Below are positions 1 through 64,000 of a stretch of 64,000 nt of DNA, one piece after another. The stretch is taken from IMG/VR virus record IMGVR_UViG_3300033049_000066, positions 124,001 through 188,000 of that record; one strand, written 5' to 3'. Under the pieces are notes generated by a model. The model made no database searches and was not told where the DNA came from. It saw nothing but the letters and a program-made list of their open reading frames with translations. Made by a program: the position numbers and the translations under genes. Every line of letters starts with the position of its first letter. Within the stretch, counting starts at the first letter, position 1.

Positions 1-1
1 A

Positions 2-151
2 TTTGGCAAGTCCTTTAAGGTACGTGGCAAAACATTCACTATTGTTCGCATTAATCCAAAAGCAAAAGTTGGCGGTTACCCAATTATCGCTAAAAACGCA
101 AATGGCACATCTTATAAGTTTCCAGCATCATCAGCTATAGAGGCAGTATAA
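2..151 (+). CDS. 3' end of hypothetical phage protein (truncated by window edge)
   Basis: Open frame FGKSFKVRGK...AIEAV* ending just before ORF 153. Confidence 0.6.
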   Translation, partial: FGKSFKVRGKTFTIVRINPKAKVGGYPIIAKNANGTSYKFPASSAIEAV

Positions 152-152
152 C

Positions 153-581
153 ATGAAAGCGTACACTACACTTATCGCAAACGCCCTTTATTGTAACGAG
201 GAACGTGCTATTAACGTCGAGCGTTATATAAACGAAGGTAATATGATAAATTGGGCAGACGCAAGCGCCCAACTAATAAACACGATCGCTCGTGCTGTAA
301 ATGAAAAACTAATACGTGAGGTGGTCGCTCGCCCAGCAAGGAAAACAGCAACCACTTCGGCGCCATCGGCTGCGAGGAAGGCTAAAGCCGCGCCGAAAGC
401 CGCTAAGAAAGCGACAAAAACAGGCACGAAAATCGCACACGCTATGATAATTTACAAAGAAATGTTCGTAGATGGTACGCAGTGTAGTCGTCAGGACGTG
501 ATTAGCGCACTAACAAACAGCATGGGCATTTCGCGCCAGCAAGCTGCTGGCTATTACCAGACCTGCAAGAAGAGAGTATAA
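153..581 (+). CDS. Hypothetical protein with Ala/Lys-rich linker and C-terminal HTH-like segment
   Basis: ORF; AKAAPKAAKKAT linker; SRQDVISAL..GISRQQAAGYY. Confidence 0.6.
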   Translation: MKAYTTLIANALYCNEERAINVERYINEGNMINWADASAQLINTIARAVNEKLIREVVARPARKTATTSAPSAARKAKAAPKAAKKATKTGTKIAHAMIIYKEMFVDGTQCSRQDVISALTNSMGISRQQAAGYYQTCKKRV

Positions 582-1408
582 TGTTAAATAAAACAATAGC
601 AAAAACGCTTACAGCACGTTACACTCTGCCTAATCGTACATTTGGACTTGGTACTAGCAAGGCAACCAGCAACGAGTGTCGCTTCCGCAGGTTAGTCACG
701 AACATAATCGTTGGTGGCTCACTCGAGGAAAATGCACTAGCCGCCCAAGGAGATATATTTGAAAAATACAATGATTGCGAAGCGATTGCCGATGCAAGGC
801 TTGGCATACTCACAGCAATTTTACAAGCAAATGGTATAAGATTTGCGAAGCGTAAGGCAGAGTACCTTATACAAACTGCTATAAACATTATGCATCAGCA
901 CAAGGGACAAGTTCCGGACACTCGAGCGGCACTAGAGCGATTCCGTGGCGTTGGTCGACATGTTGCTAGCATCGTCTTAGCACTTGGATTTGGTCAAAAT
1001 CACTTCGCGGTTGATTTGCATGTAAAGCGGGTTGCGTATCGGTTAGGATTGGTGGGCAAAAAAGACTCAGAACGTGTAATTGAGAAGAAGCTTACCGAAG
1101 GGGTTGCTCCTGAGGATTGGGCAAAATACTCACGCGCATTTGTTGACTTCGGTAAAGAATTTTGTACAAAGACTCCAAATTGTAACAAATGCTTTCTGAA
1201 AAAGAAATGCGAAAAAGTCCAAGAACCCATTGCTACCGCTAAGAGTTCGGCGCAAGCAGTTAAAATTGGTGATGGCGTTTATAAAATTGTAGCAGGCAGT
1301 TCAGCAATTCCGTACAATGTTACAGTTAAACAAGGTGCAGTCTCGTGTAATTGCAAAGGCTACAGATTCCGTAGAACCTGCTCGCATCTTGCAGAAATTT
1401 CGCAATAA
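581..1408 (+). CDS. Endonuclease III-like HhH-GPD DNA glycosylase with Fe-S Cys cluster and C-terminal SWIM zinc finger
   Basis: HhH LERFRGVGRHVA, AVDLHVKRV, C-x5-C-x2-C-x5-C, SWIM CNC..CSH. Confidence 0.85.
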   Translation: MLNKTIAKTLTARYTLPNRTFGLGTSKATSNECRFRRLVTNIIVGGSLEENALAAQGDIFEKYNDCEAIADARLGILTAILQANGIRFAKRKAEYLIQTAINIMHQHKGQVPDTRAALERFRGVGRHVASIVLALGFGQNHFAVDLHVKRVAYRLGLVGKKDSERVIEKKLTEGVAPEDWAKYSRAFVDFGKEFCTKTPNCNKCFLKKKCEKVQEPIATAKSSAQAVKIGDGVYKIVAGSSAIPYNVTVKQGAVSCNCKGYRFRRTCSHLAEISQ

Positions 1409-1470
1409 TAGGTTGACACATAACACAAGTTCGTCTATAATACTATTATACAATACAGGATACAAGCACA

Positions 1471-1869
1471 ATGTCAACACCTAATCCAGAAATTGGGACA
1501 GTGATCACGCTTACAACTCGGTATTCGAACGAATACATGTTTGCGGATTCACAGTACAATGACACTACCTACGAAAATGTAACTGTATTGAGCCCAGAAC
1601 CATGGATGAAATCAGATCAAATAAAGATATCAAGTTGTACTGATCGGATGCCGTTCCGGGTTATTGCTATGAAAAATATTCATTCAATAGACAATACAGT
1701 AATTGAGTCATTTGTTTCCAGCATTAGAGAAATTCTAGTACAGGGTTCAAAAGATAATCAGTACACGGTTGTCGTAGATAACAGCATAGCAATATCATGT
1801 ACATGCCCAGGATACACATTCCGAGGTAAGTGTAAACATTTAACCGCAGCTGAACTAGAAGTAGCATGA
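1471..1869 (+). CDS. SWIM zinc-finger protein
   Basis: C-terminal SCTCPGYTFRGKCKH; own sigma70 promoter TTGACA-17-TATAAT at 1413-1441. Confidence 0.8.
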   Translation: MSTPNPEIGTVITLTTRYSNEYMFADSQYNDTTYENVTVLSPEPWMKSDQIKISSCTDRMPFRVIAMKNIHSIDNTVIESFVSSIREILVQGSKDNQYTVVVDNSIAISCTCPGYTFRGKCKHLTAAELEVA

Positions 1870-2049
1870 ATTCAGAGATTATCACAAAATGCAAGACTTT
1901 AGAAGCTCAAGTAATTATGTGTACCTTAAAAGGATTGAACACGAAAGCCATGTTATTACGCGGCATAATACAAGCTATTAAATATACACCCAAGAACGCA
2001 ACAGTAAACGCAACAGTAAACACAACAGTAAACCACCAGAGGAACTACA

Positions 2050-2277
2050 ATGGATACAATAAATCATAAGCTTGTTAATCACGTAACGCGACTTGAGGCG
2101 ATCGCATTTTGTCAAACAAATCGCGATAAATTCATTGAATTAGCTGGTGATGCCAAGGACGGATTATTGGAATTTAACGAATTAATTAACTTACTCGAAA
2201 ATGGTGAAATCACAGCTAAAGACTTGCCAGAATACTGTATGAGTGATCAAGAGCTTTCTGACAACGAAAGCTCTTGA
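2050..2277 (+). CDS. Hypothetical protein
   Basis: ORF with GAGG RBS. Confidence 0.55.
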   Translation: MDTINHKLVNHVTRLEAIAFCQTNRDKFIELAGDAKDGLLEFNELINLLENGEITAKDLPEYCMSDQELSDNESS

Positions 2278-2502
2278 ACTAATGTATAAGTACAATTGCT
2301 AGTCAACTAAGTTCAACGAGAATAAAATGAGAAAGTTAGTGAATGGATTAATACCGGCATTTACAGATTGCCCGTACAGGAAAGAGTGTGGCACTTATGG
2401 TAAGGAATTTTGTTTTCAAACTGGCATTAAGCACAAAACATCATATTCCTGTGGCATGGCCCGGGCATTTGATATATCCGAAAATCACAAACCTAAAACA
2501 AA

Positions 2503-2829
2503 ATGACACTAATGACATTGAATTCAAGGTACGTAGCAGATATAAGTTATTGGTTTTGGTATCGAGAATCATGGACAGCGATATTAACAGTAGTGGCGGA
2601 AATTTACGCCGAAACGTGGGATGATCCACCAGCAATTTGGAAGCTCAGAACTTGGTTTGAGCTTCTGTTGGTACCATTACTAGCAATCATCTTGATTTTA
2701 TTTGCAGGTGCGCCTATCTGCAAAAGAAACGCTATTCGGGCTGCTAAAGATCAACACGAGCTCCCAGTATACAACAAAAAGAATATTGAATATTTTACAA
2801 TGTTAAATCATCTATACGGAGTAGAATGA
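2503..2829 (+). CDS. Hypothetical membrane protein
   Basis: ORF with a hydrophobic helix, coupled to the next gene. Confidence 0.55.
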   Translation: MTLMTLNSRYVADISYWFWYRESWTAILTVVAEIYAETWDDPPAIWKLRTWFELLLVPLLAIILILFAGAPICKRNAIRAAKDQHELPVYNKKNIEYFTMLNHLYGVE

Positions 2830-3224
2830 TGACAGATACCATCCGAGTTGACCTCAGAACAAGAGGTTTCTTTGAAACATTTAACTATTATCCAGTAGGT
2901 ACTGAGGATCAAATTGAGCTTTACAACTTTTTCATTAAGGGTTGGGAACCGGGCAGTTTTCACCGTTCTATGTTCGCAAATGATTTATCTGGTGCGGCGT
3001 CACACTCACACGTCGGCAACTGCTGGGAAAATATCATGGCAGTTATGAAGTGGCTTAAGGCTTATGTGCCAGCTCAATATTGGGGCAATTCTGCTGCGAT
3101 CGATAATTGGCGACTCATTGGCAATGAAGCCCGGAAAAGAGTTTGCATTGATTTGGGCTGGGTATTAACAGACAAAGAGCTTGCCTGGGCAATGCTCAAC
3201 GAAAAGAAAGTGAATTATGATTAA
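2826..3224 (+). CDS. Hypothetical protein
   Basis: ORF; ATGA overlap with upstream gene. Confidence 0.7.
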   Translation: MMTDTIRVDLRTRGFFETFNYYPVGTEDQIELYNFFIKGWEPGSFHRSMFANDLSGAASHSHVGNCWENIMAVMKWLKAYVPAQYWGNSAAIDNWRLIGNEARKRVCIDLGWVLTDKELAWAMLNEKKVNYD

Positions 3225-3390
3225 ATACGGAAAATCAGAAATGGGCAATTTTACACACGTTCGTGGTGGCGGATTTTATTATTTTTCAATACCAACTCCA
3301 GCGGCGATGCCAGTTCTACCAAAACCATCAGCAAAGTTAGCGTGGACTAAATTAAACAACAGCAGCTGGGAAAAAAAGAGGGGACGGTGA
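3217..3390 (+). CDS. Small hypothetical protein (57 aa, below ORF-track cutoff)
   Basis: MIKYGKSEMG...LAWTKLNNSSWEKKRGR*, overlapping both neighbours. Confidence 0.5.
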   Translation: MIKYGKSEMGNFTHVRGGGFYYFSIPTPAAMPVLPKPSAKLAWTKLNNSSWEKKRGR

Positions 3391-3575
3391 TTATATTAAT
3401 TGTGTACGTGTTTGTTGGATTATTAATAGGCAATGCTGTATTCATTTATTCTATTTGGAATAAAGTACCCGGGGTTCTTGGATTTACTCTCCAGTGGTTG
3501 GCATGCGTCGGGCTAGGATTATTGTGGTTACCGGTCTGTAGCTATATTTTATATAATAGCAGTTGGAAAATTTAA
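3387..3575 (+). CDS. Small two-TM membrane protein
   Basis: Hydrophobic ORF; GTGA overlap. Confidence 0.5.
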   Translation: MIILIVYVFVGLLIGNAVFIYSIWNKVPGVLGFTLQWLACVGLGLLWLPVCSYILYNSSWKI

Positions 3576-3836
3576 AATTTAACAAAGATAGATATATACA
3601 ATTGTAAGGATTGTTAGGTATTGCCTAATCTGTAGTAAGCATTTATGGAACAAGTAATGATTCACAAATTTAAACCGTCTTCAGAAAAAAATGAAAAGAA
3701 AATTGAACTCCGATTTAGCCAGAGAAAATTAATAACAGTTATTAACTACCCAGATGCAGACCCAAGAGATCGCATAGCTGATGAATATGAAGAAGATGAA
3801 CAAATTGAATAAATATAGCTAACAAAGGAATTAAAT

Positions 3837-4628
3837 ATGAGATCAACAGAATTTATAAACGAAGGCGTCGATAGAAATATCGCGGATGTTAAAGAAAATC
3901 ATCCGGACGTATATGCACTACTAAGTAAAATACTTGGATCTACGACGCTTGAAAAAAGTACTGTTAGCTCGTTTGACGCTGCTGGCGCGCACCAAGTCTT
4001 GGTACAAATTAAACCGTCAGCAGGACTAATTAATGCAGAGGCCGGATTCTATTCCGCTGGGATCGAATACGAAATAAAAATTGGGCCGGCGTCGCAAGGT
4101 GGGCTGAAATTACTTTCAGGATCCAACGGAGACATGAGCTGGACGGTAAAAGACAGTGGCCGAATCGGCAATTTTACACAGACCTGGCAGTTTAGTATAG
4201 CGAAAACCAACACCAACGAAGAGCTGGTTAGCGCACAGTCGGTTTTCGCTTCAAACGCTTCAAATATACTAGGACAAGAAGGCATTACGTTTTACGAAAA
4301 ACCTAGCTATTGGTCGGACTTAGAACGCAAAGCACTTAGCAATGACGCATTAAGAACTGCCGAATTTGCACTTGAAGAGGAAGGCATTGAGTTAAAAGAA
4401 TACGATGCGTTTGAAATATTTGCGATTAATCCTAATCGCAAATCTTCGTATGTTAGAGGACCGTTGCAGTCCGTAGAAAATATGCCGCAAGAAAAAGTGT
4501 TTGTAATACATAATTTGCCGTACAGCGACGAGGAACCTTCAGTCACGTCCGACCCCAAGGTGGGAACATTCTTAGTTGATGCACACGGCGCACATAGTTA
4601 TATTAGATCGTGGATTTTAATAAAATGA
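3837..4628 (+). CDS. Putative internal virion protein with capsid-targeting-like N-terminus
   Basis: MRSTEFINE N-terminus; ATAAATA at 3809-3815; AAGGA RBS. Confidence 0.65.
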   Translation: MRSTEFINEGVDRNIADVKENHPDVYALLSKILGSTTLEKSTVSSFDAAGAHQVLVQIKPSAGLINAEAGFYSAGIEYEIKIGPASQGGLKLLSGSNGDMSWTVKDSGRIGNFTQTWQFSIAKTNTNEELVSAQSVFASNASNILGQEGITFYEKPSYWSDLERKALSNDALRTAEFALEEEGIELKEYDAFEIFAINPNRKSSYVRGPLQSVENMPQEKVFVIHNLPYSDEEPSVTSDPKVGTFLVDAHGAHSYIRSWILIK

Positions 4629-4930
4629 AAAAAATTATTGCTAGGCTGCTAACACTGCCGGGCAGCTTAGTTAGATTGCTAACAGTTAAGATGAAACGAT
4701 GGTTCATCACTAAATATTTTAAATAACGAGACACAAATGAGATCAACAGAATATTTAATGATTTTATTAAAACGGGAGAACAATGATGGCTAAGCAGAGA
4801 CGGATTAAGAATCCGGTGGCAAGATGTATGACGCAAGTTACCCAGGCCACAACGCACAAGGATAAGAAAAATGATTATAAACGTAAATCAAAACATGCAA
4901 AAAGGTCGCAAGACCTTTTTCATTATGTAT

Positions 4931-5203
4931 TTAATCTTGTTTCTTCGTTACCCAACTTCGACCAGTCTTTAAGTACCAATCAATCATCTTACCGGCCAGT
5001 CCAAACAATGCCGGAATTGTAACACCAGCAAATGCACTTACTTCTACAGATCGTTCAATAGCAGGTAAACTCATGTACCATGCTGAAATATCATATATAT
5101 AAAAACCTGTAAACCACAAAACTGCGATCAATATGCTACGTGGTATAATTCTATACGCATCAAGCAATTCGGCCCCGTTTAGCCACCCTTCTTTATTTTC
5201 CAT
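4931..5203 (-). CDS. Putative holin-like two-TM protein
   Basis: Two TM helices, basic C-terminus, directly downstream of the spanin pair. Confidence 0.5.
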   Translation of the reverse strand: MENKEGWLNGAELLDAYRIIPRSILIAVLWFTGFYIYDISAWYMSLPAIERSVEVSAFAGVTIPALFGLAGKMIDWYLKTGRSWVTKKQD

Positions 5204-5246
5204 GTTATCTCCCATAAACATTGTAACAATATTTATATGAAAGAAA

Positions 5247-5642
5247 TTATTTTATAACTTCGAGGTCACTATCTCGTTTTTCAACAGCAATATAATAGGT
5301 TTTATACGCTTTAATCACGGCATTAAGTTGCTTAATTAGTACCTGCTGATCGCTAATATTAAGTGATAATAATTCATAATCATCACCTGCGAGCCCAATA
5401 ATTGCAACTGGTTTACCTTGCTTGTGTAACTGGGCGAAGACTTGATTAACGTTATCTGCAGTTACAACGATCCATTTTAACTCACGATGCACGTACCGAT
5501 CAGGTTCGGGAAGGACAAGTGGAATACGTTCCACTGGTTCAGTTTTCACTAACAAATCACGTGTCCAGCTGCATCCAGACAGCATCATTATGATTAATAG
5601 TACAGAAAATAGGTTAGTAAATAGGTTAGTAAATAGTTTCAT
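5247..5642 (-). CDS. o-spanin (Rz1-like lipoprotein)
   Basis: Lipobox LSGC after hydrophobic signal; Pro-rich segment; overlaps the i-spanin stop. Confidence 0.75.
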   Translation of the reverse strand: MKLFTNLFTNLFSVLLIIMMLSGCSWTRDLLVKTEPVERIPLVLPEPDRYVHRELKWIVVTADNVNQVFAQLHKQGKPVAIIGLAGDDYELLSLNISDQQVLIKQLNAVIKAYKTYYIAVEKRDSDLEVIK

Positions 5643-6118
5643 AGCTTTGGTTTGTAGTTCGGGTTCGCGATGTTCGGACAACTAGAATTTGTTTGACTTT
5701 TCTTAGTCGCAGTTAATTCTTTAGCTGTTAGCTCAGAACCGCTCAATATTTCAAAACATCGTCCGACATCAGAGGTGCCCTTGTTGACAATTTTAGTGAT
5801 AAGTCCAGGCTTGTTCTCTGCGAGGTATGCGAGATCGTGCTTTGCTAATTTTGTACGGAGCGCGTTATTTTCTGATCTAGCATTTCTGAACTGCTTACTC
5901 ACTAGTAGTACCTGCCGACCGCTACGCACAGCATCTTTCTCCATTGTCGAGATGGTCGCTTTTTGTAGCGTGACAGCAGTGCCAAGGCGAGAATTATTAT
6001 CCCTGAGCGTCTTGATTTCATCTTGTGACCAGCTATAGTACCAATACGCGCCGCCGGCAGCAGAGAATAGAAATATAGCGAGCACACCGTATATATATAA
6101 TTTTGCAGATCCAATCAT
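5639..6118 (-). CDS. i-spanin (Rz-like)
   Basis: N-terminal TM followed by coiled coil; paired with downstream lipoprotein. Confidence 0.75.
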   Translation of the reverse strand: MIGSAKLYIYGVLAIFLFSAAGGAYWYYSWSQDEIKTLRDNNSRLGTAVTLQKATISTMEKDAVRSGRQVLLVSKQFRNARSENNALRTKLAKHDLAYLAENKPGLITKIVNKGTSDVGRCFEILSGSELTAKELTATKKSQTNSSCPNIANPNYKPKL

Positions 6119-6276
6119 AATATTATTTAGCCTATCTAATAGACACGATGCAATAAATATGCTATAATATATGTCTTCATAAATATTCTAAGTATTGTTA
6201 AACTCGGCGCCAGTTACTTGTAGGCGTACCAACTAACGAGGTGGGGTGGTTATCCAAAACCGTACAATACGAATAT

Positions 6277-6420
6277 AGTGCTATTAAATCTGCCGCCACA
6301 AAGACTAACATCCTCTTAGCGGATGGCGTTCAACCAAGCGGATCACGGGTGGTATCCGGTTAGTTTATTATTTAACATTTGCCATATAGCACTTAGAGTC
6401 AACTGCGTCGCAGTTGACTC
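6277..6420. ncRNA. Candidate structured ncRNA followed by a perfect 11-bp hairpin
   Basis: AGTGCTAT(6277)/ATAGCACT(6386), GACTAAC/GTTAGTT, CATCC/GGATG; GAGTCAACTGC-gtc-GCAGTTGACTC. Confidence 0.4.
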
Positions 6421-6445
6421 GACTTAATAACAGTAGGACAGTACA

Positions 6446-6670
6446 ATGAGAATAATAAATAAAATTAAGAAATTGTTAACTCGTAAGAAAAGTGCCGAAG
6501 CCTTAAAAATGTGGGAGGGCCTCTGTGCCGCTCCAACCGAACCTTCCAAATCACTGGACATTGACGTGGGGCATTATATGTCCTTGCAAACGCAACGTGA
6601 AAAAGATCAGTACTTCATTGATTTAAACAGACGGCGTAGCAAGGGATATGAATATGAAAAATTGCCATAA
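6446..6670 (+). CDS. Hypothetical protein
   Basis: ORF with AGGA RBS. Confidence 0.5.
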   Translation: MRIINKIKKLLTRKKSAEALKMWEGLCAAPTEPSKSLDIDVGHYMSLQTQREKDQYFIDLNRRRSKGYEYEKLP

Positions 6671-6678
6671 ATACAAAT

Positions 6679-7098
6679 ATGAGAGCACAAGAATTTATTA
6701 AAGAAGTACAATCACAAGGTGAGATTCGAGGCCTTGAGGCCGAGTTAGACAATATGTTTAAGACCCTCGGGCTGGATGTTGAGTTCACATCACACTTTGT
6801 TGAAAGATTACTAGGGCGTGAGAAGCAAGTCACTTACAATGAAATACTAGCTGCGTTCGCCAAGTTAAAAAAGAAATATAAAAGACAGCTTCTTAAAGCT
6901 AAAAAAATAGACATGGGCCCGGCCGCACTACAAGATCTTGACAGTGACTTAAACGTTTTATTTGCGATACAACCAGACAAAAAGAACAATGAGTACGACC
7001 TAGTCAACATCACGGTCAAGCGTAAGGATCCTGAGAAATTTCACACAGACACACCAAGTGGCAACGCGACACCATTTAAAGTTGGATCAAAGAAATGA
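6679..7098 (+). CDS. Putative internal virion protein with capsid-targeting-like N-terminus
   Basis: MRAQEFIKE; ATAAATA at 6667-6673. Confidence 0.7.
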   Translation: MRAQEFIKEVQSQGEIRGLEAELDNMFKTLGLDVEFTSHFVERLLGREKQVTYNEILAAFAKLKKKYKRQLLKAKKIDMGPAALQDLDSDLNVLFAIQPDKKNNEYDLVNITVKRKDPEKFHTDTPSGNATPFKVGSKK

Positions 7099-8057
7099 GA
7101 GCACAAGAATTTATTAAAGAAGGTGGCTGGTCATCTGTCACAACACAAGGCACAATTATCACACCACAAACGATTGCTAATAGCATTTCAGTAATGAAAT
7201 CATTTCAGGATTCATTTAATGAACTGTTGGCTAGTCAAGATATTCCACCAATTAAGATTGGTAATCCGGTCGGAAGTGGCACTTACTATAAACGTGACTT
7301 AGCTCAAAACCCAGACAAAGAGTACGGTGATATTGATGTTCAATTCATTCTGCCTCGCATAGAAGGAAAATCTACTAACCAAGCACAGCAGATGTATTTT
7401 AATGCTGTGAAAGAGTTCTGTCGACAAAATGCGAATTTCGAAACAGATAACGGAATGAACGTAATCTTCCAAATCGGTGATGATTTTATTCAAGTTGATC
7501 TCGTTGCGATATTTGACGATCGCTTGGAATTTACAAAGGCACTGGCGCCCGAACACGGTACAAAAGGCGTCTTGAGCGGTAGCTTGTATTCTGCGTTAGG
7601 GCAGGCTCTCGACATTAGTATAAGTGATGCTGGAATTCAAGGCAAAACTATAGATGATAAACTTGTAAGCTACCGTAAATCCAAGGGCACAACGCTCAAC
7701 ACAATCTCAACTGATCATCAAAATTGGGCGATGGATATCGCTAAATTCATGGGTGCGAAGACCGCATCCCCGCTGCTTAAAAAGTACCCTGGCATGAAGG
7801 ATGAGGTTCGCATAGCAGATATTGTCAAATCTGTCAAGGGAATTGCGCAGACATTAGCACAGAATCATATTTTGCCAGTGCCGTACTGGGACGCAGAAGA
7901 GCTGATACAAACAGTCCGTGATATTTATGTACAGAAAATCAACGCTGTGATCAACTCCTCCAAGTTCAACAAGGCTGAAGGCGCGGCAGTAGCAAAGGCC
8001 GCTAAGATCAAAGATATGCTAGCTACACGCAGCGCAGAAATCGCCAGCCTTTTCTAG
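7095..8057 (+). CDS. Pol-beta-superfamily nucleotidyltransferase with capsid-targeting-like N-terminus
   Basis: MRAQEFIKE; VGSG...YGDIDV...IQVDL motifs. Confidence 0.7.
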   Translation: MRAQEFIKEGGWSSVTTQGTIITPQTIANSISVMKSFQDSFNELLASQDIPPIKIGNPVGSGTYYKRDLAQNPDKEYGDIDVQFILPRIEGKSTNQAQQMYFNAVKEFCRQNANFETDNGMNVIFQIGDDFIQVDLVAIFDDRLEFTKALAPEHGTKGVLSGSLYSALGQALDISISDAGIQGKTIDDKLVSYRKSKGTTLNTISTDHQNWAMDIAKFMGAKTASPLLKKYPGMKDEVRIADIVKSVKGIAQTLAQNHILPVPYWDAEELIQTVRDIYVQKINAVINSSKFNKAEGAAVAKAAKIKDMLATRSAEIASLF

Positions 8058-8137
8058 TCACATTGCGCGATTTAAACCGCTTACAGACGCTTACAGCGCG
8101 TCAAATTCTCACGTAACCTATTGATTAAACTAAATTG

Positions 8138-8222
8138 TAAGTCATTGATTCTTGGGTAAAATAGAAGTTGACCTTTTGGGCTAAATGTTATATAATATAT
8201 AACAGTTCGGAAACGAGCAACA
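8138..8222 (+). promoter_or_regulatory. Repeated early promoter cassette (IHF box + TTGAC-17-TATAAT + conserved leader)
   Basis: TAAGTCATTGATT 8138-8150; TTGACC 8168; TATAAT 8191; AACAGTT..GCAA leader. Confidence 0.85.
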
Positions 8223-8225
8223 ATT

Positions 8226-8546
8226 ATGAATACAGTACAAAACACATTCGATCGCTTGAAGTACGACATCCAAGAAGATGATTATGGCAGCCGATATTGG
8301 TACATAAATGGTGAATTGCACAGAGAAGATGGGCCTGCTATTGAATTCGCAAATGGTGCTAAGTGGTGGTACAGAAATGGCAAATTACACAGAGAAGATG
8401 GCCCAGCAATTGAGTTTGCGGATGGCTCCAGGGCCTGGTACAGGCATGGCATAAGACACAGAGATGATGGACCGGCTGTTGAATATTCAGATGGCGAAAC
8501 ATACTGGTACATACACGGTGAGGGTCGCGGTGAGGAGGGACCTTAG
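8226..8546 (+). CDS. HR(E/D)DGPA-repeat protein
   Basis: About 23-aa repeats WYxNGxLHREDGPAIE. Confidence 0.85.
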   Translation: MNTVQNTFDRLKYDIQEDDYGSRYWYINGELHREDGPAIEFANGAKWWYRNGKLHREDGPAIEFADGSRAWYRHGIRHRDDGPAVEYSDGETYWYIHGEGRGEEGP

Positions 8547-8554
8547 ATATTTAC

Positions 8555-8640
8555 TAAGTCATTGATTCTTGGGTAAAATAGAGGTTGACCTTTGGCGCTA
8601 TATGTCATATAATATATATAACAGTTAGATAACAAGCAAA
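8555..8640 (+). promoter_or_regulatory. Repeated early promoter cassette
   Basis: IHF box 8555; TTGACC 8585; TATAAT 8608. Confidence 0.85.
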
Positions 8641-8659
8641 CAAACAATCAGGTGGTATT

Positions 8660-8863
8660 ATGAACAAATTGTTATTAATCGGGTTAGGCACTACGTTGTT
8701 AATTGGATGGAGTGACTGGGCAGTATCAGCACCGTTAATTGACCAGCATCCACTTGAGCTTATTTCTGAAGAAGAATGTGCTGAGCGACGAGCCGAGCGT
8801 GATCGTATGCAGGCACACGAAAAACAAGAATCAGTTGCGTTTTTTAAGAGATGGGAAATATAA
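8660..8863 (+). CDS. Small secreted or membrane hypothetical protein
   Basis: Signal-like N-terminus behind promoter. Confidence 0.55.
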   Translation: MNKLLLIGLGTTLLIGWSDWAVSAPLIDQHPLELISEEECAERRAERDRMQAHEKQESVAFFKRWEI

Positions 8864-8922
8864 AGGTAGACATCCTGCTCGTAGTCCTGTATAATATAAT
8901 ATTATCAGTTTACGGAATTAAA

Positions 8923-9171
8923 ATGAGTTATTATTTTGAAATATTGGACGCAGGTGCTCGCTATTTTTCATTACCGGCGGGATATTATGTAAGTAATACT
9001 AAACGAATGGGCGGCCGACAACAACATTTAACACAAGCAGCTAACAGAATTTGGGAACAACAAGAAGCTGGTGTACGTTACGTAAAGAATCGAGCAGGTC
9101 CGTCTAAGGACGTTGATATGAAAGAATTTATGTGGATTGCATTACGTGCGGTGGAGATCGATAAATTATGA
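8923..9171 (+). CDS. Hypothetical protein
   Basis: Start moved to MSYYF, behind a TAGACA-TATAAT promoter. Confidence 0.6.
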   Translation: MSYYFEILDAGARYFSLPAGYYVSNTKRMGGRQQHLTQAANRIWEQQEAGVRYVKNRAGPSKDVDMKEFMWIALRAVEIDKL

Positions 9172-9340
9172 AAAAATTTCTATTTAACCTCGGCCTTATC
9201 CTTGGTGTGATTTATATAATACTACTTGGTCTGCTTGTGGGTTTAAATGGCCAAAGTTATAACTTCAACGACACAAATTTACTAATTAACGATGGCAGAT
9301 TCCATTTTTCAGAACCAACTAACAATTCGGAGATAAACAA

Positions 9341-9844
9341 ATGAGAGCATATTTTTTCGGAAACATGTACCTGTCTAGCATTCAGCAAGGACTGCAATCG
9401 GCACACGTCGTGGGTGATATGGCTGCGAAGTACCGCCCTAATCAATTTGGATCCACTGACCAATCTAAAATATTTTATGACTGGGCAGAGCACCACAAGA
9501 CGATAATTTTGCTGGATGCTGGCTACGGTGAAGCGATACATGATCTTCATGAATTTTTCAAGCTAGGTGAGAACGATCTGTATCCATATGCTATGTTCAA
9601 TGAAAGTGATGCGGCACTAGATGGCGCAGCTACATGCGTTGGCATAGTGCTAACAGACCGTATGGTAGAAGGTCTGGTAGCTTGGAGAAAGGTAAGAAAT
9701 CGTCCGAAATCACCGCGTACTGCACTTGACCGGCTTGTTCAGGAAGCAGACGGAATCCTTGTAATCGACAAGATAGAAACTCAGTACACTAAATGGGAAA
9801 TTGAGCTCATGTCTCGAATAAGTAAATTTGGGCTGGCACGATAA
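9341..9844 (+). CDS. Pth2-like peptidyl-tRNA hydrolase fold protein
   Basis: GLQSAHVV, KTIILL, FNESD..LDGAATCVG pattern of phage Pth2-like proteins. Confidence 0.55.
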   Translation: MRAYFFGNMYLSSIQQGLQSAHVVGDMAAKYRPNQFGSTDQSKIFYDWAEHHKTIILLDAGYGEAIHDLHEFFKLGENDLYPYAMFNESDAALDGAATCVGIVLTDRMVEGLVAWRKVRNRPKSPRTALDRLVQEADGILVIDKIETQYTKWEIELMSRISKFGLAR

Positions 9845-10092
9845 TGCTTACATACACCACAAGCGACGGCACAGTGTTTATTTATAATTCGGATCTTTCG
9901 GAGGTGCTAATAAACGTATCCAACGACGATATCGAAGATATTAGTTACTTAACAGATGCAACAACCGCAGAACCAGTAAGCCAAGTTACCGTGTCGGGCC
10001 CAGCCCTATGCGAATTTATTGCGAATCATTTTCGTAATACAATAATTAATGATTTAGAAAACATAGACCTCGGTCAACTTTTTAAAGGATGA
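9844..10092 (+). CDS. Hypothetical protein
   Basis: Coupled ORF. Confidence 0.55.
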   Translation: MLTYTTSDGTVFIYNSDLSEVLINVSNDDIEDISYLTDATTAEPVSQVTVSGPALCEFIANHFRNTIINDLENIDLGQLFKG

Positions 10093-10375
10093 ATCATGCG
10101 TAAGATAACTTTTGCAATATTACCAACGAGGGCAGGCGGCCAACGCTACTAAAGGAGAAGGAAATGAGAACACCAGAAGAACAAAAACAGTGGGCAATGA
10201 TTGATTCTGTAGTACGGCCCTTGTCAAGTCGCATTGATCATCTTGAAAAAGAGGTGCGGCGCTTGAAGTCTGAACAGCAATCAACAAAAAGTGAGATAGC
10301 ACGGTTACGTCGAAGATGATGGGTTACTGTCGAAGCTAAAATGTACAAGTTACAAAATTTAACGAGGATAACACA

Positions 10376-10891
10376 ATGACAAGTCGCGGATATATATTTA
10401 CAGCATGTACGATCGCAATGGTTCTTTACTGGACAACCGGACTGTTCGCAGACGGCATGGTGCCGATAGCAATGATTGCGGCATTTTTATTAATGGATGC
10501 CGCAGGTAGGTTCAGGCAGGAAATGGCAGACGCGGATATCGGGGTCGACAAGGAGGATGAGCTGGATGAGCTCACTGACCGACAGAAGGAATTTAGACGA
10601 CTGCTGAAAGAAGGCAAGGAAAATCAGCAGCTGGAGCAGGCACCTGGTGAGGATGACGAGGCTGTCAGCCTGGCTGATTTTACAGCCACAATCAAAATGA
10701 TCAACCAGGATGGGGTGAGGTCGGTGATCACGATAGAACCTGATGGTGAGATCCGCATCCATGGCCATCCGGAGCCTGAGGTGATTCAGGCCATCAGTCA
10801 GTTAAAATCTACCGTGAAGCAACACGGTGCGATGGCCGTAGCTGAGGAACTAGGTAGACAAATTGACGAAATAAATCGGAGTAACAATTAA
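10376..10891 (+). CDS. Membrane protein with acidic C-terminal domain
   Basis: Two N-terminal TMs; GAGG RBS. Confidence 0.65.
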   Translation: MTSRGYIFTACTIAMVLYWTTGLFADGMVPIAMIAAFLLMDAAGRFRQEMADADIGVDKEDELDELTDRQKEFRRLLKEGKENQQLEQAPGEDDEAVSLADFTATIKMINQDGVRSVITIEPDGEIRIHGHPEPEVIQAISQLKSTVKQHGAMAVAEELGRQIDEINRSNN

Positions 10892-11264
10892 TGCATTATT
10901 GCCCGTGTTGTCGTAGTAAGCCGGATGAAAAACAACCGGTTCCGAGGGACTTAGGTTACTCAATCAGGTACCGGTGCGGTAGTCAAGTCGTTTATAAAAT
11001 TGAAGGCAAGTACTGGGAATGGGAAACAAAATGCACAGTGGAGCAGGATTCGCATGCAAAATAATATAGACATAATTTTCTTAGAGGGGCAGATGCGTGC
11101 CGTGAAGAAATTCGCTGTTGAGGCGCTAGGACAAGATTGCACAATTTCGTACTACGATGATCTCAGTTTGCTCGTCAACACCCGGCAGGATCTAGAGGAT
11201 GGTAGTAACTGTATTGGCTTCGATAATCTACTAGATATGATTGAAAAATTAGGAGACCGCAGAA

Positions 11265-12086
11265 ATGATTAAAAACGTTTTTATCAGGACCCGGCCGGGC
11301 ATCGATCCGAACATCACCGACGGCCTGTTAATTGCCGTCGGTGATTGTATTCGTGAAGCTGGACTGTATATTATCACGCAGAAAGACGAAATAGATGATA
11401 GTACGCTGGTATTATCGCTAGGTGGTGATGGCACGATGATATCGTCGATTTACTTAGCATCAAATCGTGATTCTTATGTTGCTGGTTTTAACTACGGCGA
11501 TCTTGGCTATTTAGTGCCATGCACCGCGTCGTCTACTAACGATTTAATCGCGCAATTAACGGCATTAATAACCGATGTTAATTTTCCGGATTCGACTAAG
11601 TCGACATTTAAAGTAACAAAAGTTCATTTGCCGGTCCTAACCTGGAAGAAAAATCAAGCAATAAATGATTTTTATTTTACACCAGCAGCGAACGGGACAG
11701 CGGCGGATTTTAAAATTGCAATTGGATCGGTTAATGCCGCATTTCATACAAAAAGTTCCGGCATTGTACTTTCGACACCGTTTGGATCAACAGGGCTCGC
11801 GCTTTCTGCGGGTGGACCAATACTAACACCAGACAGCAATGTTTTAGAAATTGTACCATTATTACCGCATACTCTCACCTCGCGCCCGATAATATTCCCG
11901 TACACAGAGAAAGTGGTGATTACATGGGAACGTAAGATTAACATGTTTGCTGATGGTCATCTTATTGATACATTTGGAGATGGCGAGGTTGAGATCAAGT
12001 GCACCCAAGGGAAAATTAACCTCGTGCAGCCAGTCAACTGGAACTTTGTTGAGAATCTCAAAAACAAAATGCGTTGGCATTCGTAG
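11265..12086 (+). CDS. nadK: NAD kinase
   Basis: SLGGDGT, GDLGYL, IND, STPFGSTGLALSAGGPIL, PHTLTSRP. Confidence 0.92.
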   Translation: MIKNVFIRTRPGIDPNITDGLLIAVGDCIREAGLYIITQKDEIDDSTLVLSLGGDGTMISSIYLASNRDSYVAGFNYGDLGYLVPCTASSTNDLIAQLTALITDVNFPDSTKSTFKVTKVHLPVLTWKKNQAINDFYFTPAANGTAADFKIAIGSVNAAFHTKSSGIVLSTPFGSTGLALSAGGPILTPDSNVLEIVPLLPHTLTSRPIIFPYTEKVVITWERKINMFADGHLIDTFGDGEVEIKCTQGKINLVQPVNWNFVENLKNKMRWHS

Positions 12087-12087
12087 C

Positions 12088-12187
12088 TAAGTCGTTGATT
12101 AATTCATTTGCAAATAACCGCAATTAGAGGTTGACCTTTGGCGTTATATGTCATATAATGTATATAACAGTTAGATATAGAGCAAAA
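12088..12187 (+). promoter_or_regulatory. Repeated early promoter cassette
   Basis: IHF-like box 12088; TTGACC 12131; TATAAT 12154. Confidence 0.85.
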
Positions 12188-12392
12188 TTATGAAACTAGC
12201 ACAATTGTATCGCAAGAATGTGATGAAATACGGACCAATAGTAGCAGGGACCGCTGTAACAATGATCTCTATTTTGTACTTATTTGGTCAATATGACGGT
12301 GATACATTCATCATGCTTATTGCTCTTACAACGATTATCGTTTCAACCGCAATGTTGTTTAACGAGTAACTAATTTTTCAACGGAGACTACC

Positions 12393-12701
12393 ATGAAACC
12401 AACCCTTCCAAAAAAACCCTCAGGTGCAGGCGCGATCGCAGCTACCGCAGCAATTTTAATTGTAGCGGGTGTCGCTGCTACAATGATATCATCACTACAG
12501 AACCCAGCATGTGCGACTGAAGTAGCTGATCTTACTGAATACCAGCAACATCGTGCATACGTAAACCGACAGGTTGCGGAGATTTTAACCGAGCAGTGTA
12601 ACCTAGAACTTAAAATGTTCAATGAAAATAATCAGCAAACAAACCCGAAGAATGCCATCTGTAAAGATGCATCCATTGCAATAGAACTTGCACTAAAATA
12701 A
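12393..12701 (+). CDS. Membrane-anchored hypothetical protein
   Basis: One TM; GGAG RBS. Confidence 0.6.
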   Translation: MKPTLPKKPSGAGAIAATAAILIVAGVAATMISSLQNPACATEVADLTEYQQHRAYVNRQVAEILTEQCNLELKMFNENNQQTNPKNAICKDASIAIELALK

Positions 12702-12918
12702 GTACAAAGGAAATTATGACCAACACTACAGCAACAATCACAGTATGTCGCAACACAAAATATCACACTGTAACATCAGAGTTAAGAAGTTATGTGTTGG
12801 TGTTAAACGACACAGAGCAGAAGAAACGAGGCAATATGCGAAAATTGAACGATGCTCTTAGTTGTAAGACCACTATGTCGTGTCAGTGTCCGGCGTGTAG
12901 CACAAGAGGCGAAATATT

Positions 12919-13140
12919 ATGAATTTTACGAACTTCACCATTGAAGAATTGCAACGCTTTGCTGAACATGGGACTGAGGGTGCTCTCGAAGCACTTGGGC
13001 GCCGTGCGATGACATTGACAGTGACAGGTGACGAGATTGAAAGTCCGTGCCAGGTAGAATTGGAACAGTTGCGAGCACAGATAGAGGACGAGATCCCAGA
13101 AGAATGTCCACATTGTGGTGAATATTTAGATTGGGATTGA
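12919..13140 (+). CDS. Small protein with C-terminal CPHC motif
   Basis: ORF with GAGG RBS. Confidence 0.55.
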   Translation: MNFTNFTIEELQRFAEHGTEGALEALGRRAMTLTVTGDEIESPCQVELEQLRAQIEDEIPEECPHCGEYLDWD

Positions 13141-13191
13141 ACTTGACCGCAATGCGTATTCATGCTATAATAAGCTAAACTAGAGGATGTT

Positions 13192-14190
13192 ATGAAAAAA
13201 ATTGTAAGAATGGTATTTGGTTCCCACATGTACGGATTAGATACGCCGAATTCTGATATGGACTACAAGGGTATTTACTTGCCGGACCTCGACGAGCTAT
13301 TGCTTGGTACGGCAGCGAAGAATATCAGTTTCACCACCGGCGATAACACGTCCAGGAATGGTGCTGAGGACGTCGACGAAGATTGGATGTCGTTGGGCGA
13401 GTTCATGAAGCTTGCGTTGAAGGGTGAGACTGTGGCACTGGATATGCTTCACGTGAATCCTGACTTGGTGAACGTCGAGCTTGATCCTGAATATGGTTAC
13501 ATTTGGACCGAGTTAGTTAAATTACGCCACTTGTTTTACACTAAGAATCTTAAATCTTACATGGGATACGTCAAGAAACAAGCAGCAAAGTACGGCCTCA
13601 AAGGTAGCCGCATTGCGAATATGCGCGAATCTATTAAAGTGCTTGAGCAGTTTAATGTAGAGCTACTGTTATCTGACGTATGGTACGGGCTGCCTGAGAA
13701 TGAATACGCTAAGAAGATTGAGATGCAGACAAAAACCGGCCAGACAAATCATTTCTACGAAGTGAACATGAAAAAGTATCAGGATACAAATTCTGTCGGA
13801 TATGCCCTGGAACGGATTCAAACCGCGCTGGATAGCTACGGTAATCGTGCTCTGCTAGCTGAGAAGAATGAAGGGGTTGATTGGAAAGCAGTCTCCCACG
13901 CTCTCCGTGCTGGATTTCAGTTGCGCGGCATTTTAAAGAGTGGTGGGTTTAGCTATCCACTCAAAGAAACCGAGTACCTCGCAAAAGTTAAGGCAGGTGA
14001 GCTTGATTACAAAACAGAAGTATCAAACGTGCTAGAAGCTGTAATTACGGAAATTGACGAACTTGTGTTAGTATCCGATTTACCGCAGACCGTAGATGTT
14101 AAATTTTGGAATAACTGGCTTTTGTTTGTGTACATGACTGCCCTGGCAGTACCGGACGTTAACAAATTTATGGAGGCACAAGATGAATAA
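13192..14190 (+). CDS. Phage nucleotidyltransferase (Nuc-transf-type)
   Basis: FGSHMYGLDTPNSDMDYKGIY; DWKAVSHALR. Confidence 0.85.
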   Translation: MKKIVRMVFGSHMYGLDTPNSDMDYKGIYLPDLDELLLGTAAKNISFTTGDNTSRNGAEDVDEDWMSLGEFMKLALKGETVALDMLHVNPDLVNVELDPEYGYIWTELVKLRHLFYTKNLKSYMGYVKKQAAKYGLKGSRIANMRESIKVLEQFNVELLLSDVWYGLPENEYAKKIEMQTKTGQTNHFYEVNMKKYQDTNSVGYALERIQTALDSYGNRALLAEKNEGVDWKAVSHALRAGFQLRGILKSGGFSYPLKETEYLAKVKAGELDYKTEVSNVLEAVITEIDELVLVSDLPQTVDVKFWNNWLLFVYMTALAVPDVNKFMEAQDE

Positions 14191-14674
14191 AATATACTTC
14201 GACTTAGATGGCGTTCTAGCAAACTTTGAAAAGGCGGTGGTGGAGACTGTGAAAATTCACTACTGGGATCGTAAGACAGACAAGTACTGGCACATCTTAG
14301 ACAAGGTGCCCGGCCTGTACGCTGGTCTCGAGCTTTTGCCATCGTCACTCGCTATGTTTAATTTAGTGCTAGACAAGCACGGCCCGGGAGTTGTAGAAGT
14401 GCTCACCGGGCTGCCCAAACCCACTGGATTCCTTAGCACTGCTGCTAATGACAAGAAAAATTGGGTTCACGCAATGGTCAACGCAAACGTACAGACCAAC
14501 GTCACAAACGGAGGTCGTTACAAGTACAAATATCTTGAGGAGAACCCAGGCGCGCTTTTAATTGACGATTACGATCGAAATATTAAATTATGGATTGAGC
14601 ATGGTGGCATTGGCATACTGCATACCGACCCGGCTTCGACCATTGAAAAACTAAAATTATTAAAACTATTATGA
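14183..14674 (+). CDS. HAD 5'(3')-deoxyribonucleotidase-like protein
   Basis: FDLDGVLANF ... LIDD..NI..W...GG.GILH. Confidence 0.85.
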   Translation: MNKIYFDLDGVLANFEKAVVETVKIHYWDRKTDKYWHILDKVPGLYAGLELLPSSLAMFNLVLDKHGPGVVEVLTGLPKPTGFLSTAANDKKNWVHAMVNANVQTNVTNGGRYKYKYLEENPGALLIDDYDRNIKLWIEHGGIGILHTDPASTIEKLKLLKLL

Positions 14675-14973
14675 TAATTAAATTATTTAAGAAAATTTTT
14701 GTTGATGTTACGTATCAAGTTATTGAGCAAAAAACCAAGCCCCAAGCATCATTTACACCACAGCACAGGAAGGGACTTGGCGCATGGCAGAATGTTGTAG
14801 TAGACGGATATCTTACAATACCTGAAAGATTCTATACACTTGAAGAGGCAAACAAATTTTTATTTAAATTTCAACAGAAGAAAGCAAAAGTGATGGAACC
14901 AGTAGAAATAGCGCATCCATTTGATGCTGTTTTTTATAAACTCAGCAATACTAAAACGAAAAAGGATAGATAA
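14671..14973 (+). CDS. Hypothetical protein
   Basis: Coupled ORF. Confidence 0.55.
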   Translation: MIIKLFKKIFVDVTYQVIEQKTKPQASFTPQHRKGLGAWQNVVVDGYLTIPERFYTLEEANKFLFKFQQKKAKVMEPVEIAHPFDAVFYKLSNTKTKKDR

Positions 14974-14974
14974 T

Positions 14975-15247
14975 ATGAAAATGTTTAGAGATATAGACGA
15001 GAATCAATATTGGCTAACGGTGTGGAGTCTATTGGCGGCAGTTTTTATAACCTTCGTGACGATGATCGCCATTAGTGCATATACCGAAGATCGCATGAAA
15101 CACGACTTAGTTGCGAAGGGACACGATCCGATCGCACTTGCTTGTTTATTCAATTCCGACATATCAAGTGTAGCAGGTCCGTGTCTGTTACTTTCGCAAG
15201 CCATTGCAAAATCAATCGAAGCAGAGATGCAAAATGATACTAAGTAA
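14975..15247 (+). CDS. Small membrane protein
   Basis: One TM; start moved to MKMFRD. Confidence 0.55.
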   Translation: MKMFRDIDENQYWLTVWSLLAAVFITFVTMIAISAYTEDRMKHDLVAKGHDPIALACLFNSDISSVAGPCLLLSQAIAKSIEAEMQNDTK

Positions 15248-15494
15248 AACGAATACCCCAAGACAATTTATGCCGATATGGTATGTGAGTGTTTTTAATT
15301 TAGTAATCATGCTTATAAATGTGACATTGTGGCATTTTAGTGGTAGTACAATCTCACTGGTGGTTGGCATATTTGCGCTCACTGCTGCGATAACTGGATT
15401 AATGATAATAAAACATAATGCGCGGAAAATGATATGGGCGGCGCTAGCGAATACTGATGGCAATGCTGCTGTGAAGTGGGAGAACGATAAATGA
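15234..15494 (+). CDS. Small two-TM membrane protein
   Basis: Hydrophobic ORF. Confidence 0.5.
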   Translation: MILSKTNTPRQFMPIWYVSVFNLVIMLINVTLWHFSGSTISLVVGIFALTAAITGLMIIKHNARKMIWAALANTDGNAAVKWENDK

Positions 15495-15600
15495 TTATAT
15501 TATTTATTGTGCTGGCGGTGATAACGGTGGTTGCGTTCACAGTCGGCTTGATCCGGCATCGTAGAAGGTTGCGAATTTTATGCGGCGAGGACGAACCCAA

Positions 15601-15867
15601 ATGACAGCTGACGGAATACTTGAACGCATTGAAAAATTAAAAGAAATGTGCGATGTGCAATGCACTGATGGCACTTGGAATCACGACGCTTATTTACACG
15701 GGATGGCTAACGGAATAATTTTTGCTTTATCTGTACTAACTGATGATGATGATCCAGACTTTTTAACGCTAACTGGAATTTACCTAAATGACTACAAAAT
15801 GGTTGACAAATTTAATAATTCATGTATAATAGTAAATAAGAGTAGAGATGACAATGAAACAGATTAA
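15601..15867 (+). CDS. Hypothetical protein
   Basis: GTWNHDAYLHGMANGI; GAGG RBS. Confidence 0.65.
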   Translation: MTADGILERIEKLKEMCDVQCTDGTWNHDAYLHGMANGIIFALSVLTDDDDPDFLTLTGIYLNDYKMVDKFNNSCIIVNKSRDDNETD

Positions 15868-16336
15868 AATTTCAATCCCAGAAAAACGTGATCTACAGCG
15901 TTGGCGGGACATTGTGTGGTTTAAAATCAGTGGTGGATTTTCCTGTGATTGCGGAACTAAATCACAATTTAGTCATGCAAAATTTGAATCTTCAATATAC
16001 AATAAACGATTTATGTTTATGAATAACACCAAAAATGTATGCCCAGCTTGTACGCAAAAAGAATTTAACAAGAAAGCAACACTTGTATTCGATGAAAGTA
16101 ATTGCAAATGTGATTGGTGCGACGAAACAAAATCAACAATGTCAATGCCAAGACCCAAACATGTTAAAAGTGTAGTACACTTTGGCAGCAACTGGTGGAA
16201 TGGTCATCACATCTGCCAAGATTGTTTCAATCTTGCAATTGAAGGCCGAGGCCCAATACATAGCTCACGGACCAAGTACATAGACAAAGTCGAGTACAAT
16301 TTAAATGAATTAGGATTATGGATTAAAATGAAATGA
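15848..16336 (+). CDS. Cys-rich zinc-binding protein
   Basis: Several CxxC/CxC motifs. Confidence 0.65.
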   Translation: MTMKQIKISIPEKRDLQRWRDIVWFKISGGFSCDCGTKSQFSHAKFESSIYNKRFMFMNNTKNVCPACTQKEFNKKATLVFDESNCKCDWCDETKSTMSMPRPKHVKSVVHFGSNWWNGHHICQDCFNLAIEGRGPIHSSRTKYIDKVEYNLNELGLWIKMK

Positions 16337-16929
16337 GTCAATCAATAATATTCGTGGATGTGGATGGGCCACTTCTTCCTCGGAAAATGCACATGTTCCA
16401 TCAGAATCGGAAAACCGGCAAGGAGAACCATCCACAGTTTGATGAATTTGGAATCCGGGCGTTCAATCTGTGGGCAAAATACAGCCAGGCGAAAATTGTG
16501 CTCAGCACCGCGTGGTCGTGGGCGTACAGCACAGACGAACTTAAAGAAATTATGCTCGCGAATGGGCTCGGCTTTGATTACCATACTGAGATTTTAACCC
16601 CGAAGAAACAGACCAGCTCTCGGTCGAATGAAATTGTGTGGTGGCTACACGACAATGCCGAGCACGGTGATAAATTTATTGCGGTTGACGATGATACTAG
16701 CTGTCAGGATATTGCTGAGCTGCTAGAAAGTAATATCCGCCCTAGTCCGGCCAAAGGAGCATGGATACAGGTTGATTACGACAATGGTATGAGCTGGGAT
16801 AACTTTTTGGATGGTTGTGAAGTTCTTGGCATTGACTTGGATGAAATATACGAAAAAGAGTTTGGCATTAAGAAGCCTACTGAGAAGCAGAAAGCATTGA
16901 GGCACACCTACTTGGAATCATTGATATGA
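16333..16929 (+). CDS. HAD-domain protein (RNA-repair-associated HAD type)
   Basis: FVDVDGPL, IVLSTAW, RSNEI..WL, FIAVDD. Confidence 0.8.
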   Translation: MSQSIIFVDVDGPLLPRKMHMFHQNRKTGKENHPQFDEFGIRAFNLWAKYSQAKIVLSTAWSWAYSTDELKEIMLANGLGFDYHTEILTPKKQTSSRSNEIVWWLHDNAEHGDKFIAVDDDTSCQDIAELLESNIRPSPAKGAWIQVDYDNGMSWDNFLDGCEVLGIDLDEIYEKEFGIKKPTEKQKALRHTYLESLI

Positions 16930-17696
16930 AAATACTGCCATACGGCTGGGAAATAAGACGTTGGATTACAAAAAAGCTATTTCCTGATCATCCGGCAGCC
17001 GCTTCCTTAGAGGAATGGGCTGCCCGGCATAAGAAAGATCGCGAAGATCACCCATTTCGGTACTGGATAGATAATGAATTTGTAGGATTCTTTACGCTAA
17101 ATGCGATGCGACTAAGCGATGTTAAATACTGGTTCTTGTACAGACTTCATCCCCAGCACATGCATCATTTGGTTAACACCGGATTAGATTATGGATATTA
17201 TGATAACGACACTATCATATTACATGCAAATTTTAATATTTTAAAGAGATTTGTTGAGATTGAGAAGTCGCACTTACAGCACGTTTTCAATAATGAGCCG
17301 AGCAGTACACCCGCAAGTGCCGGATTAAAATATCTAGACTGGGAATGTGGGCTGCGGTACAGTGAAACAGATGGGCTAGACGCAGATGACATTCGCATTG
17401 GCGAGTTAACACAGCAAGCAATAAATGCTCAAGAAATTAAAGAATTGTACATTTGGTGGACTGAAATTAGACCAAATCGACCGAATCCGTACCTGCTTGG
17501 CGAAGAACGTGAGTCTATAGATATTGTCAGTGATAACAGAAGCGTCATGGAAATAATGGCAGATCGCACACCGGAACAAAAAGAAACATCGCAGAAGCTT
17601 TTTGAAAAACAAGAGCAATTAAAAGACTTACAACACAACGAAGATACTGATATGCTTTGCAGACTTGTTCGTATACGGAAAGCAATGTGGGCATAA
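16926..17696 (+). CDS. Hypothetical phage protein
   Basis: Long coupled ORF ending RIRKAMWA. Confidence 0.75.
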   Translation: MKILPYGWEIRRWITKKLFPDHPAAASLEEWAARHKKDREDHPFRYWIDNEFVGFFTLNAMRLSDVKYWFLYRLHPQHMHHLVNTGLDYGYYDNDTIILHANFNILKRFVEIEKSHLQHVFNNEPSSTPASAGLKYLDWECGLRYSETDGLDADDIRIGELTQQAINAQEIKELYIWWTEIRPNRPNPYLLGEERESIDIVSDNRSVMEIMADRTPEQKETSQKLFEKQEQLKDLQHNEDTDMLCRLVRIRKAMWA

Positions 17697-17882
17697 GTTA
17701 TTTTTGGTTTCCGCACTAATTGGATAAATAAAACAAACGCTATTACAGTAATATCGAGTTGACAATAGAAAAAATGAAGTTACAATAACCAACTGTATAT
17801 AGTAGTAAGGCAACGCTGTTTTAGCGAATTGCGTTACAAAACAACAAGTTAACATTATTTCACGGAAATGTGCAATTAGAGG

Positions 17883-17999
17883 TTGACATTACTTGTAAAT
17901 GATTATATAATGTATGCAAGTTAAATAAAAGACGTTTACAAATTAATTTTAAATTAACTGTAAATAGAGGTTGACAGCGCTTACAAATCATTATATAAT
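17883..17999 (+). promoter_or_regulatory. Two tandem consensus sigma70 promoters heading the RNA island
   Basis: TTGACA-17-TATAAT at 17883-17911 and 17971-17999. Confidence 0.85.
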
Positions 18000-18026
18000 G
18001 TATGTAAGTTAAAACAGAGATACAAA

Positions 18027-18185
18027 ATGAGACAATTACATCTAATACAATTTAAACAATCGATAGCACTCATGCTAGGATGTATCTCACCCATTACGTC
18101 TTGGACACCGAGTTTCACATTAGCCACAGAGGCGAATAATGAACGAGGTTATGATGCTAACAGGGTTCTTGGAGCAAGTATGTAG
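18027..18185 (+). CDS. Putative 52-aa leader peptide
   Basis: MRQLHLIQFK...RVLGASM*; its 3' end overlaps the antiterminator strand. Confidence 0.5.
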   Translation: MRQLHLIQFKQSIALMLGCISPITSWTPSFTLATEANNERGYDANRVLGASM

Positions 18186-18210
18186 AAATTTAACATACTA
18201 AAAGTTTTAC

Positions 18211-18246
18211 AAGAACCCACAAACCGAAAGGAACGTGGGTTTTTTT
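18211..18246 (+). terminator. Intrinsic terminator with alternative antiterminator
   Basis: AACCCAC...GTGGGTT + U-tract; GGGTTCTTG(18163) can pair with CAAGAACCC(18210). Confidence 0.75.
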
Positions 18247-18249
18247 ATG

Positions 18250-18673
18250 AAATAAGTAAAAAAGAGGTTGACTTTAACTGTTATATGTCATATAATGTAT
18301 ATAACAGTTAGGAAACAAGCAAAAGATACAGATTAATTGTAAAATAAGTAAAAAAGAGGTTGACTTTAACTGTTATATGTCATATAATGTATATAACAGT
18401 TAGGAAACAAGCAAAAGATATTAGAAGTTAGGACTGTTTTTTATAATGTAGCTCAATGGTAGAGCTAGTGCAGATAGGTAATGTGGATTCTAGATTAAGC
18501 ATTATTGATAAACACGATCCGTACAACGGATGATCCTTGTTCGAATCAAGGCATTATAAAAAACAAGCTTAGCAGTTAGATAAAGATTAATTGTAAAATA
18601 AATGAAAAAGAGGTTGACTTTAACTGTTATATGTCATATAATGTATATAACAGTTAGGAAACAAGCAAAAGAT
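18250..18673 (+). repeat. Three copies of an ~80-bp direct repeat, each a promoter
   Basis: GAGGTTGACTTTAACTGTTATATGTCATATAATGTATATAACAGTTAGGAAACAAGCAAAAGAT with -35 at 18268, 18360, 18614. Confidence 0.9.
18435..18565 (+). ncRNA. tRNA-like RNA with extended acceptor and anticodon arms
   Basis: D arm TAGCTCAATGGTAGAGC, T arm CCTTG-TTCGAAT-CAAGG, 14-bp closing stem. Confidence 0.65.
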
Positions 18674-18869
18674 TTTCAAAGACGGTATATAATTTAAGAG
18701 CAAGCGGTGTAAATCCCCCTCACTTTATATAGCAACTCCGCCTAGAGATAAACACTAGATAAGCGGCCAGGCACGTGGGTATGAGGCTTAACAGTCATCC
18801 ACTAGAAAGGAACACAGGGTTGGTTTGTGAATACATAGCAAACCTCTTCATCCTGAATTGTTTTTGAAA
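18674..18869 (+). ncRNA. Candidate ~195-nt structured ncRNA
   Basis: 13-bp closing stem with G-U pairs; internal hairpins; no ORF. Confidence 0.45.
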
Positions 18870-18922
18870 TAAAAAGAAGTAACTGAACGGCCCGGTTACA
18901 AATAATAGGCCTAACAAATTTT

Positions 18923-18996
18923 ATCCCGGTAGTTTAATGGTAGAACACCAGGCTTTCAACTTGGTAACAGGGGATCGATACCCCTTCGGGATACCA
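18923..18996 (+). tRNA. tRNA-Glu(TTC)
   Basis: Cloverleaf; CCAGG-ctTTCaa-CTTGG; CCA. Confidence 0.9.
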
Positions 18997-19168
18997 AACA
19001 GTTGGACATACACATATTAGTCCCCGGGGAGAACTCGGCAAGACTTTATGTGCTTAACCGACACTGTTAGGAAGAATCTTCCTAACAGTTTAATTCGCTT
19101 TACTCAGTAAAGCACAAAGAACGGAAGCATCGGACATTACGTGCCGTGTAAGTCTTAACGAATTTTAA

Positions 19169-19242
19169 CAGGGTGTGGGAAACCGGTAATCCGTGTGTCT
19201 TGGACACTCAAGAAGCGAGTTCGACTCTCGCCACCCTGACCA
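19169..19242 (+). tRNA. tRNA-Pro(TGG)
   Basis: CAGGGTG/CACCCTG acceptor; ctTGGac; CCA. Confidence 0.85.
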
Positions 19243-19247
19243 ATTTA

Positions 19248-19313
19248 AAAGTGTACTTAAAGTGTACTTAAAGTGTACTTAAAGTGTACTTAAAGTGTAC
19301 TTAAAGTGTACTT
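19248..19313. repeat. 11-bp tandem repeat (AAAGTGTACTT)x6
   Basis: Six perfect copies. Confidence 0.95.
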
Positions 19314-19456
19314 TTAAGGATGTTGTACCGCAGCTTCTAGCTGCAACGTTAGATGTCATAATGCGATTAGTCATTGCGTGAACCCGCCTAACGACGCGAA
19401 CGGAGATCGACTCCCGTTTTTGATGAAATTGCAAACGCATCCTTAAAAGTACATTT
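19304..19456 (+). ncRNA. Candidate multi-hairpin ncRNA closed by a 19-bp stem
   Basis: AAGTGTACTTTTAAGGATG / CATCCTTAAAAGTACATTT; internal GCAGC/GCTGC and CGTTAG/CTAACG. Confidence 0.6.
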
Positions 19457-19465
19457 ATTAAATAT

Positions 19466-19551
19466 AGAAGTGTAGGAAAATTGGTAACCCCGGTAGGCTT
19501 TGAACCTGCTTTCTTCGGATATTGAGAGTTCGAGTCTCTCCACTTCTGCCA
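19466..19551 (+). tRNA. tRNA-Gln(TTG) with long variable arm
   Basis: AGAAGTG/CACTTCT; ctTTGaa; CCA. Confidence 0.8.
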
Positions 19552-19565
19552 ATTTAAAAAAATAC

Positions 19566-19651
19566 GCTGTCGCGGTGAAGTTGGAGAGTCACGCAAGATT
19601 GTAAACCTTGTCCCTATGGGTGAGTAGGTTCGATTCCTACAGGCAGCACCA
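19566..19651 (+). tRNA. tRNA-Tyr(GTA)
   Basis: ttGTAaa; variable arm; CCA. Confidence 0.88.
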
Positions 19652-19656
19652 AATTT

Positions 19657-19730
19657 GGCTTATTAGTATAGTGGCAGTACCACACGTTGTCTGCGTGAGA
19701 GCAGGAGTTCGATTCTCCTATAAGCCGCCA
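19657..19730 (+). tRNA. tRNA-Asp(GTC)
   Basis: GGCTTAT/ATAAGCC; ttGTCtg; CCA. Confidence 0.85.
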
Positions 19731-19931
19731 AAAATGGATAATATAATTAATGAATAATTCATTAATTATATTGTCAAGTCGATACTTAGACCTGATCAGT
19801 CTTTGTACAGGCTAACCAAAAATGGATAATATAATTAATGAAGATCACCGCCCATGAGGGGCTGGCACGAATTCATTGTTATATTGTCAAGTCGGTAATT
19901 AGACCTGATCAGTCTTTGTACAGGCTAACCA
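19731..19931 (+). ncRNA. Two tandem copies of a hairpin RNA ending in ACCA
   Basis: Copies 19731-19818 and 19819-19931 differ mainly in the apical loop. Confidence 0.6.
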
Positions 19932-19937
19932 AATTAC

Positions 19938-20013
19938 GCGGGATTGATGTTTAACGGCAGCATGGGAGTTTTCCAAACTTTTCGTATCGGTTCGAATCCG
20001 ATATCCCGCTCCA
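19938..20013 (+). tRNA. tRNA-Gly(TCC)
   Basis: GCGGGAT/ATCCCGC; ttTCCaa; CCA. Confidence 0.9.
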
Positions 20014-20233
20014 AATTAAAAGTATACGGTGTATATTATTACGTATACTTAAACAAATCGAAGGTGAAGGTTGAGAAATTGACTAAGTAACAACCCTGAA
20101 CTTTGGTAAAGATGGATAAAAGTGCCGGTCATTTCCTCCATCCAAGTCCCTGAGGCGTAGACCTCTACATAACGGTAGGTCAATACTGTTGCGGACTTGT
20201 CAATGGCCTCAAATTTAAAAGAGTAAGCAGAGC

Positions 20234-20309
20234 TCCAGGTTAACGTTCAATGGTGAGACGTGCTCGACTGTTAATCGAGAGGAGACTGAATCGTTCTCAG
20301 TACCTGGAG
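20234..20309 (+). tRNA. tRNA-Asn(GTT), no encoded CCA, extended acceptor stem
   Basis: TCCAGGT/ACCTGGA; CTCGA-ctGTTaa-TCGAG. Confidence 0.75.
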
Positions 20310-21091
20310 CTCTGCTTATTATTATATTCATCAACTGAATTCTTTAGCGTTTCGTACGATATCGAACAGTTAGTTTTCTTTTGATTATTTTTGGTCCAGG
20401 ACATTAATTCACAATTTAGCGGGTGTTTTATATAATAAGGGTCGTATCCGTTACGGATTGCAGTATTTACAGAAACCTTATGATCTCGAGTAATTCCTGA
20501 TGTATTTGAATACGACCACATTCCGTGTTCTTTAAGTATGCTGTTGTATTGCTCAAACAATTCCGGATAATTAGATAATGAAAACGTAAACGCATATCTG
20601 TTTCGATTATTTCGTTTATATAGATATGCGTGGTCGTTACAATATTTTTGTTTAATTCGTGAAATAAATTTTTCATTACAATGAGCACACTTTGTTAACC
20701 AAATTTTTGAATATGGCGAAGTTACTTTAGGCTTCTTTACTTTAGGCTTCTTTACTTTAGGCTTTGCTGGGTATTTTTCTTTAAGTGTTTTGGACAATTT
20801 TTTATAATGTTCGGTATCTCGTGCAAGATTATTGCATGTAGCTGAACAACTCCTTGAGCAAAATTTATTATGTCGCTGGATATACGGTAACGCAATCTCG
20901 CAGTGTCTACAGGCATTAGGATTTTCGCTGTATTTAAAAAGAACTATCTTATGATTTTTGCGGATGGCGCTTAATGTAGATTTTGCGTTATTAATCTTGT
21001 GTTGGTGATAGCCGGACTTATGCACTTTATTATGAGCTGATAATCCATATACTGATTTAAATTCTTTATCGCATGTTTTACATTTATACAT
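20297..21091 (-). CDS. Free-standing HNH homing endonuclease with zinc fingers
   Basis: C2H2 finger, CRHC..FCSRSC, TRDHKVS..IKHPLNCEL..NNQK; ATAAATA upstream. Confidence 0.8.
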   Translation of the reverse strand: MYKCKTCDKEFKSVYGLSAHNKVHKSGYHQHKINNAKSTLSAIRKNHKIVLFKYSENPNACRHCEIALPYIQRHNKFCSRSCSATCNNLARDTEHYKKLSKTLKEKYPAKPKVKKPKVKKPKVTSPYSKIWLTKCAHCNEKFISRIKQKYCNDHAYLYKRNNRNRYAFTFSLSNYPELFEQYNSILKEHGMWSYSNTSGITRDHKVSVNTAIRNGYDPYYIKHPLNCELMSWTKNNQKKTNCSISYETLKNSVDEYNNKQSSRY

Positions 21092-21158
21092 GTAACTATT
21101 TATAATATTTTGAGGTTCCGTTAAACTTTCAGGAGCCAAATTACATATAAATACAGTT

Positions 21159-21506
21159 ATGAAAATATTATTATCGATATTGCTGCTGCTAATTTCTTTA
21201 AGTAGTCAAGCAGAGCCGGGATGGAAAGTATTCGCAGAATTCTTCCTTCTAGACAGAGCCGAAGTATATTGTGGCAAAATCAAGGGTGACCGAGACATAA
21301 CTAAAATATTTACAAATAGGAAAAAAATAGCACTATCGGAAGTTGTCGACTCTGGCACATACTGGTGTGGAGTAACATACAATATGTCTGCAATTGGTGT
21401 GCCATTTGAGAGCAACCCAACCGAGCTAGAGCCAGTGCTAATGACAGTCGGACAGGGTGCAGAAATATTGGTATCGTCACCGAAACCCCCTAGTAATATA
21501 CAATAA
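21159..21506 (+). CDS. Secreted small beta-rich protein
   Basis: Signal peptide SQA/; TATAAATA upstream; ends PKPPSNIQ. Confidence 0.7.
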   Translation: MKILLSILLLLISLSSQAEPGWKVFAEFFLLDRAEVYCGKIKGDRDITKIFTNRKKIALSEVVDSGTYWCGVTYNMSAIGVPFESNPTELEPVLMTVGQGAEILVSSPKPPSNIQ

Positions 21507-21514
21507 TCAAATTA

Positions 21515-21704
21515 TGTCGTGTGCCATTGGAACGATTTCTGGTAAATGATACGATGCAGTGGTAATTGACCGAAACAGGTTGGCTTGGTCGCTAACAATG
21601 TCGAGATAGGAAACTGTAACTGAAGCACTATTCCTAACCAGTTGATGTGCGGATAACGTATTATTTACCAGAGAGATTGAGCTGATGGATAACACACGGC
21701 GCCA
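21515..21704 (+). ncRNA. ~190-nt rod-like RNA ending in CCA
   Basis: TGTCGTGTG/CACACGGCG-CCA; inner 18-bp stem TTTCTGGTAAATGATACG/CGTATTATTTACCAGAGA. Confidence 0.65.
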
Positions 21705-21850
21705 AATTAATGTTGAAGATACTGATATGCTCTGACCATTTGCGTTATCATACAGAATATGTCTTCATAAACTTGAGCATGGTAACTAGGACAGAGCCTA
21801 GGGCGGCCACAGATAGCACGTGGAAGGCGTCGGCGGGGAAACATGCATCC

Positions 21851-21921
21851 GGGGGCATAGTATAACGGGATTACGGGGCGTTTGCAACGCTTTGATCGGA
21901 GTTCGATTCTCCGTGCCTCCA
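21851..21921 (+). tRNA. tRNA-Ala(TGC)
   Basis: G3-U70; ttTGCaa; CCA not encoded. Confidence 0.88.
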
Positions 21922-21929
21922 CAAATTTT

Positions 21930-22004
21930 AGGCCTGTAGTTCCAATCTGGTAGAACGGCGGATTCCAAACTCGCATGTTGGGGGTTCAAATCCCTCCGGG
22001 CCTG
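21930..22004 (+). tRNA. tRNA-Trp(CCA)
   Basis: AGGCCTG/CGGGCCT; ttCCAaa. Confidence 0.85.
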
Positions 22005-22045
22005 CACAAGAGTCTACATCAAGACTCGAACTGATAAATAAAAGT

Positions 22046-22723
22046 ATGAAAACATATTATACAATTTATCAAGTTACAAACCAAGTAAACGGCAAAACCT
22101 ATATAGGAGCACATAAGACCAAAAACTTGAATGATGGCTACATGGGGTCAGGTAAATACGTAAACCGTGCTATATCAAAGCACGGGATAGATAAATTCAC
22201 AAAAGAAATACTCTTTATATTTAATAGCGCAGCTGAGATGTACGAAAAAGAAGGTGAGCTAGTTAACGAAGAATTTATTACAGAAGCTAATACATATAAC
22301 TTAAAAATTGGCGGATTTGGCGGATTTGACTACATTAATCAAAACCCAGAAATGCAAAATAACAGAACACCCGAAAGTATCTCCAAGGGCGGCCAGACGA
22401 CATGGACCAAACACAAAAAACAAATAAAAACACGCCTTAAAGAAAATAACAAAAATTTATGGAAGTTTCACTACAGCAAAATGAAAGAGCTTTCTAAAAT
22501 CGGAGTAGCAGCAATGAGCTCCCCGGCCGCCGTGGCTAAGAAAAAACAAACATTTGCGAAAATATCGCACCAGCAAGGGATTCGCAATTCGCAATTCGGA
22601 ACGATGTGGATTACCGATGGTATTGTAAACAAAAAGATTAAAAAAACTACCCCAATGCCAACCGGGTTTCGTAAAGGTAGAGTATTAAAACCACACCAAA
22701 CTAAAAGAATTATTGAGAAGTAG
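22046..22723 (+). CDS. Free-standing GIY-YIG (Seg-like) homing endonuclease
   Basis: TIYQVTN..NGKTYIG..GYMGSG..E..YNL; C-terminal GTMWITDG..GFRKGR. Confidence 0.9.
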   Translation: MKTYYTIYQVTNQVNGKTYIGAHKTKNLNDGYMGSGKYVNRAISKHGIDKFTKEILFIFNSAAEMYEKEGELVNEEFITEANTYNLKIGGFGGFDYINQNPEMQNNRTPESISKGGQTTWTKHKKQIKTRLKENNKNLWKFHYSKMKELSKIGVAAMSSPAAVAKKKQTFAKISHQQGIRNSQFGTMWITDGIVNKKIKKTTPMPTGFRKGRVLKPHQTKRIIEK

Positions 22724-22796
22724 GAAAGTTGATAACCCCAGCGGGCTTTGAATCCACCGCCTAACAGCTCTGAGCGTTCGACTCGCTCCTTCTCAT
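22714..22796 (+). pseudogene. Degenerate tRNA-Gln(TTG) with long variable arm
   Basis: TGAGAAG/CTTCTCA and T arm intact; anticodon stem mismatched; no CCA. Confidence 0.6.
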
Positions 22797-22811
22797 CAAA
22801 GGCAGAGCATA

Positions 22812-22896
22812 GCCCCGGTGGCGGAATTGGTAGACGCGCTGGTTTTAGAAACCAGTACCGAAAGGTGTGCGGGTTCGAGTCCCGCCCAGGGCACCA
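22812..22896 (+). tRNA. tRNA-Leu(TAG)
   Basis: GGCGGAATTGGTAGACGC; ttTAGaa; CCA. Confidence 0.92.
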
Positions 22897-22945
22897 GACA
22901 ACGTTCTTATTGTGGATAAATAGTAATACACAATGAGGAAGTATT

Positions 22946-23212
22946 ATGATAGAAGCAGCAACATTTTTATTTTTCGGCGCAGGCATGTTCTTTTTAGGAC
23001 TAATGTGCTTTCCATTCGTTATGTTTTTACGTGCTCGCCGGGATGATTCCTGGGACGATTCAAACATGACAAATATCTTTAGACTGATCGCACATATTTC
23101 AGCGCATCCATCAGATTTTGGAAAAATGCAATACAAAGATGGCACGAAACCATTTTGGTATCTTAGCAAGGACGAACTGTCCGAAATAGTAAAAACTAGA
23201 CCACCCAAATAA
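22946..23212 (+). CDS. Membrane protein
   Basis: N-terminal TM; ATAAATA and GAGG upstream. Confidence 0.65.
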   Translation: MIEAATFLFFGAGMFFLGLMCFPFVMFLRARRDDSWDDSNMTNIFRLIAHISAHPSDFGKMQYKDGTKPFWYLSKDELSEIVKTRPPK

Positions 23213-23220
23213 ATTAATAT

Positions 23221-23295
23221 GCCCCCTAAGCATTGATGGCGATGCAGTGGTTTTGTAATCCGCAGAGGTCAGTTCAAGTCTGGCAGGGGGCTCCA
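23221..23295 (+). tRNA. tRNA-Thr(TGT)
   Basis: GCCCCCT/AGGGGGC; ttTGTaa; CCA. Confidence 0.88.
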
Positions 23296-23344
23296 AATAA
23301 AATATAATCAATAACCTGTAAATCAATAACCGATAAATATACGT

Positions 23345-23677
23345 ATGTGGTCTTTTATAAAATTAGGTGGGTGGGTTGTGATCTGGAGTGTTCTCTGGAT
23401 TTTTTTATTACCGTTCCGGAAGGGCAGGCACAATTGCTTAACATGGGCAGTTGAAAGATGGGACACTGAAGGCGGGTATTTAGTTATTCGGTGGTGCCGG
23501 TCAAACAACCAGCAGTGGTTAAAATGGCCACACTTCCTCTGGATGGACGAAAAAGAATATAAACGTGTGGAACATCTTATTCCGCATCCCGAAGACGCAA
23601 AGAAGCACACGTTACCTCGACCTTGGTTTGACGGTAGACACGCAAAGGCCGATCCAAAAGGTCAAAACGAAAACTAA
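23345..23677 (+). CDS. Hypothetical membrane-anchored protein
   Basis: ATAAATA upstream; N-terminal TM; NC...WPHF. Confidence 0.6.
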   Translation: MWSFIKLGGWVVIWSVLWIFLLPFRKGRHNCLTWAVERWDTEGGYLVIRWCRSNNQQWLKWPHFLWMDEKEYKRVEHLIPHPEDAKKHTLPRPWFDGRHAKADPKGQNEN

Positions 23678-23685
23678 ACAAATAC

Positions 23686-23772
23686 GGAAGATTGACAGAG
23701 TGGTAATGTGCCCGGTTGCTAACCGGCGGCTGTGGAAACGCAACGGAGGTTCAATTCCTCCATCTTCCGCCA
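23686..23772 (+). tRNA. tRNA-Ser(GCT)
   Basis: ttGCTaa; long variable arm; GCCA. Confidence 0.9.
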
Positions 23773-23780
23773 AAAATAAT

Positions 23781-23874
23781 GGAGAGGTGACAGAGTCTGG
23801 CTTATTGTTGCAGTCTTGAAAACTGCCGGTCGCAGTAGTGTGGCCCGTGGGTTCAAATCCCACCCTCTTCGCCA
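23781..23874 (+). tRNA. tRNA-Ser(TGA)
   Basis: ctTGAaa; long variable arm; GCCA. Confidence 0.9.
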
Positions 23875-23879
23875 AAAAT

Positions 23880-23963
23880 CCTGCCGAACCCAAACGGCTC
23901 GGGAGCGTCCTGATAAGGCGTCGGTGAAAATCGCAGTTGGTTCAACTCCAACCGGCAGGACCA
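23880..23963 (+). tRNA. tRNA-Ile(GAT) with long variable arm
   Basis: CCTGCCG/CGGCAGG; ctGATaa; CCA. Confidence 0.8.
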
Positions 23964-23969
23964 AATAAT

Positions 23970-24046
23970 GCACTTATAGCTCAGCCTGGTAGAGCGGATG
24001 ATTGAAGATCTTCGCGTCAGTGGTTCAAATCCACTTTTGTGCACCA
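23970..24046 (+). tRNA. tRNA-Phe(GAA)
   Basis: ttGAAga; two acceptor mismatches; CCA. Confidence 0.8.
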
Positions 24047-24057
24047 GTTTACAAATA

Positions 24058-24130
24058 GTGATGCCGTAGCTCAGTTTGGGAGAGCTCCTGCAATGTAGGG
24101 TGTCGTTGGTTCAAATCCAACTAGCATCGC
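24058..24130 (+). ncRNA. Anticodon-less tRNA-like RNA
   Basis: Normal D and T arms; CCTGC-aat-GTAGG 3-nt loop; no CCA. Confidence 0.6.
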
Positions 24131-24241
24131 GAGGCGAGGAAAAATGGATGGCAGTCTTAAATACTTGTCGAGAATCCCTTATCATTTGGCTCTGTCAGGT
24201 TGAATGGTTGGGGTAACTTATTTTAACTGATAAATAACTGT

Positions 24242-24634
24242 ATGAAAAGTGCAGAATTTATAGTAGAAGGTACAGAAATCGTTGTAGGCGATCAAGTCGT
24301 TGCGAAGCGTTCCGCTCGTGGTGGGGACTTGGGTCCAGCGATACACATGGCAGTGACAAAGGATGAGTGGGATCGTGTCAAAGGTCAACGTGCAAATACA
24401 GATATTCAATCCTACGATATTGCTACAGCTGAAACGATTGTCAATGACATGGTAAAGCAAGGTGGTGAGATCATATGGAAATCAGCAGCAGAATATAATG
24501 CTGATGCACGTGAACTTGAAAATCACAGATTTAGAAACAATGCTGATGTCCAAAGTGGATTTGCCGCAGCAATCAACAGCACACGTGATAACGCCAGCGC
24601 AACCGCAAAAGCGTCACTATCACGAATTAAATAA
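24242..24634 (+). CDS. Putative internal virion protein with capsid-targeting-like N-terminus
   Basis: MKSAEFIVE; ATAAATA upstream. Confidence 0.7.
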   Translation: MKSAEFIVEGTEIVVGDQVVAKRSARGGDLGPAIHMAVTKDEWDRVKGQRANTDIQSYDIATAETIVNDMVKQGGEIIWKSAAEYNADARELENHRFRNNADVQSGFAAAINSTRDNASATAKASLSRIK

Positions 24635-24641
24635 CAAATAT

Positions 24642-24728
24642 AGCGAAGTATACAAGCAGTCAAAGTACTGAGTCTCATAAGCTCAGCCCGAACGGGTTCG
24701 CAGGTGCAAATCCTGTCCTTCGCCTCCA
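24642..24728 (+). tRNA. tRNA-CAT (Met/fMet-like) with long variable arm
   Basis: ctCATaa; 1-72 mismatch; CCA. Confidence 0.75.
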
Positions 24729-24736
24729 AACAATAT

Positions 24737-24812
24737 GGTCCTTTAGCATAATTGGTAGTGCTGCCAACTCATAATTGGTAAAGTGTTGGATCGTAGCCAA
24801 CAAGGACCACCA
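24737..24812 (+). tRNA. tRNA-CAT (Ile2 or Met)
   Basis: GGTCCTT/AAGGACC; ctCATaa; CCA. Confidence 0.85.
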
Positions 24813-24818
24813 AGTAAT

Positions 24819-24894
24819 GCCCTCGTAAGTCAACTGGATAACGGCTGGTTTTCTACACCTCGCAATGGGAGTTCGAATCTCTCCTTGGGCGCCA
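24819..24894 (+). tRNA. tRNA-Arg(TCT), weak stems
   Basis: ttTCTac; T arm; GCCA. Confidence 0.65.
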
Positions 24895-24970
24895 AAGAAA
24901 ATAAAGAAAACAGAATTAAACTTGTATTTAGAGAATGGCTGGATACAAGGACGAACTATTAAAACTTAAT

Positions 24971-25045
24971 GCCCTGTCCGGCGGATAATCGGTGGCGAGT
25001 CTTCGAAACTTGCTTACAGTGGTTCAACTCCACTACAGGGCGCCA
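24971..25045 (+). tRNA. tRNA-Arg(TCG)
   Basis: GCCCTGT/ACAGGGC; ctTCGaa; CCA. Confidence 0.8.
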
Positions 25046-25061
25046 AATAATGACGTTAGTA

Positions 25062-25919
25062 CTAAGGGTTGATTTCTGGCGGCAGGGGTGCTGATATGAT
25101 TGCGGTAGGCACATAACTTCCAACCCCAACATAATTGTTTCCATGTGAATCTTTGTTTGTTGGGCGAGTGCTAGTAACAATCACGTCGTCTACATACGAA
25201 TTTTGTGTTTGGGGTGACCCTCTCGGAGTATCTGGAGTATCGTTCCAGTAAGTATAAATGTATAATGAATTAGCGTAATCTGTAGCTGCTCTAAAAGTTA
25301 CACGATTAGTAATGTCTTTCATCAGCTTACCGTTTTTCCACACTCGAACGCGACCAGTGCCACCGTTATCAACAGATTTTGTACCGAACTTAATATACAT
25401 CTCATAGGTTTCCCAGACGCCTAGTTTTATGACGTCGGAAGATGTTCCGAACTTAGTCCATCCTAAATCGGCTCTACTTGAACCTTCGTAAATAAATTGA
25501 AATGGTGGTACGCTACCTTTACGGTTAATATACCAATCATCATATCCGCCATTTGACCCGTCTTGCCTAAAAGTTTTAATGCGTAAGAATTTTAATCGAG
25601 TGCTTGCATTATAATCGAAACCAATCGGAAAGTAGTTTCGCATTCTTACCCATATCTCGTCGCCATTTTTTAATGTGCTAGGGAATTTAATAATACCGCC
25701 CCATTCACCAAATCCTCTGGATCCTTTGGCGATCCTAAGTTTGCATGATTTACTTTGACTAGCGGCAGCGGCACTACTAACAACTGACCTAGTTGAGCTC
25801 CAGCCTGCGCATTTTTCACCATTTGATTGAGAGTCAAAAGATTGATTTATAGTCCACGCATTTGCGGTACTTGCTAGCAAACTTGTAATTAATATTATTA
25901 TTTTAAAATAGGTTATCAT
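25062..25919 (-). CDS. Secreted polysaccharide-lyase-like beta-sandwich protein
   Basis: Signal ANA/W; WVR..YFP.GF, LKFLR, WETYEMY, GRVRVWKNG, YVDDVIV; paralog of 34310. Confidence 0.7.
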   Translation of the reverse strand: MITYFKIIILITSLLASTANAWTINQSFDSQSNGEKCAGWSSTRSVVSSAAAASQSKSCKLRIAKGSRGFGEWGGIIKFPSTLKNGDEIWVRMRNYFPIGFDYNASTRLKFLRIKTFRQDGSNGGYDDWYINRKGSVPPFQFIYEGSSRADLGWTKFGTSSDVIKLGVWETYEMYIKFGTKSVDNGGTGRVRVWKNGKLMKDITNRVTFRAATDYANSLYIYTYWNDTPDTPRGSPQTQNSYVDDVIVTSTRPTNKDSHGNNYVGVGSYVPTAIISAPLPPEINP

Positions 25920-25974
25920 ATTAGTATTTATTAGAGAATTTTTTATTAATGATTACACAACCATAAATAAATAT

Positions 25975-26346
25975 ATGAAATACATACACGGAACCATATA
26001 CGGAATAATACCAATACCAGTTTTTTATGTTGATGATTTAGACTGGGCAGCTGGTAGATCATACGGATTTTTCATCCGTATTAAAAAAGATTACAAAGAT
26101 GATCGCGGGCTGCTCGAACACGAACTACAGCATTGTCGACAATTTTACAGAACACTAATGCTACATCCACTTCTGTACAAGTTCTCTAAAACATACCGTT
26201 ACAATTCAGAACTTGAATGTTACAGAGTACAGCTATCGTTTTCGCAAAATAAAAATCGATCAGCAAAACATTTTGTAAAATACATAACAACTTGGTATAA
26301 GTTAGACGTGTTGCCCGGCAAGGCACTGAGTGATCTTTTAGATTAG
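25975..26346 (+). CDS. HEXXH zincin-like protein
   Basis: LLEHELQHCRQ...ELECY. Confidence 0.65.
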   Translation: MKYIHGTIYGIIPIPVFYVDDLDWAAGRSYGFFIRIKKDYKDDRGLLEHELQHCRQFYRTLMLHPLLYKFSKTYRYNSELECYRVQLSFSQNKNRSAKHFVKYITTWYKLDVLPGKALSDLLD

Positions 26347-26350
26347 TGCT

Positions 26351-26429
26351 GCCCTTGTATCCCCTCGGCCTCCTAAGCTGGTGAAAGGTAACTGGACACA
26401 TGCCGGTTCGACTCCGGCCAAGGGCACCA
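26351..26429 (+). tRNA. Non-canonical tRNA-Arg(CCT) lacking a normal D arm
   Basis: GCCCTTG/CAAGGGC-ACCA; CGGC-ctCCTaa-GCTG; perfect T arm. Confidence 0.65.
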
Positions 26430-26441
26430 ATTTAAAACCAG

Positions 26442-26516
26442 ACTAGCGTAACTCAGAGGCAGAGTAGGGGTGTTACATACCTCAAGTCGGGATTTCGAAA
26501 TTCCCCGCTAGTACCA
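26442..26516 (+). tRNA. tRNA-Val(TAC)
   Basis: ACTAGCG/CGCTAGT; gtTACat; CCA. Confidence 0.85.
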
Positions 26517-26631
26517 ATTTAATAACGTAGCTCAGCTGCTGAAAACAGCAATATAGATACGTATCCAAATTACTAGACATCATTTGTATTATACTGTATA
26601 ATGCATGCTTACATTAACAAAGGAAAACACA

Positions 26632-26847
26632 ATGTCAAAAAATAACAAAGTAACTAAAATTGCCGGGATCTTGCATACACAGAAAGTGGCATCGGCGTTT
26701 CGTGTTGGTAGTCGTAAGCTAGGAAAATCAGCACATGCTATGTCTAGCGATGCGCTATTATCTGTATTAGCAGACAAATCACAAAGCAAATTTCACAAAA
26801 GTGCGGCGGATGTCCTTAGTCTGCGTGGTGTAGATTTAACAGCATAA
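26632..26847 (+). CDS. Small basic protein
   Basis: AAGGA RBS; TAGACA-TATAAT promoter. Confidence 0.65.
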   Translation: MSKNNKVTKIAGILHTQKVASAFRVGSRKLGKSAHAMSSDALLSVLADKSQSKFHKSAADVLSLRGVDLTA

Positions 26848-26854
26848 CCAGAAT

Positions 26855-26929
26855 GGGATCGTAACTCAAGCGGCAGAGCCCCGACTCTTAATCGGCGAGA
26901 TGTGATTTCAATTATCACCGGTCCCACCA
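26855..26929 (+). tRNA. tRNA-Lys(CTT)
   Basis: ctCTTaa; CCA. Confidence 0.85.
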
Positions 26930-26944
26930 AATTTAATATAATAA

Positions 26945-27020
26945 GGGTTGCTAACTCAATTGGCAGAGTACTCGGCTTTTAACCGAGAAGTTCCCGGATC
27001 GTTGCCGGGGCAACCCGCCA
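26945..27020 (+). tRNA. tRNA-Lys(TTT)
   Basis: CTCGG-ctTTTaa-CCGAG; CCA. Confidence 0.9.
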
Positions 27021-27025
27021 AATAT

Positions 27026-27186
27026 AGGTGTATGGCGGAATTAGCAGACGCTAAGTTATACGCAATCTTACTAGACGAGCCGCAATATTAAATTTGGTAC
27101 TGCCTACTGAATTTTATTATTGTGAATGGATACAAGGGCAGCAAAACATGCTCGTCGTGCAGGTGCAACTCCTGCTACACCTACCT
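27026..27186 (+). ncRNA. tRNA-Leu-like RNA with a giant variable arm
   Basis: AGGTGTA/TACACCT; Leu-type D arm; GACGAGC(27074)/GCTCGTC(27150); T arm GCAGG-TGCAACT-CCTGC. Confidence 0.6.
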
Positions 27187-27195
27187 AATTTAGAA

Positions 27196-27218
27196 TAGTG
27201 CCCCGGACCGGGGCACTA
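27196..27218. terminator. Hairpin between convergent transcription units
   Basis: TAGTGCCCCG-gac-CGGGGCACTA. Confidence 0.65.
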
Positions 27219-27220
27219 AA

Positions 27221-28333
27221 TTACTCGAACGTAATAATTATATCGTTAATGATGTAGCCGCCTGTTTTCGTGTGCTTAAAGAGCAGCGTATTATCGCCAT
27301 CCTTCCAGTACGAAGATGGAACAGTAAATGATAGTGAGACTGTCTTAGCATCATGTACTGCGCCGCCTTCAATGCCGAACAATATAATAGCTGGGTTGCC
27401 GTTAATAATTAATTCACCTTCGTCCTTAAAGTCCGGGTCGGTTACATTTAATGTAATAATACTATTTGAAGTAGTACTTGGTTTGCTAACCGCAAATGTT
27501 ATTGTAGCTTCCTCAGGAGCTGTCGCTGATAAACTAACTGGCAATACACCGCTGTTGTCGATTACAATTGTTTCATCTACCTCAAACGTTACAGCTACAT
27601 TGTAAATTTTATAACCAGCTGTCTTTGTATGTTTGAAAAGCAATGTGTTATCGCCATCCTTCCAATATGCTGCTGGTGTAGCAAACGATATATTAACTCG
27701 CTTAGCATCATGTACTGCGCCGCCTTCGGAGCCGAACAATATAATAGCTGGGTTGCCGTTAATAATTAATTCACCTTCATCGATGAAATCTGGATCGTAA
27801 ACATCAAGCACCATTATTCCACTTATGGCGTTACTTGGCTTATTGACCGCAAGCGTTATTGTAAATTCTTGCGGCGCAGTACCTTCTAAATCAGCAAGTA
27901 CACCAGGTACTGTTGGTACAGTTGGTACAGTTGGTACACCAAACGTAAATGTTGGCTTAGATGGTTTTGATGTGTTAATAGTTGATCGCTGTATTTCATT
28001 ACTATATCGAGATACTCTATTTTGAGTATCAGTCGTTGTCATCACGAAATAATAATTTGTGGAAAACGGCAAATCAAGTGTTGCGGTTACGTCAGTATTT
28101 GACGAAATCCAAACCTTATCGTTATACACACCAGAAGTAGTTCCGTAATGTATAGAGTATCCTTTTATTTCACTTAGCGGAAGTGATTCCCAGGTGCTAC
28201 AGTTGCTGGCAGACGCACCCTTAGGTGCCGCACAGGCGTCTCGCTCAGTTGGAATTTCCCATTTTAAAGTAAAGGGGGTTGCACTAACGCTAACGGACAC
28301 TAATAAGAGAAGTAGGGCTAAAAAGTTTTTCAT
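27221..28333 (-). CDS. Secreted FN3-like protein with two repeated beta-sandwich domains
   Basis: Signal VSA/; LKWEIP..IKGYSIHYG..SRYSNE; duplicated DPDF.DEGELIINGNPAIILFG...WKDGDNTLLFKHTKT. Confidence 0.75.
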   Translation of the reverse strand: MKNFLALLLLLVSVSVSATPFTLKWEIPTERDACAAPKGASASNCSTWESLPLSEIKGYSIHYGTTSGVYNDKVWISSNTDVTATLDLPFSTNYYFVMTTTDTQNRVSRYSNEIQRSTINTSKPSKPTFTFGVPTVPTVPTVPGVLADLEGTAPQEFTITLAVNKPSNAISGIMVLDVYDPDFIDEGELIINGNPAIILFGSEGGAVHDAKRVNISFATPAAYWKDGDNTLLFKHTKTAGYKIYNVAVTFEVDETIVIDNSGVLPVSLSATAPEEATITFAVSKPSTTSNSIITLNVTDPDFKDEGELIINGNPAIILFGIEGGAVHDAKTVSLSFTVPSSYWKDGDNTLLFKHTKTGGYIINDIIITFE

Positions 28334-28388
28334 TTAAATACCCCCTTAAACCATGAAAGAAGAGCGTTTATCCTTTCAAGGAGTCTTA

Positions 28389-28718
28389 TTAGCTCGCTGT
28401 AAAATTTACAGGTATGCTCGGTTCGACAGCTATAACAAATTCTAATTGCGCCCAGTCACTAGTAATACCGTTAATGTCAACTTCGCGCACACCAGCTGTC
28501 CAGTTACCAGCTTCAATTGGATTAGCCAGATCGGATATTGGTGCTACAAAAGATTGACTATTGGATATAACACCCATGATTATATTAAAATCGCTATCAG
28601 GAGCGCCAGTTGGCTTAATTGCTAAATCATAGCCTTTACGCTGTGAAGCGTCATATGTGCTTGAGTCAACGCGAGTTGTTGCGCCGTCCCAGGTAAATTC
28701 AGTTGGATTGATTATCAT
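28389..28718 (-). CDS. FN3/Ig-like small protein
   Basis: FTWD...GYDL...GNW..VREVD.NG..SDW; ATAAATA upstream. Confidence 0.6.
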   Translation of the reverse strand: MIINPTEFTWDGATTRVDSSTYDASQRKGYDLAIKPTGAPDSDFNIIMGVISNSQSFVAPISDLANPIEAGNWTAGVREVDINGITSDWAQLEFVIAVEPSIPVNFTAS

Positions 28719-28761
28719 TTTATTTTCCTATGTGATGTAACTATTTATCGTCTCTTACAAA

Positions 28762-29349
28762 TTACCAGGGAATTAATGATATTAATTTGTTAATGAAAGA
28801 TTTTTTAGTAGTCTTCATTGCTCTGTAACGTTCCCAGTCAAACAGTTTGCCGGGGTCTGTTTTACGCCTTGGTGACACATGATCGTGCCCGGCGATGTTC
28901 GCGACTGGGAATTTGTAAGTACGAAGTAATTCTTCGGTTAGTTCAATAAGTGCATCGTACTGCGCATCAGTATAGCCGCTTTCTTGGGTGGCAATCAGCT
29001 CGATGCCAAGCATCCAATTATTGCAATTGTCGTACCCGAGCCAGCGTGAACGACCAGCATGCCAGGCCTTCATCGGCAGTGGAACAAGATCGTAAACTGT
29101 ACCGTCTCGAGATATCATGTAGTGCGCAGATGCGTACATGCGATTAGGCAAATCTTTCATCTTAAACCACTTGCGATCTTTTTCCGGACGGTTTAAATCC
29201 TTAAATAATTGAATACATTTTTCAGGGTTAAATGGTTCGTCCGGAAACTGATACTTGCCACTGAAATAGTGAATTACAATGCCGTTAACTACTTTCATCT
29301 TAGATGAACTATAGCAATAATCTGGAAGCTTTTCGATAACTTTTTTCAT
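28762..29349 (-). CDS. N-acetylmuramoyl-L-alanine amidase (Amidase_2/AmpD-like), probable endolysin
   Basis: IVIHY, SAHY, AWHAG, GIEL, GHDHVSPRRKTDPG. Confidence 0.9.
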   Translation of the reverse strand: MKKVIEKLPDYCYSSSKMKVVNGIVIHYFSGKYQFPDEPFNPEKCIQLFKDLNRPEKDRKWFKMKDLPNRMYASAHYMISRDGTVYDLVPLPMKAWHAGRSRWLGYDNCNNWMLGIELIATQESGYTDAQYDALIELTEELLRTYKFPVANIAGHDHVSPRRKTDPGKLFDWERYRAMKTTKKSFINKLISLIPW

Positions 29350-29413
29350 TTTTGGACTCCTATCGAGTATTTATTAGGTTGACAAACAGGCAGGAAAATT
29401 ATATAATATATAG

Positions 29414-29887
29414 ATGATAAATCAAATTACAGGTAATTTATTTTCAGTAAAAGAAGGCTACATTATACACGGGTGCAACGCACAAGGTGTAATGGGTGCT
29501 GGGGTCGGGAGGACTATGAAATTCACATACCCGGGCGCATACAACATATATAAAAATTACATCAACAAAGCACGTGAATTAGGTGTATCCCCACTGGGAT
29601 CAAATACATATTATGCCATGAACAAATTAGTTATTATTAACGCTGTGACACAAGAATACTACGGAAATGACGGAAAGCAATACACCGATTATGATGCTGT
29701 TCGTGCTTGTTTTTATGATATAAATGCAGAAATTTTGCGATCACAAGAAATATTTGATAATATTCCCCGAGTGCTTAACTTTCCGATGATTGGATGTGGC
29801 TTTGGTGGTGGCAACTGGGAAGTTATAGAAGCTATCATAGAAAAAGAAATTAATAATAGTTTTGAAATGGTCTTATGGACTTTATAG
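29414..29887 (+). CDS. Macro-domain (Appr-1-p/ADP-ribosylglycohydrolase-like) protein
   Basis: GNLF..IIHGCNAQGVMGAGV..PMIGCGFGGGNW. Confidence 0.9.
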   Translation: MINQITGNLFSVKEGYIIHGCNAQGVMGAGVGRTMKFTYPGAYNIYKNYINKARELGVSPLGSNTYYAMNKLVIINAVTQEYYGNDGKQYTDYDAVRACFYDINAEILRSQEIFDNIPRVLNFPMIGCGFGGGNWEVIEAIIEKEINNSFEMVLWTL

Positions 29888-29898
29888 ATACTGAATAA

Positions 29899-29985
29899 CC
29901 CTCGGTGATGAAATTGGTAAACATAGAAGATTTAAAATCTTCCGCCTGAACAGGCTTGCGGGTTCAACTCCCGCCTGAGGGACCA
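29899..29985 (+). tRNA. tRNA-Leu(TAA)
   Basis: GAAGA-ttTAAaa-TCTTC; CCA. Confidence 0.9.
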
Positions 29986-29991
29986 AACAAT

Positions 29992-30088
29992 CCAAAGATT
30001 ACGCCGATTCTCCGCGGAACGGTGAATGGATGCCTCGCTTAGGCGCAGGCTGTGAATAACGTTGGTTTGACTCCAACTCTTTGGGCCA
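29992..30088 (+). ncRNA. tRNA-like RNA with acceptor, T arm and CCA but aberrant D and anticodon arms
   Basis: CCAAAGA/TCTTTGG-GCCA; GTTGG-TTTGACT-CCAAC. Confidence 0.55.
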
Positions 30089-30127
30089 ATTTAAAAGTGT
30101 ACTTAGGGGTGGTTGAATGTGCAAAGG

Positions 30128-30201
30128 GGCGACTTTAGCTTAATGGTAAAGCCCTCGGTTGTGATCCGAAAAGATGCGAGTTCGAATCTTCGTAGGTCGC
30201 C
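30128..30201 (+). tRNA. tRNA-His(GTG) inside a 34-bp flanking stem
   Basis: G-1:C73; ttGTGat; no CCA. Confidence 0.85.
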
Positions 30202-30262
30202 CCTTTGCGCATTCAACCACCCCTAAGTACATTTACGTTACAACACATGATAAATACTTACT

Positions 30263-30484
30263 ATGAAAGCAAATGAAATTATGCACGAAAGAACTAGTAA
30301 CCGCATTAAGGTACAAATGCACGAATACGGACCTATTGGTAATCGAAAATATTCATTAGTGGATATGCGAACTCGTAAGACACGAGCTACATCGTTCAAC
30401 GGACAGTTTGAGGCGAAAGCATACGCAAACAAAAGGAATTGGTTTATTAGCCCCGTTAATATAATCGAACCCGTTTCCAATTAA
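30263..30484 (+). CDS. Small putative internal virion protein
   Basis: MKANEIMHE; ATAAATA upstream. Confidence 0.6.
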   Translation: MKANEIMHERTSNRIKVQMHEYGPIGNRKYSLVDMRTRKTRATSFNGQFEAKAYANKRNWFISPVNIIEPVSN

Positions 30485-30574
30485 TCAAGTTAACCTAAAT
30501 ACTAGACATTAGTCCTAAACGATAGTATAATTGTACAAAGAATCATATACAATTTAACACTAACCAGGACCTCT

Positions 30575-31735
30575 ATGAAAACAAAATTCATGATCGGCGG
30601 TGATACCGTACACGTATTCAATATGAACGAAGAACTAGCGTTGGATAAACTCCCGCCACGGATCTACACCGTCCGGTTTGACCCACTACAGGGCTTTCAT
30701 CTTGGCATCACAAAAGATAAGCTTGACTTGCCTAGTAAGATTTACGGTGAGACTCCAATGCGTGTACAAAAGTGTATAGATACATATACCGATCGTACTG
30801 CATCTACCGGCATTTTATTAACCGGTGATAAAGGTACAGGCAAAACATTATTGATGTCGTTGCTTGCAAATGAAATAATTAGCAAATTAAAATTGCCAGT
30901 AATACTCATTAAAGAGGCATACGAAGGTGGTGCGTTTACAAACTTCATTGAATCCATTGGCGAATGCGCTCTTGTGTTTGACGAATTCGGGAAAATGTAT
31001 TGTCCAAATTCGAGACGCAACGAGAATGATATACCTCAAACCTCATTATTATCATTAATGGATGGGGTTGACAAAACCAAGCGTATGTTTATTTTGACTG
31101 AAAACAGCGAGCTGGACATCAACGACTTCATGCTAAATCGTCCGAGTCGCATCTACTATCACTTCAAGTACAACAAGCTTGACGAAGGCAGCGTCATCGG
31201 CTACTGCGAGGATTATAAGGTCGGCACCGAGGAGATAAGAGATATCGTAGATCTTGCTCGGCGCTCACAGGTTTTTAGCTTCGATATGCTCCAGACTATC
31301 GTCGAGGAGCACCAGCGTTACGGTACGTCAATAGGCGAGGTTGCGGAAGATTTAAATATCGACACGCGCGAAGAACAGGGCGATATGATTGAGGTGCTAA
31401 AAATACTCGAGCGTGGCACGAAAAATGAGCGTGAGATCTATGGCACGCCGTACGTCACAAAACCTAACAGTAGCTACACGTACATCAACATCAAGGATAA
31501 TAAAATTGAAAGTTCTGAGGTTGAGATGCCAACTGCAACGGCAGTGGATAGCACTGATAGCAGCGAAGATAGCCCTGTATGCGCAAGCGAGGAAAATAAC
31601 TATCGCTCCGAGTACGTCGAGGCGAAGAACTTAGCTTACGAAAAAGATGGGCAGCTGGTTTACGAAACAGAAAAATTCACCTTCATCGCAAAAGATATGC
31701 CCAAGCTTCAAACAAATTATTTGAAATTTTTCTAG
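30575..31735 (+). CDS. AAA+ ATPase
   Basis: GDKGTGKT, LVFDEFGK, LLSLMDG, NRPSR. Confidence 0.9.
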   Translation: MKTKFMIGGDTVHVFNMNEELALDKLPPRIYTVRFDPLQGFHLGITKDKLDLPSKIYGETPMRVQKCIDTYTDRTASTGILLTGDKGTGKTLLMSLLANEIISKLKLPVILIKEAYEGGAFTNFIESIGECALVFDEFGKMYCPNSRRNENDIPQTSLLSLMDGVDKTKRMFILTENSELDINDFMLNRPSRIYYHFKYNKLDEGSVIGYCEDYKVGTEEIRDIVDLARRSQVFSFDMLQTIVEEHQRYGTSIGEVAEDLNIDTREEQGDMIEVLKILERGTKNEREIYGTPYVTKPNSSYTYINIKDNKIESSEVEMPTATAVDSTDSSEDSPVCASEENNYRSEYVEAKNLAYEKDGQLVYETEKFTFIAKDMPKLQTNYLKFF

Positions 31736-31744
31736 GTAAACGAA

Positions 31745-32137
31745 ATGCGCACTAAATTATTAATTCTTGTAACTTTAACAGCACCACTATTTTTAATTGA
31801 CTGGTCGGCCAAGGAGAAGAGTTCCGGTGGTGAGGTCGACGCACTTTACTGGCACGGAGGGAGTCGCTACACCGTGAAGGACGACAATGGGGGCCTGATC
31901 ACAAGCAGAACGATACCGCCCTGGGGTAGTCCACACAACGGCAATGTCATTGTGTACAGTGATCTTGCTCCGGGAGAAAAAACTTGGTATCTCTGTGAGT
32001 GGGATTGGAGTTGGATGTACGGCACGATGGGTGGGGATGCGAATTGTGAAATTCACATTCACGGACTAGATGATATCATCCCCGGTAATTGGGATCATGG
32101 CAAATTTGGCAGAGGGTCAATCACACGCATAGAATAA
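31745..32137 (+). CDS. Membrane-anchored hypothetical protein
   Basis: Hydrophobic N-terminus; WDHGKFGRG. Confidence 0.65.
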   Translation: MRTKLLILVTLTAPLFLIDWSAKEKSSGGEVDALYWHGGSRYTVKDDNGGLITSRTIPPWGSPHNGNVIVYSDLAPGEKTWYLCEWDWSWMYGTMGGDANCEIHIHGLDDIIPGNWDHGKFGRGSITRIE

Positions 32138-32157
32138 AATATCGCCAAAAAGAATAC

Positions 32158-32233
32158 AGTGACATAGCTCAATTGGCAGAGCACGAAGCTCATAACTTCG
32201 AAGACGCAGGATCGTTGCCTGCTGTCACTACCA
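32158..32233 (+). tRNA. tRNA-Met(CAT)
   Basis: AGTGACA/TGTCACT; ctCATaa; CCA. Confidence 0.88.
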
Positions 32234-32270
32234 GACACTGAACAAATAGCAGTTAACTGCAGGAGGTAAC

Positions 32271-32747
32271 ATGTTCACCGTAGATGAAAAAACAGAAATA
32301 GTACAGTACTTAAAAGATATGCCCGCGAATTCCTCAGTGTATATCGGTTCTGACTCCGTGAAATACAAACGCAAGGGGTTATGGTACGCTCGGTACAACG
32401 TAGCATTCATTGTCCACATTGCATCAAAGCACGGTGGTAAGATTTTTCACACTACATCTGTCGAACGTGATTACGATCCTAAGAAGGAAAAGCCTCGTAT
32501 GCGACTAATGACCGAAGTATACAAAGCCGTAGGTGTTTACATGGAATTCGCGGAGGTACTTGAAGATTTACCTGTCGAAATCCACATCGATGTTAATTCA
32601 GATGAGAAGCACAACTCCAGCATCGTGCTGCGAGAAGCACTTGGCTACATCAAAGGAATGACCGGACTAGATGGAGTGCCTAAGCCAGATGCCTGGGCCG
32701 CATCGACGGTTAGTGATTACGGTGCCAGAGGGAAATTTACACACTAA
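32271..32747 (+). CDS. RNase H-like YkuK-family protein
   Basis: VYIGSDS, RLMTEV, EIHIDVN, KPDAWAAS..SD. Confidence 0.85.
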   Translation: MFTVDEKTEIVQYLKDMPANSSVYIGSDSVKYKRKGLWYARYNVAFIVHIASKHGGKIFHTTSVERDYDPKKEKPRMRLMTEVYKAVGVYMEFAEVLEDLPVEIHIDVNSDEKHNSSIVLREALGYIKGMTGLDGVPKPDAWAASTVSDYGARGKFTH

Positions 32748-32776
32748 GGATTCAATCGCGCAAGGATGCGCATTTT

Positions 32777-32852
32777 GCCGTCGTAGCTCAGTTGGTAGAG
32801 CGCAGACCTGGTACGTCTGAGGTCATCGGTTCAACCCCGATCGTCGGCTCCA
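32777..32852 (+). tRNA. tRNA-Thr(GGT)
   Basis: CAGAC-ctGGTac-GTCTG; CCA. Confidence 0.9.
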
Positions 32853-32892
32853 ATTTTAGATGCATTATAATGCTCGTATGATAAATACCGTT

Positions 32893-33876
32893 ATGCCAAG
32901 ACATAAAAAAATCGCGCAAAGACATGCGAAAATTCTTAATATACAGAATCCCGCAACAGGGAAATTTGAGTTAGATAAAATTAAAACAAAATACGATAGA
33001 ATCCTTAAATACTCATTTGCGGAAATATATATTATAGACGCTGGAACTATGAAGTTCACCGAAGTCAGCGCAAACGCACTGCGGAACCTCGGCTACACGC
33101 TGGCGGAGATGCAGAAGATGAAGGCTGGTGACGTCGCACCTCAGCTTTCTGCCGGGCAATGTAACAAGATTTTTGTTGCGTTGAACAGTGGGGAAAATGA
33201 GGTCGCGAAGATGAAAACAGTTATTTTGCGCAAAGATGGATCAGAGTACAAAGTTAATCTTCGCGTACAGTACGCGAGTGGTGAAGACCCAGTGTACATC
33301 ATAATGGCGTCGGACATCACAGAACGTGACAGGTACGAAGCTGAGTTAAAAGCCCTTGCCTTCCGAGACCCCGGCACAGATTTGTACAATAGACGGTACT
33401 TCTTAGAACACCTTAGGGGAACGATAAACCATGCTAACAGAATGCACTCTCCTATTGGATTAATTTTAATCGACATGGATGATTTTAGTAAGGTCAATAA
33501 CAATTACGGACACATCGCTGGTGACAAGGTAATCTCAGATTTTGCAAATAAGATATGCGATGTATTTTCAAGGAAGACAGACGTCGTAGCAAGATACGGT
33601 GGGGATGAATTTGTAGTGCTGTGTATCGACAATTCCGCTGAAACATTAATCGCAAAATGTAACCAGCTTATAGCTCGACTAAACAAAGCATTGTACTACG
33701 ACGGTCACACAATTGTCCAAACCGCAAGCATAGGCATTTGCCACTACAACGCGAATGCTATAACAATCTCAACTGAGGATCTTATTAACGGTGCTGACAT
33801 TGCTATGTACAAGGCCAAGGCAGCTGGTAAAAATCAAGTCAAAATATGTAACAACGACGACCTCAATGAGGATTAA
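32893..33876 (+). CDS. PAS-GGDEF diguanylate cyclase
   Basis: PAS (..RKDGS..DITE), NRRYF, IDMDDF..VNN.YGH.AGD, RKTD I-site, RYGGDEF; start placed after ATAAATA. Confidence 0.92.
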   Translation: MPRHKKIAQRHAKILNIQNPATGKFELDKIKTKYDRILKYSFAEIYIIDAGTMKFTEVSANALRNLGYTLAEMQKMKAGDVAPQLSAGQCNKIFVALNSGENEVAKMKTVILRKDGSEYKVNLRVQYASGEDPVYIIMASDITERDRYEAELKALAFRDPGTDLYNRRYFLEHLRGTINHANRMHSPIGLILIDMDDFSKVNNNYGHIAGDKVISDFANKICDVFSRKTDVVARYGGDEFVVLCIDNSAETLIAKCNQLIARLNKALYYDGHTIVQTASIGICHYNANAITISTEDLINGADIAMYKAKAAGKNQVKICNNDDLNED

Positions 33877-33894
33877 TGGCAATAATATTTAGGA

Positions 33895-34205
33895 ATTACT
33901 ATTTGAAGCTAAAGTAGGTTATCACGGACAAGGGTGCAAATCCCTTCATTTCCACCAAAAGCATCTTTTTACAAGGGTTCTTTTGGGGGATGATTTCAGA
34001 TTCGACGTGGGACTGAGGATAAGTGGATAGTACGGCAACGCAGAAGTCGTGACACTTGAAGAAGCAAACTTAAAATAATCGCAAACGATTCATTTTACAC
34101 TGAGGAATTAATGGCTGCGTAAAGCGCCACCCTCTGAGGTTGAAACAGCCTTATAACCAGCTTGTTAGTCGTGCCCTATTGACGAATGAACACAATGTAG
34201 GGGAC
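33895..34205 (+). ncRNA. ssrA: Circularly permuted (two-piece) tmRNA; tag ANDSFYTEELMAA*; outer boundaries approximate
   Basis: T arm + CATTTCC-ACCA (ends 33957) lies upstream of GGGGATG...GATTCGAC (33986); tag at 34081-34122. Confidence 0.88.
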
Positions 34206-34216
34206 GCGATACTTTT

Positions 34217-34290
34217 GACTCTATAGCATAATGGCAGTGCGAGGGATTGCAAATCCTTAGATCCCGATTCGACTTCGGGTAGAGTCTCCA
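34217..34290 (+). tRNA. tRNA-Cys(GCA)
   Basis: GACTCTA/TAGAGTC; ttGCAaa; U73-CCA. Confidence 0.9.
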
Positions 34291-34309
34291 TTAATCTAGG
34301 AAAAATATT

Positions 34310-35128
34310 ATGAAATATGTTATCTTTTTTACACTACTATTACTCGCGGCGCCAGCACAAGCATGGGTTGTTAACGCAAATTTTGAAAACGGCAATATAG
34401 GGAGCAAAGCCAAAGGATCCGATGGATTCAATAGTTCATTTTCAAATACAAAATACACGAATGCGGTAGTACATAGTGGAAGACAGGCTGCTGTCACCTC
34501 AATAAAACAAGGTGAATACGGATTTGGTAAATGGGGTGGCTTAATAAGATTACCGGCGACCCTTGGTGAGGGTAAGCAAGTATGGTTTCGTGCGTGGATT
34601 TATTACCCGGCCGGATTTAGTTTTACTAACAATGGCATTGGGGTAAAAACATTACGGTTACATACAAAATCATCTACTGGAAGCAATGATGGCTACTTCG
34701 ATGTGCTAACTAATAAAAATGGACTCACTGTTGGGATCGAGCAAACGAGCAAAATATTTATAAAAAATAACCCAAATTGGAGAGATGTGAGCTCCGGAAT
34801 TTCAACTGGTGTATGGTATGCCTACGAAATGTATGTAAAACTTTCGTCAGTGCCAGGCAAGGGAATATACAGAGTTTGGCTAAATGGAAAGTTATTACTT
34901 AATGATACAAAAACACCGACTCTGAAATCAGCAGGGTCCAAGGCAGACTTTATATATATTTGGTCTTATTTCAATGGTAGTTCACCTAAGGATCAAAAAG
35001 CGTACGTTGACGACATTATTATTACCAATGAAGTCCCGGGCGGCCGCGATGCACAAGGAAATAGATTTATTGGTATTGGTACTCAAACATGGACTGCTAG
35101 ACCAAAACCCCCAACACCTAACGAATAA
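34310..35128 (+). CDS. Secreted polysaccharide-lyase-like beta-sandwich protein
   Basis: Signal AQA/W; paralog of 25062-25919. Confidence 0.7.
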   Translation: MKYVIFFTLLLLAAPAQAWVVNANFENGNIGSKAKGSDGFNSSFSNTKYTNAVVHSGRQAAVTSIKQGEYGFGKWGGLIRLPATLGEGKQVWFRAWIYYPAGFSFTNNGIGVKTLRLHTKSSTGSNDGYFDVLTNKNGLTVGIEQTSKIFIKNNPNWRDVSSGISTGVWYAYEMYVKLSSVPGKGIYRVWLNGKLLLNDTKTPTLKSAGSKADFIYIWSYFNGSSPKDQKAYVDDIIITNEVPGGRDAQGNRFIGIGTQTWTARPKPPTPNE

Positions 35129-35139
35129 TTTCGCAGTAT

Positions 35140-35607
35140 TTAACGAGCGATGGTTATGTGTATTCCAACAACGGGGTTACCAGCTGTGACATTTTTGTGC
35201 TGGACGAATGAAATCTGTGGTGGCTGCCGGTCGCCGTATCCGTCCGGGGTCGGCATCGCTGTGTAGGTGATAGTCTGCGCATCTTCATCGCGCTTCAGCT
35301 TGGTAATACTCTTACGCGCACCATCTTGAAAGAATCCGTACAGCGCACCAATCACATCTTTTTGCACTGCTCCTGCTTCTGCAGGATCAGGGCCATTGAA
35401 GTACAGCCCGGTGTCAAGAAAGGTGTTTTTAACTTCCCAACTATCTCCCTTAGCGTACTTCGCAATAATATTGCTAAGCAGCTTCTTCACAGTCCATGCT
35501 TGCGATCTGTCCATCGTGCCAGTTTGAATCGCGTATCGAAGTTTTTCAACGTCCGACTTAGTAGGTGCTTTTTTCTTTGGTGCTTCTGTAATTTCTTTGA
35601 ATCTCAT
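35140..35607 (-). CDS. Putative internal virion protein with capsid-targeting-like N-terminus
   Basis: MRFKEITE; ATAAATA upstream. Confidence 0.65.
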   Translation of the reverse strand: MRFKEITEAPKKKAPTKSDVEKLRYAIQTGTMDRSQAWTVKKLLSNIIAKYAKGDSWEVKNTFLDTGLYFNGPDPAEAGAVQKDVIGALYGFFQDGARKSITKLKRDEDAQTITYTAMPTPDGYGDRQPPQISFVQHKNVTAGNPVVGIHITIAR

Positions 35608-35629
35608 AATACTATTTATCTAAATAGAA

Positions 35630-36202
35630 TTAAGGAATCATTGATTTTGTTAAATTGTTAATGAACTTACGGGCGCTTACTAACTCAGATATGTTAATCT
35701 TTGCTAAGTCTACGATAGTTACTCTGCCGCTGAACGGCATTAGAAATTCATCAACGGACGGTACTTTCATAATATGCCCTTTTCCAATTTCTTCTATAAT
35801 TTTCTTCGCATTCCGGACAACAATTTCTAGTTGTAATACTGCAATAACAAAACCGTGCCATGGTGATTCATAAGTGGCAACCTTGCGAGAGATCTTGGGT
35901 GTGAAACCAGTGCGGAGATTTTTGCCTAGCATTACGTTGTACATAAGATAGTGCGGCGCATGAAGCCAGCTTTCTGTTTTTCTGTGAGCACCATCTGGGA
36001 TGGTGTAATGATGCTTAGTTATGTTCTTGTATCCTTTGTCCTCAAATCGAGCTTTTTCTTCGCCAGTGAATCCGCAGTAAGACCAATTACATTGTCTGTG
36101 GTCGCAAACTATTCTAATAGATTTACATTCTTCTGCGTTCGATGCTGATTTCCATGCGGAAATAAATTTGGTGTGTTCTTCTTTTGAATTAAATTGTGAC
36201 AT
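35630..36202 (-). CDS. Hypothetical protein behind a regulatory uORF
   Basis: AAGGAG RBS; HYLMYNVMLGK..GFTP. Confidence 0.7.
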   Translation of the reverse strand: MSQFNSKEEHTKFISAWKSASNAEECKSIRIVCDHRQCNWSYCGFTGEEKARFEDKGYKNITKHHYTIPDGAHRKTESWLHAPHYLMYNVMLGKNLRTGFTPKISRKVATYESPWHGFVIAVLQLEIVVRNAKKIIEEIGKGHIMKVPSVDEFLMPFSGRVTIVDLAKINISELVSARKFINNLTKSMIP

Positions 36203-36223
36203 AATGTTCTCCTTTAAGTTAGT

Positions 36224-36305
36224 GATGTCGTTAATATTTTGGGGATAACGACATCCTCTAAGGAGGACGAATTATTGTGTGGTGTAGTTAGTGCTGAAGT
36301 TTCAT
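36224..36305 (-). promoter_or_regulatory. Leader uORF MKLQH*LHHTIIRPP* followed by a hairpin
   Basis: Read on the minus strand after ATAAATA; 10-bp hairpin 36224-36254. Confidence 0.55.
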
Positions 36306-36349
36306 ACTTTTATTTATCTGTGATCAGGTACGATAATATATTTCTCAGC

Positions 36350-36568
36350 CTAAACCCAGGGTCGGCCCGGTGTTAAATCGCCGGAGTTATTATCATTATC
36401 TACTAAATCACCAGGATTATTAGTATTGCCGTAAGTTGTTGGCAATTGGGTAACGTCAAGCGTGTCTCGGGCATTGCCGTCGGTTGTTCGGTCAGCGGCT
36501 GCTAGCGCTAATTTTGCGGCCTGTCTATCTTTTTTAAGTGGTAATGTTGATATGCCATTTGCTGCCAT
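36350..36568 (-). CDS. Small late protein (MAANGISTL...GRPW), probable virion component
   Basis: AAGGA RBS; ATAAATA upstream. Confidence 0.65.
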   Translation of the reverse strand: MAANGISTLPLKKDRQAAKLALAAADRTTDGNARDTLDVTQLPTTYGNTNNPGDLVDNDNNSGDLTPGRPWV

Positions 36569-36640
36569 AATTTTGTTCCTTTGTTCCTTATATTTATCAA
36601 ATCGGTTGACAGGTGCATGCAAATTTCGTATAATATACAC

Positions 36641-36862
36641 ATGATCGAATATCAATCTCGAGGCGAACGCACATGGTACAAGCTGAACGACTGGCAACTA
36701 ATATCTCTCAGTGACATTAACCGATTTACGTTCAAATTTCATGGAAAACTAGTTGATGAACGAAAATATTTAAATGCGTATATCGAAAAAGAAATCATAC
36801 ATGCTAAACTTAGCGGTATGAAAATATCAAAGCGCATTTCCAGCGGCAGATACAGACAATGA
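36641..36862 (+). CDS. Hypothetical protein
   Basis: Behind TTGACA-TATAAT promoter. Confidence 0.55.
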   Translation: MIEYQSRGERTWYKLNDWQLISLSDINRFTFKFHGKLVDERKYLNAYIEKEIIHAKLSGMKISKRISSGRYRQ

Positions 36863-37437
36863 AAATCGACATTAGCAGGCTAAACAAAACAAACGGTGGG
36901 CGGGATTTTTCGTACAATGATCGCGCTGAAGATGCTATAAGTAATGCCGTGTGTTATTACTATGATTTACAATCTAACGGTGGAACAACCGGGTTTAATC
37001 CCGGCTATGACAAGCTCATAAATCGTACAAAAGTTGAAATTAAAATTTCAACTGCTGCAGGCGTTTTCATAGAAATCGCTAAAGGTGATGGTACGCCAGC
37101 GGGCATTTTTACGTCTGAGGCCGATGTGTACTTAACCGTGAATCCTGGGTTTGATAAGCAGGTGTCTTGTATGAAAGTTCGGCTGTGGCACAAAAAATTA
37201 CTGGAACATTGGGCTCGTGGCATGTTGGAAAAGCAGCCCGACAAGCTCAAGCAGTACGCAAAAAGTAACCTCGGGCCTGGATCTGCTGGGTTCGTGCTAG
37301 AATTTAACGCAGTTGAAGATCTATACATACTAGGATTTAACTACGTGCTGGGGAATAAGCAAATTGTATTCAATACCCATGATATTCTTCCGCCTGGGCA
37401 ATTTGCGTTAAATAGTATCGGAAATTTTATAAAATAA
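36859..37437 (+). CDS. PD-(D/E)XK-like nuclease
   Basis: PGYD...KVEIK...FIE. Confidence 0.55.
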   Translation: MKIDISRLNKTNGGRDFSYNDRAEDAISNAVCYYYDLQSNGGTTGFNPGYDKLINRTKVEIKISTAAGVFIEIAKGDGTPAGIFTSEADVYLTVNPGFDKQVSCMKVRLWHKKLLEHWARGMLEKQPDKLKQYAKSNLGPGSAGFVLEFNAVEDLYILGFNYVLGNKQIVFNTHDILPPGQFALNSIGNFIK

Positions 37438-37613
37438 TATAAGTCATTGATTTAATTAGAGTTATAGCATTTATTATTATAGACTAATATATTGGTAAGT
37501 TATTGATTTATATAAGAATAGTGGTTTTTAACTTACTTTAAATTTTTAAATGCGTGTACTGGTACGTTAAACCTCATAAAACCGCCTTATTTTGCGATAT
37601 TTAAATTAATTTA

Positions 37614-37700
37614 TAAGTCATTGATTATTAGCTAAATTAGAGGTTGACCTTTGGCGCTACTTGTCATATAATGTATATAACAGTTAGATAAAGAGCAAAG
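37614..37700 (+). promoter_or_regulatory. Repeated early promoter cassette (further copies at 37929-38026 and 38472-38570)
   Basis: IHF box; -35 at 37644, 37972, 38515. Confidence 0.85.
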
Positions 37701-37703
37701 GTT

Positions 37704-37928
37704 ATGAATGATAGCACTTACGAAACTAGAATAGATTATGACGGTAACAAGCGATGGTACGTAAATGGAAAATTACACCGGGAAGATGGCCCAGCTATTG
37801 AACTTAAAAACGGTAGCAAGTACTGGTACAGAAACGACAAATTGCACCGGGAAGATGGCCCAGCTATTGAGTTCGCGAACGGTAGTAAGCACTGGTACTT
37901 AAACGGAATAAAAGTTGAGGAGTTCTAG
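37704..37928 (+). CDS. HR(E/D)DGPA-repeat protein (short)
   Basis: MNDSTYETRID...GIKVEEF. Confidence 0.85.
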   Translation: MNDSTYETRIDYDGNKRWYVNGKLHREDGPAIELKNGSKYWYRNDKLHREDGPAIEFANGSKHWYLNGIKVEEF

Positions 37929-38039
37929 TAAGTCATTGATTAATTGATTTACAAATAGCCGCAATTAGAGGTTGACATCTTGGGCTACTTGTCTTATAAT
38001 GTATATAACAGTTAGATAAAGAGCAAAGGAACAAAGATT

Positions 38040-38471
38040 ATGAATGATAGCACTTACGAAACTAGAATAGATCGTGTCGGTAACAAGCGATGGTACAACA
38101 ATGGCAAATTACATAGAGAAGATGGCCCAGCCGTTGAACTCGCAGACGGTGACAATCACTGGTACGTAAACGGTAAAATACATAGAGAAGATGGGCCAGC
38201 TATTGAGTTCGCAAATGGTGACAAATTTTGGTACATAAATGATAAATTACATAGAGAAGATGGGCCAGCTATCGAGTACGCAAATGGTAACAAGCGGTGG
38301 TACATAAATGGTAAATTACACCGAGAAGATGGGCCGGCTATTGTATTTGCAAACGGTAGTAAGCACTGGTACTTAAACGGCAAAAGACACAGAGATAACG
38401 CACCGGCTATTGAATTTGCGGATGGCGATAAGGCGTGGTACTTAGACGGAATAAAAGTTGAGGAGTTCTAG
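38040..38471 (+). CDS. HR(E/D)DGPA-repeat protein
   Basis: Same termini as 37704, three more repeats. Confidence 0.85.
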   Translation: MNDSTYETRIDRVGNKRWYNNGKLHREDGPAVELADGDNHWYVNGKIHREDGPAIEFANGDKFWYINDKLHREDGPAIEYANGNKRWYINGKLHREDGPAIVFANGSKHWYLNGKRHRDNAPAIEFADGDKAWYLDGIKVEEF

Positions 38472-38573
38472 TAAGTCATTGATTAATTGATTTACAAATA
38501 GCCGCAATTAGAGGTTGACCTTTGGCGCTATATGTCTTATAATGTATATAACAGTTAGATAAAGAGCAAAATT

Positions 38574-38768
38574 ATGAATGACTTTCAGTATTACGCTGCA
38601 ATATTCGCAGCCAGTGTATTTTTAATTGCGCGACTACATACATTTTATGTACGTCGCTCCGGTATAAAAAAGACGGCTGCTATTAAAAATCGTGTTCGTC
38701 GCTATGCGACATCTCGTGTGAAAGTTTCTGCTTGGGATAAGCCTGAATTTCGTCGGAGCATAAGATAG
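38574..38768 (+). CDS. Small membrane protein
   Basis: Directly behind promoter cassette. Confidence 0.55.
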   Translation: MNDFQYYAAIFAASVFLIARLHTFYVRRSGIKKTAAIKNRVRRYATSRVKVSAWDKPEFRRSIR

Positions 38769-38980
38769 TGAAGATTACAAATAACAAAGATTTAGAGCTA
38801 GCAACTGCACGGTTTGAAAAAATAGTTAATTCTATAATGCTAGATAAAGGTACCTACACAATCAACGAATTAGACAAGCTGTTAGCTGAAGTAGCGTCTA
38901 TCGAAGAACAGATTACAAAATTTAAATCAAGTAAAGTGAAGGCAACCGTACGAATGTCAGGTGTGGTCCGTGGTGAGTAA
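38768..38980 (+). CDS. Hypothetical protein
   Basis: Coupled ORF. Confidence 0.55.
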   Translation: MKITNNKDLELATARFEKIVNSIMLDKGTYTINELDKLLAEVASIEEQITKFKSSKVKATVRMSGVVRGE

Positions 38981-39443
38981 GATTGATTTTCTCGGACGAA
39001 CATTACGCTGTGGGGATTACGTATCCGGCGGACTTTCAATGCATGAATTAACTAGCGTGTTTCAAGTTCGCGGATTTACTACTACAAAATGCAAAATTGC
39101 ACCGTTAGAGAATGAAAAATTAGTTCGAATGAAAAATAGCAACGATCTAATTAAACTAGACGAACAAGACGTATTACATTTGTTAAATCAGGTTTGTACT
39201 GACTTACTCGGCCAAGAACTTTTGATTGGTGATTATGTGTACGGTGGAAGAATTGGGATGGTACTACACCCGGTTATATTTGAGATAATAGGATTTTCTT
39301 CATATAAAGTGAAATTAAAACCAGTAATTTGTAGCCGTCCCGGAACCGCAGTGGACGTATTAGACGTAAGAGAAGGGTCATCCTTAATTAAGGTAGATCC
39401 AACATTAGTTACATTCAAATGTTTAACCAGGAGCAATGCATGA
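38961..39443 (+). CDS. Hypothetical protein with internal duplication (DxLG..L..GDYV x2)
   Basis: Two homologous halves. Confidence 0.65.
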   Translation: MWSVVSKIDFLGRTLRCGDYVSGGLSMHELTSVFQVRGFTTTKCKIAPLENEKLVRMKNSNDLIKLDEQDVLHLLNQVCTDLLGQELLIGDYVYGGRIGMVLHPVIFEIIGFSSYKVKLKPVICSRPGTAVDVLDVREGSSLIKVDPTLVTFKCLTRSNA

Positions 39444-39755
39444 TTAAATTTAAATTACAAGCACTAGTAGAAGGATTAAAATCAGCACTTATTACGTACA
39501 GCGCGATCATTAGTGGCGCGTGGGCGATAACACAATTTACTGGCAATGGCTAATGATATCCGTGACGTTTAACGCCAAAACCGCAAACTCGCGTCGTATC
39601 CAGAATTTGGTTAAGCAGTACGGCGGGTGGTTTGACGCGAACCCAATGGCAATAAGCAGGGATACTAAAAAATCACAATTTCGCATATCATTTAATAATG
39701 CAGCGCAATACAAACAATTTTCAGTACGTTCTCATTTATTGGAGCAACCATTTAT

Positions 39756-40106
39756 ATGAAATTTAGCATTTTAATGTCGTTTGAAACTACGGCAGCAAGT
39801 GGCGGTGAACCGCGCAGACTCATTGATATAGAAGGTGACCTGTCATCTGTAAAAACTTACATCCGTCTAGCGAACTCGCAGGATTTCAAGTGGGGTGCGG
39901 TAACTAGGATCGATTCCGGCTTGAAATCTGGCGATGTGGATCGCTGGCTCATTAAGAAATATACCCCCGCAACTACACTAAGGTTACATATTTTCTCGTA
40001 TCATAACGCGATATCGGAGTCCATCGGAGATGCAATAATGACATGTTATGATACGCAAATTGGCACGTGGAAAGCGAAGAAACTACTAGGTGCTGACGAA
40101 TTTTAA
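39756..40106 (+). CDS. Hypothetical protein
   Basis: GGAG RBS. Confidence 0.6.
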   Translation: MKFSILMSFETTAASGGEPRRLIDIEGDLSSVKTYIRLANSQDFKWGAVTRIDSGLKSGDVDRWLIKKYTPATTLRLHIFSYHNAISESIGDAIMTCYDTQIGTWKAKKLLGADEF

Positions 40107-40109
40107 ACA

Positions 40110-40460
40110 ATGGAGATTACTGTGAACGAAAACCCAATAAAATCTAAAGGACAGGCAGACACTGCTGCTGCTTACATCGAGTACCTATCTGAACGGATGA
40201 GCGACGATTACATCAGTGACAAGGAACTAGATGATACCTTTAACCGCATGATTGCTGTATCGCACGACCTTGCTGCGTTTTACGCAAGCCACGACTGGGT
40301 GGCTGATGCCGGGCTGGAAGATGAGGGCTACGGAACTCCTGTAGCGCCATATAGCCCGCCTTATCTCGTTGTAGATAATGTTGTAATACTAGACTCCGAT
40401 GATTTAACTGAGTGGCGCAGAAACAACTTTAGCATCGTTAAATCCGACATAGCGGCTTAG
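40110..40460 (+). CDS. Acidic hypothetical protein
   Basis: ORF in operon. Confidence 0.6.
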   Translation: MEITVNENPIKSKGQADTAAAYIEYLSERMSDDYISDKELDDTFNRMIAVSHDLAAFYASHDWVADAGLEDEGYGTPVAPYSPPYLVVDNVVILDSDDLTEWRRNNFSIVKSDIAA

Positions 40461-40462
40461 AA

Positions 40463-41158
40463 ATGACTACAGAAGAAACAGTTGAAAAACGCCCGCTGGT
40501 ACTTTGGTCCGGTGGATTTGATAGTACCGCGCTGGTGATATCGTTATTACACGATGGTGATATTGATGTTCTGTATGTTAGTCTTGATAATAACTCAGCG
40601 CCGCAAAAGTATGAGAAAAAAGCAATTAAAAAACTAAAACGTATTATTGTGAATGCGAAGCTGAAAGGTAGTATAATAAATGAACACGCATTCGGATATG
40701 GTTATATTGACGTGCGCGACAATATGTATTCGCAGCCGGCGCTATGGGTACATGCAGCGGCGTTTGTAGCAGACAGTGAAATTCACAGTACTGTAGAAAT
40801 TGCGTACATCAAACACGATGATGCCTGGCATTTTAAAACTGAGATACAAGATGCGTATGCAGCACTAACAAAATTGATTTGCTTTGGTATTACCGTGCCG
40901 CTAAGCTTTCCGTTTGAATGGCGCACAAAAGCATCTTTGCTTGAGGACCTGCAGGATGTTTCGCAATGTGATAAAATTCTAAAAGCTGTGCGATATTGTG
41001 AGGGAAGAGAGGCCGCTCCGTGTGGCGAATGCGCTTCGTGTAAGCGTCACATAAGCGAGCTACATACTGCCCCTCGGCTAATTAGTGTTGACATGACCAA
41101 CGAGGTCGTATCACGTCAAGAGACAGAAAATTTAAAGGAGACAGAAAATGTCAAATGA
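40463..41158 (+). CDS. QueC-like PP-loop ATPase
   Basis: LWSGGFDST; TK; YCE..PCGECASC..H zinc motif. Confidence 0.75.
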   Translation: MTTEETVEKRPLVLWSGGFDSTALVISLLHDGDIDVLYVSLDNNSAPQKYEKKAIKKLKRIIVNAKLKGSIINEHAFGYGYIDVRDNMYSQPALWVHAAAFVADSEIHSTVEIAYIKHDDAWHFKTEIQDAYAALTKLICFGITVPLSFPFEWRTKASLLEDLQDVSQCDKILKAVRYCEGREAAPCGECASCKRHISELHTAPRLISVDMTNEVVSRQETENLKETENVK

Positions 41159-41501
41159 TGCAAATGAATACCGGTACTTATTTTTAGTACGCCAGCGATT
41201 TGGTGAGGTGCCAACTGTTGATTCGTTCTATCAACTACAACTCCCAGCTGGCCTCACAGGTGATCAGGCTAAAGTTATGACTGTTTTAAACGCAGATTTT
41301 TGCAAGGAAGAGCTAACAGCAGACACGCAAACATTGTTCGGCATGGATCTACGGTTAAGGGCTAACTCCGATATGTTCAACAGTGTCTGCTTAGTACGCA
41401 CAACCTCAGAGATTGACGCGGATGATCTCGACATAATCATTGCTAATAAGCACAGTGAGGGTGAATTGCTAGACTTTTTGGACGAATCGGCAATAAAATA
41501 G
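41148..41501 (+). CDS. Hypothetical protein
   Basis: AAGGAG RBS. Confidence 0.65.
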   Translation: MSNDANEYRYLFLVRQRFGEVPTVDSFYQLQLPAGLTGDQAKVMTVLNADFCKEELTADTQTLFGMDLRLRANSDMFNSVCLVRTTSEIDADDLDIIIANKHSEGELLDFLDESAIK

Positions 41502-41538
41502 GTTGACAGATTCGCAGAAGAGCGTATAATATATACAC

Positions 41539-41666
41539 ATAGGCTATGCAGGACGGGAGTTGTGCCCGTAACTAGTTCCTTCTAACTTAAACTTGAAGTT
41601 GGCTTGCTGAGGTTTCGGCCTCCGCGGTCAACATGCGCAAACACGCAACTACCTGCAATTACCTAT
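41539..41666 (+). ncRNA. Y-RNA-like ncRNA, copy 1
   Basis: ATAGG-CTA-TGCAGG..TAGTT / AACTA-CCTGCA-ATTA-CCTAT; loop motif TCCTTCTAACTTAAACTTGAA; follows TTGACA(41503)-TATAAT(41525). Confidence 0.65.
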
Positions 41667-41682
41667 ACTTAACAATTGAATT

Positions 41683-41748
41683 TGCGGCTATAAAAAGACT
41701 TCCTTCTAACTTAACTTGAAATTAAACTTAGTCTTTTAACTTTCCGCA
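41683..41748 (+). ncRNA. Y-RNA-like ncRNA, copy 2 (minimal)
   Basis: TGCGG-CTAT-AAAAAGACT / AGTCTTTT-AACTTT-CCGCA; loop TCCTTCTAACTTAACTTGAA. Confidence 0.65.
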
Positions 41749-41770
41749 CTTATTTTAACAGAGGCGCTAC

Positions 41771-43837
41771 ATGGAACAGAAAATCGCAATTAAACTCGCT
41801 GGTGGAATTATCCTTCCGCTTAACAAGCGTAAAGAAGATATTGGGTACAGTTTATCTTTCATTTCTAATTTAATGGCACACGGTTATATGCCAGATAAAA
41901 AATTATCAAATGCACTCAGCGAACTTTCTGTTACAGACATAACGTCTTTGTCCGAAGCCGTCATGCCGGTCCTTAAGGAACTGGTGGGCGCAAATGTTGT
42001 TCACAAACCCATGTATCCAAATTTTCCTAAGCAGGTAATGGAGGCTGACGCTGCTGAATTATTCCGGGTAGCGCAGGCACACTATTTCACAAAAGGTAAG
42101 TGGATGCCCGAGTTTCACCTAAATGACAGACCTCTGGCCTACGAAAATGTAAACTTCAAGACTCTTAGCATAGTAGATGGTCATGACATGGACCAAGTGT
42201 TTACTAATATCTTACAAAGTGCAGATTCAATTTCAGAATTTAACAAATCTGTGCTGGCGTGGTTTATCGCAAATCGCACATTCGTCATCCCCGAGAAAAT
42301 TCCCTTCAAGGAAAATGTTTGCGTAGTTGCAGGACTGCTACTTGACGCTGATATGTGGAACAGCACTCTCGTAAAAGATACGACTGATATCCTGCGAATT
42401 GTGACGTTCATCAACGGTGGGGATATTTCTCTCGCTGAGAACACGAAATTTAAGTCTCTGCCGAGACGCGTGAGAAAATTGCTAATTCTGGATTTGGAGC
42501 GTGTGGCGCGAGAGGAAGATTTTGCCCGGCACAGTAACAAGTGGATAAAATTATTTCACAATCTTCACGTTGGTGACTATTCTTCGTCGCTCTACCAGAT
42601 TGCGAAAAAATTGCGAGAGAATAAGAAAATTACAACGTTCAATGGTCGACTTGAAGCTCTGCTATCTATCCCGGATGTGAAAGATTGCATCACTTTGCTA
42701 CAGCAGCGCCCAGGGATTTTCGCGAGGAAAATACTCGAGCTTATCTCCAAGGACCCAACAGATAAGAAGGGCATTGTCGACGCATTCTCGAGCGTGGTGG
42801 ACGATGTGCCGGCACGAAATTTGACGCAACTCCTGGGCGCGGTGAAGGTCCGTGGGGGCGTGGTACAGAAGAGGGTCGTCTTTCCAAAAGGCCTAGTACA
42901 GCATGCCTACGTTCTACGCAACGAATTAGCGCGGTTGAATCCAGCTGTGCGTACACATCTCAATGATGTAGTGACCGCATCGCTTAAAAAACGTTTTAGC
43001 GGCTTGGACGCGCTCGGCAAGGTTTATATTGACCCTGCTTTGTACGAATGCCCGCTGCCTGTTGGAATGCGGTCAGCAAGTGAAGGCTTGCGAGAAGTTG
43101 CGCGAGGCACACGCATGCCTATTGGCAACAAGGGGACGTTGCGTCTTTTTGTGTACTGGAAGGGTGAGGACATTGATTTGTCGGCTACGTTCCATGACGA
43201 AAATTTTAATCAGGTTTACACTGTCTCGTACTCCAATCTTAATGCGCGCCATTTTGACGCGGTACACAGTGGCGATATCGTCAGCGCACCAAACGGTGCT
43301 AGTGAGTTCGTAGACGTAGACATTCAGTCGGTGCTTGATGCTGCATACGATATACGATACGTAGCAATGCACGTAATGGTCTTTACTGGGCCAGCTTTCA
43401 AAGAGCACGATGTTTGCTTTGCTGGATGGATGACGCGTGATAAAACTAACAGCAATGCTATATATCATCCTAAGACTGTGGAACAAAAGATTGATATTCG
43501 TGGGGCGACTAAAAATGTTATTCCTGTGATTTTTGACCTTAAGAAACGTAAGGCAATTTGGACTGACATCAGCACGAACGGTAAGGGCTTCAGCACAGAC
43601 GGTAACAAGACACCGAGCGGAAACAATGTCGAAAACAATAAAGCTACAATCGAAGATATGGTCGAAGCTTTTACAAGTCTCGACAATAAAATTACGCTCG
43701 GGGAACTATTTGAAATGCACGGACAGGCACGTGGCAACCTTGTCACCGACCGCAAGGATGCGGACTTTATTTTTGCGATGGACGACGCCGATGTGACGCC
43801 GTATGATATTATCGACATCAACGCTAATTTTTTATAA
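41771..43837 (+). CDS. TROVE-like helical protein with C-terminal TerD domain (Prok-RING_4-type architecture without RING)
   Basis: HKPMYPNFP, IPFKEN, TDILR, WIKLFHNLH, RPGIFAR; TerD-like LRLFVYW..DIDLSA..HSGDIVSAPNGASEFVD. Confidence 0.75.
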   Translation: MEQKIAIKLAGGIILPLNKRKEDIGYSLSFISNLMAHGYMPDKKLSNALSELSVTDITSLSEAVMPVLKELVGANVVHKPMYPNFPKQVMEADAAELFRVAQAHYFTKGKWMPEFHLNDRPLAYENVNFKTLSIVDGHDMDQVFTNILQSADSISEFNKSVLAWFIANRTFVIPEKIPFKENVCVVAGLLLDADMWNSTLVKDTTDILRIVTFINGGDISLAENTKFKSLPRRVRKLLILDLERVAREEDFARHSNKWIKLFHNLHVGDYSSSLYQIAKKLRENKKITTFNGRLEALLSIPDVKDCITLLQQRPGIFARKILELISKDPTDKKGIVDAFSSVVDDVPARNLTQLLGAVKVRGGVVQKRVVFPKGLVQHAYVLRNELARLNPAVRTHLNDVVTASLKKRFSGLDALGKVYIDPALYECPLPVGMRSASEGLREVARGTRMPIGNKGTLRLFVYWKGEDIDLSATFHDENFNQVYTVSYSNLNARHFDAVHSGDIVSAPNGASEFVDVDIQSVLDAAYDIRYVAMHVMVFTGPAFKEHDVCFAGWMTRDKTNSNAIYHPKTVEQKIDIRGATKNVIPVIFDLKKRKAIWTDISTNGKGFSTDGNKTPSGNNVENNKATIEDMVEAFTSLDNKITLGELFEMHGQARGNLVTDRKDADFIFAMDDADVTPYDIIDINANFL

Positions 43838-44192
43838 TGCTAACTGGAGTAAATTATGCCTAAAACAATTGTTATCTTTGCGGTCGTTGGCGCGTTTTAT
43901 GTGGGTACGCTAGTAGCGGATGGAATCCAACTAGTCAGTCAACATTACGAAATTCAATCTCTGCCGGTGCCAGCTCCCAAGGACGAAGATCGTTGCAGGG
44001 GTCAAATCAAACGCACTGTCTCATCCTTGCTAACACAGGAGATGCCTGCGTGACGCACAAAGGCAGTTGGCAGCGGCCGACGCAGGTCACCAAGGATGAG
44101 CGGGATCTACGACACGATATTACATTCTGCAAGGACGAGAAAGAGAAGCGGGCTCTGATAAGAAAACTCAAGAAGCTTGAGAAGTCTCGGCT

Positions 44193-44399
44193 GTGAAAAT
44201 TTACAGATGGTTGCTTGGGGGTATTTGGTATCGTGCTCAGAATTTGTACGGTCGCTACCCCGAGTGGATTCGTCCTTACGATCGCGACGAGCGACACGAG
44301 GTGTATGGCCGGGAAGAATATCCGTACAGGATTTGGACTTCAAAACGTACAAGTACCGAGAACCCTGAATACGTCATTCAATTACTAAAGCAAATATAA
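44193..44399 (+). CDS. Hypothetical protein
   Basis: Coupled ORF. Confidence 0.5.
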   Translation: MKIYRWLLGGIWYRAQNLYGRYPEWIRPYDRDERHEVYGREEYPYRIWTSKRTSTENPEYVIQLLKQI

Positions 44400-44791
44400 T
44401 GCCTGCGCAGAAACCTATGACCAAGCGTATGAAAGAGATGATGGAATCTCTATGGGCTCGTGGTGACATCCGTGCTGACCAGCTCGACAAAAATGTGCTA
44501 AAAAAGTTAATAAAGGCTGGTCAAGTTAAGCGAATACAAAGCACAAGAATCGGCCCTGGCATAAGAAGTTCGGTTACAATGATTGTTGCATTAGTCCAGG
44601 CACCAATACAAAATGAAACTAACACTGGTGGTCCTTACGCTAAGCGCAAGGCGCAGCTAGATTCTTCCGGATTGCCGTACAGAGGCAAGACGTGGGGTAA
44701 GATACGACTAGACCTGCCGCGTCAGGCGCGTGAGAAAGAAATATCCGATAAAAAGAAAATGTGGGCAAAACTTAAACGGTACCGCGCATGA
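44399..44791 (+). CDS. Basic hypothetical protein
   Basis: Coupled ORF ending KMWAKLKRYRA. Confidence 0.6.
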   Translation: MPAQKPMTKRMKEMMESLWARGDIRADQLDKNVLKKLIKAGQVKRIQSTRIGPGIRSSVTMIVALVQAPIQNETNTGGPYAKRKAQLDSSGLPYRGKTWGKIRLDLPRQAREKEISDKKKMWAKLKRYRA

Positions 44792-45099
44792 GTACAGCAC
44801 AAGACACATTCAATCGATTAAAAACGAAAATTGTCGTAGATAACGAGGGCAATAAACACTGGTACGTCAATGGGCTATTGCATCGGGAAGATGGCCCGGC
44901 TGTTGAGTACGCAAATGGTGACAAATTTTGGTACAAGAATGACAAGATGCACCGTGAGAATGCCCCGGCTGTTGTCCGTACAAATGGTGACAAGTTTTGG
45001 TACCAGAATGGCAAATTGCACCGAGTGGGCGGTGCGGCCGTTGAATTTGCAGAGGGTGATGCCGGTTGGTACGAAAATGGTGAAAGGATATGGAAATGA
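44788..45099 (+). CDS. HR(E/D)DGPA-repeat protein
   Basis: MSTAQDTFNRLK leader + repeats. Confidence 0.85.
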   Translation: MSTAQDTFNRLKTKIVVDNEGNKHWYVNGLLHREDGPAVEYANGDKFWYKNDKMHRENAPAVVRTNGDKFWYQNGKLHRVGGAAVEFAEGDAGWYENGERIWK

Positions 45100-45476
45100 G
45101 TACAGCACAAGACACATTCAATCGATTAAAGTACGACATTCAAATACATGCTGATGGCACTAAAATTTGGTACAAGCATGGCGAAAGACATAGAACAGAT
45201 GGGCCAGCCGTTGAACAGCTAAATGGTGACAAATTTTGGTACAAAGATGGCAAAAGACACAGAACAGATGGGCCAGCGATTGAATACGCGGATGGTGATA
45301 AAAAATGGTATCAGCATGGCAGATTACATAGAGATGACGGTCCAGCCGTTGAACACGCCGACGGCACCAAAATTTGGTACAAGAATGGTAAAAAACACAG
45401 AGATGATGGGCCTGCTATTGAATATCCAAATTGTGACAAATTTTGGTACATAAATGGCGAGCTAATAGACAAATGA
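45096..45476 (+). CDS. HR(E/D)DGPA-repeat protein
   Basis: ATGA-coupled; same leader. Confidence 0.85.
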   Translation: MSTAQDTFNRLKYDIQIHADGTKIWYKHGERHRTDGPAVEQLNGDKFWYKDGKRHRTDGPAIEYADGDKKWYQHGRLHRDDGPAVEHADGTKIWYKNGKKHRDDGPAIEYPNCDKFWYINGELIDK

Positions 45477-45991
45477 ATACTGCACAAGACATATTTGATC
45501 GCCTGAAGTACGACATCCAAATAGATGCCTGTGGTGACAAATTTTGGTACCAAAACGGTAAAAGACATAGAGATGACGGGCCAGCTATCGAGTACGCAGA
45601 TAGCAGCAAAGAGTGGTACAAGCATGGCGAAAGACATAGAACAGATGGACCAGCCGTTGAACAGCTAAATGGCGAGCGACATTGGTACAAGGATGGCAAA
45701 AGACATAGAGAAGATGGCCCCGCATTTGTATCAACAAATGGCACCAAGCACTGGTACAAGCATGGCAAATTACACCGAGAAGATGGGCCATCAATTGAGC
45801 TAGCAAATGGCGACCAACATTGGTACATAAATGGCAAAAGACACAGAGAAGATGGACCAGCTATTGAACAGGTAAATGGCGACCGAAGTTGGTACCAAAA
45901 TGGTGAAAGACATAGAGAAGATGGCCCGGCAATTGAATACTCAGATGGCACCAAGCACTGGTACTTAAATGGTGAAAGAATATACAAATGA
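45473..45991 (+). CDS. HR(E/D)DGPA-repeat protein
   Basis: ATGA-coupled; MNTAQDIFDRLK. Confidence 0.85.
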   Translation: MNTAQDIFDRLKYDIQIDACGDKFWYQNGKRHRDDGPAIEYADSSKEWYKHGERHRTDGPAVEQLNGERHWYKDGKRHREDGPAFVSTNGTKHWYKHGKLHREDGPSIELANGDQHWYINGKRHREDGPAIEQVNGDRSWYQNGERHREDGPAIEYSDGTKHWYLNGERIYK

Positions 45992-46368
45992 ATACAGCAC
46001 AAGACACATGGGATTGCTTAAAATACGACATCCAAATAGATGCCTGTGGTGACAAATTTTGGTACCAAAATGGTGAAAGACATAGAGATGATGGGCCAGC
46101 TATCGAGTACGCAGATAGCAGCAAAGAGTGGTACATAAATGGGCTATCGCACAGAGATGATGGACCAGCTATTGAGTACGCGGATGGTGACAAGTTTTGG
46201 TACATAAATGGTAAAAGACATAGAGAAGATGGGCCAGCTGTTGAGCTAGCAAATGGCGGCCGAAGTTGGTTCGTTAATGGTGAATTACATAGAGAAGATG
46301 GACCAGCTGTTGAACTAGCAAATGGCGACCGAAGTTGGTACATAAATGGTAAAAGAATATATAAATAG
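45988..46368 (+). CDS. HR(E/D)DGPA-repeat protein
   Basis: ATGA-coupled; MNTAQDTWDCLK. Confidence 0.85.
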   Translation: MNTAQDTWDCLKYDIQIDACGDKFWYQNGERHRDDGPAIEYADSSKEWYINGLSHRDDGPAIEYADGDKFWYINGKRHREDGPAVELANGGRSWFVNGELHREDGPAVELANGDRSWYINGKRIYK

Positions 46369-46428
46369 AGGTTGACAGTATAGGTAAATACTGTTATAAT
46401 AAGTACATAAACATCAATTAGGGAGCCT

Positions 46429-47508
46429 ATGCAGATGATGAAAAAACAATACGATTTAGTCGTTTATATCGGCAGATTTCAACCAAGACACAACGGCCAC
46501 CGCGAAACAGAGCGGATAGCGTCGACATTAGCAGATAATGTGCTAATACTAATCGGGTCCGCAAATGGGCCTCGCACTACACGAAACCCCTGGACATACA
46601 AAGAACGTGCTGCTGAAATCCGCGAGGATTCCGAAGTCATGAATCTCATGATCGACGGATTAGATGATTACACGTACAATAATAACAAGTGGGTACAGCA
46701 AGTTGGTGAGAAAGTTCAACGTGCGATCGACAAGGTTATTGAAATTGATTTATACACTTCTTCACCGGATTCGCTCAGCAAAGGTGACACCGTTAACGTC
46801 GCAATTGTAGGGCATGATAAAGATCACACTAGTGATTATCTAAACAATTTCCCCCAGTGGGATTACATCGAAGTTCCAGCATATCCTTCAAGCACTGATA
46901 GAATTGATTCCACTAAAATTAGACAGCTAATGTTCAGTGGACAATTGTCATTTATTGACGGGGTGGTTCCGGGCAGTCAAGTCCGTGATTTTACAAAGTC
47001 CAAGGAATTTGCAGGATTACTTGACGAATGGAACTACATCGCAGAATATAAAAAAGCTGCTAGCGCCGCACCGTACGAAACGATCTACACAACCGTAGAC
47101 GCTGTCGTTGAACAAAGTGGGCACGTTCTGCTCGTTCAACGAGGCAGTTTCCCCGGCAAAGGCTTGTGGGCAATGCCCGGTGGATTTATTAATCCCAAGG
47201 AAAGAATTGTAGATGGCATTATTCGTGAACTACGTGAAGAAACAAAACTTAAAGTACCCGAGAAAGTACTGCGAGGATCAATCACGCACCGAGACGTTTT
47301 TGACGATGTCGAGCGTTCGACACGTGGGCGCACAATTACTCACACTGCGTTAATCCAATTAGATAATGCATCCTCATTACCAAAAGTGAAAGGAAGTGAC
47401 GATGCGATGAATGCCAAGTGGTTCTCACTTGCAGAGTTTGAAACAATGAAAAATATCATGTTCGAAGATCACTATTCGATTATAAAAAATATGCTGAGTA
47501 GAGCATAA
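46429..47508 (+). CDS. nadM: Bifunctional NMN adenylyltransferase / Nudix ADP-ribose pyrophosphatase (NadM-Nudix)
   Basis: YIGRFQPRHNGH, RNPW, STKIR; Nudix PGG..RELREET; RGRTIT; GSDDA. Confidence 0.92.
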   Translation: MQMMKKQYDLVVYIGRFQPRHNGHRETERIASTLADNVLILIGSANGPRTTRNPWTYKERAAEIREDSEVMNLMIDGLDDYTYNNNKWVQQVGEKVQRAIDKVIEIDLYTSSPDSLSKGDTVNVAIVGHDKDHTSDYLNNFPQWDYIEVPAYPSSTDRIDSTKIRQLMFSGQLSFIDGVVPGSQVRDFTKSKEFAGLLDEWNYIAEYKKAASAAPYETIYTTVDAVVEQSGHVLLVQRGSFPGKGLWAMPGGFINPKERIVDGIIRELREETKLKVPEKVLRGSITHRDVFDDVERSTRGRTITHTALIQLDNASSLPKVKGSDDAMNAKWFSLAEFETMKNIMFEDHYSIIKNMLSRA

Positions 47509-47538
47509 ACTATTGCGCGGAGTGCGCAGGAGAAAAGT

Positions 47539-47853
47539 ATGAAAATTATAGCAACCACAACCGAGAAGAACTTTTTAGTAGAAGCTACTGAATCTGAACT
47601 TATGACATTAGTTGGTCTCTCAAATACTAATAATGCACGGTCACAAGATTTTAAACATAGTCGGTTACGAGTTAATGGCGAAATTGATGTTAGTAAATTC
47701 GCCAAGACCGCATCTTATGTTCGGAGGATGGATGAGCAGAATTTACAAAGAATTAAGGAGTTTCTAACGGGCGCCATCGATAATATCGATGAGGCTACTG
47801 ACACTGTAAACAAAATAAACTTATTTGACATGTTAGGTGATGAAGATGAATAG
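47539..47853 (+). CDS. Hypothetical protein
   Basis: AGGAG RBS. Confidence 0.65.
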   Translation: MKIIATTTEKNFLVEATESELMTLVGLSNTNNARSQDFKHSRLRVNGEIDVSKFAKTASYVRRMDEQNLQRIKEFLTGAIDNIDEATDTVNKINLFDMLGDEDE

Positions 47854-48769
47854 CCTACTACTCGCTCACTGGTACGCACCAGAGGCGGTGAAAGAAATGG
47901 CCGACTACGTTGGTGACAGTCTCGGACTGATACAAGAAGCGCAAAGGATCAACCCTGAGAGGCTAGTATTTGCTGGGGTGAAGTTCATGGGAGAAACAGC
48001 GAAGGTTATGCTCCCTGATACTACTGTCGTTATGCCGGATATCAACGCAACGTGTTCTCTTGTTACGCAAACTAACATAGAGGATTTATATGCCTGGGAT
48101 TCCGCAAATCGAGAGACCGCTAAGAAAAATGGGCGGGACGTTACTCACATTATGTACATAAACAGTTCTGTTGATATGAAGGCAGTTGCTGACATTATTG
48201 TTACATCAGCAAATGTAAATGCGGTGGTTGAGGATGAGATCGCCAAGGGCAATAAAGTCATTTTTAGCCCTGACAAAAACATGGGCAAATACATCAACCA
48301 AGAATTTAATTATGATATGACCGTGTTCTCGTCAGTTTGCGAAGTTCACGACGCATTTAACATTAACCAGCTTAACGAAGATATGGGTGGGTGGACGGAT
48401 GGTAGCAAATTCTTAGTGGCACATCCTGAGAGTCCAATTGAGGTATTAAACAAAGCTGATTTTGTAGGCAGTACTAACAAAATGCTACAGTGGATTATTG
48501 ATTTCCCGTACAAGGTAGGCACGATTTGGGTAGCGACTGAAGCCGGACTCTTGTTTGATATGAAAAAGGCGCGGCCCGGGCTTGACATTAGGCCGGTATC
48601 CGCGTATAATGGATGTATGTGCAATGAATGTCCTTATATGAAATTAAACACCATAGACGCGGTACAGCAAGCAATAAATGGTGCCAGCGGTACTGTTATT
48701 GATTATTTAACAGATGAGCAATTGGAAGCGGCACGTAAACCAATTGAACGTATGTTAATTCTTAACTAA
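47846..48769 (+). CDS. nadA: Quinolinate synthase
   Basis: LAHWY, GDSL, GVKFMGET, TCSL, YINSS, TSAN, CEVH, AHPE, GST, TE, ECPYMK. Confidence 0.93.
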   Translation: MNSLLLAHWYAPEAVKEMADYVGDSLGLIQEAQRINPERLVFAGVKFMGETAKVMLPDTTVVMPDINATCSLVTQTNIEDLYAWDSANRETAKKNGRDVTHIMYINSSVDMKAVADIIVTSANVNAVVEDEIAKGNKVIFSPDKNMGKYINQEFNYDMTVFSSVCEVHDAFNINQLNEDMGGWTDGSKFLVAHPESPIEVLNKADFVGSTNKMLQWIIDFPYKVGTIWVATEAGLLFDMKKARPGLDIRPVSAYNGCMCNECPYMKLNTIDAVQQAINGASGTVIDYLTDEQLEAARKPIERMLILN

Positions 48770-48786
48770 AATAGAGGAGCTCTATT

Positions 48787-50253
48787 ATGAACAAAATACA
48801 AAACATGTTCGCACCACAAGCGAACGACATAGCATACACAGAAGATAAGAAATTAAACATTAGCTTGATATGCAGAATTGACAGCTATAAATTTTCGCAT
48901 CCGTTTGCCTATCCGAACGATATAAACATTGATGGGATGACCTCATACGGTGAGACCCGCGTGTCACCAAAAGATACAATCGTTCCATTTGGTATGCAAA
49001 TGCTTCTTAAGCGTTATCTTACTCAGACAATTACAATGGCTGACATTGACGCGGCTGAGGATTTTAGCACCGCACATTTCGGCAGGACACTGTTTGATCG
49101 CAGTGCGTGGGAAAAAGTTGTCCGTGAATACGCTGGCAAGCTCCCGCTGATAATCAGAGCGGTTCCGGAAGGAACAGTCATGAATGGTAGCCAGCCCATC
49201 TACTCAGTTACAGTGCTAGACAGAGATTTGTTCTGGATGAGTGCCGGCTTTGAAACGCTCATCCAACGCGCGATTTGGTACCCGACGACGATTGCCACGA
49301 TGGATTACATCGTGCGCAATGAGATGGAAGCGTTCTACGATAAGACAGGGGCTGACAAATCTTTGCTCCCGTTCGCCCTGCATGATTTTGGAGGACGTGG
49401 GGTGAGCAGTGCGGAAACCGCCGAGATTGGTGGCGCCGCGCATCTTGTTAATTTTCTAGGCAGTGACACGGTCGAGGGCGTTCTTGCTGCGAATTTCTAC
49501 TACAAGGAAGAAATGAGCGGGTTCAGCGTGTACGCTACGGAGCATGCCATACAGTGTTCCTTCGGTAGCGGGACAGATGACGCGCTACGCTATCTTAGAC
49601 GACAGCTACGCAATGCCCCGCCGGGTTCCGTCGTAAGCATTGTTATTGACGGTTACGACGTGTATCGTGAAGCAAATCTACTATGCACCGTGATGAAGGA
49701 TGAGATTATCGCCAGCAAGGCAAAGGTCGTGTTCCGGCCGGACAGTGGGGACATGATGGAAATTATCCCTCGCTTGCTATTGATGCAATCAGAAGCATTC
49801 GGTACTACAAAAACTGCCGAGGGCTACTTACAAATAAATTATGTCGGGCTCATCCAAGGGGATGGAATTGACAGAGCGATTATTAGCGAGGTCTTGGATT
49901 TAGTTACGTTCTTGGGCTTTGCGGCTGATACGGTGATGTTCGGCAGTGGAGGCGCTTTGCTACAAAAAGTGAATCGTGACACGCTGAAATTCGCACAGAA
50001 GGCCTGCGCTATTCTCGTGGATGGTGAGTGGGTTGGTATCGCAAAAGACCCAATTACCGATCACGGTAAGAAGTCCAAGGAAGGGGTATTGACTCTCGCA
50101 AGAAATATCGAGAGTGGTGAGCTAACGACGGCGCGGTTAGACCAGGGGTCGTTGCCGGCGGGGATGGAAGACGCGATGAAGCTCGTGTACTTCAAAGGGG
50201 ATTTGTTCAATGAAATTACATTCGCAGAGGTCAGAAAAAATGTTATCAAGTAA
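48787..50253 (+). CDS. nadV: Nicotinamide phosphoribosyltransferase (Nampt)
   Basis: DSYKFSH, LHDFGGRG, GSDT, ATEH, RPDSGD, QGDG, FGSGGALLQ..NRDT, KDPITD..KKSK. Confidence 0.95.
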   Translation: MNKIQNMFAPQANDIAYTEDKKLNISLICRIDSYKFSHPFAYPNDINIDGMTSYGETRVSPKDTIVPFGMQMLLKRYLTQTITMADIDAAEDFSTAHFGRTLFDRSAWEKVVREYAGKLPLIIRAVPEGTVMNGSQPIYSVTVLDRDLFWMSAGFETLIQRAIWYPTTIATMDYIVRNEMEAFYDKTGADKSLLPFALHDFGGRGVSSAETAEIGGAAHLVNFLGSDTVEGVLAANFYYKEEMSGFSVYATEHAIQCSFGSGTDDALRYLRRQLRNAPPGSVVSIVIDGYDVYREANLLCTVMKDEIIASKAKVVFRPDSGDMMEIIPRLLLMQSEAFGTTKTAEGYLQINYVGLIQGDGIDRAIISEVLDLVTFLGFAADTVMFGSGGALLQKVNRDTLKFAQKACAILVDGEWVGIAKDPITDHGKKSKEGVLTLARNIESGELTTARLDQGSLPAGMEDAMKLVYFKGDLFNEITFAEVRKNVIK

Positions 50254-50450
50254 TACACAATATTCAAATTTTGTATCGAAGTCATGCAAGGGTGAGAAAT
50301 GTCACTGCGGGGCTGCCGCATCGCACAAGGTCGCGGAGGAGATTCTCTCGGATGATCCCTTGCTGAATTTTCGACATGAGCTCACTGCGTACGTTTGTCG
50401 GTCGTGCTTCACTAAAATTATGAGCGGGTGGAGAGACCCTGGAACAAACG

Positions 50451-50927
50451 ATGACAAAATATGACTTTTCAAATGTCTACGAGGATGAGGATGGCTGGTA
50501 TCGCTTTCACATCACCGACCTCAGTGGCACGGAATTTAAAAGTCAAGAATTCTTCACAAGCGCTGACGCACTTAAAGATTTAAAATATGTGCAGGGGTCT
50601 ATCCAAGCTACTGACGAATTTTTGCTAAATTTAAATGATGGATTCTGCCCTATATGTGGGCGAGCAAATGACGGTACTATGTCTGCGCATCATTTAGTTC
50701 CTAAATGTAAGAAGGGCAAGGACACTGTTAGCATCCATCGTGTCTGTCATGATGCGATTCATGCTACCTTCACCGACAAGGAACTTTCTCGAGATTTCAA
50801 CACGGTGGAGAAGCTGCTTGGGGATGCGCGAATACAGAAATTTGTGAGATGGGTAGAGAAGAAAGCTGCGAATTTCACAAATCCTAGCATTATGAGCAAT
50901 AAGAAGAACCCAAATAAACATAAATAA
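50451..50927 (+). CDS. HNH-family protein
   Basis: CPICGR..HHLVPK...HRVCHDAIH. Confidence 0.8.
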   Translation: MTKYDFSNVYEDEDGWYRFHITDLSGTEFKSQEFFTSADALKDLKYVQGSIQATDEFLLNLNDGFCPICGRANDGTMSAHHLVPKCKKGKDTVSIHRVCHDAIHATFTDKELSRDFNTVEKLLGDARIQKFVRWVEKKAANFTNPSIMSNKKNPNKHK

Positions 50928-50997
50928 GAGGTTGACTACTTATACAAGATGCTGTATAATGTAATTACATTCTTACACTATCTCCTGGAGGGGAAAA

Positions 50998-51978
50998 ATG
51001 AAATATCTATATCTTTTAATATTTACAATCGCACTGGCTGGTTGTTCGGGTCAGGATGGCACCGGGACACAAGGATTACCCGGAAGAGACGGAACAGATG
51101 CTCCACTACCAGTAGTGGATCTGTGTTTAATTACGCTCCCTGAGAACAATTTGTTGCTTGGCATAGTGACAGAAGATATGACCATCACACTTGCTGATTC
51201 ACCATACAATGCCACTGGGAGTACGTTACGACTTGCGTCATATGTTACCCTTACTATCGAAGCCGGTGTTGAAATATACGGTGGATCTATTCTCGTTGAT
51301 GGCATACTAGAAGTGGCAGGCACAAAAGAACAGCCGGTTATATTTCACGATGCAGAGATTCAAGTTGCAAGCTACGAAGAAGGCACTGCGGAAATTAACA
51401 TCAACTATGCCGTGTTTAACAAAGGGAAGTTACTAACCAAAGAAAAACCTTATTTCAGCAGCTCGATTCGTAATTCTGTGTTTCAGAAAACAGATTCAAT
51501 ATTAATTTATCGGCCACTGTACGATATAACCGTGGAGAGAAACATCTTTCTTAATGCTGGTGGTCTTACGATCGGAACACAATCCGCTATAGTGACTGTT
51601 CGCAATAACTATATGTATAATCCGGTTATCGGCGGAACATCTGTTGGCGGGATTCTAAATGAGTTTGCTTATTCCGGCAGTGTCATTGTTGAATATAACA
51701 GTTTCGTAAATATATCAGAACAAGCGATTGGATATGCCTCCGATGCTGAAGCTGCGAGCATAGCTGCTGATTCCAATTATTGGGGCACGATTGATCCTGA
51801 CACAATCACTGATTTTATACTTGATAGTCAAGACAATGGCACTGATGTTGGTGACGGCGGAACCTACTATGGATTCATAATCGACAGCAATCCATTGATA
51901 GGTCATCATGCGCATACACCAATTCCTGCAGACTTAAACAATGACGGCGTGCCGGATGCTATAAATGCGTGTTTGTAG
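50998..51978 (+). CDS. Lipoprotein with short collagen-like stretch and beta-helix-like domain
   Basis: Lipobox LAGC; GxY triplets; DSPY..LTIEAGV; NYWG. Confidence 0.75.
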   Translation: MKYLYLLIFTIALAGCSGQDGTGTQGLPGRDGTDAPLPVVDLCLITLPENNLLLGIVTEDMTITLADSPYNATGSTLRLASYVTLTIEAGVEIYGGSILVDGILEVAGTKEQPVIFHDAEIQVASYEEGTAEININYAVFNKGKLLTKEKPYFSSSIRNSVFQKTDSILIYRPLYDITVERNIFLNAGGLTIGTQSAIVTVRNNYMYNPVIGGTSVGGILNEFAYSGSVIVEYNSFVNISEQAIGYASDAEAASIAADSNYWGTIDPDTITDFILDSQDNGTDVGDGGTYYGFIIDSNPLIGHHAHTPIPADLNNDGVPDAINACL

Positions 51979-52030
51979 TAGCAACTAGCTAATCCAATCT
52001 AATTATCAAATCGAACTTGGACGTAATACA

Positions 52031-52927
52031 ATGAAATACCTTTATCTTTTAATAGCTGTGATGGCAATCTCATCGTGCAGTGGACCAAACAAGATCACCT
52101 TTACTGATACTGGGCGGTGGAGGTTGGCTGCTGACGCAGAACCAATTGTAGAAACCTTAGTAGGGCACGAGGTTGAAAATACCAAGCCCGAACCGGAAAT
52201 AGTCGAGCCCGAACCGGAAATAGTCGAGCCCGAACCGGAAGATTCAATCTATCTTCTCAATCCGGCGCTTTCACAAACACTAATTTACACAGGGCCGATG
52301 TCCGGCAAGGTAGACTTCGCAGTCGGGTCGCGTACTTTCATAGCGGATCAGATACGGTTTGCTCCAGCGGTGTGGGCTCGGTGTGATGGGGGTGGTTACG
52401 CAAGCGTAGAGGGTGATGAATGTACGCCTCTAGAAAATACTAATACCGCCCGGTGGGGGAAACTCACAAAGCAGATTGCTCCGTACTTAGAATCCGAGGA
52501 TGAGCCAGATGAACACACGCTGTTCACAGAAGCTGATCGCAATGTCATTGAAGTAATTGGTGGTACTCGCTATGGGGTACTGAGCTTAACTGCTGCTATT
52601 ACCAGTGTGCCATCAACACTAGAATCATCGCAGCGCGGGGAGATCTACACATTAAATCATAGCTGGCGGGGTTACCCTTCGTACCTGTCTGTAGAAACAC
52701 AAATTTCCGATGACAATGAATACGCCTGTACTAGAATTTTAATTACAGCACTGGGGTATTTTGCACTAGAGAATGAAATCCCGAGCATTATTGTGGATGA
52801 AATTATATGTGGAAATGAGCGCTATGATCTTGTGTTATCGAATGATTCAGTTGTATGGACTATGTTTTACCCGACATTCTCTATGGAAATTGAGCAAGTA
52901 ATTGCTAGTACTAGAATCGTACAGTAA
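52031..52927 (+). CDS. Lipoprotein with EPEIVEP tandem repeat
   Basis: Lipobox ISSC; signal MKYLYLLI identical to upstream gene. Confidence 0.7.
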   Translation: MKYLYLLIAVMAISSCSGPNKITFTDTGRWRLAADAEPIVETLVGHEVENTKPEPEIVEPEPEIVEPEPEDSIYLLNPALSQTLIYTGPMSGKVDFAVGSRTFIADQIRFAPAVWARCDGGGYASVEGDECTPLENTNTARWGKLTKQIAPYLESEDEPDEHTLFTEADRNVIEVIGGTRYGVLSLTAAITSVPSTLESSQRGEIYTLNHSWRGYPSYLSVETQISDDNEYACTRILITALGYFALENEIPSIIVDEIICGNERYDLVLSNDSVVWTMFYPTFSMEIEQVIASTRIVQ

Positions 52928-53001
52928 CCGCAAATAGAGGTTGACTTCCTGAGCTACTTGTCGTATAATGTATATAACAGTTAGAGAAAGGAGCAAAGAT
53001 T

Positions 53002-53235
53002 ATGGGAATAACGATAGATCAACAAAATAAACTCGTAACGAAAGCTGAAACAAAGAAAGATGGGTGTTACAGATATGATGGGTTCGCATACCGTGTGCGT
53101 GACTGTGGCGTCACGCACATTGGTGGTAAAGGTGAGATTCTAGCATGTTATGGTAGTTTCAATGTATTCGTATCCAGATATGATTGGCACACAGATCATG
53201 ACAAAGTTGCACAAGACATCCTTCGTAAAATATAG
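53002..53235 (+). CDS. Hypothetical protein
   Basis: Behind promoter cassette 52941-52969. Confidence 0.65.
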   Translation: MGITIDQQNKLVTKAETKKDGCYRYDGFAYRVRDCGVTHIGGKGEILACYGSFNVFVSRYDWHTDHDKVAQDILRKI

Positions 53236-53320
53236 GTAAAAATATGAAATTAACGAAACAAAGAGACATAGGCGATCTTAAGCCATGGCCTTGGTAATTA
53301 ATCAGGAAATAGGTAAAAAT

Positions 53321-53617
53321 ATGAAATTAGCGACGGATGGAGATGGGTTTTTAATTGATCGCACTGACTGGACTGCTGAGGTTATGCTAGAGCTAGCTAA
53401 ACAGAGCGAAATTGAAATAACTGACGACGTACAGGTCCTGGTGACGCAGGTGAGGCAAATGTACGAAGATGATGGCGTGGTACCTGCATTGCGTGTTTTT
53501 AGCAAGGCTACAGGTGGTGATCGCAAAGGAACGCACTTAAATCAGATTTTTGACGGTGGTCCCATGAAAAAACTGGCGAAAATCGCTGGATTGCCCAAGC
53601 CAACTGGCTGCGTGTAA
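53321..53617 (+). CDS. TusE/DsrC-family sulfur-relay protein
   Basis: TDGDGFL..DW..; F.GGP.K..AKIAGLPKPTGCV. Confidence 0.9.
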   Translation: MKLATDGDGFLIDRTDWTAEVMLELAKQSEIEITDDVQVLVTQVRQMYEDDGVVPALRVFSKATGGDRKGTHLNQIFDGGPMKKLAKIAGLPKPTGCV

Positions 53618-53644
53618 AATAGACAAAATACCTTAGATATTTAC

Positions 53645-53730
53645 TAAGTCATTGATTCTTTGTAAATTAGAGGTTGACCTTTGGTGTTATATGTCATATA
53701 ATGTATATAACAATTAGATAACAAGCAATG
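53645..53730 (+). promoter_or_regulatory. Repeated early promoter cassette
   Basis: IHF box 53645; TTGACC 53674; TATAAT 53697. Confidence 0.85.
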
Positions 53731-54067
53731 GAATAAAGATTATGAATAAATCACAAACATTAATAAACGAAATCGCCAATGAAATTGCTGATTTAGTATA
53801 CGAACGCAATACACTAAGCAACGACGAAAGTGAAGTAATTGCACGAGAAATTATCGCGAAAGTATTAAAAACAGTTTTTAATAAATAGGAAGAAGATTAT
53901 GCCCAACTCCCAAGATAACGCAGAACGTACCACAAGCAGAGCGGTTTCCAGCTTGCATTTTTGGATGAATTTAGCTGATGATTGTGAAGCTGGTAGCGGT
54001 AGTGAAGCGTACTGCCTAAGAAATGCTCGTATTTGGGCAAAGCAAATTTTTTGTAAGGAGAGCTCCA

Positions 54068-54259
54068 ATGGTTGAAGTTAAAATTATAGCTGTAAATTTG
54101 CGCACCAATGAAGTGTATACCGATTATTCAATATTTTCTAGTTTTGAAAAAGCTACGGCGTGGGGTGATGCTGCTAACAAAGAGAACCCAGGTTCTGTGC
54201 TTGATGTAGTAGATGAAATCGACTGGAATCACACAGAAGACAAATACGAGTACAAATAA
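54068..54259 (+). CDS. Hypothetical protein
   Basis: AAGGAG RBS. Confidence 0.55.
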   Translation: MVEVKIIAVNLRTNEVYTDYSIFSSFEKATAWGDAANKENPGSVLDVVDEIDWNHTEDKYEYK

Positions 54260-54706
54260 ATGAAGATGAAATTCACTTATGTAGACGTGACTGGTGAAGG
54301 TTGCGAAGGTTCGCTAAATTTGTTTTTTGGTGATACCTTCATCGCTCTTGTTGACGATGCGAAACTTGCGACTGAAATCAGAAAAGTACACGGCGCCAAA
54401 GCTGCTGAGAAACTAGATTCGTTCAATGAAATTCTGGTTCTGGACCTTGTTGCGAAAACTAGCGACGCATATTCCTATGATCGATACGGTGAAGATGAGT
54501 GGGAAAACATCACCCGTTTACTGGTTAAGAAAGGGCATCCGCGCAAGGAAATTTTAGCTGTATTGCGTTCTAAGCACATGCGGTGGTCAGCCGACGGTCT
54601 TGGTGCGAATGTTCAGGGCTTTATTAGGTACTACAACAGCGACACTATAACTAAAAATAAACCAGCTTGGATGCACAGATTGATGCAACGACTTCGCATA
54701 GCCTAA
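54260..54706 (+). CDS. Hypothetical protein
   Basis: ORF; DAYSYDRYG...LRSKHMRW. Confidence 0.65.
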   Translation: MKMKFTYVDVTGEGCEGSLNLFFGDTFIALVDDAKLATEIRKVHGAKAAEKLDSFNEILVLDLVAKTSDAYSYDRYGEDEWENITRLLVKKGHPRKEILAVLRSKHMRWSADGLGANVQGFIRYYNSDTITKNKPAWMHRLMQRLRIA

Positions 54707-54716
54707 AGAGGTAATT

Positions 54717-54974
54717 ATGGAATTTTTCTTTATCGTAGCAGCAGTAATAATTTTAATCGAAGCTATTGAATTTTATAGCGGCGATCGTAATGCAACTGGT
54801 CAACCCAAAAAGAAATGGTATTATAAGGCTAGCACGAGCGGCCTTAAATTGTACATCGATCACGAAACTGGCGTTCATTATATTAAGGGCGGGTTTTTTG
54901 ATAAAATGCAAGTAAGAATTAACGCAGATGGAACACCGTACATAGCTAAACAAACAACCGAGGACATAACATGA
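54717..54974 (+). CDS. Small membrane-anchored protein
   Basis: TM + YIDHETGVHY..RINADGTPY. Confidence 0.65.
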   Translation: MEFFFIVAAVIILIEAIEFYSGDRNATGQPKKKWYYKASTSGLKLYIDHETGVHYIKGGFFDKMQVRINADGTPYIAKQTTEDIT

Positions 54975-55261
54975 ACAGAACTTTTGACAGAGAAACACTA
55001 ACAAAAATGCTACACAATGAAATTTTATCAGTTACCTTCACCAAGAAAGACGGCACCGACAGAGTGATGAGATGTACGCTCCAAGCAAGTCTCCTCCCTG
55101 CGGTCGTCGTCAAGGAAGGTGAGGTGAAGAAGACAAAGAAGGTCAACGAGGATGTGCTCGCAGTCTATGATTTAGACAAGAAAGCGTTCCGCTCGTTCCG
55201 CATAGATTCGATCAAGGATGATGGCGTGGTATCTCTCCCGTCGGGCAAATTAAATGGATGA
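54971..55261 (+). CDS. WYL-like/SH3-fold phage protein
   Basis: VTFTKKDGTDRVMRCT...VYDLDKKAFRSFRID. Confidence 0.8.
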   Translation: MNRTFDRETLTKMLHNEILSVTFTKKDGTDRVMRCTLQASLLPAVVVKEGEVKKTKKVNEDVLAVYDLDKKAFRSFRIDSIKDDGVVSLPSGKLNG

Positions 55262-55481
55262 TGAACAGGATCGTCAGGATCGGCGTGATGCGATGATTTT
55301 AAAATCTATGTCGACTGTACTAAGGAATGCTCGCGCGATCAATTCCGACACAAGCGGGTACTACGAAGTTGAGAAAAGTCAGGACGAGAAATTACGCAAA
55401 GAATACCCAGCGCTCAATGACGCCTGGGAGAAATACCAAACAGTGCTGGTTATCTGCAAACACGCACACGAGAACAAATGA
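55254..55481 (+). CDS. Hypothetical protein
   Basis: LRKEYPALNDAWEKYQ. Confidence 0.65.
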   Translation: MDDEQDRQDRRDAMILKSMSTVLRNARAINSDTSGYYEVEKSQDEKLRKEYPALNDAWEKYQTVLVICKHAHENK

Positions 55482-55482
55482 T

Positions 55483-56058
55483 ATGACACAAGTATACTTT
55501 AATTCAGATTTGCACCTCGGCCATAGAAACGTCATCACGTTCCATGACAATTTTCGTGCCAAGTGCATGGGTGTTGAAACTATCGAGCAGCATGATGAGA
55601 TGATCTTTGACCTCTGGACGGACCGAGTAAGGAAGCGTGACGTTATCTACATATTAGGTGATGTTGGGTACCAGCTCGATCGTCTAACAGCCTTGCCCGG
55701 GCGAAAAATCTTAATGCTCGGCAATCACGATAAATCCCCCGCTAGCGAATATTTAAAAATATTTGACAATATCATTGGCCCAATCAAGTACAAGAAGCAC
55801 TGGCTAAGTCATTTCCCAGTACACGAAAGTGAGCTATGGGGGAAGAAGGTAATTTGTGGTCACACCCATTCAACCGGACTCAATGATGATCGATATATAA
55901 ATGTTTGCGTGGAAATGACCGGTGGGGTGCCAGTAAATTATCAGGATATTGTAAGTGGTAAGTACGTGACTTGGAACCGGGTTAATTATCCATATGGCGT
56001 AGTAGACAACTCAGTTAATCATAACCCGGACGCGAGTAAGGCAGATTCAAGTGACTGA
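55483..56058 (+). CDS. Calcineurin-like metallophosphoesterase
   Basis: SDLHLGH, LGD, GNHD, SH, GHTH. Confidence 0.9.
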   Translation: MTQVYFNSDLHLGHRNVITFHDNFRAKCMGVETIEQHDEMIFDLWTDRVRKRDVIYILGDVGYQLDRLTALPGRKILMLGNHDKSPASEYLKIFDNIIGPIKYKKHWLSHFPVHESELWGKKVICGHTHSTGLNDDRYINVCVEMTGGVPVNYQDIVSGKYVTWNRVNYPYGVVDNSVNHNPDASKADSSD

Positions 56059-56705
56059 CCACGCGATGCCGTAATATACCCAAATCCTAAATCTCTAAAA
56101 GTTTTACCAACATCAGCCTTGGTAAAATACGGTACTTGCCTAACAGTCCCGATGGTTAAAAAATTCTGGTTATTTTTACAATATTTGTATATAACATTTT
56201 GTGATATTTTATAAGGACATCCGGTCATAATTGCAGACATTGATGTAAAATATCCCCAGGGCGTTTTCCAATATCCATCGAACGACGAATGGGTATTTCC
56301 GGTCAACGCTTTGGATATCTTTTTACGCACTGCCAATCGCTTTGCTGGATTTTGAAGGCCTTTCATTGAAGTATAGTCTCGATTCATATTGTGGTGATTG
56401 TGATATTTTCCACCAGGTGATATATTATACCCATTATTTTTCGTGTTGTATTCGGTTATTAGTAAACGTTCAGCTACGTTAAGATAATCATAATCAAAAG
56501 ACACAAATAAAACTTCATGTATCCAATCATCGCTACCATACTTTTCAATAGCATTATGAAATTTTCCATTCTTCTTAAACGCGGATTTGGCATCTCTACA
56601 ATGTTCGGCAAATCGGACAGTTATTCCTTGCCGAGTAAGTCCAATATACGCTTTTCTAGTAGTTTTACTAGTGTGTTTATAAACTATATATTTAGATTTA
56701 TTCAT
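56019..56705 (-). CDS. Free-standing GIY-YIG homing endonuclease
   Basis: IVYKHT..KAYIGLT..RF..H..E..GYN; ATAAATA upstream. Confidence 0.85.
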   Translation of the reverse strand: MNKSKYIVYKHTSKTTRKAYIGLTRQGITVRFAEHCRDAKSAFKKNGKFHNAIEKYGSDDWIHEVLFVSFDYDYLNVAERLLITEYNTKNNGYNISPGGKYHNHHNMNRDYTSMKGLQNPAKRLAVRKKISKALTGNTHSSFDGYWKTPWGYFTSMSAIMTGCPYKISQNVIYKYCKNNQNFLTIGTVRQVPYFTKADVGKTFRDLGFGYITASRGQSLESALLASGL

Positions 56706-56924
56706 AATAATATTTATGACGGGCATACACACTCTGCCAGAATATAGTAATCGAAATAGTAGGCCTAAGTATATAATCGTGTTATAATTAACCTAAGAGT
56801 GGTAAATTCACAACACACGACAAAGTTAATAAGAAATTTGAAGATATTGTCTGGGATTTACCAAAAAGGTAGACATTATAATTAAGTAGTGTTATAATTT
56901 AATAAATCAAAAAGGAATCAAGTA

Positions 56925-57701
56925 ATGAATAAATTAGCAATCGCAGTATCCGCTGCCTTAGTTCTTAGCACATCACCAGTAATTGCCGGGGATGAGACAA
57001 TTATGTTTGAAATTGGTGTTGGTTTTGGAACATCCATTAAGGTTACAAAAACAAAGGAACAACTTGCGAATAAATTCAATCGGATGTTTTGCTATCACAG
57101 ACCTTCCGACACTCCAATATATGGTGCTGTCCGCTACCGATACGACAATGTCGAAGCACACGTAGGTGGCTGGTTAGTAGGCGCTGACAGTGCGAGATGT
57201 GATCGTGATTCATACGCTGTTGGGGTCGGCTACGTTTTTGACACACAGGATCACAGCGGTGAAGCATCAATTGATGATTTTTACGCTACGTACACCCCCG
57301 GCATTGCGTATACTTGGGGACGAAACAAAGAATTTAATATTCAAGATAATACCAACACCAACTGGCGTCTGAAGGATAACTTTCAATTTTACAATCGCGT
57401 AGCAATCGGCGGTGGCAATGAAAGTACTACGGGTGAGATAGGCATTGTGCGATACGGTAACCCAATTGGTGACTACGAGCGTACAGGCGAAACTTTCGTA
57501 ACGATTAGCGCAGGTTTCCGTGACTATGATGGTACTAGTGGTAGTGGTGCGGGCGCAACGGATCCAGGAGACGACGCTGGAATTATAAACACTATCAACA
57601 TTGTCGATAATACAAATACAGTTGATGGTCCGCTGAGTGAAGTAACAATCAACAATGCCGATGTTGCAGGTCAGGCAAATAACGGCAATTTTGACTTTTA
57701 A
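56925..57701 (+). CDS. Secreted, possibly outer-membrane beta-barrel protein
   Basis: Signal peptide; alternating beta strands (FEIGVGFG, YAVGVGYVF); terminal F. Confidence 0.55.
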   Translation: MNKLAIAVSAALVLSTSPVIAGDETIMFEIGVGFGTSIKVTKTKEQLANKFNRMFCYHRPSDTPIYGAVRYRYDNVEAHVGGWLVGADSARCDRDSYAVGVGYVFDTQDHSGEASIDDFYATYTPGIAYTWGRNKEFNIQDNTNTNWRLKDNFQFYNRVAIGGGNESTTGEIGIVRYGNPIGDYERTGETFVTISAGFRDYDGTSGSGAGATDPGDDAGIINTINIVDNTNTVDGPLSEVTINNADVAGQANNGNFDF

Positions 57702-57721
57702 GTAATCACCAGGAAATAACC

Positions 57722-58417
57722 ATGAAACAATTAGTATTAGCATTAGCATTGTTCTCTGCTTCTATAAACACAAGTGCAGTAACATTTAACGAAACGACTA
57801 ACGCTCGGCTCGATACCGAGTTTTTAATTAGCGGGGAGATCACTCACGTTGATACCACAACCAATCTCGAATGGTTAGATTTTGGGTCACACGATGGATC
57901 GCACGTTACATTTGGACAGTCTGTCAAAAATGCTCAAGTAAACTACGGTAGCCAGGGGTTTCGTCTTGCGACGGAGACTGAGGTTAGAAATTTATTTACA
58001 TTCTTCTTCACTGATTTTGTAGATAGTGGGAATGGCACAATGACCGTATATGAAGATCCAAGCTTGCGTTCAGTCACTGAGAGAAATAGCTGGTTACTGG
58101 CATTCGGCACTGATACAGTAACCACCGGAACAACGAACAACAACGAAACACTGTTTTCGGCAGGTATGTACAAAGATGACGATGGTACAATACAGTTAGC
58201 TGGGTTTAATCTAACATTGGAACCAACAACCGCACGTACTAAATTCTACAGTACAGAGTTCAATGTAGCAGGCGGATTAGGATCAAATGCTGGATACGAT
58301 AATCTTGGTGTGTTTATGGTGCGTGATTATGCTGTAGTACCAATATCGCCCGCAGTTTGGTTATTCGGATCAGGCTTACTTGGATTAGTAGCAATAGCAA
58401 GACGTCATGAAGCATAA
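57722..58417 (+). CDS. VPLPA/PEP-CTERM sorting-domain surface protein
   Basis: Signal peptide; DTTTNLEWLD, GFRLAT.TEV; VPISPAVWLFGSGLLGLVAIARR. Confidence 0.88.
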   Translation: MKQLVLALALFSASINTSAVTFNETTNARLDTEFLISGEITHVDTTTNLEWLDFGSHDGSHVTFGQSVKNAQVNYGSQGFRLATETEVRNLFTFFFTDFVDSGNGTMTVYEDPSLRSVTERNSWLLAFGTDTVTTGTTNNNETLFSAGMYKDDDGTIQLAGFNLTLEPTTARTKFYSTEFNVAGGLGSNAGYDNLGVFMVRDYAVVPISPAVWLFGSGLLGLVAIARRHEA

Positions 58418-58461
58418 TAGAAGTACAAAGATCAACAACCAATAATCAAAGGAAATTAAAA

Positions 58462-59106
58462 ATGAAAAATTCACTAATAGCAATCACAGCAGCAACTCTC
58501 GCAGTATCATCACAGGCCGGTGCGGCTACCCTCGACTTCGTAACGATGGCAGATGGTGCCGAAGGTGCTTTCACTACCCTCTTTGTCCCATCCTCTGTAG
58601 ATCTAAGCGTTACTGCCGGCAGTGGCAGTCCACTAAAAGCACTCGTCTATTTAGATGAAGGTGCCGGTCTTGGGGTGTGTACATCAGTAAATTCCAGTAA
58701 TCAATGTGATCCGAAAGATGGTGACGACATTGCTGGGTTAGATACACTCAGACTAAGTTTTGATACTGAAGTAACTCTTAATAGTGTATCAATGCTAAAC
58801 GGTTATCATCAGTCTGAACTAGGATACCAAACCAGTTCGTACGATGTTTTCACTGCCGACTATTCATTGTCAGTTGATGGCGGAATGGTAAGTACCGGCA
58901 ATCTTGCAGATCTCGTACAACTAAATCTAGTTGGTCGCAATTTTGAATTCGGTGTCGTTGCTGGTGGTGAGGCCGCTTCGCAGCGTTATTATATCTCAGG
59001 ATTAGAGTACAATGAAATATCACAAGTGCCAATTCCAGCCTCTGTTTGGTTGTTCGGGTCTGGATTGCTTGGGGTAATGGCAGTAGCAAGACGTCGTAAA
59101 GCATAA
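58462..59106 (+). CDS. VPLPA/PEP-CTERM sorting-domain surface protein
   Basis: Signal peptide; VPIPASVWLFGSGLLGVMAVARRRKA. Confidence 0.9.
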   Translation: MKNSLIAITAATLAVSSQAGAATLDFVTMADGAEGAFTTLFVPSSVDLSVTAGSGSPLKALVYLDEGAGLGVCTSVNSSNQCDPKDGDDIAGLDTLRLSFDTEVTLNSVSMLNGYHQSELGYQTSSYDVFTADYSLSVDGGMVSTGNLADLVQLNLVGRNFEFGVVAGGEAASQRYYISGLEYNEISQVPIPASVWLFGSGLLGVMAVARRRKA

Positions 59107-59130
59107 CGGAAAGTACAAAGATCATCAAAC

Positions 59131-59153
59131 AGCACTCTAAGGAGTGCTTTTTT
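59131..59153 (+). terminator. Intrinsic terminator
   Basis: AGCACTC-taag-GAGTGCT + U-tract. Confidence 0.8.
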
Positions 59154-59243
59154 ATGGCAAAATAAATGTAATTAGCATTTGACCTTTGGCGCTAGTTGTC
59201 ATATAATATATATTATAGTTAGTAAAAGGCAAAAGCAACGATT

Positions 59244-59693
59244 ATGAATACAGCACAAAACACATTCAATCTATTAAAGTACGATATTCGTGTTGACAAA
59301 GATGGTAGCACGAGATGGTACATAAATGGCAGATTACACAGAGATGATGGCCCAGCTGTTGAGTTCGCAAGCGGTGGCAGAGCGTGGTACCAAAATGGCA
59401 GAAGACATAGAGATGATGGACCAGCTGTTGAATACGCGAGCAGTGACAAATTTTGGTACAAAGACGGCAAAAGACATAGAGATGATGGGCCAGCTATTGA
59501 ATTCGCAGGCGGCACGAATCATTGGTACAAAGACGGAAAGTTACACAGAGAAGATGGGCCTGCTATTGAACTCGCGATTGGCGCGAATCATTGGTACCAA
59601 AATGGCAAATTACATAGAGAAGATGGCCCGGCGGTTGAATCCGCAGATGGCGAAAAACAGTGGTACTTAAATGGGAAGGAAGTAACCAAATGA
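59244..59693 (+). CDS. HR(E/D)DGPA-repeat protein
   Basis: Promoter 59179-59207; MNTAQNTFNLLK. Confidence 0.85.
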   Translation: MNTAQNTFNLLKYDIRVDKDGSTRWYINGRLHRDDGPAVEFASGGRAWYQNGRRHRDDGPAVEYASSDKFWYKDGKRHRDDGPAIEFAGGTNHWYKDGKLHREDGPAIELAIGANHWYQNGKLHREDGPAVESADGEKQWYLNGKEVTK

Positions 59694-60154
59694 GTACAGC
59701 ACAAGCGACCTTTGATGGGTTAAAATCTAGAATAACCGTAGACGATGATGGTGGCGCAAGATGGTACTCCGGGCTAGTATTACACAGAATAGGTGGGCCA
59801 GCAATTGAGCTAGCAAATGGTGGCAGGTACTGGTACATAAATGGTGAATTACACAGAGAAGATGGCCCGGCTATTACGTACGCAAATGGCACAACTCAAT
59901 GGTACCGGCATGGCAGATTACACAGAGAAAATGGTCCAGCTATTGAACGACTAACCGGCAGCAAGCACTGGTACATAAATGGCGTGAGACACAGGGAAGA
60001 TGGCCCGGCCGCTATGTACGAAAGTGGTGATCAATATTGGTACATAAATGGTGAGCTGCACAGAGAAGATGGGCCAGCTATTGAATTCGCGAATAGTGAC
60101 CAATATTGGTACAGAAACGGCAAGATAATAGACAAGCCTTTGGATATTTGCTAA
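59690..60154 (+). CDS. HR(E/D)DGPA-repeat protein
   Basis: ATGA-coupled; MSTAQATFDGLK. Confidence 0.85.
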   Translation: MSTAQATFDGLKSRITVDDDGGARWYSGLVLHRIGGPAIELANGGRYWYINGELHREDGPAITYANGTTQWYRHGRLHRENGPAIERLTGSKHWYINGVRHREDGPAAMYESGDQYWYINGELHREDGPAIEFANSDQYWYRNGKIIDKPLDIC

Positions 60155-60384
60155 CTTATTGATTTATATAGGATTCTAGCATTTATTAAAACAGAGTAAT
60201 ATATTGGTAAGTCGTTGAAATATATAAGAATAGTGGTTTTTACCGGCGTTTTTAAACGGCATTCACGTATCAGTACCAGTAAACATATCAAAACCGCCCT
60301 AAAATAATCGCAATTAGAGGTTGACCTTTGGCGCTACTTGTTATATAATGTATGTAACAGTTAGATAAAGAGCAAGGGAAGATT

Positions 60385-61221
60385 ATGAATCTAGCACAAG
60401 ACACATTCAATCGCTTAAAAACTGAAATTGTAATAGACGAATTTGGCACTAAGTATTGGTACGTCAACAGTGAATTACACAGAGAAGATGGCCCGGCTGT
60501 TGAACATTCGGATGGTAGCAAAGAATGGTACAAATCCAGAAAATTACATAGAGAAAATGGCCCAGCTGTTGAACTTACGGGCGGTGGCAAGTATTGGTAC
60601 TTAGACGGAAAACAACATAGAGATGATGGGCCTGCGGTAGAATTTACAAATGGCGGCAAAGAATGGTACAAACATGGCAAAAGACATAGAAAAGATGGGC
60701 CAGCTATTGAGTACGAGAATGGCTCCAAATTTTGGTACATAAATGATAAATTACATAGAGAAGATGGGCCAGCTATCGAGTACGCAAATGGTAACAAGCG
60801 GTGGTACATAAATGGTAAATTACACCGAGAAGATGGGCCGGCTATTGAACTTAAAAACGGTGGCAAGTACTGGTACATAAATGGAAAATTACACAGAGAA
60901 GATGGGCCAGCTATTGAATACGGGGATGGCACCCAGGCCTGGTACTTAAATGATAAATTACACAGAGATGATGGACCGGCTGTAGAATACGCAGATGGTG
61001 GCAGTGAGTGGTACCAAAATGGCAAAAGACATAGAGATGATGGTCCAGCTGTAGAACATTCAGCCGGTATACACAGAGAAGATGGGCCAGCTATTGAACG
61101 GGCAAATGGTGGCAGGTACTGGTACAAGGATGGCAAAAGACATAGAGAAAATGGACCAGCTATTGAACGGGCAAATGATGAAAAACAGTGGTACTTAAAT
61201 GGAAAGAAAGTAGACAAATGA
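60385..61221 (+). CDS. HR(E/D)DGPA-repeat protein (longest member)
   Basis: Promoter 60321-60349; about 11 repeats, one truncated. Confidence 0.85.
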   Translation: MNLAQDTFNRLKTEIVIDEFGTKYWYVNSELHREDGPAVEHSDGSKEWYKSRKLHRENGPAVELTGGGKYWYLDGKQHRDDGPAVEFTNGGKEWYKHGKRHRKDGPAIEYENGSKFWYINDKLHREDGPAIEYANGNKRWYINGKLHREDGPAIELKNGGKYWYINGKLHREDGPAIEYGDGTQAWYLNDKLHRDDGPAVEYADGGSEWYQNGKRHRDDGPAVEHSAGIHREDGPAIERANGGRYWYKDGKRHRENGPAIERANDEKQWYLNGKKVDK

Positions 61222-61598
61222 ATACCGCACAAGACATATTTGATCGCTTGAAGTACGACATTGTCACTGACAGTGCAGGCAACAAATATTGGTACTTACA
61301 CGGCAAATTACACAGAGATGATGGGCCTGCTATTGAGTACACAAATGGAACCAAGTTCTGGTACAAAAATGGCGAGAGGCACAGAGATGATGGCCCAGCG
61401 ACTATGTACCCAAATGGTGACAAGTTTTGGTACAGAAACAATAAAAGACACAGAGATGATGGCCCAGCTATTGAATACGCAGATGGTAGTAAGGAGTGGT
61501 ACATAGATAACAATTTACACAGAGAAGAGGGGCCTGCTATTGAGTACACAGCTGGCCAAAAAAAGTGGTACACGCATGGAGTAAAGGTAGACAAATGA
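61218..61598 (+). CDS. HR(E/D)DGPA-repeat protein
   Basis: ATGA-coupled; MNTAQDIFDRLK. Confidence 0.85.
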   Translation: MNTAQDIFDRLKYDIVTDSAGNKYWYLHGKLHRDDGPAIEYTNGTKFWYKNGERHRDDGPATMYPNGDKFWYRNNKRHRDDGPAIEYADGSKEWYIDNNLHREEGPAIEYTAGQKKWYTHGVKVDK

Positions 61599-61744
61599 GT
61601 ACATCACAAGAAACATTCGATCGCTTGAAGTATGACATTCATGTAGACGCAAACGGCAAAAAGGTTTGGTACAAGAATGGCGTACGGCACAGAGAGGATG
61701 ACCTGGCGATTGAAGAAGCAAGTGAACTCGCCAGCAAATCATAG
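61595..61744 (+). pseudogene. Truncated HR(E/D)DGPA-repeat gene
   Basis: MSTSQETFDRLKYDI..RHREDDLAIE..*; a single degenerate repeat. Confidence 0.65.
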
Positions 61745-62019
61745 TAAAACAGCCCTAAAATAATCTTAAATAACCGCAATTAGAGGTTGACCTTTGGGTT
61801 TTTCTGTCGTATAATGTATATAACAATTAGATAAAGAGCAAATATTATGAGTGTAACCGATTTACTAGAACTGCTGCAAGACATGAAAGATGAAGGCAAG
61901 GGAAACGCAACAGTTATGATCCCTAGTCAAACCGGGGGTGAATATTCACCATCGGCTGTCTATGAAAGCGGCGATAACGTAACAATTGATTAATTAAATT
62001 TTTAAAGTTGGAGAACGAC

Positions 62020-62268
62020 ATGAGAGCTTATACTGTTACAACAAAAGAGACTGATGAAGATATTACTGACACAACAGTCGTTGGATTAACTTCGAGCAGA
62101 AAAACTGCGATAAATGCCTGCGAAACTATACTTGCAAAAGTAGATGGTCCGGAGATTATAAAATGGCAGTGTAAAGATAAACATAACGGATATGCTGTTA
62201 AAGGTGGTACGGTTGTATCGTACAGCATGTTTTTTGTTAATCAAATAGAAATGACTGAAGAAGTCTAA
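62020..62268 (+). CDS. Hypothetical protein
   Basis: GGAG RBS. Confidence 0.55.
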   Translation: MRAYTVTTKETDEDITDTTVVGLTSSRKTAINACETILAKVDGPEIIKWQCKDKHNGYAVKGGTVVSYSMFFVNQIEMTEEV

Positions 62269-62294
62269 TCGCAACAGGACGCCAAGAGGGCACA

Positions 62295-63377
62295 ATGAAA
62301 GATTTATATACGAACTTATTAGCATTATCCGACAATGATGATACTCCATTTTATCATTCAGATCAAGTGCTATCAAATAATGAATTCTATCGAATTTTCA
62401 GTTATCATTTTACTGATCGTGAATCTTGGCTGCTACCGAGTGCGTTGGAATCTCGCGGAATTATGTTCGAAACTACTGCAGATGGTGAGTTCATTCGCAT
62501 CGCGTCACGCCCAATGCACAAGTTTTTCAATCACAATAGTCGGACTTTGCAAGGCGAGGTTGATTTCATCAACTACGGTACGCCAGCTTACGTCATGCAC
62601 AAGGCGGATGGTTCGCTGATTAGCTCGTACTTAAACGCTAATGGGGAGATTTTATTAAAGTCCAAGACTAGCATCGGGTCGGACTATGCGCAGCTCGCGT
62701 TGAAACTTTTGTTTGCTGACACGGCGATGTACGATTTTGTGAAGTGGTGTGAGGCGGATGGCTACACGGTGAATATGGAGTTGGTGTCGCCGGATCCGAA
62801 ATTTCGAATTGTGCTACACTACCCGGAACCGCGGCTGATTGTGCTAAATGTGCGACAGCGTGAGAGTGGTGGGTACATGGATCCAAGGAGCATCCCTAAG
62901 GAATTTTTCACAGGGTCGGCTGACGTCGGCGCTTTGCTCGAGCTTGACACGGTTACGAATTTGGAAGGCTACGTTGTGCTGGATGACAAGGGCAACTGGT
63001 GGAAGGAAAAAGCGGACTGGTACCTCGAGCGGCATCGTGCTAAGGATTTTGTAAACCAGCCTCTCGCTTTCGTCCAGCTGGTGTTGAAGGATGAGGCGGA
63101 TGATATTTTTACGTTGCTCGCGGATCAACCAGAGGTCTTGGCGGAGATGCAGGCGTTACAGCACAGTGTCATTACGGTCGCGAATGGGTATGTAAACACG
63201 GTGACAAAGTACTGGCAGGAAAACAAAGATTTATCACGCAAGGATTACGCAATCAAAGGTAAGGAAAATTTAGACTGGATGGAGTTCATGCTTGCGATGA
63301 AGTACTACTCAGGCACTGAGCCCGACTGGAATGAGTGCCTGCTAAAACAACTTAAGAAAATTAACTGGGATATTTAA
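62295..63377 (+). CDS. T4 Rnl1-like RNA ligase
   Basis: ESRGIMF, SRPMHKFFN, motif I KADGSLI, NMEL, EGYV. Confidence 0.9.
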   Translation: MKDLYTNLLALSDNDDTPFYHSDQVLSNNEFYRIFSYHFTDRESWLLPSALESRGIMFETTADGEFIRIASRPMHKFFNHNSRTLQGEVDFINYGTPAYVMHKADGSLISSYLNANGEILLKSKTSIGSDYAQLALKLLFADTAMYDFVKWCEADGYTVNMELVSPDPKFRIVLHYPEPRLIVLNVRQRESGGYMDPRSIPKEFFTGSADVGALLELDTVTNLEGYVVLDDKGNWWKEKADWYLERHRAKDFVNQPLAFVQLVLKDEADDIFTLLADQPEVLAEMQALQHSVITVANGYVNTVTKYWQENKDLSRKDYAIKGKENLDWMEFMLAMKYYSGTEPDWNECLLKQLKKINWDI

Positions 63378-63383
63378 GAAATT

Positions 63384-64000
63384 ATGAAAATTCATTTAAC
63401 TAGCGACATGCACATCGAGATGGGGCAGTGGCAAAAACCAACAGTGAAGTCTGATGTCGTCATTGCCGCGGGCGATATTGGGCTCGTTAGCAATCTGCCC
63501 TTATTGAAGAAATACTTCGATGATCTTAGAAAAACTACAGATCATATAATCTACGTGTTAGGAAATCACGAATTTTACAATTATGATTATCCAGCGGTGA
63601 TTGACGAGGCTGCGGATTTTGCGAAGGAAGAAGGCATACATTTCTTAGAGGAAAGTATCGGCACCGATAACTTGGTGCTGGATGGCGTTACCTTCTGGGG
63701 TAGCACATTGTGGACGGACCTTAAAGGTGGGGATCGTGACGTCATGCGGCGTGTTGGGTACGGAATGAATGATTTCCGCATTATCACCAATTCTACGAAA
63801 GGTGACGGTTTTCCATTTACCGCCCATGATTCAATTCTTATCAACGAGCGTACGCGCGAGAAAATCAACTGGGATGCTGATGTTGTGATTACGCACCATC
63901 ACCCGTTGCTGCGGTTGCATAAGAATTTTCCGATGAGCGACATTACCTACGGATTTTGTAACACTGGGCTCGAGGATAAGATCCGAGATTCAGATGTAAA
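63384..64000 (+). CDS. Metallophosphoesterase (runs off window; absent from ORF track)
   Basis: MKIHLTSDMHIE..AGDIG..LGNHEFY..TLWTD..ITHHHP. Confidence 0.85.
   Translation, partial: MKIHLTSDMHIEMGQWQKPTVKSDVVIAAGDIGLVSNLPLLKKYFDDLRKTTDHIIYVLGNHEFYNYDYPAVIDEAADFAKEEGIHFLEESIGTDNLVLDGVTFWGSTLWTDLKGGDRDVMRRVGYGMNDFRIITNSTKGDGFPFTAHDSILINERTREKINWDADVVITHHHPLLRLHKNFPMSDITYGFCNTGLEDKIRDSDV

Follow-up and report, generated by a model that had tools for sequence, protein, structure and literature searches.

A nine-residue leader, M[KR]xxEFIxE, stands at the extreme N-terminus of unrelated late proteins in the phage that we studied, with at least 11 carriers in the genome. We think that this shared N-terminus is probably a capsid-targeting propeptide of the T4 type, and that the genes that carry it are late genes, some with a gp55-type ATAAATA promoter of their own and others located farther along in late runs. 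The window (the whole stretch of 64,000 nucleotides that was analysed) is part of the 293-kb genome of an uncultured T4-superfamily jumbo phage from a seawater metagenome. It contains six tagged ORFs, which we name by the position of their start codons, as well as the remains of another leader:

3809..3815, plus strand: ATAAATA late-promoter-like box, 21 nt before the ATG of 3837, with an AGGA Shine-Dalgarno sequence between
3837..4628, plus strand: tagged ORF, 263 aa, leader MRSTEFINE then G
4737..4793, plus strand: leader remnant, an 18-codon ORF starting MRSTEYL
6667..6673, plus strand: ATAAATA box, exactly 5 nt before the ATG of 6679, without a Shine-Dalgarno sequence
6679..7098, plus strand: tagged ORF, 139 aa, leader MRAQEFIKE then V
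7095..8057, plus strand: tagged ORF, 320 aa, leader MRAQEFIKE then GGW; overlaps 6679 by ATGA and is translationally coupled to it
24230..24236, plus strand: ATAAATA box, 5 nt before the ATG of 24242
24242..24634, plus strand: tagged ORF, 130 aa, leader MKSAEFIVE then G; matches phrog_38700
30250..30256, plus strand: ATAAATA box, 6 nt before the ATG of 30263
30263..30484, plus strand: tagged ORF, 73 aa, weaker leader MKANEIMHE then R
35140..35607, minus strand: tagged ORF, 155 aa, eight-residue leader MRFKEITE then A
35613..35619, minus strand: ATAAATA box, 5 nt before the ATG at 35607

The original prediction named these six ORFs, with boxes directly before five of them, 7095 coupled to 6679, unrelated protein bodies and a remnant at 4737, and all of this was confirmed. 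Two of the six carry weaker versions of the motif (30263, which ends in M-H-E, and 35607, with its eight-residue leader). The remnant is a real relic and not a chance match, because its first 16 nt are identical to those of the 3837 leader. On its 3' side lies an unrelated 79-aa ORF with its own Shine-Dalgarno sequence.

The genome-wide scan that was proposed along with the prediction, run over all six reading frames of the 293 kb, found 10 occurrences of M[KR]xxE[FI][IVMT]xE, all of them at the starts of ORFs of 56 aa or more. About 0.004 would be expected by chance among 411 N-termini. At the DNA level, the pattern for the leader is found 10 times forward, never in reverse, and never in a control that was read backward. 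The recurrence is far beyond chance, and chance is excluded. Five members lie outside the window (genome positions 15390, 96194, 96870, 245764, and 286404), so that carriers are scattered along the genome at 15, 96, 128-160, 246, and 286 kb. Counted from Met1, the leader is 8-9 residues long in 11 of 11 genes. It ends in I-x-E in nine of them, in V-T-E in one (genome 286404), and in M-H-E in one (30263), and this end fits the (L/I)-x-E cleavage motif of gp21.

The rest of the genome also looks right for such a system. It encodes a gp21-type prohead protease (Peptidase_S77, PF03420, E 4e-24), a gp23-type capsid protein (PF07068, E 2e-97), a portal of the T4 type (Portal_T4, PF07230, E 7e-102), a scaffold protein (phrog_10922), and a gp55-type late sigma factor (phrog_12791, E 2.5e-69), and the protease, capsid, portal, and scaffold genes are arranged as in T4. 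In the mechanism that we propose, the leader M-[RK]-x-x-E-F-I-x-E would attach its carriers to the scaffolding core while the prohead assembles. The serine protease of the gp21 type (Peptidase_S77) would then cleave after the last Glu, at the I-x-E site, and the mature proteins would remain in the head with the DNA and reach the host together with it at the next infection. By its capsid gene, the phage is about 66-69% identical in nucleotide sequence to Rak2-like and Phosso-like phages and is far from the Tevenvirinae. With the DNA leader pattern, we found no such leader in Salmonella phage 7t3, which is among the nearer cultured relatives by capsid gene, and a single one in Sinorhizobium phage Phosso, which is the top capsid-gene match. 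Because 7t3 has none and Phosso has one, the leader does not simply track the gp21/gp23 machinery.

The same bodies also occur behind other leaders or without any. Among 79 homologues of the 7095 protein, we found the leaders MRAxEFIxE, MKINEIIxE, MRFREIxE, and MKTFKEFLLE, and in most of the leader-bearing homologues, the E directly precedes an invariant GGW. (The MRFREIxE form means that the short leader of 35607 recurs naturally.) Four homologues of 7095 begin with MGGW or MEGGW, and the leaderless start of P0054 is real, because there are in-frame stops just upstream. Similarly, the homologue of 24242 in Sinorhizobium phage phiM9 lacks the leader, and its alignment begins at residue 11 of the query. 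For both bodies, the predicted cleavage point is, or adjoins, the first residue of the leaderless homologues. Three metagenomic homologues of 3837 do keep a leader (including MKSAEFTTE then G and MNSTEFLGE then G). These comparisons support the view that unrelated late proteins carry the leader as a detachable tag at their N-terminus.

One might argue that the leader is only a processing propeptide, which the prohead protease or a different protease takes off, or which keeps enzymes inactive until it is cleaved, and that the proteins are not addressed to the capsid but act in the cell that produces them. Indeed, an I-x-E end and leaderless homologues show that the piece is detachable, not that it has a targeting role. 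Mutagenesis of the T4 capsid-targeting sequence (CTS) found that targeting depends on residues 4 and 7 (Tyr and Phe), while processing depends on residues 8 and 10 (Ile and Glu) (PMC9026906). The aromatic residue 4 is missing here: there is Ala or Ser at the matching position, with no aromatic counterpart. However, the Phe, Ile, and Glu are conserved, and the Phe, which is the second T4 targeting residue, is the best-conserved residue of the leader in the tagged environmental ORFs (184 of 196); in this genome, 8 of 11 genes have it. Furthermore, the S77 protease of T4 works inside proheads (PMC9026906), and therefore its substrate normally must be there. So we consider processing without targeting to be unlikely.

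We give poor odds to the idea that the leader sends proteins somewhere else, for example to the membrane or to another virion part like the tail or baseplate, or marks them for degradation by a host protease. Nothing specific speaks for this idea. Neither a hydrophobic stretch nor signal-peptide features are present in the leader, and its closest match is the leader that was experimentally defined as the head-targeting signal of T4.

Selection could also act on the nucleic acid, if the first 27 nt were an enhancer of translation starts in leaderless late mRNAs or a recombination site for shuffling genes, similar to a PeSL. PeSL-mediated shuffling is known in T4-type phages (PMC2839356). Recombination at leaders does occur, because 6679 and 7095 are identical over their first 28 nt and because of the 16-nt relic at 4737. 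Also, four of the six tagged genes in the window are predicted to have leaderless mRNAs, because the box is just 5-6 nt before the ATG. But every conserved residue of the leader shows free synonymous codon variation in the environmental ORFs (for example, the Ala is encoded by GCA 86 times, GCC 30, GCT 23, and GCG 18). The leader is also found behind a Shine-Dalgarno sequence (3837) and in ATGA-coupled genes (7095 and genome 96194), and it is absent from 21 other genes with the box 5 nt before the ATG. We think it very unlikely that the leader is maintained for its nucleotides.

Finally, although these are small genes that group together in a variable part of the genome, it is scarcely believable that the tagged proteins descend from a single family whose paralogues diverged so fast that just the N-terminus stayed recognizable, given that the bodies range from 56 to 320 aa, that BLASTP among them with residues 1-10 removed gave no pair at E < 0.1, that one has a nucleotidyltransferase fold while environmental bodies form 50 clusters, and that the same bodies occur elsewhere with different leaders or with none.

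Returning to the capsid-targeting propeptide, we ask when its carriers would be made. The T4 late promoter is the gp55-dependent TATAAATA at -10, and the ATAAATA box appears to be a promoter of this kind: the genome encodes a gp55 sigma factor, and the box lies before the portal gene and large structural ORFs and heads about 45 genes genome-wide. In 17 of 21 cases, it is preceded by a G or C and not by a T. All 11 tagged genes have a box in front or belong to a same-strand run that is headed by one; five of the 11 lack their own box and come second or third in a late run. Of the tagged genes, 6 of 11 have a box within 40 nt, versus 39 of 403 other genes (p = 3.6e-4), which is the enrichment behind late boxes that was anticipated. 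The tagged genes thus appear to be expressed late, with the head proteins. It had been proposed that promoter and packaging tag travel together as one portable module, and this part did not hold: the regions 5' of the ATGs are alike only in the 7-nt box. The promoter looks generic rather than part of a mobile module with the tag. What stands is a detachable tag like the T4 CTS that ends in a protease site, along with T4-type machinery.

The leader is not peculiar to this phage. MRAxEFIxEG occurs at the starts of ORFs in at least 119 IMG/VR contigs, most of which are fragments of phages of 300-500 kb, and the 196 tagged environmental ORFs form 50 body clusters. The third position was left free in the search, yet it is Ala in 85% of the IMG/VR tagged ORFs. 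The protease was found in four of five large tagged contigs, including all three that are at least 90% complete, and in 5 of 13 tagged fragments that are 21-51% complete; this co-occurrence fits about one protease per genome. Many late genes of the clade, tagged ones included, have the late box exactly 5 nt before the ATG, so their mRNAs appear to be leaderless. With slightly less than even confidence, we suggest that MRAxEFIxE then G is an address label, readable from sequence, of a large uncultured aquatic clade of the T4 superfamily (about 260-520 kb) in which many late mRNAs would be leaderless. This clade would have at least 50 cargo families, including a nucleotidyltransferase of the Pol-beta type. 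Another cargo in the clade would be a ubiquitous, tandemly repeated protein of 125 aa with FKGYKK at its end.

Of the cargoes, only the nucleotidyltransferase (7095) has a predicted activity. A Pfam search of 7095 gave no hit. Its AlphaFold model is confident (mean pLDDT 91), with residues 1-10 disordered (pLDDT 37). The model matches the palm and thumb of Pol X (VIA Z 9.2) and an AFDB cluster named "Nucleotidyltransferase" (TM 0.84), and G60, S61, D79, D81, and D135 are invariant across 32 homologues. The modelled body, which combines the palm fold with a G[SG] motif, a DxD, and one further Asp, is predicted to be a nucleotidyltransferase of the Pol-beta superfamily. As for the other cargoes, the 30263 protein is basic (pI 10.7 after the leader).

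Phage proteins that are carried in the head act ahead of any phage gene expression. In T4, they include IPI*, which counters restriction, and Alt, which modifies the host RNA polymerase. If the address-label reading is true, then the set of proteins that this clade packs in its heads and delivers to its hosts could be read directly from metagenomes. A leader that marks cargo would allow the candidate first-strike proteins of uncultured jumbo phages to be listed by sequence, and that list, with the nucleotidyltransferase first, would be a source of candidate functions in host takeover or counter-defence. Such a leader would also show that the T4 CTS predates the T-even phages that defined it by far and occurs much more widely than they do. 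The variants of 8, 9, and 10 residues, along with leaderless forms, would be a natural series for studying recognition by the prohead core.

How does this leader compare with known systems? The propeptides of phiKZ-like phages and SPN3US are long and varied and are cut at [AGS]-x-E, and we know of no short portable leader for their head proteins. These giant phages are reported to have many head-internal "ejection" proteins that are trimmed by a T4-related prohead protease (PMC5694885, PMC10052503). Another parallel is the cultured T4-like Paraglaciecola Antarctic GD virus 1 (PANV1, MW805361), in which six ORFs start with MK[ST]Fxx[FY][ILM]xE, and the stretch from gp41 to gp48 holds five of these. 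One of its proteins, gp42, is a homologue of 6679 with the leader MKSFEQYIEE. The PANV1 leaders have the ten-residue T4-like form, while those here have nine. The published description of PANV1 does not mention the leaders and does not include virion mass spectrometry.

In the T-even phages, the internal-protein loci are reported to hold diverse, unrelated proteins with fast turnover that share just the conserved CTS (Repoila et al. 1994, via PMC3012670). The relics and duplicated leaders that we found likewise point to replacement of genes behind a leader. However, the carriers here are spread over the genome, while those of T-even phages are at one locus, and none of the carriers here resembles T-even internal proteins.

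The T4 enzyme Alt, an ADP-ribosyltransferase, is packaged in the head and injected, and its propeptide (MELITE) ends in I-x-E. The nucleotidyltransferase 7095 would be an analogous enzyme cargo behind a short I-x-E leader, although the folds differ.

The nearest comparison is with the CTS of T4 IPII and IPIII (Mullaney and Black 1996; reviewed in PMC9026906 and PMC3012670). In the T4 genome, ipII and ipIII start with MKTYQEFIAE and gp61.1 with MKTFKEFIKE, while core proteins begin with x-L-I-x-E. Both leaders are at the extreme N-terminus, are about ten residues long, have the core EFIxE with the gp21 site I-x-E at the end, and sit on unrelated carriers, and both occur in genomes with genes for a gp21-type protease, a scaffold, and a shell of the gp23 type. 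The leader here differs in that it has nine residues instead of ten, that Ala or Ser takes the place of the aromatic residue 4, and that it has its own consensus, MRAxEFIxE then Gly. It also has at least 11 carriers, versus three T4 matches to the T4-length EFIxE pattern (ipII, ipIII, and gp61.1). By this comparison, the leader would be a known T4 trick in a new and widespread environmental form.

Six open reading frames (ORFs) in the window, starting at 3837, 6679, 7095, 24242, 30263 and, on the minus strand, 35607, had been predicted to share an N-terminal leader of the form M[KR]xxE[FI]xxE, and we found all six N-termini as predicted. The late-promoter-like box ATAAATA does lie ahead of 3837, 6679, 24242, 30263 and 35607 (21, 5, 5, 6 and 5 nt before the ATG, respectively), 7095 is coupled to 6679 by an ATGA overlap, and the protein bodies behind the leaders are indeed unrelated, as BLASTP found no similarity between them. 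The proposed remnant at 4737 is an 18-codon ORF, and because its first 16 nt are identical to the 3837 leader, it is a true relic. When the whole genome was scanned for the motif in six frames, all 10 matches were at the start of an ORF, while about 0.004 would be expected per 411 N-termini. The leader's DNA pattern matched the genome 10 times in the forward direction and never in reverse or in a backward-read control. The carriers outside the original six, and two possible ones, are (a slash marks the predicted cleavage point):

Genome 15390, further carrier, MRANEFIME/G
Genome 96194, further carrier, MKPQEFITE/A
Genome 96870, further carrier, MKVNEIIKE/T
Genome 245764, further carrier, MKSTEFITE/W
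Genome 286404, further carrier, MRADEFVTE/T
Genome 58581, possible leader gene and strong candidate, 377 aa, longer degenerate leader MRLYEFATDLIE/GG, box 21 nt upstream
Genome 98031, possible leader gene, 534 aa, longer degenerate leader MKLHEMFNGDVKE

With the same DNA pattern, Salmonella phage 7t3 has no such leaders and Sinorhizobium phage Phosso has one, so the nine-residue form is lineage-specific. The tagged genes sit in a variable accessory region, which also codes for an HhH-GPD glycosylase, an NAD kinase, an RlaP-type nucleotidyltransferase, a GIY-YIG (SegE-like) endonuclease and an AAA ATPase (window 581-1408, 11265-12086, 13192-14190, 22046-22723 and 30575-31735).

Judging from its genes, the IMG/VR record of which the window is bases 124001-188000 (293,278 bp, 41.6% G+C, 83% complete as estimated by CheckV) is a T4-superfamily jumbo phage. 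Its head genes are in the same order as in T4 (portal, small ORFs, protease, scaffold, capsid):

Peptidase_S77, gp21-type prohead protease, genome 247032-247664, E 4e-24
Gp23 major capsid protein, E 2e-97
Portal_T4, E 7e-102
Scaffold, phrog_10922 match

The capsid gene has just 65-69% nucleotide identity to those of Phosso, Rak2-like phages (such as 7t3) and PA5oct-like Pseudomonas phages, and megablast of the region against cultured phages found no relative. Among the source study's DNA runs, only two hold the window in full, both of them seawater metagenomes; its RNA runs have at most 15% of words in common with the region. We considered whether a tagged 112-aa ORF between the portal and protease genes was the counterpart of gp68, but the head modules of four relatives lack it, so we view it as an insert rather than an orthologue. 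A homologue search with this ORF returned only itself.

The best-supported reading, and in our view a probable one on the strength of sequence and of analogy with T4, is that the leader is a T4-type capsid-targeting propeptide. The tagged proteins would be synthesized late and, if T4 is a guide, would dock on the prohead core, be cleaved after I-x-E by the S77 protease, stay in the head in trimmed form, and be delivered along with the DNA; injection, too, is modelled on T4. Among the matches to the leader that were listed from IMG/VR, four of five large tagged contigs encode a Peptidase_S77, including all three that are at least 90% complete. The protease is also present in 5 of 13 tagged fragments of 21-51% estimated completeness, where about 4 would be expected at one per full genome. 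Co-folding the protease with the first 30 residues of the 7095 protein gave a score of 0.00, which speaks neither for nor against this reading. One could imagine that the leader is processed without targeting anything, but the T4 protease works inside proheads.

The leader is not confined to this phage. A degenerate DNA pattern for M-R-x-x-E-F-I-x-E-G matched at least 119 IMG/VR contigs, and among the matches listed, nearly all are at ORF starts and 85% have Ala at position 3, even though the pattern left that position free. The listed tagged ORFs number 196 and fall into 50 body clusters. It might be the nucleic acid that is under selection, but conserved residues in the listed ORFs use synonymous codons freely, so selection acts on the peptide. 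The leader is also found in three different start contexts, which again argues against selection on nucleic acid.

The original prediction joined late promoter and tag into one portable module, and this we do not accept. Just 6 of the 11 tagged genes have their own box; the other 5 come second or third in a box-headed run on the same strand. Boxes within 40 nt are enriched at tagged genes (6 of 11 versus 39 of 403 others, Fisher p = 3.6e-4), and ATAAATA is also found upstream of the portal gene and of several very large ORFs. Because the box is generic and the upstream regions of tagged genes have nothing else in common, promoter plus tag is not a single mobile unit.

The genome encodes a gp55-type late sigma factor (genome 232325-234295; phrog_12791, E 2.5e-69, and phrog_234). 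Searching the genome directly with T4 gp55 gave no match; we located the ORF through a weak local tblastn match and then confirmed it with PHROG. At 656 aa rather than the usual 185 or so, it is split between the halves that match phrog_12791 and phrog_234 by a LAGLIDADG_3 domain, apparently an intein, that spans about residues 228-559. The adjoining ORF looks Mre11/gp47-like, judging by eye from its N-terminus (MIFTDIHFG); in T4, gene 47 is near gene 55.

Across the genome, the distance from ATAAATA to the ATG is 5 nt for 21 genes and 6 nt for 5 more, all of which lack a Shine-Dalgarno sequence, while a second class of boxed genes has 18-28 nt plus AGGA. Permuted boxes gave the 5-nt spacing in only 0-2 cases. 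Within the window, the box is exactly 5 nt before an ATG at:

6667-6681, plus strand
21147-21161, plus strand
22034-22048, plus strand
23333-23347, plus strand
24230-24244, plus strand
25963-25977, plus strand
32881-32895, plus strand
35605-35619, minus strand
25917-25931, minus strand
21089-21103, minus strand

The same spike, at 4-8 nt, is seen in 119 related IMG/VR loci (58 cases at 5 nt among the matches listed). In 40 kb of T4, and in samples of 17 kb from 7t3 and from Phosso, every such spacing is at least 12 nt. In our genome, G or C rather than T precedes the box in 17 of 21 cases. Given the start-site spacing of T4-type late promoters, genes with a box 5 nt away would give leaderless late mRNAs. 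A phage-encoded GGDEF diguanylate cyclase (window 32860-33876, plus strand; E 4e-41, with a weak PAS match) has a late box 5 nt before an in-frame ATG at 32893.

The leader could instead address some other destination, but its closest match is the head-targeting leader of T4. The homologue of the 24242 protein in Sinorhizobium phage phiM9 is leaderless, and the alignment begins at residue 11. The homologue of the 6679 protein is gp42 of the cultured T4-like sea-ice phage PANV1 (host Paraglaciecola IceBac 372), which begins with MKSFEQYIEE and lies within a run of such ORFs: PANV1 (MW805361 20162-26647) has six with a ten-residue MK[ST]Fxx[FY][ILM]xE start, five of them inside the gp41-gp48 stretch, as compared to none of this form in our genome. 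The published description of PANV1 does not mention these leaders and reports no virion mass spectrometry.

The 7095 protein is the sole cargo with an assignable function: its body is a predicted Pol-beta-superfamily nucleotidyltransferase. G60, S61, D79, D81 and D135 are invariant in 32 homologues, and the AlphaFold model (mean pLDDT 91, pTM 0.87, disorder limited to residues 1-10) matches the Pol X palm and thumb (Z 9.2) and an AFDB cluster named "Nucleotidyltransferase" (TM 0.84). A protein from an uncultured phage has the same domain joined to ParB/Srx (TM 0.94). The protein has 79 metagenomic homologues; tblastn against cultured phages found no match, nor did a search of IMG/VR for related loci with the protein, where the degenerate DNA pattern succeeded instead. 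Leaders among the homologues include MRAxEFIxE, MKINEIIxE, MRFREIxE, MKLADLFE and MKTFKEFLLE, and in most leader-bearing homologues the final Glu abuts an invariant GGW. Four homologues start with MGGW or MEGGW, and the leaderless start of one homologue, P0054, is genuine because in-frame stop codons lie directly upstream. In a metagenomic relative (L139) whose nucleotidyltransferase is leaderless, the following gene (6942-8069, DUF6267, 375 aa) begins MRAQEFLIRE; other neighbours begin MRAAEILRN and MRFFEFDIN, so leader-like starts without the I-x-E end also exist.

No informative family emerged when the tagged proteins were scanned with Pfam and PHROG. Without their leaders, five cargos are basic (pI 9.2-10.7) and the others are acidic or near neutral. 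The commonest body, 117 of the 196 listed ORFs, is about 125 aa long (range 90-141), has a conserved SPVxxFKGYKK C-terminus, includes genome 286404-286745, and is often in tandem copies at many IMG/VR loci (such as L046, L073 and L095). An AlphaFold model of a 113-aa member had a mean pLDDT of 61, too low for structure search, and ESM Atlas look-ups with 113-aa and 263-aa proteins returned just unnamed viral clusters or matches at TM <0.35. That the tagged proteins are divergent paralogues is hard to reconcile with their unrelated folds and exchangeable leaders.

Neither the mechanism, familiar from T4, nor the proposal that it serves for varied cargo is new: packaging of IPIII needs only its first 10 residues, and the capsid-targeting sequence (CTS) was suggested to be an evolutionary device by which T4-like phages pack varied proteins (PMC9026906). 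The internal proteins of T-even phages make up a very varied group with only the CTS in common (PMC3012670, citing Repoila 1994). The novelty lies in the lineage (a marine jumbo phage, uncultured and distant from the Tevenvirinae), the nine-residue consensus, how many carriers a genome has, how widely the leader is spread in the environment, and the list of cargos. A literal search of about 8.4 million papers for six of the leader's common spellings found none. In T4 (AF158101), ipII and ipIII begin with MKTYQEFIAE, and gp67, gp22, gp21 and Alt have x-L-I-x-E stretches at their starts. The hypothetical 54-aa gp61.1 of T4 (AF158101 18966-19130), which adjoins the primase gene, begins with MKTFKEFIKE, by sequence a leader resembling the CTS on a gene other than those for internal proteins. 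Within the T4 CTS, residues 4 and 7 are important for targeting, and 8 and 10 are important for processing (PMC9026906). The leader that we describe is shorter by one residue and has no counterpart of the aromatic residue 4, but it retains the Phe, Ile and Glu that correspond to T4 residues 7, 8 and 10.

Follow-up and report, generated by a model that had tools for sequence, protein, structure and literature searches.

The locus at 6679-8057 raises the question of what an enzyme with the motifs of a nucleotidyltransferase (NTase) might be doing behind a leader that resembles a T4 head-targeting signal, and whether the small protein encoded immediately before it, with the same leader, is part of the same function. 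The two ORFs lie in tandem on the plus strand: ORF 6679 (6679..7098) encodes a tagged protein of 139 amino acids and ORF 7095 (7095..8057) the NTase, of 320 amino acids. They are coupled by an ATGA at 7095-7098, in which the ATG of ORF 7095 overlaps the TGA of ORF 6679, and both products begin with the nine residues MRAQEFIKE, encoded on the plus strand at 6679..6705 and 7095..7121, respectively. The coordinates, the overlap and the common first nine residues had been given in a preliminary description of the DNA, and all were confirmed here; the reading frames called for no alternative genetic code. The next gene has a sigma-70-like promoter of its own at 8168..8196 on the plus strand (TTGACC, 17 nt, TATAAT; 11 of 12 matches), which sets the downstream limit of the unit.

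The stretch analyzed, 64,000 nucleotides referred to below as the window, comprises bases 124001-188000 of an IMG/VR virus record of 293,278 bp with a GC content of 41.6%, and it is contained in seawater metagenome runs (DNA contigs of the probable source samples). The genome encodes a prohead protease of the gp21 type (genome 247032-247664; Peptidase_S77, PF03420, E 4e-24, 82 bits) and a Gp23 major capsid protein (PF07068, E 2e-97, 324 bits), in a T4-like head module that runs from the portal gene through small proteins, the protease and the scaffold to the capsid gene. Three jumbo phages, PA5oct, Vibrio 2.275.O and Sinorhizobium Phosso, have capsid proteins with 68-70% identity to the one encoded here. 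Judged by these genes, the source is a large (293-kb) T4-like jumbo phage of seawater. The window also contains NAD salvage genes of the NAMPT and NMNAT-NUDIX types.

By its sequence and its structural model, ORF 7095 is a catalytically competent NTase of the Pol-beta superfamily. The motifs by which it had been assigned to that superfamily, G60-S61-G62, D79-I80-D81 and D135, are present and invariant, and the modelled fold agrees with the assignment. Conservation was counted over 189 near full-length relatives, all of which have G60, S61, G78, D79, D81, D135 and G158, while Y77 and K157 are found in 99%. G60-S61 (7272..7277, plus strand, as are all features of the gene) belongs to an hG[GS] motif; D79 and D81 are the metal-binding carboxylates of D79-I80-D81 (7329..7337), which follows the invariant G78; and D135 (7497..7499), in a QVD motif, is the third catalytic carboxylate. 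K157-G158 (7563..7568), at the start of the first helix of a thumb-like subdomain, is a signature of the family that recurs in a distant NTase paralog elsewhere in the genome. A further conserved element, the K290-F291-N292-K293 loop (7962..7973; SSKF[DN]KA in the family), lies in a C-terminal helical extension, with K290 in 92% and K293 in 90% of the 189 relatives. Given the invariance of the active-site residues across these relatives, we read the family as one of active enzymes.

Relatives of the NTase are numerous. A word-indexed search returned 79 of them and an exhaustive profile search 225 clusters at 50% identity, 143 of these below 1e-30; the recorded sources and taxa are all metagenomic or viral. 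No match to the NTase was found in Pfam at E values up to 1, the models DNA_pol_B_palm and DNA_pol_B_thumb included, or in PHROGs, and the family profile gave nothing meaningful against PDB sequences. Among 50,697 phage records, neither the region (blastn) nor the NTase (tblastn) had a match. On the strength of these searches and the comparisons below, the family is a new one, Pol X-like, previously undescribed and with no Pfam model.

The AF2 model of the 320-residue protein, built on an alignment of 37 sequences, has a pLDDT of 91.5 and a pTM of 0.86. It consists of a palm and thumb core at about residues 12-241 followed by a three-helix C-terminal extension at 240-320. A Foldseek comparison of the model with the PDB put family X polymerases at the top (probability 1.00, E about 2e-4) and CdnC and poly(A) polymerase further down; the top matches found by Foldseek and VIA-align were all family X polymerases. 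Pol X clusters of the ESM Atlas gave TM scores of 0.52-0.61, normalised by target. From these structural comparisons, residues 12-241 or thereabouts look like a minimal Pol X core. The likeness is one of structure: identity to African swine fever virus (ASFV) Pol X and other family X polymerases is only 12-13%. Compared with ASFV Pol X, pol beta, lambda, mu and TdT, the typical Pol X thumb motif was not recognised in the NTase, which has instead an invariant N-terminal segment, GGW...TQ.T.ITP, and the three-helix C-terminal extension with SSKF[DN]KA. Helix-hairpin-helix and 8-kDa DNA-binding modules are absent from the model. Most Pol X enzymes carry helix-hairpin-helix DNA-binding modules but ASFV Pol X is without them, so their absence here leaves Pol X-like chemistry possible.

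A structure-based classification against the CCA-adding, CD-NTase, MNT and Pol X families had been proposed at the outset. It upheld the NTase fold and gave Pol X as the best match; CD-NTases, MNT proteins and CCA-adding enzymes were not the best matches. The PAP/OAS-type helical second lobe that stands beside the NTase core in CD-NTases and the cGAS-OAS group was not found in the model, nor was the PolyA_pol profile or the head-neck-body architecture of CCA-adding enzymes and poly(A) polymerases. MNT antitoxins have about 100-130 residues, against 320 residues in three subdomains here, and Pfam models detected no HEPN domain.

These comparisons bear on the substrate. The preliminary description had named tRNA end repair as one role for an injected enzyme of this kind. 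In such a role it would repair tRNA 3' (CCA) ends against host defences that target tRNA. The NTase fold would suit such a role, and the RnlA-type RNA ligase gene at 62295-63377 of the window, together with RNA_ligase-like fusion partners of the family (see below), suggests themes of RNA repair. We nevertheless consider the role most improbable. The NTase matches neither the PolyA_pol nor any CCA-adding profile, CCA-adding enzymes are not among its top structural matches, and the window has a separate NTase gene at 13192-14190 (phrog_388, 'nucleotidyltransferase', E 2e-84), which we infer to be of the CCA type and which makes a second such enzyme less likely.

The leader was examined by searching the 293-kb genome for ORFs of at least 50 amino acids that begin with the pattern M[RK]xxE[FI][IV]xE. 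Nine such ORFs were found, four of them in the window (3837, 6679, 7095 and 24242), whereas there were none in ten 3-mer shuffles of the genome or in its reversed sequence. The nine tagged proteins are mutually unrelated and have no Pfam assignment, and one of the ORFs is part of the head module and lies between portal and protease. The third tagged ORF of the window (3837..4628, plus strand) encodes 263 amino acids starting with MRSTEFINE followed by G; a homologue of it with the leader MKSKEFIIE is found on a related contig (L006), as is a homologue of the 139-residue protein. The fourth (24242..24634, plus strand) encodes 130 amino acids starting with MKSAEFIVE, again followed by G.

In T4, the capsid targeting sequence (CTS) is MKTYQEFIAE; the prohead protease removes it once, the cargo behind it stays in the head, and the CTS alone suffices for the loading of foreign proteins (PMC8442874). 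The T4 protease gp21 cleaves after Glu in the motif I/L-x-E (PMC12991175). A leader of this kind is the sole feature common to the T-even internal proteins, and ip genes have been found by detecting it (PMC12373910). MRAQEFIKE has in common with the T4 CTS the M, a basic residue, Q, E, F, I and the final E. It ends in I-K-E, followed by G, and so fits the cleavage motif; the predicted cut in the NTase falls after E9, between 7121 and 7122. Residues 1-11 of the NTase are disordered in the AF2 model.

The internal proteins of T4 (IPI, IPII, IPIII) provide the closest parallel. As here, a short N-terminal leader of one form, ending in I-x-E, precedes otherwise unrelated proteins, the genes behave as shuffled cassettes, and homologues of gp21 and gp23 are present. 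There are two differences. The T4 CTS has ten residues, while the leader here has nine; and the T-even internal proteins of assigned function, three in number, are small inhibitors of one class of restriction enzymes, GmrSD (PMC12373910), while the predicted cargo here is an enzyme of 34 kDa with a conserved active site. A second parallel can be drawn with T4 Alt. Alt is an ADP-ribosyltransferase that is carried in the head and cut by the prohead protease; it enters the host along with the DNA and acts ahead of phage gene expression. The likeness, an enzyme in a T4-type head that is cut by the protease and injected, is for the NTase a predicted one only, and there is no sequence or structural relation between the two, Alt having the fold and chemistry of an ADP-ribosyltransferase and ORF 7095 those of a Pol-beta NTase.

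On the plus strand, CATAAATA at 6666..6673 matches the late-promoter box of the T4 type (NATAAATA) and differs by one base from the T4 late-promoter consensus; it ends 5 nt short of the start codon of ORF 6679 and overlaps the stop codon of the preceding ORF. Of 403 crude gene calls, 46 have ATAAATA in the 60 nt upstream, and so do 4 of the 9 tagged ORFs, so that the motif is enriched ahead of genes and of tagged ORFs; it has a strand bias of 76 on the plus strand to 35 on the minus strand. ORF 24242 is preceded by GATAAATA, at a distance of 13 nt from its ATG. We regard CATAAATA as a putative late promoter. Taken together, the match to the T4 CTS, the recurrence of the leader, its disorder and the late-type box make a capsid-targeting function the best reading of the leader, and the NTase is a predicted head protein of the phage. 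The earlier description of the leader as a packaging-like tag is thus borne out by its close match to the T4 CTS, by the I-x-E ending and by the presence of gp21 and gp23 genes; that the protein is found in virions is what these features would predict.

The junction behind the leader is conserved across the family. In ORF 7095 the predicted mature N-terminus is Gly-Gly-Trp (7122..7130, plus strand), with G10 and G11 96% conserved; the mature protein would span residues 10-320 and start GGWSS. In about 120 relatives, the residues ahead of the GGW that opens the domain (GGY or GGF in rare cases) are h-x-E. This is so behind short leaders (MRxxEFIxE, MKLxELFE, MKTFKEFLLE) as well as at inner junctions of fusion proteins of 450-1700 amino acids (ITE|GGW, VSE|GGW, LDE|GGW). 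Of the retrieved relatives, 15 have no leader and start M|GGW. The conservation of h-x-E|GGW and of the two glycines points to processing at this junction: cleavage of the gp21 type, or removal of the start Met before Gly, would leave a Gly-Gly-Trp N-terminus in every case. This hints that a free Gly-Gly-Trp N-terminus may matter for function. As leaderless members exist, capsid delivery is not a strict need of the enzyme.

It could be argued from those members that the NTase is real but is never packaged, and that it acts late, inside infected cells, for instance by repairing DNA or processing ends while the genome is replicated and packaged. The N-terminal peptide would then serve as a translation initiation region or a regulatory propeptide, or allow activation by the prohead protease in the cytoplasm. 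In keeping with this, the leader pattern was not found in PA5oct, Vibrio phage 2.275.O or Melnitz. The first two are the nearest cultured relatives by capsid protein, and since PA5oct does not have the pattern, its published virion proteomics is unusable as support for packaging. Moreover, the region might be transcribed early from a sigma-70-like promoter at 6140-6168, and phage prohead proteases are known to cut substrates outside the virion, such as host CD-NTases (PMC12991175). Against it stand a leader near-identical in form to the T4 CTS, which by itself loads foreign proteins, the presence of that leader on nine unrelated proteins, one encoded in the head module, and the resemblance of the family's fusion architectures to injected polyvalent proteins (discussed below). 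We therefore judge an unpackaged NTase to be unlikely, while giving it some weight.

Whether the two tagged proteins work together is a separate matter. The DNA at 6679-6706 and that at 7095-7122 are identical over all 28 bases, a match equalled in none of 100 shuffles. The leader DNA of the two ORFs has only 18-22 of 27 bases in common with that of the other leaders of the genome, and the identity is therefore ascribed to recent duplication or recombination and not just to selection for the peptide. The 28 bases resemble a footprint left by recombination between cassettes. The nearest homologue of the NTase, 73% identical and encoded on another contig (L004), has a gene of the PMM family directly upstream, and homologues of the 139-residue protein on two further contigs (L006 and L008) adjoin small genes other than that of the NTase. 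Because the neighbours differ on related contigs, a functional pairing of ORF 6679 with the NTase is unsupported, and the adjacency seen here is probably incidental.

The 139-residue protein itself belongs to a family of at least 142 clusters, all unnamed. Its mature form would be about 14.8 kDa with a pI of 9.2. Most relatives start MKLFEL and a subset has the long leader; distant ones occur in T4-like Melnitz phages and a Paraglaciecola virus. Among 120 relatives, F36, H39, F40 and R43 are conserved in 100% and T112, D86 and N92 in 98%. No Pfam family matched ORF 6679, or the longer members of its family; in PHROGs there were weak matches to the C-terminal end of phrog_23027 (E 3e-6) and to an endoribonuclease (E 0.089). 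The AF2 model (pLDDT 50.5) was unusable, too poor for a fold search, and a feature search of the ESM Atlas returned only unnamed viral clusters.

The motifs of this family would allow a functional pairing, for instance of the MNT-HEPN kind (an NTase with an RNase), in which the NTase would regulate or complete the 139-residue protein and the two would form a complex after injection. The invariant H39 and R43, in an N-terminal helix, and the conserved C-terminal T112 resemble, across the 120 relatives, the His and Thr/Ser arrangement of phage BECR RNases; the ATGA coupling, the identical leaders and the weak endoribonuclease match would all suit such a pair. However, no Pfam BECR model matched, and the DUF4258 profile PF14076 found nothing genome-wide at E values up to 10, which leaves the likeness to BECR-fold RNases (PBECR/DUF4258) one of motif only. 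The fold of the 139-residue protein was not predictable. The adjacency is broken on the related contigs described above, and on yet another (L017) a leaderless NTase is coupled to a DUF6267 gene instead. We consider a functional pair very unlikely, if a shade less so than tRNA repair, and the pairing suggested in the preliminary description is set aside. The preferred reading is that ORF 6679 is a separate cargo cassette, which would have been set beside the NTase by recombination inside the leader-coding sequence.

In fusion proteins, relatives of the NTase are joined to ParB-like, kinase-like, DUF6934, DUF6267, Amidoligase_2, GGACT and GH19 lysozyme-like domains, and also to RNA_ligase-like plus cytidylyltransferase-like domains. 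Phage polyvalent proteins, which travel with the DNA, have multi-domain architectures (PMC5512222; Iyer, Burroughs, Anand, de Souza, Aravind 2017), and the NTase relatives are likewise one module of phage proteins of 450-1700 amino acids. The junctions in the NTase fusions carry a protease-type site, and the separating protease here would be the prohead protease, in contrast to the in-built zincin of polyvalent proteins. The Pol-beta NTase described among polyvalent proteins, a minimal one with four strands that is joined to ArdC-N in conjugative elements of firmicutes (PMC5512222), is of a different family from the NTase here. Domains fused in a polyvalent protein may act on different substrates.

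The recurrent partner of the NTase is DUF6267, which was found with it as a fusion, as a coupled neighbour and in a split-intein gene. DUF6267-NTase fusions comprise two proteins (P0168 and P0157) and an Atlas cluster of 63 members. On contig L017, the stop of the leaderless NTase overlaps the start of a stand-alone DUF6267 gene. In the phage studied here, the distant NTase paralog (genome 16259-19414) is joined to DUF6267 by means of a split intein inserted directly after the KWDG of DUF6267. The N-terminal domain of this paralog begins LME|GGN and shares with the family the signature GDxD, QxDL and W..PE..KG (hhalign E 1e-3). Until now, 'fractured gene' layouts of this kind have been described for enzymes of DNA synthesis and repair (PMC2677866).

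DUF6267 has KWDG (KxDG) near its start and GGEGYV (EG[YV]V) near its end, in the order of ligase motifs I and IV. Its feature score to RNA_ligase in the Atlas is 0.76. Comparison with RNA_ligase-like domains by hhalign gave a weak match (E 0.09) over motifs IV-V only, and BLAST found no similarity between them; against the PDB, phmmer found nothing and the profile only spurious coiled-coil matches. We suspect that DUF6267 may be a ligase, and, as the direct profile evidence is weak, a polymerase-plus-ligase module is put forward as a reasoned proposal and not as a result. The fusions of Pol X and ligase in giant viruses are repair pairs. Here too, a Pol X-like module is, in several instances, joined to or encoded next to a domain with the motifs of a covalent nucleotidyltransferase, the ligase identity of DUF6267 depending on its motifs.

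The partners, together with the structural matches, also bear on the target of an injected NTase. T4 Alt ADP-ribosylates RNA polymerase on entry, and the NTase might similarly be an effector with a target other than a polynucleotide end, one that NMPylates a host protein, or that makes or consumes a nucleotide signal to counter CBASS-like or other nucleotide-based defences. Such activities had been among those first proposed. CdnC, CdnG, CdnE, CdnB, an alarmone synthetase and TUTases are all among the structural matches, the kinase-like, amidoligase and GGACT partners are not nucleic-acid enzymes, and protein-modifying NTases have been described in polyvalent proteins (PMC5512222). The best structural matches are neither MNT-like, as for protein NMPylation, nor CD-NTase-like, as for signalling, and we think such an effector slightly less likely than an unpackaged enzyme. 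The substrate most consistent with the evidence appears to be the 3' end of a nucleic acid, in preference to the options listed in the preliminary description.

We thus favor, with moderate confidence, the view that the NTase is a packaged, protease-processed and injected enzyme that extends nucleic-acid 3' ends; packaging, cleavage, ejection and a nucleic-acid substrate are each inferred from the features described above. The leader would take the NTase into the scaffold core of the prohead, where the gp21-type protease would cut it after I-K-E and expose the invariant Gly-Gly-Trp N-terminus. Retained in the head, the mature 34-kDa NTase would leave it along with the DNA. Once inside the cell, it would most likely add nucleotides to a nucleic-acid 3' end, by gap filling or end tailoring, probably together with the ligase-like DUF6267 protein and either before or independently of phage gene expression.

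A more elaborate proposal, which we offer as speculation and hold about as doubtful as that of an unpackaged NTase, is that the virions of marine T4-like jumbo phages carry a kit for repair or end modification. The Pol X-like NTase would be a zymogen, switched on when the prohead protease, or removal of Met in the leaderless forms, exposes Gly-Gly-Trp. Together with the ligase-like DUF6267 it would work within the first seconds of infection, either on the genome as it enters or on RNA of the host or the phage. The 27 bases that encode the leader would have a second use, as a handle for recombination by which phages exchange genes for injected cargo.

Head proteins directed by a leader are known in T4-type phages; a Pol X-like enzyme as predicted cargo, with a conserved, probably processed N-terminus and a recurrent ligase-like partner, would be new. 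The leader logic seems to reach into a distant lineage of uncultured jumbo phages, where it marks at least nine cargo candidates, and one of these candidates represents a family of enzymes, 225 sequence clusters in size, that has neither a Pfam model nor a cultured representative. Its mechanism can be approached by two direct and testable routes, the invariant GGW at the N-terminus and the recurring association with DUF6267. The leader, as a simple rule of sequence, can serve in the search for injected proteins of T4-like phages in metagenomes. If the NTase is packaged, it would offer a defined, small Pol X-like scaffold for study, and polymerase-type chemistry would be available to these phages before any phage gene is expressed.

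In the whole genome, 12 of the 403 crude gene calls, among them the tagged ORFs 6679 and 24242 of the window, have an ATAAATA motif whose first base lies 12 nt upstream of the ATG. When scanned as the 8-base NATAAATA, the box starts at -13, as in the examples at 6666-6673 and 24229-24236. At such a distance from the ATG, a T4-type late promoter would be expected to yield mRNAs with almost no leader; the motif may instead serve a different function at translation start.

Close to the tagged pair, a strong sigma-70-like promoter at 8168-8196 precedes a plus-strand ORF of 106 aa (8226-8546) containing three repeats of the form YWY.NG.LHREDGPA, which by eye appear MORN-like. On the other side, at 5247-6118 on the minus strand, are two overlapping ORFs of 159 and 144 aa, the first with a membrane helix at its N-terminus and the second with a lipobox-like LSGC; judged by eye from these features, they resemble an i-spanin/o-spanin pair.

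Outside the window, a tagged basic ORF (112 aa, pI 10, leader MKSTEFITE|W) was located at G000:C1:245764-246102 of the same genome (170-505 of its stretch L002), flanked by the portal and prohead protease genes; in T4, small prohead core proteins are found at the corresponding position. Additional, inserted ORFs separate the protease gene from the scaffold gene (G000:C1:247664-248260) and follow the capsid gene (G000:C1:250827-251318), and a KWYIGS motif in the first of these is suggestive of a GIY-YIG homing endonuclease.

A fractured gene was also observed outside the window, at G000:C1:16259-19414 (1260-4415 of stretch L021). Its 439-aa ORF comprises, in order, an NTase-like domain, the start of DUF6267 ending in KWDG, and an N-intein. 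Next, in a different frame, lies a free-standing HNH-like ORF, after which the first frame resumes with a C-intein ending ...HN|S and the remainder of DUF6267. Trans-splicing would produce an NTase-like-DUF6267 fusion. The ORF immediately upstream (genome 15390-16259) has the leader MRANEFIME. In the 69.7-kb related phage contig L017 (8001-10069), a leaderless NTase, which starts M|GGW, shows translational coupling with a separately encoded DUF6267, and in the ESM Atlas DUF6267 is also fused with Cu/Zn superoxide dismutase and with cytidylyltransferase-like domains.

Four further plus-strand genes were identified in the window: a separate NTase matching phrog_388 'nucleotidyltransferase' (13192-14190), which we infer to be CCA-type, an NMNAT-NUDIX fusion (46429-47508), a nicotinamide phosphoribosyltransferase (48787-50253) and an RnlA-type RNA ligase (62295-63377). 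Thus, in addition to the tagged NTase, the phage carries genes for NAD salvage and for RNA repair.

What the first reader, a model, noticed from the sequence alone, without database searches (positions are those of the whole stretch)
8226..61744. Twelve-member expanded family of 23-aa HR(E/D)DGPA-repeat proteins
Seen: copies at 8226, 37704, 38040, 44788-46368 (4 coupled genes) and 59244-61744 (5 genes), with 1 to about 11 repeats each. The scaffold WYxNGxxHRxDGPA(I/V)E is fixed and variation concentrates in the residues after E. Identical DNA blocks are shared between distant copies (38040 and 60385 both encode KFWYINDKLHREDGPAIEYANGNKRWYINGKLHREDGPAI; 45473 and 45988 share their 5' parts), indicating recombinational shuffling. 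Most clusters sit behind the strong early promoter cassette. Inference: a diversifying MORN-like beta-hairpin binder repertoire, for example anti-defence decoys or adaptors.
Basis: partly seen in the sequence, partly recalled or inferred. Interest (0 to 1): 0.68.

Follow-up and report, generated by a model that had tools for sequence, protein, structure and literature searches.

The report
Expanded MORN-like repeat genes in phage
A large marine T4-like phage carries 14 genes (12 in this window) for small soluble proteins built only of a 23-residue MORN-like beta-hairpin repeat; the family is real, kept by selection, reshuffled by recombination and common in uncultured viruses, but its function is unknown and positive diversifying selection is not shown.

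Summary
All twelve ORFs exist at the stated places, and 49 strict HR(E/D)DGPA matches all lie in them on the + strand. TRF finds 69-bp arrays at every locus. The whole 293-kb virus record (T4-like, seawater) has two more members, 14 in all.

Scaffold positions show dN/dS of 0.04-0.05 with scrambled synonymous codons, so these are old, maintained genes. Variable positions (3, 17-19, 21, 23) show 0.4-0.74, never above 1, which indicates relaxed constraint rather than demonstrated diversifying selection.

Recombination is clear: a 122-bp exact block is shared by 38040 and 60385, termini are mosaic, and repeat number changes. Five of the six clusters sit directly behind a repeated sigma-70 consensus cassette resembling the PeSLs of T4-type phages.

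Relatives are abundant in uncultured viruses, some with larger expansions, and rare in isolates. A protein-binding adaptor role early in infection is the best guess. The anti-defence role is untested, and no RNA data exist.

The parts
8226..8546 (+). family gene, 106 aa, N-cap helix plus 3 full units and an atypical C-end
37704..37928 (+). family gene, 74 aa, 2 units, short N-terminus of the MNDSTYETRID type
38040..38471 (+). family gene, 143 aa, 5 units. It has the same 5' and 3' ends as 37704 and differs by three internal units
44788..45099 (+). family gene, 103 aa, 3 units (two degenerate). Its start overlaps the stop of the upstream ORF 44399-44791 (ATGA)
45473..45991 (+). family gene, 172 aa, 6 units, ATGA-coupled
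45988..46368 (+). family gene, 126 aa, 4 units, ATGA-coupled. Its 5' 146 nt are about 97% identical to 45473
59244..59693 (+). family gene, 149 aa, 5 units; the member that was folded (pLDDT 95.5)
59690..60154 (+). family gene, 154 aa, 5 units, ATGA-coupled to 59244
60385..61221 (+). family gene, 278 aa, 11 HR motifs, including one unit shortened by an in-frame 9-aa deletion (aa 208-221)
61218..61598 (+). family gene, 126 aa, 4 units, ATGA-coupled
61595..61744 (+). 49-aa remnant: N-cap plus one degenerate unit (GP replaced by DL), ATGA-coupled
38222..38343 (+). 122-bp block identical to 60726-60847 (trace of gene conversion or recombination)
60726..60847 (+). 122-bp block identical to 38222-38343
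8150..8225 (+). repeated promoter/5'UTR cassette (TTGACC-17-TATAAT) directly before 8226
37626..37703 (+). cassette before 37704 (11 of 12 consensus)
37954..38039 (+). cassette before 38040 (TTGACA-17-TATAAT, 12 of 12)
59161..59243 (+). cassette before 59244
60303..60384 (+). cassette before 60385
41503..41531 (+). nearest consensus promoter (12 of 12, not the cassette) upstream of the 44788 cluster; operon membership is inferred only

Best explanation
This is a lineage-expanded multigene family in a marine T4-like jumbo phage: 14 genes and about 65 repeat units. Each gene encodes a small, soluble protein made of an N-terminal capping helix, 1-11 copies of a 23-residue MORN-like beta-hairpin unit (W-Y-x-N-G-x-x-H-R-x-D-G-P-A-x-E-x-x-x-G-x-K-x) and a short C-cap.

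Shown:
- The fold is an elongated single-layer beta-sheet.
- The scaffold residues are under strong purifying selection, while six positions per unit are nearly free to vary.
- The genes multiply and change by tandem whole-gene duplication (ATGA-coupled arrays), unequal crossing-over that changes unit number, and gene conversion between distant copies.

Inferred:
- Most genes are transcribed early by host sigma-70 RNA polymerase from a repeated, PeSL-like promoter cassette in the hyperplastic regions.
- The products act inside the infected cell as protein-binding scaffolds or adaptors, as solved MORN proteins do, each paralog offering a different surface to host or phage partners.

The target and the biological effect (host takeover, anti-defence or other) are unknown.
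For: - Sequence, period and copies.
- T4-like phage record of 293 kb from seawater.
- No hydrophobic segment in any member (max KD19 0.83).
- Selection: invariant W1, H8, G12, P13 and A14 alongside mixed synonymous codons. dN/dS is 0.04-0.05 for scaffold positions and 0.4-0.74 for variable positions.
- Recombination: a 122-bp exact block, mosaic 5' ends, and 37704 versus 38040 sharing both ends while differing by three units.
- ATGA overlaps at all junctions.
- Consensus promoters and a repeated cassette. PeSL precedent: PMC2839356, PMC4122927.
- Family breadth: at least 7959 proteins; at least 516 confirmed stretches in IMG/VR; Atlas clusters are 77-100% viral; BFVD matches in uncultured Caudovirales, megaviruses and Atu_ph07. 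Expansions occur in other viral records, with 10 and 44 matches.
- A second T4-like record, G001, carries copies with the same N-cap architecture.
Against: - No expression data: no RNA run holds the sequence.
- No binding partner is known. The one co-fold tried gave no verdict.
- Longer relatives rarely carry informative fused domains, so the function rests on analogy.
- The 44788 cluster lacks the cassette.
Confidence: 0.55

Rival explanations
1. Anti-defence repertoire. Each paralog is a decoy, sponge or immunity-like binder (as MORN-variant YwqK proteins neutralise toxins) that blocks a different host defence effector. Expansion and variation would track host defence diversity.
For: The genes are small, sit behind early-type promoters in hyperplastic regions, and form a multi-paralog set with variable surface positions. 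One cluster lies immediately upstream of an NMNAT/Nudix, NadA and NAMPT cluster that resembles the NARP2 counter-defence pathway (bioRxiv 10.1101/2024.02.11.579819). Precedent from my own knowledge of the family: MORN-variant repeat proteins serve as immunity proteins, and NCBI names a YwqK family antitoxin.
Against: There is no hit to the YwqK or any other NCBIfam model. dN/dS at variable positions is below 1. No match to a known anti-defence protein was seen. Adjacency to NAD genes holds for one cluster of six. The host is unknown.
Confidence: 0.2
2. Self-assembling scaffold. The translationally coupled paralogs associate with each other (end-to-end or tail-to-tail, as MORN1 dimers do) into a larger intracellular or virion-associated structure.
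For: ATGA coupling of 4-5 paralogs suggests co-production. Solved MORN1 structures include a V-shaped and an extended form (entries listed). That MORN1 forms dimers is from my own knowledge.
Against: The co-fold of 59244 with 59690 scored 0.00, which the tool counts as no verdict. The N-terminal helix and the C-cap seal both sheet ends in the model. Early-type promoters argue against virion parts.
Confidence: 0.08
3. Membrane or envelope targeting. The repeats bind phospholipid or cell-wall polymers, which is the historical reading of MORN.
For: The MORN name and older literature summarised in PMC5753266. PMC9238414 mentions MORN repeats in phage endolysins.
Against: There is no signal peptide, TM segment or catalytic domain. 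The proteins are mostly acidic to neutral (pI 4.9-7.1), which is unfavourable for anionic lipids. Among the MORN entries retrieved, the ligand-bound ones hold protein or peptide partners (MORN4/Myo3a, junctophilin-2 with a CaV1.1 peptide).
Confidence: 0.07
4. Largely functionless, recombination-driven expansion: repeat DNA that spreads because it and its cassettes are recombinogenic.
For: Variable positions evolve near neutrally. There is a 49-aa remnant and a unit with an internal deletion. The cassettes are spread through the genome.
Against: Scaffold dN/dS is 0.04-0.05 with near-saturated synonymous change. All but one copy keep intact caps and reading frames. The same architecture is kept in another T4-like phage and in hundreds of viral contigs.
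Confidence: 0.06

Closest known systems
MORN repeat proteins (Pfam PF02493; solved: MORN1, MORN4, junctophilins, radial-spoke RSP1/RSP10, SET7/9 N-domain)
   Same: A 23-residue period. Glycine-marked turns and an aromatic at the start of the unit. Successive beta-hairpins form an elongated single-layer sheet. These are the best structural matches. Multigene MORN families are described in giant viruses (PMC5753266).
   Different: The consensus is distinct (W-Y..N-G..H-R-x-D-G-P-A). No member reaches the Pfam MORN model, and no solved relative is found by sequence. These are stand-alone phage proteins of 49-278 aa with their own N-terminal helix cap.
MORN_2 'MORN repeat variant' (PF07661) / YwqK-type antitoxin proteins of bacteria
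   Same: Bacterial and phage-borne hairpin repeats of similar length. 6 of 14 members give weak MORN_2 hits, and some homologs carry a precomputed PF07661 hit.
   Different: The best E-value is 0.048 (14 bits against a cut-off of 29.6). There is no NCBIfam YwqK hit and no adjacent toxin gene.
Pfam DUF6745 (PF20530)
   Same: 13 of 14 members and most database homologs hit it.
   Different: The hits cover only about profile positions 59-83 of 206, that is one repeat-like motif and not the domain. No paper mentions the family.
PeSL cassettes of T4-type phages (PMC2839356, PMC4122927)
   Same: A short, highly conserved cassette with a strong sigma-70-like promoter is repeated at least 25 times in hyperplastic regions, flanks small non-core ORFs and bounds duplicated modules.
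   Different: A G+C-rich terminator stem-loop, part of the PeSL definition, is not evident in most copies. The conserved part here extends into the 5'UTR and Shine-Dalgarno region. Function is not tested.
Repeat-protein multigene families of large viruses (ankyrin, MORN, FNIP and others in amoebal giant viruses; PMC5753266)
   Same: Many paralogs of a protein-binding repeat. The closest homologs include megavirus and mimivirus proteins.
   Different: The carrier here is a tailed T4-like phage. The copies are short and translationally coupled.

Membership tests
MORN repeat (PF02493) | Match to the curated sequence model at gathering score | tested here: not met
   No PF02493 hit for any of the 14 members, even at E up to 1
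MORN repeat (PF02493) | Repeat period of about 23 residues in tandem | tested here: met
   Exact 23-aa spacing of about 65 units; TRF period 69 bp
MORN repeat (PF02493) | Fold: consecutive beta-hairpins forming an elongated single-layer sheet | tested here: met
MORN_2 (PF07661) / YwqK antitoxin | Match to PF07661 or to the NCBIfam YwqK model at the curated cut-off | tested here: not met
   6 of 14 members hit, best E 0.048, 14.3 bits against a cut-off of 29.6. There is no NCBIfam hit
MORN_2 (PF07661) / YwqK antitoxin | Adjacent cognate toxin gene | tested here: not met
   Neighbours are other family members, unknown small ORFs or NAD enzymes
DUF6745 (PF20530) | Coverage of the 206-position domain | tested here: not met
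   Whole-protein scores reach 27-37 bits in five members, but the aligned stretch is only about positions 59-83
PeSL regulatory cassette (T4-type phages) | Strong sigma-70-like early promoter, conserved and repeated in hyperplastic regions | tested here: met
   TTGAC(A/C)-17-TATAAT with conserved flanks. At least 25 cassette copies in the genome, 5 of them directly before family genes. Promoter activity itself was not tested
PeSL regulatory cassette (T4-type phages) | Stem-loop that acts as transcription terminator | tested here: inconclusive
   No G+C-rich hairpin is seen in most printed copies, and the terminator scan found none at the cassettes in 37400-46500. The cassettes were not folded systematically
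Diversity-generating retroelement target | Reverse transcriptase and template repeat in the genome | tested here: not met
   No PF00078 match in the 293-kb record, which is 83% complete; the controls rang
T4-like phage (host genome of the family) | Gp23-type major capsid protein | tested here: met
   PF07068 at E 1.6e-97, genome 249550-250515; an RnlA-like gene at 62295-63377

The most novel reading that the evidence does not exclude
The family is a phage-encoded, recombination-shuffled repertoire of MORN-like binders, each of which captures a different host immune or housekeeping protein early in infection. It would be a bacteriophage counterpart of the ankyrin and MORN host-range gene families of giant viruses and poxviruses. 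New specificities would arise by unit exchange between paralogs, and whole modules would move via PeSL-like cassettes.
Probability: 0.15. Interest if true: 0.75.

Novelty: new variant of a known kind. Interest (0 to 1): 0.4.

Why it matters
This repeat type is very common in uncultured viruses: at least 7959 proteins in the first search and at least 516 IMG/VR stretches. Yet it has no repeat model of its own in Pfam, no solved structure and no paper that I could find. PMC9238414 reports that MORN-type repeat proteins are 37-fold under-recovered by short-read assembly of marine viromes, so the family is probably under-counted.

A T4-like genome with 14 well-resolved, mostly intact paralogs behind recognisable early promoters is a convenient entry point for two things. 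One is defining the family, for example with a new repeat profile. The other is asking what large phages do with arrays of binding modules. The practical value is as a candidate list for host-takeover or anti-defence screens. Until a partner is found it remains a descriptive finding.

Tried and rejected
- Megablast of 12 kb of the window against 50,697 phage records gave no match. tblastn of one member found only 7 records: Celeribacter P12053L, Agrobacterium Atu_ph07 and three uncultured megaphage records.
- The search for close relatives of the phage through RnlA found none. The 688-aa neighbour is absent from the four other viral records. An ortholog-based selection test was therefore impossible.
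- A profile search of PDB sequences found nothing related.
- The motif strings and DUF6745 appear in no paper. The jumbo-phage comparative paper does not mention MORN.
- Reverse transcriptase (DGR) is absent.
- The co-fold of the coupled neighbours 59244 and 59690 scored 0.00, which the tool counts as no verdict and is not evidence either way.
- The N- and C-terminal domains of the 534-aa member have no homolog among 240 collected proteins or elsewhere in the genome. In the AF2 model they are of low to middling confidence and were not searched.
- Longer relatives show no recurrent informative fusion partner.
- Reads: only Logan contigs of DNA runs were available, and they break inside the repeats. 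No copy-number or allele comparison was possible.
- The long antisense ORFs over the arrays (for example 60288-61232, minus strand) were considered and rejected as genes. Homologs, codon-position pattern and start/stop architecture all support the + frame.
Full report
**1. What is there**

The window is bases 124001-188000 of a 293,278-bp IMG/VR virus record, estimated 83% complete. The record encodes a Gp23-type major capsid protein (PF07068, E 1.6e-97). It also has an RnlA-like RNA ligase and 25 tRNA genes within this window. Two seawater metagenome runs of one study hold the DNA. It is therefore an uncultured marine T4-like jumbo phage. No record among 50,697 phage genomes is close at the DNA level.

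A strict form of the motif occurs 49 times in the six-frame translation, always on the + strand and always inside these ORFs. Units follow each other at exactly 23 residues. Tandem Repeats Finder independently reports period-69 arrays with 65-79% matches at every locus.

The whole genome has two further members:
- A 534-aa protein at genome 98031-99635. It has two arrays of 4 and 6 units, a separate N-terminal domain and a mostly helical, low-confidence C-terminal region.
- A 3-unit copy on the minus strand at about 269184-269528, which probably starts at GTG.

The family thus has 14 genes and about 65 units.

**2. Anatomy**

A typical member has three parts:
- An N-terminal segment of the type M-N-T-A-Q-D-T-F-D-R-L-K-Y-D-I. 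The genes at 37704 and 38040 have a shorter variant.
- Units of consensus W-Y-I-N-G-K-L-H-R-E-D-G-P-A-I-E-Y-A-N-G-D-K-F.
- A C-terminal half unit of the type W-Y-x-N-G-x-x-V-x-K.

Per-position entropy shows W1, H8, R9, G12, P13 and A14 as invariant or nearly so. Positions 3, 17, 18, 19, 21 and 23 carry 2.0-3.2 bits.

No member has a hydrophobic stretch. The pI range is 4.9-7.1, so these are soluble cytoplasmic proteins.

Within the two arrays every junction is an ATGA start/stop overlap. This includes the junction between the unrelated upstream ORF 44399-44791 and the first family gene. By that rule the gene listed at 45090 more likely starts at 45096. The last gene (61595-61744) is a 49-aa remnant with one degenerate unit. 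The gene at 60385 contains one unit shortened by an in-frame 9-residue deletion.

**3. Fold**

The 149-aa member was folded with an alignment of paralogs and homologs. The result was pLDDT 95.5 and pTM 0.83: one N-terminal helix followed by short strands in a regular hairpin pattern.

Foldseek against the PDB is led by these entries:

| Entry | E-value |
|---|---|
| MORN1 of T. brucei, T. gondii and P. falciparum | 7.8e-6 to 3.6e-4 (prob 1.0, TM 0.5) |
| Chlamydomonas radial spoke head and neck (7jrj_F) | 9.1e-4 |
| MORN4/Myo3a | 1.0e-3 |
| Junctophilin-2 (9uo9) | 1.0e-3 |

By sequence the family is not MORN:
- No member hits PF02493.
- 6 of 14 members give sub-threshold MORN_2 hits (best E 0.048).
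- 13 of 14 members hit DUF6745, but only over about 20 of its 206 positions.
- NCBIfam has nothing.
- No solved structure is related by sequence.

In the 534-aa member both arrays fold with pLDDT above 94, while the flanking domains score 29-77.

**4. Selection and turnover**

Mean DNA identity between units is 68%. At the invariant residues the synonymous codons are well mixed. For example, G12 uses GGG 28, GGC 21, GGA 9 and GGT 3, and P13 uses CCA 35, CCG 16 and CCT 10. The conservation is therefore selective and not due to recent copying.

Pooled Nei-Gojobori estimates, binned by unit divergence:

| Position class | dN/dS |
|---|---|
| Scaffold | 0.04-0.05 |
| Intermediate | 0.24-0.46 |
| Six variable positions | 0.41-0.74 |

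The value never exceeds 1, even among the least diverged pairs. These pairs are not independent and synonymous sites approach saturation, so positive selection cannot be excluded. It is not shown either, and relaxed constraint explains the data. No reverse transcriptase is present.

Recombination, by contrast, is evident:
- A 122-bp exact block is shared by 38040 and 60385, which lie 22 kb apart.
- The 5' ends of 45473 and 45988 share 110 bp at 97%.
- A 55-bp block at 98% links 45096 and 45473.
- 37704 and 38040 share both ends and their flanks and differ by three internal units.

Units within this genome are more alike than units compared with a second T4-like record (nt identity 0.68 and 0.76 within, 0.63 between). 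The consensus is genome-specific at positions 15, 16, 19, 21 and 23. This fits lineage-specific expansion with some homogenisation.

**5. Regulation and context**

Five of the six clusters in the window (8226, 37704, 38040, 59244, 60385) start 60-70 nt after the -35 hexamer (TTGACC or TTGACA) of a sigma-70 consensus promoter with a 17-nt spacer and a TATAAT -10 box. The promoter is embedded in a cassette that is conserved from about 15 nt upstream of the -35 element to the Shine-Dalgarno region. That cassette is repeated at least 25 times in the genome.

[quoted passage not shown] The terminator stem-loop of PeSLs is not evident here. The 44788 cluster has no cassette; the nearest consensus promoter is at 41503.

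Early expression by host polymerase is an inference, because no RNA run holds the sequence. Logan contigs confirm the assembled sequence in pieces but break inside the repeats.

Neighbours are mostly unknown small ORFs. The 44788 cluster abuts NMNAT/Nudix, NadA and NAMPT genes. That set is like the NARP2 counter-defence pathway (bioRxiv 10.1101/2024.02.11.579819; PMC13464706).

**6. Relatives**

The word-indexed search saturated at 7959 of 8000 scored candidates. The closest hits examined lie on phage-like contigs carrying PhoH, ClpP, SSB, RecA and many small ORFs.

ESM Atlas neighbours are 77-100% viral. BFVD matches include uncultured Caudovirales (TM up to 0.89), Powai lake megavirus, mimivirus R871 and Agrobacterium phage Atu_ph07.

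IMG/VR gave at least 587 pattern matches, 516 of them confirmed, and many lie on contigs of 200-400 kb. 311 stretches were confirmed in bacterial and archaeal genomes of many phyla. One locus, examined in Janthinobacterium, looks like a mobile-element early region.

Other viral records carry expansions too. A 318-kb T4-like record has 10 matches, in at least 9 genes that share the N-cap architecture. A 91-kb fragment has 44 matches. Among isolates the family is rare, at 7 of 50,697 records.

The literature notes that MORN repeats are 37-fold enriched in marine viral long reads over assemblies (PMC9238414). It also describes MORN multigene families in giant viruses (PMC5753266). I found nothing on this variant.

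**7. Interpretation**

Shown: a maintained, expanded and recombining family of soluble MORN-like hairpin-repeat proteins in a T4-like phage.

Inferred: early expression, and a protein-binding adaptor function by analogy with solved MORN complexes (MORN4 with Myo3a, junctophilin with a CaV1.1 peptide, radial-spoke assemblies).

The anti-defence reading is attractive but rests on context only. Self-assembly, membrane binding and functionless expansion are less likely, for the reasons given under the rival explanations. The co-fold of two coupled neighbours returned no verdict and is not used as evidence.

**8. Verdict**

It is a new variant of a known kind: MORN-like repeat multigene families of large viruses. 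It is worth a dedicated profile and a functional screen, but it is not categorically new. Interest is 0.4.

Noticed in passing
window 46429-50253 and 11265-12086: A cluster of NAD-metabolism genes: NMNAT/Nudix (46429-47508), quinolinate synthase NadA (47837-48769), NAMPT (48787-50253) and, separately, an NAD kinase (11265-12086). The NAMPT plus NMNAT pair resembles the NARP2 counter-defence pathway. NadA and NAD kinase in a phage are less usual.
   Followed up: partly
window 18923-34290: A tRNA island with 25 tRNA genes, all on the + strand, interspersed with small ORFs. A 92-bp unit that contains the promoter cassette is duplicated in tandem at 18250-18420.
   Followed up: partly
window 8150-8225, 8567-8640, 12113-12186, 37626-37703, 37954-38039, 38497-38573, 52923-52998, 53656-53728, 59161-59243, 60303-60384, 61769-61846, and many outside the window: A promoter/5'UTR cassette of about 80-100 bp, 88-100% identical between copies and present at least 25 times in the genome. 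It is PeSL-like but has no obvious terminator hairpin. It bounds duplicated gene modules such as 37704 and 38040.
   Followed up: partly
genome 98031-99635 (outside the window; L002:787-2391): A 534-aa family member with two repeat arrays. Each array is preceded by the same short linker, and the protein has orphan N- and C-terminal domains. It is the only member with extra domains, and these have no detectable homologs.
   Followed up: partly
window 60288-61232 (-), 45415-46002 (-), 45861-46343 (-): Long antisense ORFs (up to 314 aa) run over the repeat arrays. They are by-products of the repeat's codon pattern and are unlikely to be genes.
   Followed up: partly
window 41771-43837: A 688-aa protein of unknown function (phrog_33734, no Pfam hit). 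It lies behind a perfect consensus promoter at 41503 and may head the operon that ends with the 44788-46368 family cluster.
   Followed up: partly
window 62295-63377, 13192-14190, 40463-41158: An RnlA-type RNA ligase/tail-fibre attachment protein, a nucleotidyltransferase (phrog_388) and a weak QueC-like hit. These are RNA repair or modification functions near the tRNA island.
   Followed up: no
G002 (IMGVR_UViG_3300048502_000185, 91 kb, about 20% complete): This viral fragment has 44 matches to the family, many in dense tandem runs (about 78-85 kb and 32-36 kb of the record). The expansion is far larger than the one in this window. The kind of virus was not determined.
   Followed up: no
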